This document shows, one piece after another, positions 1 to 64,000 of a stretch of 64,000 nucleotides of DNA; within the stretch, counting starts at the first letter, position 1; each line of letters begins with the position of its first letter. Origin of the DNA: Euprymna scolopes (taxonomy: Eukaryota). A program made the translations under genes and the position numbers. The stretch lies in assembly GCA_053919585.1 (NCBI GenBank), contig CM132813.1; one strand, written 5' to 3'. Under the pieces are notes generated by a model. It worked only from the letters and a program-made list of their open reading frames with translations. It was not told where the DNA came from and made no database searches.

Positions 1-263
1 AACAATTAAGCAAAATCATTTATCCCACTTTCCACTGAAATTAACATGGTTTGAAGTAATATAATGTTGTACCATAAACGGCTTTAAGCAGTGATACATG
101 CTGATACTATTTTCCTATGACTACGCATTTACGTTAGTTAATGTTGTATTGTATTAAAACGTCCTGGAGGAAAAAGAGGTTCCACTTTTCCTTTTCATTG
201 ATCATAACCTAAAGAAAAACAGGAAGAAGAAAATAGATCAAATAAGTGGTTGCCACCACAACA

Positions 264-2367
264 GTTGGTAAAACATCCTTACGAAAAGAAGAGAAAAAGG
301 TTCGAGTTGTGTAAACTACTCTAAGCATAGTAGCTGGAAAACAACGTTGAGTAGCAGAAAAAAATCCTTTTAACAATATGAAGGCCAACAGGGCCTAACC
401 ATGGTAATTTTAAATAAATGGGACAATGTGATGGACCAATACGTTTAACACTATTAAATGTAGCAATTTTACGTTCAATAGTAGTTTTTATTATATTTAT
501 GGGATATCCATTGCTAAGAAAAATATTTGTGATTTCACCAAGTTCCGCATCAAGACGGTTTGGTGAAGAAATCATAAGTGCACGATGTGTAAGAGCGCTA
601 ACGAGGTTTATTTTTCTAGACTGAGGGACAAAGGAAAACCAATTAAGATATAGCCCTGTAAATGTAGCGTTTCTGTATACAGAGGTCTCAAACGTAGAAC
701 CAACTTTAGAAACACGAACATCGAGGAATGGGAGAGAGCCACAGTCCTCGACCTCCATAGTAAATTGTAACGATGGATGCAAGTTGCAAAGAAGACGAAG
801 AAACTGTTCATCTTCACTCCGTGAGGGAAAGCATACAAAAGTGTCATCAACGTAGCGTGTATAGAATGTTGGCTTAGTAATTTTGGAAAATAATTCGTTT
901 TCCAAAAATCCAACGAAAATGGTGGCTAGCGAAGGACCAAGAGGGCTACCCATAGATATCCCATCAATATTCCGGTACATAATGTTGTTGAAACAAAAGG
1001 AGACTGATTTAGTAGCAAGTTCCATTAGTTCAACGAAAATTCGCTCAGGAAATTGTGGAGATTTTGAGGGGCCACGATATAGATAGTCAGCACAAATACC
1101 TATGGTTTCATCCAAATGTATATTAGTAAAAAGACTATTAATGTCAAAGGAAGCCAAGAACTCGGTATTTTTAGATAAAGATAATTTTTGTATATGAGAC
1201 ACGAATTGAAAAGAATTCGAGATACAATGGACCGAATAAAAAGAAAGCACAGGTTTAAGAAGATCAATCAACCATTTCCCAAGTTCGTGTTGTGCAAAAC
1301 CCAACATACATAAAATGGGTCGCAAAGGAATGTTAGGTTTATGAACCTTGGGTAAACCATACATTCTAGGCCTTTGAGGGCCAATGGGTCGGATTCTATC
1401 ATAAATCTCCTTAGAAATAAACCCGCTTTTATAAAGTTGAAGAAATCTTTTCTGGATTTTTATTTCCATACGAAAAGTGTCATCATGGCTTAAATCATCC
1501 AACCGGAGAAATTTATTTTTATCGTCCAAGATTTGTAACATTTTGGAGATATAATCCGTTTTGTTAAGTATAACAACGCCCGATCCTTTATCCGGCGAGA
1601 AAGATAAATGTCGGAATTAGACCTAATTAATTTTTCCGCTTCAAAATGTTTTTTCTGCCAAACAAAATCGCTAAATTTAGTATTTATGGCATAAAACCTC
1701 CGACCTAATTCGCCCAACTGAATTTTAACACTAGTTAATTCATCAGTGGAGATAGGCGAATGGTGTTTTAATTGAGTATATAATAATTCAATTTCACTCA
1801 ATATTGAAATTTTATCAACATATAGGGAAGGAATGCAAAATTGTAAGCCAGCAGATAAAACAAATTCTTCCGTATTGGACAAAACATAAGAAGAATAATT
1901 AAATATATATTTATCCAAATTTGTTATAATCCCAAACTTCTTAGTAATTAATTTTTGTTTTAATATTTATGATAAGAAGAAGTACATTTATTGCGGGTAA
2001 AATTATCGCCATTGGATAAAAACTTGGAAAACCGGAGTTTATCAAAGAAAGATAGTTCTTTCCAAACCATGGCCCAAAGTAAAAGGTGTTTACTACGTAA
2101 CGAATTATATGTATCGGAATTAAATAGGATTTCATCTTGTACTGCCAATGTATTTCTACATTTAATTTTAGAAATACGATGACAGATATAACCGGGAGCA
2201 ACATGATTTAGGCGGCAAGATTTAAGAAATTCCATCCTACACTTCAAAACGATTAATTTATTTTTAATACGTATAACTTTGTTTAACGTTTTGATAAATT
2301 GTAAGCTGTACCGACCTCGAAAATATGTAAGTAAATTCTTGGTACAGCAAAATGGTAATAATTTCAC
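264..2367 (-). mobile_element. Penelope-like retroelement (PLE), frameshifted, truncated before the GIY-YIG endonuclease
   Basis: Three consecutive minus-strand ORFs in different frames (1960-2367 with N-terminal FLKSC..V.P motif; 1490-1918; 321-1541) join into one PLE protein. A further frameshift in the A-run near 360 continues as ...FPATMLRVVYTTRTFFSSFRKDVLPT to about 264, after which similarity is lost. Confidence 0.9.
321..1541 (-). pseudogene. PLE-type reverse transcriptase domain (disrupted ORF fragment)
   Basis: Motifs PRMYGLPKVHKPNIPLRPI, SFDINSLFTNI, GISMGSPLGP, YTRYVDDTF, FTMEVE..GSLPFLDV, VYR...TGLYLNW are typical of Penelope/Poseidon RTs. Confidence 0.92.
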
Positions 2368-2422
2368 CTGCCCGTTTTTTTTTTATTTTCTTTGGTAGTT
2401 AAATTAAATTATGTTTCCTCTG

Positions 2423-2426
<4 letters not shown>

Positions 2427-2482
<56 letters not shown>
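2427..2482. repeat. (TA)n microsatellite (one of more than 20 in the window, e.g. near 10555, 27861, 28113, 29088, 33854, 40349, 41850, 49214, 60176, 63128, 63408)
   Basis: Direct reading of dinucleotide runs. Confidence 0.98.
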
Positions 2483-2485
<3 letters not shown>

Positions 2486-2568
2486 TAGAAATGGTAATTA
2501 ATAAAAACTGAAGAAAGTGTTCAATACTTTTGTAGAGACAAATATGCGTTTTATTTTTTTATTAACTA

Positions 2569-2755
2569 TCTTTCTGTGAAGGTACATTATTGCTTCAGTT
2601 ACCCGGCCGTTTTTTTTTGTTTTTTTTGCTGTCTGTGTCTTCCTCAGAATTTTACAGCCGTATAACATAATCAAATGCTGTAAAAGTCTGAAGAAGCTAC
2701 AAGCGGCCAAAAACCGGCCGGGTAGCTGAAACAATAATGTAACTTAACAGAAAGA
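2569..2755. repeat. Inverted repeat made of two head-to-head hammerhead-bearing units
   Basis: 2569-2658 is an imperfect reverse complement of 2677-2755 (tctttctgt..tacattattg.ttcag.tacccggccg versus cggccgggtagctgaaacaataatgta..acagaaaga). Confidence 0.85.
2678..2750 (+). ncRNA. Type I hammerhead ribozyme, core intact
   Basis: CUGAAGA 2688-2694; stem II AGCUAC/GUAGCU extended by CGGCC/GGCCG; GAAAC 2728-2732; stem III ACA-AUAA-UGU; GUA triplet 2739-2741; stem I AAGU/ACUU plus CUGU/ACAG across an internal loop. Confidence 0.82.
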
Positions 2756-3404
2756 CGCGGTAATNNNNNNNNNNNNNNNNNNNNNNNNNNNNNNNNNNNN
2801 NNNNNNNNNNNNNNNNNNNNNNNNNNNNNNNNNNNNNNNNNNNNNNNNNNNNNNNNNNNNNNNNNNNNNNNNNNNNNNNNNNNNNNNNNNNNNNNNNNNN
2901 NNNNNNNNNNNNNTTATTATCATTCTATTTCATATGATACAATATATTTATCACATGAGGAATATTTTAAATTTTGGGGTGCATGATTTTTTTACATATA
3001 AAAAAATCGACAATATTTACAAATAGATATTGTGAAATAGCGATAAACACCAAGAAAATAAAAAAATATTGAAAATAATGTAATTTGCATAAATGCATTA
3101 TGTTTACCATCAGGTTCTTCCTAGAAAATTTACAATATTGCCTTTTTTTAATTCGCATATTTAAATGCATGTATATCTTGACAGTTAATAATGGAGATTA
3201 ATCTATGGTTTGGATATATCTTAAATTGTTTTTCTTAAATTAATCGAGCCGTAAAATTATTGAAGTAACTTTAATAAGTGTTATGGTTGTGTTTTATTGA
3301 AAGAAATAATTTGTCTTTATTAATTTTAAGATACAGGGGAGGTGATTAAATCCGTTTTCTTTATTTTTTAAATATTTCTAACCATGAGGATGTTTTATAT
3401 CTTA

Positions 3405-3672
3405 TGGTTTCTTTTGTTTTACGGCATATCAACCCTTTTCTGGTTATTTAATGCCGAATCCAAAGATCCGGACGAAATGTTTTTTTAATAGAATATATTT
3501 GTTTTTTTCAAGTCGGTTTCTATTTAACCCATAGTCGGGACCCTTACAGGTCCTACCACTCCAGGTCAGAGTGGACCTGGGAGGAATGACAATTAAAGGG
3601 TGGCTCCACACTCCCCATATCCGCAAGCTGGGGCCTCGCCACTGGATATACTTTAAGTTCATATCCAGGACC
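3405..3672 (-). mobile_element. SINE-like short retroelement, family A (copy 1)
   Basis: Reverse complement of the elements at 36122-36411 and 56292-56561 (shared ggtcagagtggacctggga, tggctccac, ggcattaaataacc, gttgatatgccgtaaaacaaaa). Confidence 0.8.
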
Positions 3673-4879
3673 AATTTCTTAAGAACAAATACTTTTAATT
3701 TTCTTATATAGTATTACTGTTCCTCCGAATAAAAATAACACTAATAATAAAAAGTGTGAATAACATCATACTGTATCACAAAACTTGATTCCTGAACAAG
3801 TGTACAGATCGAGACATAGAACATCCTCGTATGTGTGTCATATTTTCTTTTTTTGATGTTAATTTTGACGTTTTATTTGAAAGTTAACAGAGGGTAAATA
3901 GTTTCCTACTCATCGCTTTTAATAGACATTTTCCTGTGTGTTTTCTTCTTTTTTATTAATGATATCAGTCAATATCAATAAACACAGACGGGGCTGGCCA
4001 GTCTGAAGGGAATTTATCAAAGAGAAGGCGCTGTTTATTAATGCAATAAACAGTTGTGTATCATTAAAGAGACTTCTTTTATCTAACGTTATAAGCTTTT
4101 TATATTATTTTATTTGAACTGAAATTTATTCATTCGCGAATTTTAAAGGCGTTTATTTTAAGAGGTCTATTATCAAAGAACTTGCCAAGGTATATTAAGC
4201 TAAAGAGAATGTTTGCTTGTGTAAGTCATTTTTGTGTTATTTTTTTTCATTATAATATTTTCTAAATTTCTAAACGACTATGGAATAAGCATTTGTTCTT
4301 AATTATTCGTCACAGTAATATGGACGGTAATGCATTCACTGTTAAAAACTGAGCGCGTCGCATCAAATGACTGGAACGTTAGACAATAAATTAACGCTGC
4401 TACATGTTTGGTTTATCATTTTTCTGCTCTACTATTTTTCAAATTTTATTTAATGGTGAATAAGAGATTACTCGAACTATTCTAATTTGAAGTTTTTATG
4501 AGCAAGTATGCCATTTCCGTATTGTGAGATTATAGGTTGCTTCTTGCTGGGAAAATAAAGAAGCAAGACGTTTTTGACAATTATGCTGTAATTTAGTGTA
4601 ACCAACACATATGTAGAAATCAAAAAAAGTTTTTTCTGATCTTTCAACTGATCATAAAGTTTATTTTTATGGGCATTACCAATCCAATCGAACAAATTTT
4701 GCCTAGTGCCAGAAGAAGGAAAGAATGAGATATACTGTTTTGCTTACAACTTACCTGGAAGTCTTAAATGCTTATTCTAAGCTTACAAACTTAGATACTT
4801 ATTAAAGGTGATATCTAGAATATTCCTACAACGTCATTTGCAACTTGTCTCGTCTCAAAGCATTGAACTGACTATAAAT

Positions 4880-5532
4880 GTTATTGTTCTTTCTTACTTG
4901 ATGTTTTCACGACATTTCTGCTAACTATATCTCGGCCCTTTGTCAGGTGGTAACCACGACGGAGTAGGAACTTCGAATCTGGTAACGGCATCCTCAGCAA
5001 TAACTACTTTCCGTAGGTCTTATCGTCTCACAACGTTTTCGCCAAGTAAGCCTCTGCCGTACTTTGGGTAGGATTGAAACCGCTACCTTCAGACAAATCT
5101 CACTCGTAACCGTAGAGATTCAACGTCTCTATGCAAAACGTCTCGGGCCCCGAAGGGCGATCAAGGTTGGATATTTTGGTCCTATAAATTCTCGTTGTTT
5201 ATTATCTGATCTTTCGTGGTCGGGTCCGTACTGAATGGTATATTAGTTGGTGGAATTCATTATTGAGGCGATTATTATTTATTAATTTTATTTTTATTGC
5301 GGGCTATTATCCTCATCTTTCTTAGTTGATGTTTTCACAGCGTTTCGACAGACTATGTCTCTGACTTTCGTTAATAAAAAACGGCGAGACTACAGCATCT
5401 ATGGAAAGCAGTAATTTCTGAGGATGCAGTTTTGAGATTCGGAGTGCCTATCCTGTTGCGGATACCATCTAACGTCGGAAAAACATAAAACTAAGACAGA
5501 TGAGGATAATAGTCCGCGATAAAAATAAAATT
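4880..5532. mobile_element. Decayed PLE-derived non-autonomous repeat cluster with an inverted repeat and relic HHR motifs
   Basis: Inverted arms at about 5284-5336 and 5478-5532. Minus-strand relics (cctgacaaag...cagaaatgtcgtg; tcgaaacgctgtg) resemble the 14101-14417 element. Confidence 0.55.
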
Positions 5533-6015
5533 CATACTATTATCGCGCAATACAATTTATTTTGCTCGCTTCGATGGTTCAGAATGCCGGTCTTGTACTG
5601 AAGAGATCGTATGTCTTAATAAAGAGAAACCAGATACGCATTTACAGTTACTCGTATTACATAAATCATTTGGACAACTGATCTCATCTTGAGTAGCATT
5701 TTTACAATATTTTTACGATGTAACCTCAGCCATTCTTCAGATGTATCTTACAGAACTCATGAATATGCACATAATTTTGAACCAGAGAAACATGTTCCCG
5801 TTCCGTCAGCCATGAGTGCATAGACGCCCTATGTAATTCAGGATTGTATTTTAAGTCCCCGATTAAGGGATTAATTTTAAAGCTTCATAAAATATATCTC
5901 ATTTTACTTAATGTTTCCAAGTATTCTAACCACAAGTTCTTGCAAATAATTCTAGTATTTTAAACGTCTACTACCTATCTTATTCCTAGATGTAAATATC
6001 ATATATATATATATA

Positions 6016-6056
<41 letters not shown>

Positions 6057-6519
6057 CTAACTTACTTACTTACAAGTGGTAGTCACACAGATCACAATCA
6101 AAGATTTCTCTTTGAGACCAGCATGTGACCGTCTCAGAAATCGTGGTCACAATAAGTCTCTCAGATTTCTAGTATTATCCACCTCTTTCTATAACCACTG
6201 AATATCAACGTTTTTTATCGTAACAGTCGCTTACCATTACATCAACTGCTTGATTGAGGGCCGATAACGGTGCACACAAAGGAAACTTCACATTCCTCCC
6301 CTGCAGTTATTTTGTCCAGATTGCATTGCACTGTAAAGAACCTACTGTTAATTTTATAAAATTATTTTGGAATATAACGGTTTGAAATAAGGTTTAAAAT
6401 GTTAAAGTCAAAGCATTTTTTTTAAGTTAAATATTTTTGTCGATCTATATTATATTATTATTTAAAAAAACAAAATCTTCTCTTCATTTTATACACTTCC
6501 CCTTTCTGTTTATGGGGGG

Positions 6520-6914
6520 ATAATCGCTGAAAATTAAGAGTTATGAACTATTGTACTTTTAACATAAACATTTACTTTAAACGCGCACGTGCCATATCAA
6601 ATAACTATTCATTTTATATGTTACGCATTTCTACTTGTGTGGAAAGAAAACTTTTCAGATTCAGTTGAAATGTAAGGGTATACATGATGCACATATTTGT
6701 ACAAATGGCTGGTTGATGTCTTTATAGGATTATTTGGTTATAGATTATCTACACCTATCTACAATATTCCCATACAAAGTATACTTTAGAACACTGCCAG
6801 ATATATAAAGTACATATATGTAAATTTTCATAAAAATCGGATCAGCTATTGTAGATTTTATGGAAATCGAACCCGCGCACATACGCAATATTCCTTTTTA
6901 TATATTAGTAGAGA
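6520..6914 (-). mobile_element. Helitron/Helentron-like non-autonomous element, 5' part
   Basis: Minus strand starts A|TCTCTACTAATATATAAAAAGG, followed by ...gatccgatttttatgaaaatt, a common non-autonomous Helitron 5' pattern. The same 5' start occurs at 59500. Left boundary approximate. Confidence 0.5.
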
Positions 6915-7329
6915 TTTTTCTTTGTTCTATTAAGATAGATAGTTTCCATTTTTCCTACATACATTGTCCAGCGTAGCCGACATTTGAAGATCTACAAATA
7001 ATATAACTTTAGAAATTATTTTCTAATATTAGTGTTACGGAACGATACTTGTCACTTTTGCATAGTTTATTGGGGGAGCTGTGTTATGATCTTTCGAGTG
7101 TTGTCTTGGACGTAAGATTCCCTTAAACAGTTCATTCCGTCTTGATATGTATTGCTGTCACTACATATTGCCTTTATCAGCTGCTGGACGCAGCATACGG
7201 TTTCTTTCTTTTCATTATATGCAGGATGAAAGTTGAAGTTAAGCACTGCCCAATGGAAGTTTATAGACGAAACAAGCCCCTGGCCATTGCGAGTTATTAG
7301 CTCAGCTATGCACGATTATTTGTTATTGT

Positions 7330-8018
7330 GTTCGTTTTCCATCGGGAATTGTATAAATATTCGGATAGCATAACATAGTCCTTTAATGTTTGGGCGTTAT
7401 CCGAGTGAAGCGAGGGTAAGGATGTTTCATCTTCATATAGCAGCCACATTGTTGGCTTTAGAGGTAGTGACTCTAACAACATTCTCATGCCTCCTCACAT
7501 ATTGGAATTCAGCTTGGAAAGCAAAGCTAAAGTGTGCTGAAAAGTGTGGTGACTCTCTGGAAAAATGAGGTAACCACTGCCATATCCTGGGTTTGGCAAC
7601 AGGACTCGGCGTCGGTCGACAAGTTGAAAAAAACCCAGGTTTGGCTTCAGAGCGAGTAATACAAGTTTGTACTCTTCTCCGACGGTTCCGCTCCTCCCTA
7701 GACCTGAAGCCGCTCGACTACTTCCTTTAGTAATCCGTCGAGGACATCATCAAAATAACCTCTCACAACACAAAAACCATCCTGGTCATCGCCGTCCTGA
7801 GAGTATTCGCCGACATCCAGCCAGTGCATTTGGAAAAGGCATGCTTCCAGTTTCGGAATTGTATCGAGCGGATGATTGAGGCTGAAGGCGGATACATTGA
7901 ATATATGTCAGCTCTACTACATAATTTAGTAAACTGAATAGACTTTAAAAAAAAAAAAACAAAAAAAACTGGCAGGTGGTTTTCCTTTAGGGCGACATTT
8001 TTTCGTCAGCCCTCTACA
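7330..8018 (+). pseudogene. Decayed Tc1/mariner transposase of maT (DD37D-like) type with probable right TIR
   Basis: Frameshifted remnants MPPHI, WVWQQDSA, SLDLKPLDYF and C-terminal KACFQFRNCIERMIEAEGGYIE. TIR-like end ...ttttttcgtcagccctcta near 8015. Boundaries approximate. Confidence 0.7.
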
Positions 8019-10585
8019 TAGACCACTACTGAGTATAATGGTAATCCCATCGGCGGAATGTTTCCTGCAGATATATATCAGAACTCATCATGAAGTATGT
8101 ATTATAGATTTGACAAAAAATGTCAAAAACCCAATTCTATTCTCAATTGTGATCTACGTTTGTTTCTTCAGCAAAGTATCTGAAGACAACATATCCCGTA
8201 CAACCATCATAGTCTCGTCAGTGGGGAGTTTCCTGAACCGAATAACTATAGCTACACTAAGTATCTTGTTGGAATAGATATGGGCATTGTTGATTTTTAC
8301 ATGAAGTTGATTGATTCTTGACATACGAGGCTGTTATGTTTATGGTTGCAATTATTATATCTACCAGAAATTGAGCCAAAGGACAGTATACTGAGCTCCC
8401 GCCGCTATCAATAGGCATTAATGCAATAATGTATTATGAATCTTAAGAAGACCGTATAAGTGTGGTATTTTGCTTTAATCCTAAATTGGATGTTTCTATT
8501 GTGCAGTTGGTATTGTACTTTTGTTCCTTCTCACTATCTATAGGAGTTATTTTACGACTTACATATGGATAATGGATCTAATTAAACTTAAGACCTGTGC
8601 CGTGTGCTGTTTGATAATTTTTATCAGTGTTATTCGTAATTCATACATCAACTAAAACTTATTGAAAACTCAGTCGTAAAATGTTAATTTTTCGACCATA
8701 TAAAACATGTCAAATTATACACATGAGCAATGATGACAGTGACATTTTCCAAAATGTTGCAACAATAATACTCAAGATGTGGAAATCTTAACAAGACATA
8801 GACTATACAATTTATTATACGTCGATATAAAATGGTAGGTTAAGAAATGTTCATGCAAAAGACCTCGTATAAACTATCTCAAGTTAAACTTGAGAGGCTT
8901 GTGTCGTGTCGTTATTTTGTAAATTTGTATCTCTTCAAACCAGTTATGTGTTTAGATTTGTATGATATGCTGGACGTTCAAGCAAATACAGTAAATACAT
9001 TATGTATATAAGGATGATTGGGTTGTGCACGTTGGTTTCTGTAATGAATGTTATCAGTATCAAAGTGGCTGTTTATGATTGGTTAAAGTGTGTGTATTTC
9101 TTTTTACGCTAGTGTCTCATGTGGAGAGCGACGCCATTTTTGTATACTTTTAGAAGTGTTCGTTTATCTAGGAATTAATTTAATTCTGTATAATTAGAAA
9201 GACCTGTCTCAGCCAATTAGAAAGGATGAAACATTGATAGGGAGTCCTTATTACTTAGGATTTCGAAATCGGAAAGAATATGTTATGTCTATATTTCTCT
9301 TAGCCACGGAGAGTGTATCACACTATAGTTAAAAATATAGAATAGGACCCGATGCCAGCAGTTTGTAGTGGTAAGTCTAAGTATCTAGAGGAAAAAAACT
9401 AGTGACTCCTTCCTTTTAGAATGTTGCTAATGTGATGGTGATGTTCATCGGGTAGAATGTATCATTTTGATATCACAGCGTGATTTCCATAATGGTGATC
9501 GAAAGCTACATATAATAGTGGCTAATAGGCTATGAGTATTAAATCTATATGTGACATCTGGTGTTGCAAAGTTACCATAGGTTAGTCAAATTATTATATG
9601 GGAGATTAAGTTCATATACATTTCCGGCATAAAGAAAATAATATATTCATAAAAAAAGCATTTAAAATGTGAGATATATGTAAGAATAATACTTCTGTGC
9701 AAATTACTATTAATTAGAGTTTCATAATTATAGAATAAGTTTGCGTGTGTTTAACTTACTAAAAGAGAGAAAAAGAGAGATATTTATTCATTTAAACATA
9801 TACCAATACACCAAATGACACTATGGAAAAATCTACAGTTTTGAACTTTATTAAGTAGTGGTAATTAAAGAGAACACTAAATGTAGTTTTAAACCGATGT
9901 TGCGTCCTACCCGAAGGAATAACAAAATCAATTAAAGGAAAAATATATCAAAACATCTTTCAACATTTATTTGATATTTTTTTAATACGATTAAGAGAAT
10001 ACTTTTGGACTTTCGAACGTCTTTCACAGTGTTGTCCATCTATTATCTGTCAGCATGTGTACAATCAAAATTCATGAATTATAGTGTCAAAGCGTTTTTT
10101 TAATCAAATAATAAAGATATATGACCTGCAAAACGCGCCTAAATTCTTCATCGCTCAGCATTGTGTAATCAATAAAGCATTCGAATCATTGTTTCATATC
10201 ATCCAAATAAACACGAAGAGTGTTTTATCAGTCGAAAGCGGCTCCTCTCTGTCGCCGTTTCAATTAATAAACACACAATCTTTCTGTATGTTGAGGATAG
10301 ATTACAATACTTTAATTACCTACGACGCCGAGTAAAAACACATCATACACTATAAAAAAATAGGTTGACAAAATGAAAATGTATAAACTTTGAAGAGAAT
10401 TAATCGTCAGTTAATTGCCATCTCTGTCTAGACACTTTTTTAAAAGTGCACCTTCAAGATGAAAACATTCGTCAATTGTTTACTTATTACATTATATTTT
10501 AATGCTTTAATAACTGAACCCATAGAACACAAGATCGATACATATCAACAGATTATATATATATATATATATATGTAAAAATATG

Positions 10586-10621
<36 letters not shown>

Positions 10622-10641
10622 GTGTCTTTAAAAGCCCCACC

Positions 10642-10756
10642 CAATATTTTTGCTGATGAGACGTTGTTTCAAAAACCAAATGATAAAATTATTGTCCAAT
10701 CCTTATTGTCAATCTCAATAAAAACATCGTTTCCGAAACGATCGTACAATTTATTG
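10642..10756 (+). ncRNA. Type I hammerhead ribozyme with unusually long stem/loop II
   Basis: CUGAUGA 10653-10659; GACGUUGUUU pairs imperfectly with AAACAUCGUU around a roughly 50-nt loop; GAAAC 10735-10739; palindromic loop III GAUC; GUA 10744-10746; stem I UUG/CAA plus CAAUA/UAUUG. Confidence 0.68.
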
Positions 10757-13700
10757 ATTTTGTTTGTTCTTCCTTGTGAAACCGATTCCTGTTTAAAAAT
10801 GTTTAAAAAAAAAAAAGATGATACTAAACAAATAGCGGAGTCAGCTGACCGGTTTCGCTTTCGTTTTATCAAAGCTCTATCGAGGGATTTGTTTAGAGAA
10901 AAAAGAACACGAATGGGAATCGAGAATATGTACCAATAAAATCACGTTGTGTTACGTAATGTAAGGGGAAAATGCGGGAAAGACATTGAAAAACTGCAAC
11001 GTTATATTACTCGAAGTTCCTAGAGACTAATCACGCTCAAACCTACGAAACATTCCGTTTACAGATGAAAATACCTTCTCAACAGAACGTGAACAGTCTC
11101 CCAGATATTTAAATGAAATAATAAGTAAGCATGACTCAGCATGTAAAAAGGATTCGTGCTAAAGTTGTCTGCGCAAGATGTTTTTTTTTATTATAAAATG
11201 TTAGTAATTGAAGACCCGTATGTATCGGCAATTACCTCTGTTTTTATGTATGTCACATTTCTGATTTGTGTAAGTTCGAGTTGTGGGAATCTTCGATTGT
11301 GTTTGTGTTTATCGGATTTTTGGATGTATATGTGTTTGCTTTTACTATTATATCAGAAACTCCAAGACGTTATTTTATGCATTTCATAAAATCTTTTGTA
11401 GTGTGTTGATTGAGTTTGTAGAAAGCCAGGATATTGTTTAAGTTTAAGGGTCAGCGTTTGCTATTATTTATTATTGCTGTTTAAAGTATGCTGTTTAACT
11501 ATTTCAAAAATCCATGCACTTGCATGAAATATATTTACAATTTTTCTGTGTATACATTGTATTAATTAAAAGAGGGGATGATATTCCACGCGTTTACATC
11601 GTAGATTTTTTCATGTAGGGCAGTTACACTCATGTCGCATTACGGGACTATCCACGGGTATATTCCTTATGAATGTGAGCCACCATCGGCATCATAGTTT
11701 TATAAATATTTGTAACATCAAACAGTTTATTAATAATATGATTCCGTAATAATTAAACTTAACGTTTAATAATATATTATTAAACGGTAAGTTAAATTAT
11801 TACGATATTGCGAACATTAAATTAGCACTAAATTAATAATGATTTGATATGAAATTAGTTTATTTAATCATTTAACGATATAACAGTAAATATCTTTAAA
11901 TTTCCATATTATTTAGATAAACTTGGTAGACGAATACAATCGAAAAGGCGAAATTAAGACGAGCGCTATCAACAATGATTACATTTGTAATTGAGAAAAT
12001 CTTTCTCAAGAGACACTAAAATATGATGTGACGTGAGGGAATCTTTTTTTATGTGACTATTAATCCGTTGCGGATCTTTTATCAAACATTAAATATTTTA
12101 TTGGCGAAATGTTGTATGAATTATTTTCGCATAAAAACGAATGCAATATTTATAGCTTTGATAAAATGATATTAAGCATTAACATATGATAGACTGATTC
12201 AATTATAAATGCATAACTGTCCTTATAAAAACTATTTGAATGGTTTCATTCGGAGGAGACCTTATCGAAGATAAGCAAATACGTAAGACGAAAGGGTTAC
12301 GGGGTCATTATGCTTCGGATATTTTCGTTAAAATCCGTTTAGCATACGTTGTAGCTGATAATGCATTGTTTACACACGATTAGAGTAAAAACTGATTACA
12401 CAAACGACAGAATGGGCTATTCGAGCGCAAATATACTTTGACATACTGTGCTTAATCATGTCATTAGGTCCATTAATTACTTATTAATAAACTATCGAGC
12501 ATTTCATGGTAAACTGCATAAAGACCTTAAGATATCGCGACAAGATTATTAAGTTATTACATTTCTTCAAATATTATGCTGAAAGATCATCGTTTTAACA
12601 CTCAAACATCAGCAAATTATTCATGGGTAAAACAAACATTTCAGTTAATTATTGACTTGCAAATTAAGCTTCAATCATAATAGTCCAAGTGTCCAATGTG
12701 GTATAATGGATTATGTATACATTGCCATATCTAAATTAACATAGCGCAATACTTTGCTAGTCCTAAAATAGTATTAAATATATATTTATGGCAATCCTGC
12801 TACATGGAAACATTAAACAATCAGATAAAATTTTTGTTAATAAATATTTTGCTATAAAATATAAAAAAAATATAAAATAAAATAAATAAAATTATTTGCA
12901 GTCCTTTAAAGGAAGGTTTTTGTTATTTGTAATTATTTACATTTGTATTTTTCCGATTTAATTGTTTTTAAAGCGTCTGTTACGACGCTCGACTTAAACC
13001 GATGATTGCCGGTCTTATCCGATCAATGACTGACCGGAATTTCCGAGAATCCGGGTAAAAATTATGCAAGGGTATCGAATATTTAAAAATAAAGCAAAAT
13101 ATCTTTCTGTCTACACGAAATTATTTTTCACGCAAGGAACATCGTGCGATTACCAAATTAATGCGAATATTTTTTTTTTATCTTTCGAACTTCCGAACAT
13201 ATAAAAAACCATCAGGGGAAATAACTCTACTCGTTACATATAAAAATCGATGTCGGAAGTAATACTTTAAAATAAATTTAATTAAATATATTATCAATAT
13301 AATTGTTATTTAGAGTTGATGAAATAACAATTTTAAATATAACACTTAAAACAACTCTTCCCTAGAAACTTAAACTAACATACAGCTATCCATAACAATT
13401 TATTTTCCTTAATATAATAGACAAATGAGGTGACCTCTTAATCGTATATTTTTAAAGAATCATACTATATAAAGAAATAAATGAAATACTAAACTAACAG
13501 ACATTTTGTATATATTAATCAAAATGTAAACAAACAAAAACAAACAAATAGACAGGAATACGACTTGTAATATATATTTATGTATATATATATATATATA
13601 TATATAGATATATATGCTTTTAATTTATTCACCCGAATTTCTTTTTTTTTTTAAATGTGGATGGTATTTATTATAGAGGTCGTATTCTGTATACAACCTA

Positions 13701-14100
13701 TCTTCCGTTGCGACTTCTTTACATTATCTAGGTTTCAATTGTTATCTGCCAATAACCACTGTACATTGCTGCATTGTATGCCGTCAAAAATATATTTTAT
13801 CCATTGGCAATGCTTAAAGCGAACAATGCCACACTTCTTAAGCAATAAATGATGTGTTTGTATTTTTTAAACAGGATAGAGAAACACATCAAGGCGGATT
13901 GCTGTACTACTTTATTAATGTGGTGTATATTTAGCATCACTTTTATGCGTAGTTTTTACAAAATGATTTGCGTACAATAAGAGGAAATGGAATAATCAGA
14001 TGTATAAACATCGAAAAAACCATAATCACACATGCATACATTTGGAAAAAACATAATAATCTCATATTTTTACATTTGGAAAAAAAAAACATAATCTCAT

Positions 14101-14417
14101 TAGTAAGTGTCTGTATTTTTTAGATGAGGTGTTTTCATTGATTGAGATTGTCGGACTGACTTCCTCATCTTGGTTGTTATAGTCACAACGTTTCGGCCGG
14201 TTTGCCCTCCGGCCTTCATCGGGTGTTTTGTATCGAACTGAGGAACCGTTTGTTAGGAGTCTCGAACCGAACCCTTTATCATAATTATTACGGGGATACC
14301 GTGTTCGGACGCCAGCTAGGCTCTGGGACATAGTTGCTCATTCTCTGTTCAGAACGACAGAAACGTTGTGACTATAACAACCAAGATGAGGAAGTCAGTC
14401 CGACAATCTCAATCAAC
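14101..14417. mobile_element. PLE-derived non-autonomous insertion with inverted arms, target-site duplication and near-intact HHR
   Basis: Perfect 57-bp inverted arms 14138-14194 and 14360-14416; 11-bp direct repeat cataatctcat at 14090-14100 and 14418-14428; minus-strand CAC-CCGAUGA-A-GGCCGG..CCGGCC-GAAAC-GUU-GUG at about 14184-14225. Confidence 0.8.
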
Positions 14418-15500
14418 CATAATCTCATATTTATACAGTTGGAAATAGTATTAATTGATGTCAATATTTCATAAAACAGGGCAATGCGGCAACATTTGTG
14501 TTCAAATTGTCTTTGTTTATTCTTATGAACTAAAAATGAATATCATTGTCTTTATATTTAAGTAAACAATTAAAATAGCAAATAGCTAAAAGTTGTGTTT
14601 TATGAAATTTACTTGTAAATAAGATAATTATTCCTATCATGAAAATATTTTGAAATTTAATTTTCAATTAACATGTTTTACAAATATGTCCTAGTATAAA
14701 AATACATACTTATAGCAAATTGAATTATGTATGTGAAACAGCTATTAAACCAAAAACGGTACATTTAAATATCTCCAATAATAATTCATTAAGGTTCATT
14801 AATTGGTATATAATACTTAAAATACAAAATTGTAAAAGGAATACAACTGTTACTGTACAACTGTACAAACTATACAACTGCACAATTGTAAAACAAATAC
14901 AAAAGAAATGTATGGTATTTTATGCATACGAAACGGTCCTAAAAGTAAGTTATATTCTGTTATCTGGCTGATAAGATTATACATTGCATTGTTAGTATAA
15001 CTGATGTAATGTATTCATCACCTCAAAGTTTTATCCCGATGTTGCAAATGTAAACGTTGTGAGACACAAACAAACCAATATTTAACATGCACGTAAGTTA
15101 GTAGAGTAGATGGGCATTACTTCCGCCACTCCGAAAAGTTTTACCGATGAGAATTAAGCAACGTTGTTTAACTTTTTCGAAGCCGATGCAGTTGGTTTCA
15201 GTAGAGTTAGGATGTTAATTTATCAATTTCAAAGTGGAATCATAGATGTTAGTCAAAAAGCGCGCTCCTGACATTACGACAGAGGCACCAGAACACGTTT
15301 TCAAGACTGCATTTTCAATAGTGGTGAATATGTAACTCAATATTTACTGGAGAAAAAAAAAGAGTCTGCCGTTTTTATTACACAACTACTGTCTTTGTAT
15401 ATAATTTACGTTTTTATTATTTTAAGTTATAAATAGCAGGCGTTTCTTTTGTAACGATGTTTGAATCACTCACATATGTGTGTATGTTTAAGTTTATATA

Positions 15501-15710
15501 CAGGGTGACCCACAAAAAATGGGCCACACTTATAATTAGGCCCCGCTTCTTAGTGTTTTGTCTGAATTAAATGAAACTTTGGTCATAAGTAGTGTATTAT
15601 ATTCAAAACATCACGTCAAAACACTAGGGCATTTGACCTTTCTTTTCTCCGTTCTACAGCATATGTTCTAAATGGCCTCCATTTAGCTTTTTTTTGGTGG
15701 GGGCACCCTG
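15501..15710. mobile_element. Tc1/mariner-type MITE (copy 1)
   Basis: TA|CAGGGTG...CACCCTG|TA ends, 210 bp, no ORF; second copy at 34607-34796. Confidence 0.85.
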
Positions 15711-16727
15711 TATTTGTATGTATAAATGTATGTATATTTTTAATTCATAAAGAGATATTATTATTATTTGACACTTCAGATATTTGATGTTTTACGTTTC
15801 AATGTTTATTAGTCGGTTTTAAATTTAGTAAATAATTAAAAGAGGATGTTTTTCAATTGATCACAATTTCAGGTATTATTTGTGATGAAAATAATAGGCT
15901 ACAGAACGTTCACTTACATTTGCAATAAAGTTGGGATGCATTGTAAAAAGCTACTAAGCAACATGGCTCGAATACGCGAGATTGTCTGCGTTATCACCTT
16001 TCTTACCGTTTCTTAAATCAGTTTTCGAAACGTATGTATATTCTAGAAGTTTAGCACCAATATATCATCCTTTGAGTGGGGTTTATGTTTTAAACGGATT
16101 AAACTTCATTACTGTTCATGGCAAGCCGCGTAGTTTTATAAGGAAGTATAAATATTAATTATACAAGCAGTGCATGATATTTCCGATTTTCGCTTATCTA
16201 GTATTGGTAAGATTAAACCTCGATCATCACGAGGGAACAAACAACAACAATGCGTTGTTGATGTCTGAATTTATGATCTTTTAGAGGCTCTCTCTTCTCG
16301 GTATTTAACTCACACACGGGTCTTTTAGAGCAGTTGCTTTTATGTAAGATAAGATTTTGTTTGCTATGTGTGTATATGTGTTTCCGTAGAAGGGGTTACC
16401 AGGCCATGATATTCTTGTGAGTTTCAATTTACGAATTTTTACCATTCCTACTACAACTGTGTTTTTATTTCTTTGGTTTCATTTAATTATGTCGTTTTTT
16501 TTTAATTTTGTTATTGCACTCGAGGGTATTATTTTCCACCAGTTATATACTAATATTTTGATCGCCGTTCACTTTACGGTAAAATTTGTTGCAATGAAAA
16601 TATAATATCCAACGGTTATCGAAATATAGAAATAGGACTGAGAATACAGAGAAGATTTTTGGTATTACACACAAGTGTTACTCACATTTTATTGTTCATA
16701 AGCTATGATTCATGTGAAAACGCATAG

Positions 16728-16729
<2 letters not shown>

Positions 16730-16765
<36 letters not shown>

Positions 16766-16803
16766 CATAATAATCATAATAATCATAATAATCATAATAA
16801 TAA
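16730..16803. repeat. (AAT)n microsatellite with AATCAT variant units
   Basis: Direct reading. Confidence 0.95.
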
Positions 16804-18769
16804 TTCTGATTTCGTTTATCAAGGTCTCTCTGGAAAGGTATGGGATTAATTTCCAGAGGATTCACCACAATCCCGGCTTCTATATACTTTATATACTATA
16901 TAATATATAACGTAAATAATATTATANNNNNNNNNNNNNNNNNNNNNNNNNNNNNNNNNNNNNNNNNNNNNNNNNNNNNNNNNNNNNNNNNNNNNNNNNN
17001 NNNNNNNNNNNNNNNNNNNNNNNNNNNNNNNNNNNNNNNNNNNNNNNNNNNNNNNNNNNNNNNNNNNNNNNNNNNNNNNNNNNNNNNNNNNNNNNNNNNN
17101 NNNNNNNNNNNNNNNNNNNNNNNNNNNNNNNNNNNNNNNNNNNNNNNNNNNNNNNACTCAGACTCAAAAAATACCACAATTGTGCTCAAAGGACAAGCTT
17201 TGATGACGGCATGTGTGACTCTTCCAAATGAATAAATAATAATACATTTCTGTATAAACTCGAATTGTGTTCTACATTTAAAACTTTGAATAGATCAATA
17301 TCTCATGAAACAGAAGTGTATGTATAATGTATTTCAATTATATTTTGTTTAGGAAAGTGTACTTGATTATGTAGAATAGAGAGGTATATTTAACGTTTAA
17401 CTTGAAGAATAAAATGCATACAGCTATTAGATATGTTAATGCAGTTGTATATACTCACTTTATATTTATACTAAATAGATAGATTCTGAAATATATATGC
17501 ACTCCACATGCGGTTTATTGTGTTTTATTGAAAGCAAATTTGTAAATACATATATTCTCTTTTGTGTAAGATTAAAATGAACCTTTATCGAAACATTGAT
17601 GTTCTATTTCTGTCCGCATTGGCTTTAATCTTCAAATGTGGCCAGTGTTCAAACCGCCATTAATTTAGTGTTATGTTCTCCATGTTTTGTTATTTGTACA
17701 AAAATAAAAGAGAAATAATCAATATTATCGATTGTTATAATAATGATCGATGCCGCCTTTGGACCTTTATGTAGAACTCTTATAAAGGGTTGTTTTCTAT
17801 TCTCGAATACTGTTAATAACGTCAACAGTTTTAAAGTACATTTTTGTATTAATATATCAAAGTAGATAATGTATTCGTCTATGCCAGATAGTTTGTCAAT
17901 AACCTGAAAGCGTAACTATTTGTATAATAATAAACTTGGATTGTGTGCTTGCCAACAATAATTAAAAAAAAAACGTATTCATTTGTTTAATATCAAAGAT
18001 GTTTTTTTTTTAATTATATTATACTTTTCTGTGTTATTACCTAGTTTTCATGACATAAGTTGTTACTTTTCCGTATAGAACGTTGAATAATCAATCTAGT
18101 TCAGGTTGCATCATATTTGTTCGCATAGTAAAGTTCTTATAGTTGGTACTGACATGATTCCTAAACGTGCGCACTCCACTCAAATCTTTAGTTATACATT
18201 ATGATAACTTCATCATTTGCCTCGTCTTATTTGTGTATCTAGAGAAATTTAACTTTAATTTTCTCTCTTCCAATTGCTAATCATTATTCCTATGAAGCTT
18301 TTCTTTCTTAAAGTTTTAGATAAGTGGACTATATTACTTTATATATAAACACGTGTTTCAGAACAAACGCCGACCCCAACGCTGTGTCGTGTATTTCTTC
18401 TCCCAAATATTGTCTACTGCTGTATCGACATCTATCGGTCTCAATCTTCTTTTCATTGTTCCTAACTAGCAAATCTTTTCCACTGTAAAATGGCGCATCA
18501 CGTAGAAAATTCACAACTTTCCATAACCATCGAAAACAGTCTGATCAGTTATTGCCACTCCTTAAAAAAATCCATAAACTAAACCTAAATATACATCCAT
18601 ATACTGTTCGGTCTTTTGTCCGCTATATTTTTATTAGCAATCGAATTACGCTTGTTTTCTGTAACTTAGAGAACAACTTCCTTTGAAATATTCTACTGAT
18701 AAACTTTTGTCTGCTATACATTTTCCTATTTGGGATCTATGTCAATGAAAGTTGATAATCTTGAAGAAT

Positions 18770-19818
18770 TTTACCAGAATCCGACGGATTTTTTTGTCAA
18801 TTATGGTAATTGCCCCACCGGCAATCACCGGAGTATGCTCAGCGCCGTTCAAATGTTGAAACATTAAATCATTATTTTGTGTTTTTCGTATAAAAATGTG
18901 TTTTTTTTAATTATCATTTGAGTGATAGGCGCATGTTTCTGTTTATTTTTAACAGTTGTTGACAAAAATAATTTGTCATTTTTCTTGAAAAATGTTCTGT
19001 ACAATTTACGGTTTACATAAAAAACATTCATATTTTATTAAGAAATCTTATGTTTACAAATAAAAAACGTTTACTGTCGATTTTCTTTTTAAAATGTAAG
19101 ATTTCTTGAAATAAAAACGGCTTTCTCCTAAAAAATTACGATTAAAAAACAACCTTCACATTTTTTTAAAATAAAATAACTTTTATTGAAAAGTAAAATT
19201 GAAAAAAAAAACAAATAACAAATAATAAATAATACAAAATTCAACTTTTCTTGAAAAGATAACTGTATATTCAGTAAATCTAAAGCAGGATTTTGTTATT
19301 TTTATTTATTCTTTTTCCAGTTTGTCCGGTTATTGTTTTTTTTAATTAGTGTGAGTCTGCTACTTTGCTCGGCTTAATGTGTTAATTGCAATCGAGCCTG
19401 AACCATAAATGACGAAAAATCCCGAAGATCTGGGTCAAATACTACAAGTGTCCAGAAAGTCCATAGTATCACATATCAATGGGACAGCTTTGGCCCCGTT
19501 GCTCTAAAGCATTGCTTTTCACTTCAATACACATATTATGTTGCTGTAAATTTCACTATGAATAAAAAAAAAACGTAGGCGATGTTTTTTTTTCGATTTT
19601 AATATTTGTTAAACCGTACTTTCTTTACTCTTAAAAAATGGCAATGATTATTGGAAAATATTAACTTATTGTTGATTCAAATATGTTTTGGTTTTTATAA
19701 TATTTTAGCTTTAACGATTTACATTGTCAATTTACAGATTTTTGTGACAATAATCTAGGAGAGTAAAACATTGATTGATCATTATTCATTCCAGCGCAAC
19801 GCCGGATTTCGCTGCTAG
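18770..19818 (+). mobile_element. Helitron-like non-autonomous element
   Basis: 3' end ccagcgcaacgccgg...gCTAG|T at 19815-19818. Internal segments resemble parts of 13000-13050 and 59690-59780. 5' boundary uncertain. Confidence 0.45.
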
Positions 19819-20463
19819 TATATCTATATGTGTGTATGTGTATATATAATATCCACCAATTGCAACAAAACCCTCATCAAATGATGACTATCAGTTCAGG
19901 TGTGGTTTCGGTTACGAAACATTACCACAAGCAATGACTCCCGATACCAACAGACGTTGTTAGATGTGGTCAAATCTGTGTTATTACCATATCGACGTTT
20001 TTACAGATTGATCCTTGTCCTCATTCCTACAGATGTTCTCGTTCAATACATTATTGATATCTTGCTCTCGTAGATCTTTTTATCTCTCCAACTTTCGTTG
20101 GTGTGCCAAGTCAAATCTTTTTCAAATCGAACCGTTTTTTCACCTTCAAATTTAGGCTCTAAATTACGATATGTCGTCGCTGGCTAGTAGCACAGTGTAG
20201 TTAAATGTAAGGGAATTTAGGAGGGGGCTTATTTTTTCTCTCTCGTATTTCCTCCTACGTATTAAGCGAGTGTATTGATATAATGCATATTGCTTTTGTT
20301 TTAGGATTTAAAAAAATCCCGTAGCTTTCAATGCAATTGAACAATTTCAGAAAGTTTGTTTTCTCATATTTGTAATCTCTCAGTTTGCAGACCGTAAATT
20401 AATTTGAAGGCGATATAATATTAATACTGTAATTTTAGTAGTTTTATTCATCGCATTTTCACA

Positions 20464-21685
20464 TCTATTAGTAAAACTTACCATCTGATTTCTGAATAAG
20501 TGTCATTTCCGTTCTTGTTCTTATGAAACTAAAGCACATTTAAATCTGGATTTATTACGAACAAAGTAGTAATAAACTTATGTTTATTACTACTTTTTTC
20601 GTAATAAATCCAGATTTAAATGTGATTTAGTTTTCATACCTTTATATTTCAAACGATAGAATCGTTAAGGTACAACTCTCATGTCTATGGTAAATTTTCC
20701 AGTTTTCACTTCTATTCCTTTGCCAAACCTAACTACAAATTTCTTTTAAAGCAAGGAGCCGTACCGTTTATTCTCTCAACATTCCAACATTTCCTTTCAA
20801 AATTCGCTCTTGCAGTCAATTTAAAACTAGGTTTGTGGTTGCGTCTGGAGTATTCACTCCTCGCGGGATAGCCAGTAAAGTAGTTTCTCCAATATGAACA
20901 CTTGGTCGATAATAATTATTCATCCATGCATATTAATTAGATTAAATGATTTCTGTTTAGTTCCGACGGGCTACCATTGCATCGAGGTCACTCGAAAATC
21001 ATTACTTCTTTGGAGTCGAAATGATAATTTACTGATATCATCTGATATTTAATAACAACTCGACAATTCTGTCATGTTCAATTGTTCTAGCTGGAGTAAA
21101 CACTATATTTACATTTACCACTTAACACGCACTCCGACAAGTTCAAAGGTTTTATACTGTAATTGTCTTAATAGCACATGACAGCCAACAAGTTTACATG
21201 TATGGAATCATAACACGGTTATTGGTACATTGAACTACGTTTAATAAGTGCTGGTATTTTATTTTTTTCATTAATTGAATGTTCAAATCTATTAGTAAAA
21301 CTTACCATCTGATTTCAAAATCAGTGTAATTTCCTTTCTTGTTCAGATGTTCTCTTTCCGTAAGAAATCCGGATTTAAATGAGTTTTTCTTTCAATACTT
21401 TATATTTCAAACGATAGATTCTTGTGTCATCGGTCAATTTTCCAGATTTCTTTTCTCCAGGTATGCCTATAGTTTTATCCTTTCCATTTATGTCTCTGAT
21501 AAATTTTCCAGATTTTTCGTCTCTTGTCAAACCTGAGTAACAATTTCTCTTAAAGCAAGGAACCGCACCGTTTATTAAAACGCTCTGTAATACTGTAATA
21601 GTGTGACTAGCACATGCCAGCCAACAAGTTTACACATATGGAATCATGGGACGATTGTTGCTCCCTTTTACTACGTTTAATGATA
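20464..21685. repeat. Imperfect local tandem duplication (about 20464-21250 versus 21288-21685)
   Basis: Shared blocks in the same order: tctattagtaaaacttaccatctgatttc, tttatatttcaaacgataga, aaagcaagga, tagcacatg.cagccaacaagtttaca. The second copy lacks an internal segment. Confidence 0.8.
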
Positions 21686-22278
21686 GGTTCATGAATATGT
21701 TGTGAGAGGTTTTCAGTAACTCTATCTGTACAACTTTAATTATGTTTATACGGTACTGGATTCTTTGGGCAGTGTTTAATTCAATATGACATAAGCAGTG
21801 TAATTGTAACTGCTACAATTTCCATTTAAGTTTACATGTATTGCTACAATTTCCATTTAAGTTATCCTCGTCTTTTTTCTAGTTAATTCGAACGTTCTTC
21901 GAACGTGGCGTTGTTTAACTAAATTAAAACATGTTGCGTATTTCTCTGAGTAATAATAATAAATAAAATATGTTACAATCCAACTCTGAAGTGAATGCAC
22001 TCGACTGACAACACCTGCAATTCAATGAAGAAATACAGTGTTTTATTTTTTGAAGACAAAACCTGCAATTCAATGAAGAATAGGGTGTTTTATTCATATA
22101 TGCAATTTAGTAAATTAATGAGAAAAAATTGGTTAAGGTGTGGAATTGATGTGTATTACTGGGTTAGATGAGTTGAGATAGAAATAACATTTTTTCTTGA
22201 ATGTAATTAAAAGATACAATACACACACGTAAAAACACACGCATACCCAAATACACACATGTGTGCATATATATGCGT

Positions 22279-22318
<40 letters not shown>

Positions 22319-22861
22319 GGACAAGTAGTTAATAATACATCTTAATAAACACTTTGAAAAAATACTCTCCTTCAAATTAGAGGTTAGGATTTAGCTAAAT
22401 GCGGAATAGGATTTTTCTTGCAAAAGTATTTGATGAAACTACAAGTCATACATTTTACTTTGAAACAAATAGTGAAGGAGAGGGAATGGGGGGGAAGGAA
22501 AATGTTATTTCACGTGAACGGATAGTCTGGTGAAAAGTAAAATATCCAATAACGGTAAAATCTTAAAATGAAAATCCAAAAAAGTTGGTTAAGTTTCCTT
22601 TTCCACAAGTAAAATCCAAGGGAATCGCGTAATTGGAAGATGGTCCAATTTAATTCAAAATCTGTGGAATAATTCAGAAATGGAGGCAAGGAAAAGATGT
22701 GCGTAGAAAAATAATTTAAATCGACTGTCAAGGNNNNNNNNNNNNNNNNNNNNNNNNNNNNNNNNNNNNNNNNNNNNNNNNNNNNNNNNNNNNNNNNNNN
22801 NNNNNNNNNNNNNNNNNNNNNNNNNNNNNNNNNNNNNNNNNNNNNNNNNNNNNNNNNNNNN

Positions 22862-23304
22862 TAAATTCTGAAAACAGCAACCTAAAGACACATATATTCG
22901 ATTTAAGAATGTATTGTTTGATAAAAGGAATACATATAAAGGGTTATGTTAATTTCCTTAATCCATATATATGAAATGCGGTTCGCATTTTTTTCCATAT
23001 AAATATCCATAACCACTCAAAAATCTATTTTCAATAATTGTGCTGAAAAGCAAAATAAGCGTCCATTCGCTAACATTTTGCTAACCGCATTTCATTTTCT
23101 CTGATGATATGCGCCATTATTGAAAATCCATAGATTAAGGAAATTAACATTACCCCTTCTATATATTCCTTTGTCAAACAATAAATTCTTAAAGCGAATA
23201 TATGTGTCTATATGTTGTTTTTTCAGAATTTAAAATTTAACCACCAAACTTATATATTGCTCTATTCTTAAATATTTAGCTGTTCCTTTTTGGCTAGGAT
23301 CACC
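22862..23304. mobile_element. Fold-back MITE, probably Tc1/mariner-derived; left end in gap
   Basis: About 100-bp imperfect inverted arms 22862-22963 and 23133-23232. The right end ggatcacc resembles a CAGGGTGATCC-type TIR. Confidence 0.65.
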
Positions 23305-23502
23305 TTTACAGTATTACTTCAAGTATGAGCATTTATATGTAAAGTATTACTTCAAGTATCATCTGAATTCTATNNNNNNNNNNNNNNNNNNNNNNNNNNN
23401 NNNNNNNNNNNNNNNNNNNNNNNNNNNNNNNNNNNNNNNNNNNNNNNNNNNNNNNNNNNNNNNNNNNNNNNNNNNNNNNNNNNNNNNNNNNNNNNNNNNN
23501 NN

Positions 23503-49049: not shown

Positions 49050-49165
49050 GATCTCGTGGTCTGGTGTTAAGACATCAGGCTACATATCCAGCGGTGGTGA
49101 GTTCGAGTGTCAATAAGTTTTGCTATACTGACGAGCATTTAAACTTCGAAACATATAGACAACTT
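49050..49165 (+). mobile_element. tRNA-headed repeat followed by a hammerhead relic (SM-alpha-like)
   Basis: A-box-like TGGTCTGGTGTT (49057), B-box-like GAGTTCGAGT (49099), CUGACGA 49128-49134, CGAAAC 49147-49152, stem I CUAUA/UAUAG plus AAGUU/AACUU. Cleavage triplet missing. Confidence 0.62.
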
Positions 49166-49211
49166 AATTTTATGCACTTGGAAAATATTTCAATGAATAT
49201 TTAAATAATAG

Positions 49212-49268
<57 letters not shown>

Positions 49269-50205
49269 GCAAAGAATAACATTTATTTAAATTTAAAATG
49301 CAAACACAATAGATGTTTGGAGCACAAACCAATACACCACGTTTAAAGCGGAACCTTAACAATCAGGTGAATTATGACAGAACCGTAAATCGTAAATCAA
49401 ACAATTACTTATCTAAGCTGAATAATATTATATGCAAACTGATTGTAAAATCTGCATTATATTGGTCGGGTGATGAACAAACTGAACTAATCGAGGTCAG
49501 GAACCTAGCACTTGTTAAAAGCATTTTTTCAAATGTGAAAAAATGGAGCAAAAACTAAAAATAAACCCCTTAAGCTAAATGCACGCTCTGTCTACCAAAA
49601 CTTATTAAAGGGGACAATAATAACGGAGAAGTCTACTGAACAACAAGATCTTAAATTATCTTGGAAGATTCTATTTAAACATTAGTGTATCTACAATGAA
49701 GGTGAACAATAGATACTAGATGATGCTAAAAGCAATGAAAACTGGCCTGGTAAAAATACACCTATAATGCAAGATGGCCAATATGGTATAAGACTATAAT
49801 TAAAAGCTTTAAAAAGCAAAGCATTGCTCGTGTGGGTTACTAAAAATTAACAGGCGCTTGATTGTATACTGTATATGTGAATAAAAGAGATAATAGTCAT
49901 GGATATACAAATGTAGAAAACAATGTCGTTAAGCCACACTAACAAAAATATTAACGCCCCCATTACTTTTAGGTATGAAGAAGAATCTTCTAATCACATA
50001 GAGTATCTAGCTTACACTTAACCTTTGCAGTGGATCTGTTTAGCAAACTCTTCAATAAAAGTGAGTTTTTCTAAAACTTCAACAAATATCGCCAACAAGA
50101 TGCAAAACAATAGAGTCAATCATTTTGATTTTAATAAAGGTATAATATATTTAATGATAGGCAAATTATGTGTCATTTGAATTTTACCATATATACACCC
50201 ACACC

Positions 50206-50272
<67 letters not shown>

Positions 50273-50801
50273 CATATTGAATTTTATAATTGTACGTTCC
50301 ACTTTAATTTCAGTCGTAAATAATTTGTCTTCAATACTCATTAGACTAACTTAACACCCTTTTCATGATTAAAATGATATTCTTTTTCGCATAACATATT
50401 GCTTACAGTACATTTTCCAGCTAACTTTATCGTGTTTGCTTCTTGTAGAAGAAGCAATCTGTAGAGAATTGCAACGCTGTTTTAGCGTGCAATGCAAGTA
50501 AAGACACTGTGTCTTATGTCTTGAAAAGGAATTGCATATTTTAGTGTTCTGTGTTTAAAATCCTAAAGGTAAATGATAAATTGTTTGCAGTATATGGCAC
50601 ATCAATTATTGTTTTATTAAACTCCCAGGAAAANNNNNNNNNNNNNNNNNNNNNNNNNNNNNNNNNNNNNNNNNNNNNNNNNNNNNNNNNNNNNNNNNNN
50701 NNNNNNNNNNNNNNNNNNNNNNNNNNNNNNNNNNNNNNNNNNNNNNNNNNNNNNNNNNNNNNNNNNNNNNNNNNNNNNNNNNNNNNNNNNNNNNNNNNNN
50801 N

Positions 50802-51798
50802 TAGATAGATATAGAAATACCCGTTCACTTTTCACGATAAAGCTAGAACCCAGAATTAGATAGAATCGAGCAATTGCATCGACAACGGACAACGCCAGAT
50901 CCAAAGTGGGGTTCATCTCATCAGTGACGTGCTCCAACGTAGGCGCTAACCCAGGTGATCGCACGCATGGAGTGTGCAATGCTGGAGCCCTAACCAAATG
51001 GGCCACGGCGCAATCTATAGGCTATGCCTCGATTTTTAAATTCTTATATCTTTTATCCAGTTCTACATTCTACGATGCTACAAGCAACGCGTCCTGTACA
51101 ACTAAGATAGTTACTGCTGGTATGGAGGCGGTAGATATCACCTCTACAAACATTAACTGAAATAAGCCGACTCTCCAGATACGATTTCGGAAGAACCTAT
51201 TTGTTGAGGGGCATCACGTACTACGAAGGATGAACCGCTTTTTCTACACATATTAGACATTATGAGATTATAGATAGATATATAAATACCTGTTCACATA
51301 CACCTTTTACGATAAAACTAGACCCCAGAATTAGAGAGAATCGAGCAAATGCATCGACAACAGACAATGCCTGGTCCAAAGTGGGTTCCTATGTACTGCA
51401 TCTCATCAGTGATGTGCTCCAATAAAGGCGAGAACCCAGGTCGTCGCACGCATGAAGTGTGCAATACTGGCAACCTAGCCATATAGGGCAGGGCGCAATC
51501 TATTGGATATGCCTCGATTTTTAGATTCTTATATTTTTTATCCAGTTCTACATTCTACGATGTGATAAGCAACGTGTCCTATACAACTCAGACAGTTACT
51601 GCTGGTATGAAGGTGGTAGATATCACATCTACAAACATTAACTGAAATTATCCGACTCCCCAGACACGATTTCGGAACAACCTATTTGTTGAGGGACATC
51701 ACGTTCCTACAAAGGATGAACCGCTTTTTCCACACATATTAGATATTATGAGGAGATTATAGATAGATATGTAAATGCCCCTTTCACATACACTTTTT
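50802..51798 (-). repeat. Tandem repeat of about 480-bp units (469 bp, 489 bp, partial third), each with a tRNA-like head and CUGAUGA core
   Basis: Units start tagatagatat at 50802, 51271 and 51760. Minus-strand A/B-box-like motifs are followed by CUGAUGA at 50924-50918 and 51409-51403. Confidence 0.8.
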
Positions 51799-52570
51799 AA
51801 AAAATATTTATATCTATAATCAATGTATACAGTATACATAAATCATCTGACTATATTTTAGATATGAATGTAAAATTCTTCCCCATCATATCACACTATA
51901 GCTGTCATAAATATTTAATTATTACATAAACATTTTAGTATAAAGAGTAGACTATTTTATTTTGTTTGGTGAGTTGTCGAAAATGTTATTANNNNNNNNN
52001 NNNNNNNNNNNNNNNNNNNNNNNNNNNNNNNNNNNNNNNNNNNNNNNNNNNNNNNNNNNNNNNNNNNNNNNNNNNNNNNNNNNNNNNNNNNNNNNNNNNN
52101 NNNNNNNNNNNNNNNNNNNNNNNNNNNNNNNNNNNNNNNNNNNNNNNNNNNNNNNNNNNNNNNNNGCAGCCAAACTACAATGCTCATATTTTGTAAATAG
52201 ACAAACACTTATTTGTTTAATATTATTTATAATGTCGATCTAACACTCTTTTTGCAGAATAAATTTTCGTCTTATATTGTTAATAAGAGGAAACATTCAA
52301 TAGAATAACGTAGGTCTTTTTAACAGTGATATATATTTTTCTGTCCAGGAGTTGACATTTAGCGCATGTAGTTTTAAATGGTAAAGGATGTGTTCTCTTT
52401 GACAAAAGTGTGGTTTGTTGTTTATAATCGAATATACGGTTTATGGTCTTATTAAAAGTAAAGAGTTATATCACTGCTAAGACTTATTTTTCGGATAATA
52501 CAAGTATAACATTTAAAATCACTTGCACTAATCGTCATTTCCAGACACACACACATACACACACACACAC

Positions 52571-52621
<51 letters not shown>

Positions 52622-53559
52622 TATATAGCATCATCATTGTAATTTTTAATTTTCATTTTTAGCAGACATTTTACGAGACGACACTTTAAACTTTACAATG
52701 AAAATATATTAAAAGCTCTAATTATTCGCAAAATGTAAAGGTTGTATCTATTTTTTATTTAACTTCTCTGACAAAGAAATACATTAGTTACTCATTAACT
52801 TAAAATCAGCAGGTTTACAAACAAAACCTGGTGTGTGTATATTAAATGGCAAGCCTCATCATGAGAATCCGTGTGAAAATTTTAGAAGTTATGCGAAATA
52901 AAGTAGTTATATTAGATAAACTCATAAAACAGAAACGACAAGACCTGGATAAAAATGTCATTCCACCTCTTAATCTGTTATTTCCCTCAAAAACAACTTT
53001 ATTTCCCGTCTAAAACACAATACAGTGCCTTACTACAAAACCATGAGATTATTTTTCATCAGCGAAAAGTTCTGAATTATATTCTCGTTTCCTGTACAGA
53101 TTTCAGTTTTAGTTGGCAATAGAAATGAAACAAAATCATTTAGTATATTACACGATCATGATGTACACAGAAAGATTCTTAACAAGATATAGTGATTAAT
53201 GTCGCATCATCTTCTTTTGTTATTCACACTTCTTTAGTCATTTCTCATAAGGTTGTAATAAGTCTATCCCTGGCTTCAATATCATCTATCGTTTCTTTGC
53301 AATATTTTTATATAATAAGAGAGTATAAATAAATAATATATTTAAACATACTTACGATAGAAACTAACCAATCAAATTTAGTAACGATTTGCGTATGACC
53401 AATCGGAAACCGGAAGCACACAATATAACGTGCTTTATATTTTGAATTTCGCATTTCTTCGTGCTCACACGAGAAGAAATATTTTGCTTTGTCTGCAAAC
53501 TTTTTCAGTTAAAGACTGATACAGATTATCTATATGCCGAAAAATCAATTTTTAATCTC

Positions 53560-53626
<67 letters not shown>

Positions 53627-54587
53627 CCTAATCATTTGCCTCATTGTTGAAATTGACTATTTTACGATACCCGAGATCAGATTGTAGGTCCAGAGAATAT
53701 ATATAAAATATCGTCTTTTTTCTGCGCGAAATTATATAGAAAATCGGATTGTTCAAAGATAATAATATTCAAAGATATTTAAACATATATTATAGGTTAC
53801 ATCAATTCTTTGTTTTAGTGTATCATAAATTTAACTGTCGGTATATTGCTAAGTAGCTAAATGATCAAACATGTTTTCTTTCAAATATTTCTGTATATGT
53901 TTAATACAACCTACTTGTTGTATCTTGAAAGAAAATTACCGCTGCATCTTTTATTGCAAATATTGGTTGAATATGTAATCGGTTAAATACCCGATTTACT
54001 CGTCGGCATTACTCAGAAAACTGAGAGAAAACAAATACTAAAATGCAATATGTGATTACTATGTAATGCTAACAAGGTTTAATGTGTTAACATTATTTTG
54101 ATCGAAATAATTACCTAACTGCTTGGGTCAGTGCCGTACCTTGTATGATTACTGTTTTTCGTTTTTTTTAAAAAAAAGGTCACGTATTATTCTATTATTT
54201 TATTTCGGAACTGGCCATAAAAAAATTACACTTATTGTTTTACAGTAATTTCGTATTTTGGCTAAATAATATATATTGATATTTTAGTCTGTATTTATTA
54301 TATTATTAATATCATAATATTTAAGTAACAGTATTCGTTTTGCTGTATAATACGTGATATTGCTAGAGGCATACTATATGTTACACACGGTAAAAAAAAT
54401 ACCCAGTGCTTTAAACAAACTAAACAGGTTTCTATGTTAAGTCTGTGTACATTTATAATATATTTTATTTAGGATTGATTATTGGGTGTTACACGAGAAA
54501 AAGTGCTATCGTTAGGTGTAAAAAATAATAAGAAACATTTTCCAAAATTGTGTATACGTATTTATGATAGCCGTGAGCTTTGATTGC

Positions 54588-55165
54588 GGGTTAATTTATT
54601 TGTGGCCGAGCAGGACACAATTTGTTGGGGGTAAATTTATTTCTGGTTGAGCAGAACACCATCTATTTGGGGTTAATTTATTCCTGCTGTGGCAGTACAC
54701 CATCTGTTGGGGGTTAATTTATTTCTGCTGGAGCAGTACACAATTTGTTGGGGGTTAATTTATTTCTGCTGGAAGAGTACACCATTTGTTGGGGGTTAAT
54801 TTATTTCTGGTTGAGCAGTACACCATTTGTTGGGGTAAATTTATTTCTGGTTGAGCAGTACACTATTTGTTGCGTGTAATTTATTTTTGGTTGAGCAGTA
54901 CATAATTTGTTAGGGGGAAATTTATTTCTGGTAGAGCAGTACACCATTTGTTGGGGGTAAATTTATTTCTGGTTGAGCAATACACAAATTGTTGTGGGTA
55001 AATATATTTCTGGTTGAGCAGTACACCATTTGTTGGGGGTAAACTTATTTTTGGTTTAGCAATACACCATTTTTGGGGGTAAATTTATTTCTGGTTGAGT
55101 ACATTATTTGTTGGGGATTGATTTCTTTCTGGTTGAGCAGTACTCTATTTGTTGGGGATTAATTT
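54588..55165. repeat. 41-bp minisatellite, about 14 copies
   Basis: Consensus gggggttaatttatttctggttgagcagtacaccatttgtt, head to tail without spacers. Confidence 0.95.
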
Positions 55166-56291
55166 AGATATGTGGCGTTTTAAATCGAGTTGTAGCCTAA
55201 GTTTTGACAGAAAGATGTTAAATGTCTTACATTTTTATATTACCGCACAATCTGGTGAATCTTACGTATTTAAATGCCCCCCGGTAATCTTCGTAGCAAA
55301 TCTTCATAGGCTGTGATTTAGCGAATAAATTTTATACCTATTAATTTCAACACATTTTTTTCAGCGATAAAGTCATTTCATTCAGTCACATGAAACTAAT
55401 CCAGACGTCGGGAAGTGTAAAGTAATTACGTTCTTTTCATGTTGAATTACGCAGATATTTTTTACAAGGTTAAATCTGTGAAGATTTCTCAGAAAAATAC
55501 ATTCTAACTATTAAAGTGCGTAAGCGTCTTTACTGTACTAACCTTAAAGCGAAATAAGAAGAAAAGTAAATTGAAGTGCTGAAATTAGTCTTAAATTTCT
55601 GCTCTAATAAAAGAAGTATATGCTTAGAGATTTGATATCTTCTTTAGATATATAAAGTATTTTATGAGATGAAATAAGATATGCTTTTCGCTAGCAGAAA
55701 GAAGATAGATAAAGAAAAGAAAGCAAACGGGAACTATAACATTGTTAGTGTACAACAAACTAAATAAACTATGGCATATGTCAATGTAAGGAGATAACCA
55801 ATGAAGGGAATCTTTAATCAATGGACACATCAGCGTGCGTCATAATTTTTGTTTTAAATCAAATAACTCATACTTCAGATTAAAAAACAATAACTAGCAA
55901 ACGTAAACTCAATTTATTCTGGACCATTTGTTTATATTTTCTTGATATTATTATTTTAAGTGATATTTATTTGATATTAATAGTCTGTTCATGTGAGTAT
56001 TTGTATTTGAGTTAATTTCTCATACAGCCGTCTATAGGGTTTAGGTTGTATCCAATCTGAACTTTCTCTCCAAATCATATTAATAAATTATTGAAAGGAT
56101 AGAAAGTATCTCATCGTATTGAAATTTAAAATTACCGTTTATCCACCAGACCATTTTGTTTATACAAAGGTTCATTATGAGTTTGTTAACGCTCGATTCT
56201 ACAAGAAATAGAAACCTTCAATAGAAAGACGAAGAGTTGTACATTAACTCATATATTTGAAGGCTAACAAAACATGTTCATTTGATCTCTG

Positions 56292-56561
56292 GTCCTGGAT
56301 ATGACCTTAAACTATATCCGGTAGTGAGGCACCAGCTTGCAGGCCTTAGGGAGCGTGGAGCCACCCTTTAATCGCCATTGCTCCCAGGTCCACTTTGACG
56401 CGGAGTGGTTGCACCTGTTAGGGTCCCAACTATGGGTTGAATAGAATGCGACTTAAAAAACAAATATACTATATTAAAAAGATAGTTCTCCAAAATCACC
56501 AGATTCGGCATTAAATAACCTGAAAAGGGTTGATATGCCGTAAAACAAAACAACCAGTCAA
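56292..56561 (+). mobile_element. SINE-like short retroelement, family A (copy 3)
   Basis: 14-bp TSD tcatttga(t/c)ctctg at 56278-56291 and 56562-56575; colinear with 36122-36411. Confidence 0.88.
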
Positions 56562-57056
56562 TCATTTGACCTCTGTTCGATTATGTGCAACATTTATGGA
56601 AATCCGATTTAAAATGAACATGTACTGATGAGGTAAAATACCATGTTGAGAAACTGCCGCGGTCTGTCATTCTATCGAGGGTAGATGGGGCTCTCTGAAG
56701 TCATATTAGGCACTCCATCTAGTGATGGCGTCACGAAAAATATACCCCTGATAGCCCTAGCAAAGCATCAAGTATTGATCAAGTTTAGTTTAATAACAAC
56801 CGAAAATGCTTGAATTACACTACAAACGCGTGTAGTAAGTTAAATCTCGGCTGCAAGGCCAGCTGGATGGATGGTATGATTAGACTCAATAACGTGAATC
56901 GACAACCACCATAATAAAGGAATGCATAGTTGTAAATTTGCAACACGAATATACGTTTTACATTAAACAATACTGTCACACAATTCATTGCAATAACAAT
57001 AATATCAGTAATTATTACATGAACGTGAATAATATATATATATATATATATGTATA

Positions 57057-57110
<54 letters not shown>

Positions 57111-58149
57111 CGCCTAATAATCAGAAGGATTTTTGAATTGTTGTATAATCACAAAGGTGTAAAATAAACAGTGATTTTAACAGATCGGATATGAAAAAAA
57201 TGCGTCACATATTAACATGCGCTTGTGATAAATGTTGCATTTCAACGTAATCTAACAAAGTCGAAATTTATAGTCGATTTTTTGTTTTAACACGTCACAC
57301 ATAGACTATATATTATGTTTCTCAAATAAAATTGGATTGCGAAAAATTATTGCAAAGTTGATTTAAAATTACATTATTAGATACCATGTAAGAAGGAAAG
57401 AATATTGATGTAATATATAACATTTTTTTTGTTTTTATGTTTATCTGGGTTTTCCTAATCGGACAAAAACGAATTTTTATTTTTATATATCACGATATAT
57501 ATATTTAGTTGCTTTGAAAAAGTATTATTCACCCCAAAATTCCTAGTGAAAATGAGACGTCATTGACTACCGTTGTTCAGAGATAGAATTTAAAGTAAAT
57601 TAAAAATACATATCTTTGAAAAAATGGACCAAGGAAAACTTGCAAGCATAATCGGTCCAAGGTATGCATATATTAGATAAAATTGTTTTCTAGAACCTTG
57701 ACTTACATAATTGAATAGGTGGAATTGGTTCGATGAAGAATTAATCGTACTTATTTTTGTTGTAATGGTAACAATGCACAAGATTCGTTCGATCGGATAC
57801 TGTTTAACTACTCATAAAGTATTTAACATTGTGACGATTTATTTCTGCTGGTTGAAGTCTAGAGGTTTTGAAGACATTTTGGGATTTTGGATATCTGTTA
57901 GGAAATGCAAACTAGAGTTTTGCTGCTCCTGCCCAAATCTGGAAAACAATAATCTATGCAATCGCTAGTGATGGCATTAAACAAGAATAAGCCACAGGTT
58001 TGAACATATTTCTACAATAGTAAAAGTTATGCAATACTTTGTAAGAGGATTATGATTGTCTTCTAAGTAGTTAGTCAAAGTCATGTTACTTTGGAGCTTT
58101 GACTAATATATTTGAACGTTACACTCACAATAATGAGCGCTTTTAATAG

Positions 58150-59370
58150 CAAACACTTGTCAACAATAAATTGTTTTACTGCAATTATTCAACTGGTTTC
58201 AGACTAATCTTATGTGCTATATTTAAAAATCACCTTTTTTCTCAATCACTTCAAGTATATTTTGTTTGAGGTCACATGTTTATTACTTTTTGTTGAGTAT
58301 TTAGACGAAGTTAGTCAGGGTAAAATGTTATGGCAAATAATTGTTTGGATTGGGCATTATTATTTTAATGATAGACGTCATCAGATTCGGTAGTCCTGGG
58401 TTATTATGTCAGAAAGAGTTCAGTTTGATATAATAAAACCTTGAACTCTTCCAAAAATTTGTGTTCAGCATATACAAACTGGGGACTGGTTTGTGCGTAT
58501 GAAATTAGTGCATTGCAAAGAATTGAATGTCGTCAACGATCCTCTGGTTGATAAAGGAAAAATACTATTTTCCTTCCAGCACATCAAGCTCAGATTAATC
58601 AAGCTGTTCACTAAAGTTCTGGATATGGATTCTGCCTACTTCACTTACTTATCTTAGGTTTTTTCCAGGATTAACTATGAGGAATTTGAAAGCTGACGTC
58701 GTTGTCGGTTCTAAGAGCCGCCAACTCATCAAACATACAGATTTGAAACAAACCATTGTGCAAAATGAAACTGGAAGATTTGGAGGTATTTGTTCTTTTA
58801 ATGAATTACGGTATGTGCAACAACAAGGTCAGGAACAACGTATAACATGAAAAACACGCTGACTGATTTTGGAAACATGCGCTGCAACATGAGCGTAAAG
58901 ATATATTACTTATTTTCACATATTGTTCCGTTTCCTAAAAATTAGGCTCGATGAGTTACAAGCAGAGAGAGTAAGTCTATAAAGACCGGAAATAGATCGA
59001 GATTAAGTATCAAGGTCCTTGAACCGCAGTCATGATCAATGACTATGGCTGGAATCTGAAGAATTACCTTCCTGCTGCTGTTCGAAGAAACGGACGTTTA
59101 ACCCTTGAATTTAGTAACAATGGTGAAGCAACATGCAATATACATGTACTTACCATTATCAGTGGGGTCCATTAAAGTTATGGAGATCGCTGTTCCTATC
59201 AGATATATAATATCAGCCATTGGCAAAACATTGTTTGTTTAAACCATAATCGGCATGTGTGCAAAGATTAGGTGATAATGCAACAAAATGTAATGTATTT
59301 TGTCACAAAATTTGATTTTCGAAAATCTACTTAGCTCAGAAAACTGATCTCAAGAATAGAACGGGTGTTA
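58150..59370 (+). pseudogene. Decayed DNA transposase, probably CMC Chapaev3-type
   Basis: VVNDPLVDKGKILFSFQHIKLRLIKLFTKVLD (PPLHIKLGLMK-like), CNMSVKIYYLFSH, KYQG...MINDYGWNLK (ERYQG...MMADYCW-like). Many stops; boundaries approximate. Confidence 0.72.
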
Positions 59371-59499
59371 TTTCCGTAATCCAAAGAGCAAAAACCCTCT
59401 TAATCAATTGTAGAAATCCATTCAAAGAGCGTAATAATTTTGCCCAATTAATTGAGGGTTGGAACGTATTCGTAGAATTGTTAAATATGAACAGTTATA

Positions 59500-60173
59500 T
59501 CTCTACTATTTTCCATATAAAAATATATGTGTGTATGAGTGTGCGAATTCGTTCTCTATAAAATCCGTAACGACTGGGCTGATTCTTGGGATATTTCATG
59601 CAATGTCTTTAGTGTATATATCTGAGAGTGATCTTAGTTCACTTTTGTCTAAGAATGCTCTGGTAATTCCCGATAATCCATAATCCAAACCGTTATTTTA
59701 ATCTATCTGTCATCGGTAACACAATTTTCCATTTCGTCGCTTAGCAACAAGAATAGAACAACGGGCCATGAAAATTCTACAGTGGGTAAGTTGATATCCC
59801 GGTTTTTTTGTTTTTTTATTTATTTTTTTATTTTTTGCATAAGATGGTCTACAGGTCCAATATCCGCACGTAAATTTCTGTTTTTTTTCATTAGCTCCAA
59901 AGAATTTAATTAGACTTGAAAATTTAATTGTTTTCTTTTCTTGTTTATTTTTATTTGGTTTGACGTTGTCTGTAAGTTAATATAGTAAATTTCGTAATCT
60001 TTTTTTACCAACTGGAAAGAGGTATATATAAAATAATTTGATAAAGGAAAGGGTCCGTTCTCTAAAGTGCAATGTAGAATAACATATGTTTTGGACAAAG
60101 TTACTGCCAATAAAAATAAAAGATTGTAAAATATTCGTTGGCTATCAAATTCAATCCTGGGTTCTCCCTGCTA

Positions 60174-60174
<1 letters not shown>
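59500..60174 (+). mobile_element. Helitron-like non-autonomous element
   Basis: Starts A|TCTCTACTA (as at 6914) and ends CTAG at 60171-60174, immediately before (TA)n. Confidence 0.5.
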
Positions 60175-60243
<69 letters not shown>

Positions 60244-60582
60244 TGTGAAGTAGTCTCATATCGGAGACATATAATACAGATGATGTACATCGGAGTACGT
60301 ATATATCGGAAGCCGAGACACTTATATAGCGACGACGATGACAACCTTGTTTGTATAACGCTGTAAACGGCGGCGACGGTGACGGTTCTATTTATTTCGT
60401 ATTATTATGATGAGGAGACATATTAATGTAAGAAGAGAGATGTTGAATACAGTTTTTTTTTTAACTCATTAGAATGGAGGTAACTCCTTGATGGTAGCGT
60501 AGGGGAAAGACAGTTTTAACTTGAAGGGCATTGTACGACGTTCGTTTAAAAGATGATAGACAAAAACACATTAACTTGCAGT

Positions 60583-60880
60583 TGTTATTAAGACACGAAG
60601 ACCAACAGTTTACAAAATATAGATAGTGATTTTTTATTCGTCCAACCCTCTGAAGGATGAATTAGAAATTCTAGTTTTACGGCTACGTGGTCTCCTCTCC
60701 CCGCTTCGTCTACAATTACGTCAGTTCCGACTCATTTCTTTCTCACTAACTCGAGCCCATTTCAATATATTGGAATCGCCCCTTCTTTATGTCGTCGGAG
60801 GCGTGGTCAGACAATGTAACACCCACCCGTTTCAAATTATACGTGCGCTTTGCTCAGGCATTCACAGGCCTATGGTAACA
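60583..60880 (-). mobile_element. Possible solo LTR
   Basis: TGTTA...TAACA termini, higher GC, minus-strand AATAAA near the 3' end. No TSD found. Confidence 0.35.
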
Positions 60881-61312
60881 AAGAAATTCCTTAATTAATT
60901 GTTTCATTTCTAACCTATGTGTTTATCTTTAATTTCTAAACTGCATTGTTCATATCTAACTCTTACATGAATAGTACTTCGTTATTTCAAAAAAAGCACG
61001 ACACTCGTAATAGGATATCAATGTGTATCCTTTTTTAATTTTCCTACTGGGTTCGATTCTAACCGTTTACAAATATAATTTTCAACTTATGTACTTTTCT
61101 CTTAATTACTGGGGTCTGGCCCTTTTTACATAACACGCACACACACATATATGCATATATATATATACATTTATGTTTATATATGCATATGCATATATAT
61201 GTATATATGTATGTAAGTCGGTATGCATGCATGCCTATATGTGTATATATACGGGTACATATACATATATGTATATATATATATGTGTATGTATATATAT
61301 TTCCATATATGT

Positions 61313-62395
61313 GATCGGGTGGCTCATACGAGGGCTGATATGCAGCATCTTGTGGACGCCTTTGGGGGTGCATGCAGCACATTGGGTTTGGCTATCAATC
61401 TGAAATAATATATCAGCCTGCACCATGCATTCCATTCTATGAGCCTTCAGTTTATATCTATAAGTCAAAAATGGCGGTTGTCGCTTAGTTTGTATACTTG
61501 GGTAGCACACTAAGTATGTCTGGACAAACGTTTGCGGAGCTGTCATTGGATATCGCTACCCACAATGATTAAGGTGTATGCCGCACGCGTCCTCTCTGCT
61601 TTCTCTTTGCCTGTGGGACTTGGACAACATACATGACGCATTTGAGACGTCTTGAGCGGTATCAGAAGATGTGCCCACGGTGAATCTTAGGTGTTGGCTG
61701 GCAAATGTATGTCAGCGATCTTGAGGTACTGTAACGACCAAATGTCTAAGCATTGAGGTTGTCATTATCAAACATAGGCTGAAATTGTTTGGTCTTGTTG
61801 TAAGGATGTCAGACAGTCAACTTCCCAAACAACTTCATGGCGAGCTCGCCGAAGGAAGGCGTCTGGCTCAAAAAGCTTAAATGAGATTCAAGGATTGTTT
61901 GAGGTTCTCCTTAAAAAATGTGAGACGGATGAGAGAATCTGGGAGAGTCTTGCTATGGATCATGGAGAGTGGAAAGGTACCCTGCGATGAGGTGTGGGCT
62001 AGTTTAGTCTGATCGAATCCAGTATGATCAGCTGAAACGTGATATACGGAAAGGGAAGGTACAAGAAGCAGTGGATGAGCTGGGACGCCAAATTAGTTTA
62101 GAGCGTGAGGTGTGCGGGAGATTATGTCGGAGCAGAGCTAACCCGATAAGCCATAAGACTACTCATCAGCGCAGTGGGTCACAAAACAGTCTTGTGTTGC
62201 CAGATCTAACCAGTGTGAACTGCGGGCGGACGTGAAAAAAAATGGCGGTTGAAGCACATTTTAATATTCCTAGAAGTGACCATTTAGAACGTGTTGCTAG
62301 TGGCGCTCATGTCTGCACAATGTGTGCAAATGAACGCCAGAGTTTGGCAGGGCGTAAACACAATCTTTGCGCGCCCCATCATTATTTGTTTTAAT
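61313..62395 (+). pseudogene. RTE-clade non-LTR retrotransposon, decayed 3' fragment
   Basis: VAHTRADMQHLVDAFGGACSTLGLAINLK, FVYLGSTL, GTWTTY, VVRMSDSQLPKQL.GEL, and C-terminal C2H2-like motifs (EVCGRLCRSRANPISHKTTH). Confidence 0.85.
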
Positions 62396-62398
62396 GTT

Positions 62399-62461
<63 letters not shown>

Positions 62462-62519
62462 TTATATGTGCTATATCAATAATGACAATGTTGGAAAACG
62501 AATTAAAATGAATTTGCTA

Positions 62520-62550
<31 letters not shown>

Positions 62551-62740
62551 GTATACATTGTTATATGCTAAATTGTAAATTAGTAGTTTTTAACTTCATT
62601 ATTATGAGTATATTTCTCTTTTAAAATAGTATACTTCAAATCACATTGAAGTTTTATCTGAATAATGAAAGAATGACTGCTTCATGAACATTCATTTTTC
62701 ATTATAGACATGTTTTAGTACATTATTCAGCATGGATGCT

Positions 62741-62795
<55 letters not shown>

Positions 62796-63125
62796 TAATG
62801 ATAAAATTATTTGGTAAAATTGGACATTCAAAATGAGCAATATCGATTTGGTAAATCGATTATTTTGAAAAGGCAAATTCATAAGTTTTTGGCAACGTCC
62901 GTGTCGGGTGCGCCTCAGTAAAATGTGCATACTGTTTGAAGTAGTCTCACGAAAAATCTAAGGAAATACTTCAAAGACGGTGGAGCGGGTTCAACGGGGA
63001 AAGTATCGCATTACCTTTTTTTAAAGAACAAGGATTATTTCAGAGAAAAATACGATCTAAGGATAATATCAGGACATTTTAACAAATATGCATAAAGTCA
63101 TACACATATTAACATATTATCATGT

Positions 63126-63186
<61 letters not shown>

Positions 63187-63188
<2 letters not shown>

Positions 63189-63403
63189 CCGATATGGGTA
63201 GGATTCTAACACTGTTTTCCTTTCATTTTCGTATAGTCTATGATCATTTTCTTTTTTTTTTGCATTTTTCCTGTTAATATCCTGAAGATATCCACTGCAA
63301 TAGGGAGGAAACGATGATTATTTTATGAATTCATTCGCTTTCGTTTTTTTTTCTTTTTTCAAAACAAGATAACGTCAACCATCGCTGTATTTTTTTTATT
63401 TTT

Positions 63404-63405
<2 letters not shown>
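63187..63405 (+). mobile_element. HHR-bearing short repeat, family C (copy 2, core mutated), embedded in (TA)n
   Basis: CUGAAGA 63282-63288 and GAAAC 63308-63312, followed by GAU instead of GUU. TA tracts on both sides. Confidence 0.72.
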
Positions 63406-63462
<57 letters not shown>

Positions 63463-63465
<3 letters not shown>

Positions 63466-63505
63466 TATAACTCCGATAATTTGGACATCCGCTTCGTTCA
63501 AACAA
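63463..63505 (+). mobile_element. Possible pogo/Tigger-like TIR end
   Basis: TA|CAGTATAACTCCGATAAT directly after (TA)n. Partner TIR not seen. Confidence 0.3.
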
Positions 63506-64000
63506 GATCAGGCTCTTTAAGTTTCGTGATAAAAAAAAATGTGCAGTTAACTTTAACTTTTAAAGAATTAAGAAATACTAAATAACATGCATTGCTATAT
63601 GATACTTCAAGTATATATATATATATATAAGTTGAGTTTATGATATATTGCAAGTAAGAATTGTTAAATATTATTACCAGTACCAAACATGAATCAATTA
63701 AAAATAAATTAAATATACTCTTATTTTTTAGGTATTTCTTACCTAAGTTATCATCTACAGAAATCATACATTTGTTTAAAACACAGCTTTTTTATTTACT
63801 CATGTAATGAATCTCATTGCAGTTTCTATTTTCCTCGATTGAGCTAACGGGCACTGCCATTGTATTCCATAAGCGATCACGAAAATCTACAATTTCCTGG
63901 TAATGTAGCTTCTTTGTGATTATATCTCTTCGGAGTGACATTGCTTGCAAAACATAGTTGTCACTAAATCATGACTTTTTCTAGAAATTTTAGAACCGTC

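What the first reader, a model, noticed from the sequence alone, without database searches (positions are those of the whole stretch)
2569..63405. Window-wide set of hammerhead-ribozyme repeats tied to (TA)n tracts and a Penelope-like RT: candidate retrozyme system
Seen: hammerhead cores or relics in at least six unrelated repeat families (2678, 10642, 10840, 14184, 29149/48451, 34002/63275, 41790, 49114, 50918/51403). Most are within about 250 bp of a (TA)n run and several are in inverted pairs. A PLE RT sits at 264-2367. Established: PLEs carry minimal type I hammerheads and generate inverted terminal repeats, and metazoan non-LTR retrozymes are thought to be mobilised by PLEs. Inference: this genome hosts a diverse, possibly uncatalogued set of self-cleaving non-autonomous retroelements that insert into or generate TA microsatellites.
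Basis: partly seen in the sequence, partly recalled or inferred. Interest (0 to 1): 0.85.

Follow-up and report, generated by a model that had tools for sequence, protein, structure and literature searches.

The report
Hammerhead-carrying Penelope-type repeats in TA microsatellites
This stretch of a very large mollusc (probably cephalopod) genome is littered with copies and wrecks of at least six high-copy, non-coding jumping elements that carry a hammerhead self-cleaving RNA motif and mostly sit in (TA)n microsatellites, the known landing site of Penelope-like retroelements; it is a real but already known kind of element in a host where it seems undescribed.

Summary
Observation mostly holds. 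Other genomic copies of each family carry a complete type I or minimal hammerhead at the same place.

- Two window copies are still complete: 2678-2750 and 34002-34049.
- The rest are mutated or deleted relics: 10653, 14222(-), 63282, 49128, 50918(-), 51403(-).
- Three groups fail. 29149/48451 is a repeat with no hammerhead. 41790 is single-copy DNA. 10840 has only a half core.

Rfam finds none of the window sites. It scores an unrelated canonical family elsewhere in the genome at 53-57 bits, and one window family weakly (HH9, 22-27 bits, in its genomic copies).

The families are a Penelope-like element (PLE) 3' end, units with tRNA-like box motifs, a palindromic unit and a tandem dimer. Inverted 5'-truncated partner copies and (TA)n or (CA)n at the ends are the published PLE insertion signature. 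The RT at 212-2382 is a dead, endonuclease-less PLE copy and not the partner of these families.

Self-cleavage and circular RNA were not shown. The kind is known (PLE min-hammerheads, animal retrozymes, Sm-alpha type). These are new members, and this scan has already reported the same on other DNA of this genome.

The parts
212..2382 (-). Decayed Penelope-like element copy. The N-terminal region and RT lie in three reading frames. The sequence stops at the start of the GIY-YIG endonuclease, which is missing.
   Evidence: ORF pieces at 2382->1963, 1966->1493, 1616->324 and 394->212. Pfam RVT_1, E=1e-9. 3,573 homologues; P0016 is 54% identical and has RT plus a C-terminal GIY-YIG. There is no EN and no (TA)n downstream.
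2427..2482 (.). (TA)28 between the 5' end of the PLE copy and the fam3 element. The PLE-containing segment lies between two outward-facing fam3 copies, each bordered by (TA)n.
2483..2764 (+). fam3: a roughly 300-bp unit built of two inverted arms around a variable centre, bordered by (TA)n. Its right end is cut by the assembly gap at 2765. A complete hammerhead lies at 2678-2750, with core CUGAAGA at 2688, an A-U closing pair on stem II, a 3-bp helix III, and predicted cleavage after A2741.
   Evidence: Descriptor hit. 2,116 or more genome candidates at 80-87% identity. In 6 aligned copies the core is conserved with N7 = A or G, and 5 of 6 loci carry a complete motif, some on both arms.
10622..10800 (+). 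fam6 copy starting at a (TA)n tract. It carries a hammerhead with a roughly 75-nt stem II insert: CUGAUGA at 10653-10659, GAAAC at 10735-10739, the palindromic helix III ACGAUCGU at 10738-10745, and A17 at 10746. Stem II is damaged in this copy.
   Evidence: Two other copies (L058, L062) conserve both core halves. L062 passes the full descriptor. Both end in (TA)n or (TG)n.
10826..11100 (-). fam9 repeat ending in (TA)n in other copies. Only a half core is conserved (GAAAC-CG-GUC, with UUGAUAA upstream). It is not accepted as a hammerhead.
   Evidence: 1,431 or more candidates; alignment of 10 copies.
14101..14416 (-). fam2: a SINE-like element of about 350 nt with box A/B-like motifs, plus an inverted 57-bp copy of its own 3' part abutting its truncated 5' end (14360-14416). 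The minimal-hammerhead relic has core CCGAUGA at 14222-14216, a U4-to-C change.
   Evidence: 1,975 or more candidates at 94-96% identity. Of 24 other copies, 16 have a complete motif with CUGAUGA or CUGACGA. In RNA-library contigs the family majority reads A at 14221, i.e. CUGAUGA. The inverted arm is 100% identical.
33896..34104 (+). fam1: the 3'-terminal part of a C-terminal-endonuclease PLE, starting at (TA)n 33853-33895 and cut by the gap at 34105. A complete minimal hammerhead lies at 34002-34049: CUGAAGA at 34009, a bulged U, a 5-bp stem II, GAAAC-GU-U, and a 3-bp helix I.
63187..63402 (+). Second fam1 copy, lying between (TA)n 63128-63186 and (TA)n 63408-63462. The hammerhead relic has its core at 63282-63288, stem II is broken, and ACGUU has become ACGAU.
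   Evidence: 2,038 or more genome candidates at 86-89% identity. Longer copies continue upstream into a GIY-YIG-like coding stretch.
34813..35611 (+). fam4 repeat with no hammerhead, ending in (TA)n 35555-35611. In locus L004 its homologue shares a (TA)n tract with a canonical hammerhead element.
29149..29386 (.). fam5 repeat terminus, duplicated in inverted orientation, directly next to (AT)30. A second copy lies at 48440-48966. It has no hammerhead.
49023..49213 (+). fam7: an element with a box B-like motif and a canonical type I hammerhead in other copies. In the window copy (core CUGACGA at 49128-49134) stem II is mutated and a 9-nt deletion has removed helix III. It abuts (TA)n 49214-49267.
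   Evidence: 543 or more candidates. Alignment of 14 copies; 5 pass the full descriptor, with N7 = C or U.
50802..51799 (-). fam8: a head-to-tail dimer of a unit of about 485-500 bp (85% identical), starting at an assembly gap. Each unit holds a hammerhead relic downstream of box A/B-like motifs, with CUGAUGA at 50924-50918 and 51409-51403. One relic has a 10-nt deletion and the other has a mutated GAAAC.
   Evidence: Genome copies have a complete motif with helices of 6+3, 4 and 5 bp and a GUC site. Rfam Hammerhead_HH9 scores 21.8-26.7 bits in 6 of 8 copies.
41823..41829 (-). Lone CUGAUGA in single-copy DNA: a chance match.

Best explanation
The window is a transposon graveyard of a 5.9-Gb mollusc genome. 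From its size and its roughly 46 large contigs the host is probably a decapodiform cephalopod.

Its hammerhead-like sites are copies of at least six separate high-copy families of Penelope-like-element (PLE) sequences or PLE-dependent non-coding elements:
- the 3' untranslated end of a PLE with a C-terminal endonuclease (fam1);
- short elements with Pol III box A/B-like (tRNA-like) motifs (fam2, fam7, fam8);
- a two-armed inverted unit (fam3);
- a unit with a long stem II (fam6).

Each family's master sequence carries a type I hammerhead. It is either the 'minimal' PLE form (bulged base before stem II, 3-bp helix I, palindromic ACGU in place of helix III) or a full three-helix form.

Likely working (inferred from the published model, not shown here). 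The elements are transcribed, by Pol III where a tRNA-like head is present or as read-through or tandem transcripts. The hammerhead, acting as a dimer in the minimal forms, trims the RNA to unit length. A PLE reverse transcriptase and GIY-YIG endonuclease encoded elsewhere then copies the RNA into nicked DNA, preferentially (TA)n and sometimes (CA)n. This leaves 5'-truncated, tandem or head-to-head inverted copies.

Shown here:
- family membership and copy number;
- complete motifs in the families;
- compensatory changes between families;
- microsatellite ends and inverted partner copies;
- PLE-type coding sequence upstream of fam1.

Inferred: transcription mode, cleavage, circularisation, and which PLE mobilises which family.
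For: Families and copy numbers:
-.

Complete hammerheads:
- The homologous place in genomic copies carries a complete motif under one fixed descriptor.
- The share of fetched loci with a complete motif is 21/29, 16/24, 5/6, 5/14 and 6/8.
- Chance gives about 0.05 per 62 kb on both strands.

Sequence variation:
- The only freely varying core position, N7, is the one that varies within families: U/C, A/G, C/U.
- Between fam1, fam2 and a third family, all 80 pair cells of helices I and II pair. 4 of 8 pairs show changes on both sides, and slid controls pair at 19-44%.

Rfam:
- A seventh, canonical family scores 53-57 bits. It forms 410-bp tandem arrays in which a tRNA-like match (27 bits) lies about 10 nt upstream of each ribozyme.
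- fam8 gives HH9 hits of 22-27 bits.

PLE link:
- A GIY-YIG-like coding stretch lies upstream of fam1.
- The RT homologue P0016 has RT plus GIY-YIG.
- About 9 of 29 fam1 loci have inverted partner copies. fam2 has them as well, and fam3 carries motifs on opposite arms.

Microsatellites:
- fam1 3' ends carry (TA)n in 20 and (CA)n in 4 of 29 copies, against a 5-6% baseline.
- In the window, 5 of 7 insertions lie within 250 bp of a tract (P=0.005).

Literature:
- PMC4209133 describes the bulged base, short helix I, palindromic helix III, opposite-strand pairs 100-700 bp apart, and mostly single truncated copies.
- PMC8557442 describes (TA)n targeting and tandem/inverted insertions.
- PMC7229834 describes animal retrozymes.
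Against: - No Rfam hammerhead model reports any window site, or any copy of fam1, fam2, fam3, fam6 or fam7.
- Minimum-free-energy folds do not return the three-way junction, and their z-scores are unremarkable at -1.9 to +1.0. The fam3 stretch that was folded (z -9.4) forms the long inter-arm hairpin, not the junction.
- Helix I of fam1 and fam2 is only 3 bp. PLE min-hammerheads cleave poorly in vitro (PMC4209133).
- A fam2 variant with CCGAUGA occurs in about 6 of 25 copies. Either an intact core is not needed for spread, or this is recurrent change at one site.
- The covariation rests on only three lineages.
- ARAGORN calls no tRNA in any head. Rfam tRNA is sub-threshold even in the canonical family, and absent from the fam2, fam7 and fam8 copies searched.
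- No RNA ends could be read, because all available runs are held as contigs.
- fam2, and most of fam7, are not tied to (TA)n.
Confidence: 0.85

Rival explanations
1. The hammerhead-like motifs are inert fossils. The families are PLE-dependent, but the motif is kept only as part of the 3' recognition module for the reverse transcriptase, or as a hitch-hiker, and no longer self-cleaves.
For: - Helix I is very short and helix III minimal in fam1 and fam2.
- PMC4209133 reports low in vitro activity for PLE min-hammerheads.
- PMC8557442 notes that Naiads thrive without hammerheads and that these motifs may 'simply parasitize PLEs'.
- The CCGAUGA variant of fam2 spread to several copies.
- The same hammerhead module appears with different flanks in RNA-library contigs (loose ends at 14164 and 14199).
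Against: - Six or seven unrelated helix sequences all keep the 11 core bases and all three helices.
- Changes in helices I and II between families are compensatory.
- Within families only N7 varies.
- fam7, fam8 and the canonical family have full-length, stable helices.
Confidence: 0.2
2. The palindromic, (TA)n-flanked units (fam3, the fam5 pairs, 27903-28084) are miniature inverted-repeat DNA transposons of the Tc1/mariner type. These target TA, so the (TA)n link comes from DNA transposition and the hammerhead in fam3 is fortuitous.
For: - The inverted-repeat architecture and direct contact with TA on both sides.
- Strong hairpin folding of fam3, z = -9.4.
Against: - The fam3 arms are unequal and the centre is variable between copies, as expected for a 5'-truncated inverted partner rather than fixed terminal repeats.
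- The flanks are long (TA)n tracts, not a TA dinucleotide duplication.
- fam3 carries a complete hammerhead conserved in 5 of 6 loci, with only N7 varying. Chance gives about 3e-4 per element (my scaling).
- Opposite-strand min-hammerhead pairs 100-700 bp apart are described for PLEs.
Confidence: 0.07
3. Most of what the first reader saw is chance: short CUGAUGA and GAAAC words in AT-rich repeats.
For: - No Rfam hit in the window.
- One-mismatch half-motifs are at chance level, 14 against 8-11.
- Three site groups were indeed chance or partial matches.
Against: Six site groups map to families whose other copies carry complete motifs at the homologous position, including families whose window copy is broken. 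The full descriptor finds 2 motifs against 0.05 expected.
Confidence: 0.03

Closest known systems
Minimal hammerheads (min-HHRs) of metazoan Penelope-like elements (Cervera & de la Pena 2014, PMC4209133)
   Same: - Type I topology.
- An unpaired base at the 5' end of stem II.
- A short helix I.
- A palindromic 2-4-nt stand-in for helix III, implying action as a dimer.
- Location in the PLE terminal repeat or 3' end.
- Thousands of mostly single, truncated copies.
- Pairs on opposite strands 100-700 bp apart.
fam1 and fam2 fit point by point.
   Different: - The host: no mollusc is mentioned in that paper's main text.
- Stem II here is 5 bp, against 7-8 bp in schistosomes.
- Helix I is 3 bp, at or below the published 4-5 bp (2 bp in D. 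virilis).
- fam2 carries the motif inside an element with tRNA-like boxes rather than in a PLE.
Animal non-LTR retrozymes (de la Pena and co-workers 2020, PMC7229834; Li et al. 2026 preprint, 10.64898/2026.07.22.740005)
   Same: Short non-coding tandem units, each with a type I hammerhead, thought to be PLE-dependent. The window's fam8 dimer (units of about 485 bp) and the genome's 410-bp arrays fit this.
   Different: - Circular RNA was not shown here.
- Most window copies are single, truncated and dead.
- The published hosts are cnidarians, mussels and amphibians or other vertebrates, not cephalopods.
Schistosoma Sm-alpha SINE-like elements (Ferbeyre et al. 1998, as cited in PMC4209133; the architecture is from my own knowledge)
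   Same: A tRNA-related Pol III head directly followed by a hammerhead, in tens of thousands of copies. The canonical family, fam7 and fam8 place the ribozyme 10-20 nt after a T-arm-like box.
   Different: An unrelated host and unrelated sequences. The tRNA likeness is sub-threshold here (27 bits against a gathering score of 29; ARAGORN finds none).
(TA)n-targeting PLE clades: Neptune, Naiad, Hydra (Craig et al. 2021, PMC8557442)
   Same: Insertion bias for (TA)n or (CA)n, no recognisable target duplication, and tandem and inverted composite insertions.
   Different: - The clade of the PLEs here was not determined.
- Naiads lack canonical hammerheads, and that paper calls cephalopod Naiads old remnants.
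- fam1 has a C-terminal EN with the GIY...YIG core enclosing two cysteines.

Membership tests
Hammerhead ribozyme (type I, including PLE min-HHR) | Conserved core: C3 U4 G5 A6 N7 G8 A9 ... G12 A13 A14 ... A15.1-U16.1, and H17 not G | tested here: met
   Present in family copies of fam1, 2, 3, 6, 7 and 8. In the window it is intact only at 2688 and 34009. Elsewhere it is mutated: 14222 has U4-to-C, and 49128, 50918, 51403 and 63282 are damaged.
Hammerhead ribozyme (type I, including PLE min-HHR) | Three helices around the core, supported by covariation | tested here: met
   All families give helices I/II/III under one descriptor. Between three min-HHR families 100% of cells pair and 4 of 8 pairs change on both sides. 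There are only three independent lineages, so the event count is small.
Hammerhead ribozyme (type I, including PLE min-HHR) | Match to the curated covariance models (Rfam CL00010) | tested here: not met
   No hit for any window site or for copies of fam1, 2, 3, 6 and 7. fam8 copies give HH9 at 22-27 bits, below the gathering score of 52. The genome's canonical family scores 53-57 bits. Published min-HHRs are also outside these models, since they needed their own descriptor.
Hammerhead ribozyme (type I, including PLE min-HHR) | Site-specific self-cleavage | not testable with these tools
   All available runs are held as contigs, which carry no end information.
Penelope-like element (the copy at 212-2382) | PLE-type RT, joined to a GIY-YIG endonuclease in intact relatives | tested here: met
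   RVT_1. The homologue P0016 is 54% identical over 96% of the RT piece and has a GIY-YIG domain at residues 575-613.
Penelope-like element (the copy at 212-2382) | Intact single ORF with endonuclease, and terminal repeats with a hammerhead (an autonomous copy) | tested here: not met
   There are three frames. The sequence ends at the first GIY-like residues. No hammerhead or (TA)n lies downstream for more than 1 kb.
Non-LTR retrozyme | Head-to-tail units, each bounded by a hammerhead | tested here: met
   fam8 dimer at 50802-51799, with cores 485 bp apart. Genome copies of 1.1-1.2 units. The canonical family forms 410-bp arrays. The other window families occur as single copies.
Non-LTR retrozyme | Unit-length circular RNA in vivo | not testable with these tools
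   Only contigs were available. No informative back-joints were seen.
tRNA-derived SINE (Sm-alpha type) | tRNA-derived head with Pol III A and B boxes | tested here: inconclusive
   Box A/B-like strings can be read by eye in fam2, fam7 and fam8. Rfam tRNA scores 27.1 bits (gathering 29) in the canonical arrays only. ARAGORN finds none.
PLE-mediated integration | Microsatellite target, 5' truncation, tandem or inverted partner copies | tested here: met
   fam1: 20 (TA)n and 4 (CA)n of 29 3' ends, variable 5' ends, and inverted partners. fam2: inverted 3' fragments joined to the truncated 5' end. fam3: (TA)n on both sides. Not met for the microsatellite feature in fam2 (1 of 24).

The most novel reading that the evidence does not exclude
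Penelope-type integration may not only use (TA)n but also seed or lengthen it. The telomerase-related RT would add or template dinucleotide repeats at the junction. PLE activity, together with tens of thousands of hammerhead-bearing passengers, would then drive the very high (TA)n density of this genome (30 tracts in 64 kb). The bulged, 3-bp-helix-I hammerheads would be a distinct, functional cephalopod variant that cleaves only in tandem or dimeric transcripts.
Probability: 0.1. Interest if true: 0.7.

Novelty: new member of a known kind. Interest (0 to 1): 0.35.

Why it matters
**Annotation.** Curated RNA models miss most hammerhead-bearing repeats in this genome. Five of the six window families get no Rfam hit at all. 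Ribozyme and retrozyme censuses of large invertebrate genomes are therefore probably undercounts.

**Study material.** The families give a natural series for studying what the motif does for Penelope-dependent elements. It runs from full three-helix to minimal forms, with N7 the only varying core base and compensatory helix changes. They also offer a way to study why these elements home to (TA)n.

**Cephalopod genomics.** These families, and the microsatellites they occupy, appear to be repeat classes that standard libraries may leave unclassified. This is inference; I did not check any repeat library.

**Limits.** The mechanism and the class are already published. This scan has reported the same elements several times on other DNA of this genome.

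Tried and rejected
- **Rfam at three sensitivities.** It found no hammerhead in the window. I first read this as 'mostly chance' and dropped that reading once genomic copies were aligned.
- **Strict and loose motif scans.** My first strict scan missed real relics, and the loose scan was at chance level.
- **MFE folding of single copies.** It gave no three-way junction and no useful z-scores, so it is uninformative for short AU-rich motifs.
- **ARAGORN on family copies.** No tRNA was called.
- **One combined covariance model.** MAFFT put stem II of bulged and unbulged families in different registers. A model built from the families' own copies would only re-find homologues, so no model was built.
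- **RNA evidence.** All 24 runs are stored as contigs. Laying four of them showed that the fam2 family is abundant in RNA-library contigs while this locus's flanks are silent. There was no end or junction information.
- **fam9 (10840) as a U3-A8 core variant.** Rejected, because no stem II lies between the core halves.
- **Link between the window's RT and fam1.** BLAST of the window against about 211 kb of fetched loci, including the long fam1 copies, gave no match inside the RT copy.
- **Clade assignment of the PLEs.** Not possible without reference sequences.

Full report
**Setting**

The window is G000:C31:59706001-59770000 of a 5.9-Gb assembly with 925 contigs. It is AT-rich and holds twelve assembly gaps. 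It has 30 (TA)n tracts of eight or more units. Runs sharing words with it include 'mollusc metagenome' RNA libraries. The genome size and the roughly 46 large contigs suggest a decapodiform cephalopod, which is inference.

**Step 1: is the observation there?**

Rfam gave no hammerhead in the window at gathering score or at E<=10. It also gave none when the twelve claimed sites were searched alone as small loci, although a control ribozyme from the same genome scored 52 bits in that search.

CUGAUGA occurs 14 times against 6.3 expected. A half-motif (core, stem II, GAAA) occurs twice exactly (0.3 expected). With one mismatch it occurs 14 times (8-11 expected), which is no better than chance.

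On this evidence alone the finding looked weak. The genome itself, however, has a strong canonical family. There were 73 scored Hammerhead_1 hits of 42-57 bits out of about 900,000 first-look candidates. They include 410-bp tandem arrays, one of which starts directly at a (TA)n tract.

**Step 2: what are the sites?**

I searched the genome with the DNA around each site and aligned copies.

*fam1 (33896-34104 and 63187-63402).*
- 2,038 or more candidates at 86-89% identity.
- Longer copies continue upstream into a coding stretch with a GIY...YIG core enclosing two cysteines, followed by about 400 bp of untranslated sequence. fam1 is therefore the 3' end of a Penelope-like element with a C-terminal endonuclease.
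- Its motif is CUGAAGA, a bulged U, a 5-bp stem II, then GAAAC-GU-U and a 3-bp helix I.
- The element ends in an A/T-rich tail followed by (TA)n in 20 and (CA)n in 4 of 29 copies.
- About nine loci have a second, inverted partial copy within a few hundred bp.

*fam2 (14101-14416, minus strand).*
- 1,975 or more candidates at 94-96% identity.
- It is an element of about 350 nt with box A/B-like strings. Its motif has the same architecture as fam1 but unrelated helices: CUGAUGA, a bulged A, stem II GGCCG/CGGCC, GAAAC-GU-U, and helix I CAC/GUG.
- The window copy reads CCGAUGA. 16 of 24 other loci have a complete motif, with N7 = U or C.
- Inverted fragments of the element's own 3' part are fused to its truncated 5' end in several copies, including the window's 57-bp perfect inverted arm.

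*fam3 (2483-2764).*
- 2,116 or more candidates.
- It has two unequal inverted arms around a variable centre, bordered by (TA)n on both sides.
- Its hammerhead is complete in the window (2678-2750), with N7 = A or G among copies.

*fam6 (10622-10800).*
- It conserves CUGAUGAG and CGAAAC-GAUC-GUA about 75 nt apart in three copies.
- One copy passes the full descriptor. The other two end in (TA)n or (TG)n.

*fam7 (49023-49213).*
- 543 or more candidates.
- It has a textbook motif: a 5-bp stem II with a GAA loop, a 4-5-bp helix III, a GUC site, and a helix I of 5+3 bp.
- The window copy has lost helix III through a 9-nt deletion.

*fam8 (50802-51799, minus strand).*
- 2,409 or more candidates.
- It is a unit of about 500 bp, present here as a head-to-tail dimer.
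- Genome copies have helices of 6+3, 4 and 5 bp and a GUC site. They give Rfam HH9 hits of 22-27 bits in 6 of 8 copies.
- Both window units are damaged.

Three groups fail.
- At 29149/48451 (fam5) the window's CUGAUAA lies in the variable junction of an inverted duplication and is not shared by other copies.
- 41790 is single-copy DNA.
- At 10840 (fam9; 1,431 or more candidates) only the GAAAC-CG-GUC half is conserved.

**Step 3: is it more than chance?**

One fixed descriptor finds a complete motif in representatives of all six families and the canonical one. It finds two in the window. 800 composition-matched simulated windows gave a mean of 0.05-0.06, and none had two.

The descriptor also picked up further, untargeted hammerheads in the random flanks of fetched loci (L049, L082).

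I aligned fam1, fam2 and a third family. All 80 pair cells of helices I and II form standard pairs. Four of eight pairs change on both sides. Sliding the partner by 1-3 columns drops pairing to 19-44%. Only three lineages are involved, so this is a handful of events, not a statistic over many.

**Step 4: the (TA)n link**

In the window 20% of positions lie within 250 bp of a tract.

At family level the link is strong for fam1. It is also visible for fam3, fam6, fam8 and the canonical family. It holds equally for families without a hammerhead: fam4, fam5 and fam9. It is absent for fam2 (1 of 24) and weak for fam7. The link therefore belongs to the integration machinery, not to the ribozyme.

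Short fam1 and fam3 copies have the repeat on both sides. That fits insertion into an existing tract.

**Step 5: the RT**

The sequence at 212-2382 (minus strand) is RT-like in three frames. Its close homologues number in the thousands. One of them, 54% identical, has RT followed by GIY-YIG, so it is a PLE.

The window copy stops at the first endonuclease residues. It has no hammerhead or (TA)n downstream. Nothing inside it matched the fetched loci, which include the long fam1 copies. It lies in a (TA)n tract between two outward-facing fam3 copies. It is a dead passenger, not the driver.

**Step 6: comparison with what is known**

- Cervera and de la Pena (PMC4209133) defined PLE min-hammerheads. 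Their features are an unpaired base at the 5' end of stem II, a short helix I, a palindromic stand-in for helix III, mostly single truncated copies, and opposite-strand pairs 100-700 bp apart. fam1 and fam2 match this description.
- Craig et al. (PMC8557442) document (TA)n and (CA)n targeting and tandem/inverted insertions of PLEs.
- Animal retrozymes are described in PMC7229834. They are argued to be PLE derivatives in a 2026 preprint.
- A tRNA-like piece followed by a hammerhead is the Sm-alpha design (my own knowledge; cited within PMC4209133).
- I found no paper in the library pairing hammerheads with cephalopods.
- Earlier notes of this scan on other DNA of the same genome reached the same reading.

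**Limits**

- Self-cleavage, circular RNA, Pol III transcription and the identity of the mobilising PLEs are inferred.
- All public runs offered were contigs. Laying four of them showed only that the fam2 family is abundant in RNA-library assemblies, that its majority reads CUGAUGA, and that the hammerhead module recurs with other flanks.
- The gaps after 2764, after 34104 and before 50802 cut three copies. No motif spans a gap, and I filled none.

**Verdict**

This is a real feature and a known kind with new members.

Noticed in passing
window 27903-28084: A 180-bp near-palindrome (87% self-complementary) sits exactly between two (AT)n tracts (27861-27905 and 28113-28161). It may be another head-to-head element pair. 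I did not check it for a hammerhead or for genome copies.
   Followed up: no
window 47124-47288 (-): A sub-threshold U2 snRNA match (32 bits, gathering 46, full model length) lies inside a locally repeated region (46669-47217) that also matches several fetched loci. It may be a U2-derived pseudogene or repeat.
   Followed up: no
window 23504-23692 and 24907-25095: A 189-bp inverted repeat pair, 97% identical and about 1.2 kb apart, looks like the terminal inverted repeats of a young DNA transposon. 22862-22966 and 23130-23232 form another inverted pair (88%).
   Followed up: no
window 20522-20638: A 117-bp near-perfect hairpin (93% self-complementary) produces spurious plant-miRNA matches in Rfam. 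It is probably a miniature inverted-repeat element.
   Followed up: no
window 54579-55166: A tandem array of a 41-bp unit with 14.5 copies and about 83% matches. It has no link to the hammerhead families.
   Followed up: no
window 3405-3671, 36123-36389, 56290-56556: Three copies (83-86% identical) of a further repeat of about 270 bp, also present in locus L087. It was not classified.
   Followed up: no
L005 1501-3044 (G000:C8:10432194 onward): An array of at least nine 410-bp units starts directly after a (TA)n tract. Each of the four units scanned has a 53-bit Hammerhead_1 match, and three of them have a 27-bit tRNA-like match ending about 10 nt upstream. This is the clearest retrozyme-type array seen here.
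   Followed up: partly
L049 2964-3011 and L082 587-637: Two further complete hammerheads from other families turned up by chance in the flanks of loci fetched for other reasons. This suggests a genome-wide density of roughly one complete motif per 100 kb.
   Followed up: partly
window 14164-14199 (loose ends): RNA-library contigs share the fam2 hammerhead core segment but continue into different sequence on both sides. They also have a different stem II loop and a C-to-U change that keeps a G-U pair. The ribozyme module seems to be shared among several element families.
   Followed up: partly

What the first reader, a model, noticed from the sequence alone, without database searches (positions are those of the whole stretch)
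2678..2750. Apparently intact type I hammerhead just upstream of the PLE
Seen: all core nucleotides (CUGAAGA, GAAA, GUA), three stems, an internal loop in stem I and an extended stem II. Predicted cleavage is after A2741. Its inverted partner (2569-2658), which is on the PLE sense strand, has GAAAC>GAAGC and a broken stem II. Inference: best candidate in the window for monomeric self-cleavage. Pairing with the inverted arm could suppress folding in a read-through transcript.
Basis: partly seen in the sequence, partly recalled or inferred. Interest (0 to 1): 0.75.

Follow-up and report, generated by a model that had tools for sequence, protein, structure and literature searches.

The report
Retrotransposon hammerhead ribozyme in a fold-back
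A complete-looking copy of the small self-cutting RNA motif that Penelope-like jumping genes are already known to carry sits here head-to-head with a ruined copy, so it is an ordinary family member that probably cannot fold or cut at this spot.

Summary
Window 2678-2750 (+) carries every conserved hammerhead core base, and the lowest-energy fold of the 73 nt is the type I three-helix junction, with cleavage predicted after A2741. A motif this good never arose in 300 composition-matched simulations. The mirror copy at 2658-2569 (-) is dead: A14>G, and broken stems I and II.

It is not new. Hammerheads in Penelope-like element (PLE) terminal repeats and in derived retrozymes are published, as are inverted 5'-truncated PLE copies. 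This scan has noted the same kind elsewhere in this genome.

- The motif points away from the frameshifted, truncated reverse transcriptase on the minus strand.
- A (TA)28 tract and about 480 nt separate it from that gene.
- With the left arm in the transcript, a -91.8 kcal/mol hairpin beats the ribozyme fold (-42.3).

Public RNA reads cover this repeat family on both strands but show no pile-up of ends at 2741/2742; that test had little power. Rfam gives no hammerhead hit, but it also scores a textbook minimal hammerhead in this window at only 11.5 bits. The stem II base pair is A-U, not the conserved G-C.

Verdict: an intact-looking copy of a known kind, with activity untested. Low interest.

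The parts
2678..2750 (+). Type I hammerhead motif. Stem I 2678-2687/2742-2750, core CUGAAGA 2688-2694, extended stem II 2695-2727, GAA 2728-2730, stem III 2731-2740, cleavage predicted after A2741.
   Evidence: Sequence. The minimum-energy fold equals the hammerhead junction. Descriptor scan and simulations.
2569..2658 (-). Decayed inverted partner on the same strand as the RT. It has CUGAGGA, GAAGC (A14>G), a broken stem II with an 11-nt A-rich insertion, and two mismatches at the base of stem I.
   Evidence: 81% column identity between the arms.
2659..2677 (.). 19-nt spacer at the centre of the head-to-head pair. In other copies of the family, homology resumes exactly at 2678.
   Evidence: Alignment. 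Five different joints resume at 2678 (table 5).
2751..2764 (+). Flank downstream of the motif. It still mirrors the left arm (about 2561-2574), and the right arm runs on into the gap.
   Evidence: Joints 2559|rc2764 and 2559|rc2755 in DNA and RNA runs.
2765..2913 (.). Assembly gap or masked stretch (149 N). It hides the rest of the right arm and was left untouched.
2484..2568 (-). Sequence following the decayed minus-strand motif. It ends at the (TA)n tract and is read as the 3' tail of that truncated copy. The same junction occurs in other genomic copies.
   Evidence: Joints at 2559 in several DNA contigs.
2427..2482 (.). (TA)28 microsatellite between the hammerhead pair and the RT copy. It is the likely insertion target.
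321..1942 (-). Penelope-like element reverse transcriptase, frameshifted near 1559-1595. It lacks the C-terminal ~150 aa, including the GIY-YIG endonuclease. Family homology stops at 264.
   Evidence: RVT_1 hit. Relatives are 50-58% identical and carry DUF8422, RVT_1, HTH_animal and, faintly in some, GIY-YIG. tblastn map. Loose ends at 264.

Best explanation
This is one arm of a head-to-head pair of 5'-truncated terminal fragments of a Penelope-like element, or of a protein-less derivative of the retrozyme kind, inserted at a (TA)n microsatellite. The terminal region of this family carries a type I hammerhead with a short helix I, a long bulged helix II and a weak 3-bp helix III. The right arm (2678-2764, continuing into the gap) still has every conserved position, most likely because it lies close to the family's sequence, not because this locus is under selection. 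In the family's life cycle the motif would cut multimeric or read-through element RNA after H17, possibly with help from the element's protein (inference from the literature). At this locus it is most likely inert. It faces away from the dead RT copy and has no same-strand partner in view. Any plus-strand transcript that starts left of about 2640 would lock it into a long hairpin with the decayed arm. Shown here: motif anatomy, chance level, arm lesions, RT identity and decay, fold-back energetics, and the repetitiveness and transcription of the family. Inferred: insertion history, role in RNA processing, and inactivity at this locus.
For: Motif and fold.

PLE RT on the minus strand, broken.

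Published description of hammerheads in PLE terminal repeats, with long helix II, short helix I, and pairs on opposite strands 100-700 bp apart: PMC4209133.

Inverted 5'-truncated copies next to the upstream repeat, (TA)n targets and resulting assembly trouble: PMC8557442. An assembly gap starts 15 nt after the motif.

Family is highly repeated and transcribed. DNA word depth is about 15 in the single-copy stretch 1-186, against 10,000-240,000 over 2512-2764, with RNA reads on both strands. Other copies carry an intact-like minus-strand motif at the left-arm position (joints 2559|rc2755 and rc2764).

Fold-back dominance.

(TA)n association: three of the four hammerhead-bearing stretches in the window start 1-21 nt from a (TA)n tract, while only 4% of the window lies that close to one.
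Against: No hammerhead hit in Rfam at any threshold. This is weakened by the finding that Rfam gives only 11.5 bits to the textbook minimal hammerhead at 34009-34042 and 11.6 bits at 10647.

A10.1-U11.1 replaces the highly conserved G-C, and the bulged base between positions 9 and 10.1 typical of PLE hammerheads is absent.

No further copies of this exact family could be fetched, so no covariation test was possible.

The RT copy and the hammerhead pair may be independent insertions into the same microsatellite, so the link to a PLE rests on family-level literature rather than on one contiguous element.

The arms differ far more than equal-age neutral decay of two identical arms would predict, if the right arm really is near the family sequence. 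They may therefore not have been made in one event.
Confidence: 0.75

Rival explanations
1. One reading: the motif is an active monomeric ribozyme at this locus and cuts plus-strand RNA between 2741 and 2742. The decayed arm acts as a switch that blocks it in read-through transcripts.
For: The core and all three helices are complete. With no upstream arm, the ribozyme fold is the minimum-energy structure or within 2 kcal/mol of it, for RNAs starting at 2670-2678. Helix III (two pairs beyond A15.1-U16.1, plus a tetraloop) resembles invertebrate retrozyme hammerheads that cleave as single motifs (PMC7229834).
Against: No start site is known within the 19-nt spacer. Reads at 90% identity or more give depth of only 2-4 over 2605-2697, which holds the motif's 5' strand up to 2697 (stem I 5' strand and core), and show no pile-up of ends at 2741/2742. 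That test is weak: poly(A) libraries, and only 23 nt of laid sequence beyond the site. Stem III does not fold on its own. The probability that all helices form together is 0.007-0.15 even in the best contexts. Single PLE hammerheads were inactive or protein-dependent in vitro (PMC4209133, PMC11167929).
Confidence: 0.12
2. The inverted pair matters as a hairpin rather than as a ribozyme. Transcripts through 2561-2764 form a long imperfect duplex that feeds small-RNA silencing of the element family, or the pair is simply a fold-back by-product with no RNA role.
For: The predicted hairpin is very stable, -91.8 kcal/mol over 205 nt. Rfam's only sub-threshold hits here are microRNA-precursor models matching the hairpin. 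RNA reads cover both strands over 2698-2764.
Against: No small-RNA data were examined. All microRNA-family hits are far below gathering scores. Both-strand coverage is expected anyway for a family inserted in both orientations.
Confidence: 0.1
3. The motif is a chance look-alike in AT-rich repetitive DNA and is not a hammerhead at all.
For: No Rfam hammerhead hit. A-U at positions 10.1-11.1.
Against: 0 of 300 simulations produced a motif as good. A second, decayed copy of the same motif lies next to it. It sits beside a PLE reverse transcriptase, a class known to carry hammerheads (PMC4209133). Its 3' half is among the most repeated sequences laid.
Confidence: 0.02

Closest known systems
Hammerhead motifs of metazoan Penelope-like element pseudo-LTRs (Cervera and De la Pena 2014, PMC4209133)
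   Same: Type I topology. Short helix I (4 bp up to the internal loop) and longer-than-usual helix II. Located next to a PLE reverse transcriptase. Occurs as two motifs close together on opposite strands. Very high copy number with variable sequence.
   Different: It has a real, though weak, helix III (3 bp plus a tetraloop) rather than the 'minimal' form. There is no bulged base between positions 9 and 10.1. The 10.1-11.1 pair is A-U, not G-C. Helix II is longer still (6 + 5 bp with an internal loop).
Non-LTR retrozymes of invertebrates, for example the mussel and coral type I hammerhead repeats (PMC7229834), proposed to derive from PLE pseudo-LTRs (bioRxiv 10.64898/2026.07.22.740005)
   Same: Type I hammerhead with a helix III of two pairs plus a tetraloop beyond A15.1-U16.1. 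AT-rich, protein-less, abundant and transcribed. The conserved unit seems to begin at the motif itself.
   Different: No tandem repeat is visible here. The motif occurs once on its strand, in an inverted pair, not head-to-tail. Circular RNA was not examined.
Inverted 5'-truncated copy adjacent to the upstream pseudo-LTR of PLE insertions (Craig et al. 2021, PMC8557442)
   Same: Head-to-head arms at the 5' side of an RT copy, a nearby (TA)n tract, and an assembly gap at the structure.
   Different: A (TA)28 tract and about 480 nt of leader separate the pair from the RT start, and the arms are only about 81% alike. One-event origin with the RT copy is therefore not shown.
PAc (Poseidon, Anolis) hammerhead, a protein-assisted ribozyme (PMC11167929)
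   Same: A PLE hammerhead for which RNA-seq shows no reads beginning or ending at the cleavage site.
   Different: In PAc the motif overlaps the ORF start. Here it lies in a non-coding terminal fragment, and no protein dependence was tested.

Membership tests
Hammerhead ribozyme, type I | Conserved core: C3 U4 G5 A6 N7 G8 A9, G12 A13 A14, A15.1-U16.1, H17 (not G) | tested here: met
   CUGAAGA 2688-2694, GAA 2728-2730, A2731-U2740, A2741.
Hammerhead ribozyme, type I | Three helices around the core, with helix I open (5' and 3' ends in helix I) | tested here: met
   The RNAfold minimum-energy structure gives exactly this junction. Pair probabilities are 0.57-0.73 for stem I, 0.96-0.99 for stem II and 0.35-0.46 for stem III.
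Hammerhead ribozyme, type I | Score at or above the gathering threshold of an Rfam hammerhead model (RF00163 and clan CL00010) | tested here: not met
   No hit at gathering, nor at E<=10 on 466 nt or 85 nt. Control: other hammerhead-like motifs in the window reach only 11.5 and 11.6 bits, so the models are insensitive to this class.
Hammerhead ribozyme, type I | G10.1-C11.1 pair at the base of helix II | tested here: not met
   A2695-U2727. Compensated changes at this pair are reported in natural cricket hammerheads (PMC2837043), so this is a deviation, not a disqualification.
Hammerhead ribozyme, type I | Mg-dependent self-cleavage 3' of H17 | not testable with these tools
   Indirect only: no pile-up of read ends at 2741/2742 in two raw RNA runs. 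Power was low.
Hammerhead ribozyme, type I | Compensatory base changes in the helices across family members | tested here: inconclusive
   Only one other copy is in the window, and it is decayed. The metagenome scan gave one chance match and the viral scan none. The variant table was cut off before this region.
PLE pseudo-LTR hammerhead (Cervera and De la Pena 2014) | Lies in the terminal repeat of an element encoding a PLE reverse transcriptase (plus GIY-YIG) | tested here: inconclusive
   A PLE RT lies about 740 nt away on the opposite strand, and the decayed partner is on the RT strand. A (TA)28 tract lies between them, and the RT copy has lost its 3' end, so the repeat cannot be compared.
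PLE pseudo-LTR hammerhead (Cervera and De la Pena 2014) | Unpaired base between positions 9 and 10.1, and palindromic 15.2-16.2 / loop 3 that allows a dimeric helix III | tested here: not met
   No bulge is present. C15.2-G16.2 is palindromic, but ACAAUAAUGU pairs with itself at only 8 of 10 positions, with duplex energy -1.0 kcal/mol.
Non-LTR retrozyme | Head-to-tail tandem repeats of about 170-400 nt, each with a type I hammerhead | tested here: not met
   There is a single plus-strand copy and no direct repeat holding it in 1-12000. The gap at 2765 could hide more.

The most novel reading that the evidence does not exclude
Head-to-head hammerhead pairs may be a recurrent, distinct product in this genome. 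Here, other copies lose homology exactly at the first base of stem I (2678), and the 3' half is far more abundant than the 5' half. If short hammerhead units are copied with a snap-back at their 5' end, this would be a 'fold-back retrozyme' mode of propagation, in which the ribozyme is silenced in the DNA-derived read-through RNA and released only from unit-length RNA.
Probability: 0.08. Interest if true: 0.5.

Novelty: new member of a known kind. Interest (0 to 1): 0.2.

Why it matters
Little turns on this single locus. Hammerheads in Penelope-like elements and retrozymes have been described since 2014, and their role is still debated: processing of tandem transcripts, protein-assisted cleavage, or mere passengers. 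The locus is a clear worked example of an intact motif that its own inverted partner should silence. It also shows that Rfam models miss this class, which matters for annotating invertebrate genomes. The family-level hints could inform how such short elements are copied, but they need genome-wide analysis. Those hints are a unit boundary exactly at stem I, a conserved 3' half and a variable 5' half, and insertion beside (TA)n.

Tried and rejected
1. Rfam at gathering and at E<=10 on three nested ranges gave no hammerhead. I rejected this as evidence against the motif after the controls.

2. I looked for relatives of the motif to test covariation. An exact-pattern scan of metagenome contigs gave one GC-rich hit, L003, whose stems I and II do not pair; I judged it a chance match. 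The viral contig scan gave nothing.

3. I fetched loci around the closest RT relatives, L001 and L002 (57% and 53% identity). My strict descriptor found no hammerhead there. The L001 tail has a CUGAGGA...GAAA stretch that I could not fold into a hammerhead. These families are too distant to help.

4. I tried to show that the tails next to the (TA)n tracts (2484-2580, 2330-2426, 31380-31488) are homologous ends of one element. The alignment was weak at 65% in AT-rich sequence, so I make no claim.

5. A dimeric helix III is only marginal at -1.0 kcal/mol, so I do not claim a dimer mechanism.

6. The strand of family transcripts from run X24 could not be called, because the library's strand convention is not on record.

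Full report
**What is there**

The plus strand at 2678-2750 reads as a complete type I hammerhead.
- Stem I has two blocks, CUGU/ACAG and AAGU/ACUU, split by an AA/A internal loop.
- The 7-nt box CUGAAGA is at 2688-2694.
- Stem II is long: AGCUAC/GUAGCU, an AAG/G internal loop, then CGGCC/GGCCG closed by AAAAACC.
- GAA is at 2728-2730.
- Stem III is ACA/UGU with an AUAA loop.
- A2741 is the cleavage-site nucleotide H17.

RNAfold returns exactly this junction as the minimum-energy structure (-18.3 kcal/mol, z = -2.78). A loose core pattern is expected 0.18 times per window by chance. My fuller descriptor is expected 0.08 times. A motif with stem I of at least 4 bp and stem II of at least 6 bp arose in none of 300 composition-matched simulations.

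**Deviations from the standard motif**

Three deviations deserve a record.
- The pair at the base of helix II is A2695-U2727, not the highly conserved G10.1-C11.1. Compensated changes at this pair do occur in natural cricket hammerheads (PMC2837043).
- Stem III is marginal. It does not fold as an isolated hairpin, and its pair probability in context is 0.35-0.46.
- Rfam reports no hammerhead family, at gathering thresholds or at E<=10 on stretches of 466 nt or 85 nt.

I do not read the Rfam blank as evidence against the motif. The textbook minimal hammerhead at 34009-34042 found by my scan reaches only 11.5 bits, and against the type III model. A hammerhead-like stretch at 10647 gets 11.6 bits against the 45-position type I model. 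These models are insensitive to this class, and a 33-nt helix II costs more still.

**The partner**

The arms align from GCUGUAAAA to CAGAAAGA with 81% column identity. The minus-strand copy at 2658-2569 has:
- A14 changed to G (GAAGC);
- two mismatches in the proximal part of helix II;
- the distal 5' strand of helix II replaced by an A-rich run with an 11-nt insertion;
- C.U mismatches at 1.1-2.1 and 1.2-2.2.

It does not fold as a hammerhead.

**Surroundings**

On the minus strand lies a reverse transcriptase of a Penelope-like element. Pfam RVT_1 matches the 406-aa ORF at 1541..321. Relatives are 50-58% identical and carry DUF8422, RVT_1, HTH_animal and, in some (a faint Pfam hit), a C-terminal GIY-YIG. 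A tblastn map puts residue 1 of these relatives near 1930-1942, a frameshift near 1559-1595, and the end of similarity at about residue 540 of 690. The copy is therefore broken and lacks its endonuclease.

Between the RT start and the decayed motif lie about 480 nt of leader, a (TA)28 tract at 2427-2482, and an 85-nt stretch at 2568..2484. The intact motif is on the other strand, reads away from the RT, and runs into an assembly gap 15 nt after its end. I left that gap untouched.

**Reads**

Runs are coded. 'Organism A' holds the stretch, and mollusc and invertebrate metagenome runs hold small shares. Laying two raw RNA runs and two contig sets at 90% identity or more showed the following.
- 1-263 is single copy (DNA word depth about 15), while 264-2764 belongs to highly repeated, transcribed families.
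- The 3' half of the motif and its flank (2698-2764) has by far the greatest DNA depth, about 240,000 against about 10,000 for 2605-2697. The 5' half is therefore much less conserved among copies.
- Other genomic copies join 2559 to the reverse complement of 2755 or 2764. This means they carry an intact-like minus-strand motif where this locus has the decayed arm.
- Five different joints resume at exactly 2678, the first base of stem I.
- No place at 2741 or 2742 passed the tool's criterion for many molecules beginning or ending.

The last point has little power. The libraries are poly(A)-selected or single-cell. Only 23 nt of laid sequence lie beyond the cut site. Depth over 2605-2697, which holds this copy's stem I 5' strand and core, was only 2-4.

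**Folding in context**

For an RNA spanning 2560-2764, the fold-back hairpin is -91.8 kcal/mol against -42.3 with the hammerhead pairs enforced. That gives a probability of the ribozyme fold of about 1e-36. With only 38 nt of the left arm, the 5' strand of stem I and the core box are still sequestered (probability about 1e-8).

For RNAs starting at 2670-2678, the ribozyme fold is the minimum-energy structure or lies within 2 kcal/mol of it. Even then, the probability that all helices form together is only 0.007-0.15. The motif could act only in a transcript that begins inside the 19-nt spacer.

**Comparison with what is known**

Cervera and De la Pena (PMC4209133) showed that metazoan PLEs carry type I hammerheads in their terminal repeats. 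These have a short helix I and a long helix II, occur in thousands of variable copies, and sometimes appear as two motifs on opposite strands 100-700 bp apart. Single motifs did not cleave in vitro.

Craig et al. (PMC8557442) describe an inverted 5'-truncated copy next to the upstream repeat, microsatellite targets including (TA)n, and the assembly trouble these structures cause. The Anolis Poseidon hammerhead needed the element's protein to cut, and RNA-seq showed no ends at its site (PMC11167929). Against that, invertebrate retrozyme hammerheads with a two-pair-plus-tetraloop helix III, like this one, cleave as single motifs (PMC7229834). Retrozymes have been argued to derive from PLE repeats (bioRxiv 10.64898/2026.07.22.740005).

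This motif fits between the two descriptions. Its helix I and II proportions are PLE-like and its helix III is retrozyme-like. It lacks the PLE bulge and the G-C pair at 10.1-11.1.

**Explanation and verdict**

The most likely account is an ordinary one. Two 5'-truncated terminal fragments of a PLE-type element sit head to head at a (TA)n tract. The right-hand fragment is close enough to the family sequence to keep the ribozyme intact. Nothing shows that it is active here, and its context argues against activity.

Earlier notes of this scan report the same kind of motif elsewhere in this genome, including fold-back pairs and a (TA)n-seeking mini-element. I used them as leads only. In this window, three of four hammerhead-bearing stretches start 1-21 nt from a (TA)n tract, while 4% of the window lies that close to one.

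I rate this a new member of a known kind, of low interest. There is a small chance that the head-to-head units reflect a distinct way of copying.

Noticed in passing
window 34009-34042 (+): A textbook minimal PLE-type hammerhead: CUGAAGA, a bulged U, helix II GUCC/GGAC with G10.1-C11.1, GAAA, CG, UU. It lies about 60 nt before an assembly gap. Rfam gives it only 11.5 bits, against the type III model.
   Followed up: partly
window 2484, 10642, 29149 versus (TA)n tracts 2427-2482, 10554-10621, 29089-29148: Three of four hammerhead-bearing stretches begin 1-21 nt after a (TA)n tract. The window has 27 such tracts, and only 4% of it lies within 25 nt of one. This fits microsatellite-targeted insertion.
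   Followed up: partly
window 2678, and 2709-2716: In other copies of the family, five different joints resume exactly at 2678, the first base of stem I. Many copies share only the part from about 2709-2716 onward, and the 3' half has about 25 times the DNA word depth of the 5' half.
   Followed up: no
window 1-263 / 264: Homology of the PLE copy to its family stops sharply at 264, with loose ends in both RNA and DNA runs. 1-263 is single copy.
   Followed up: no
window 2765, 29387, 34105: Assembly gaps start within about 15-90 nt of three hammerhead-bearing elements, as expected if tandem or inverted PLE structures break assemblies.
   Followed up: no
window 23699-24721 (-): An uninterrupted 340-aa Tc1/Sleeping Beauty-like transposase ORF with HTH_Tnp_Tc3_2, HTH_SB and DDE_3 domains.
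   Followed up: no
window 2406-2426 and 31468-31488: Similar short sequences (AAATTATNTTTNCCT..GAA) lie directly before two (TA)n tracts. They may be the shared 3' end of an element family, but the alignment is weak.
   Followed up: partly
L001 2620-2870 versus 4950-5200; L002 1773-2924: Distant PLE relatives in other assemblies also have an inverted partial copy directly upstream of the full ORF.
   Followed up: partly
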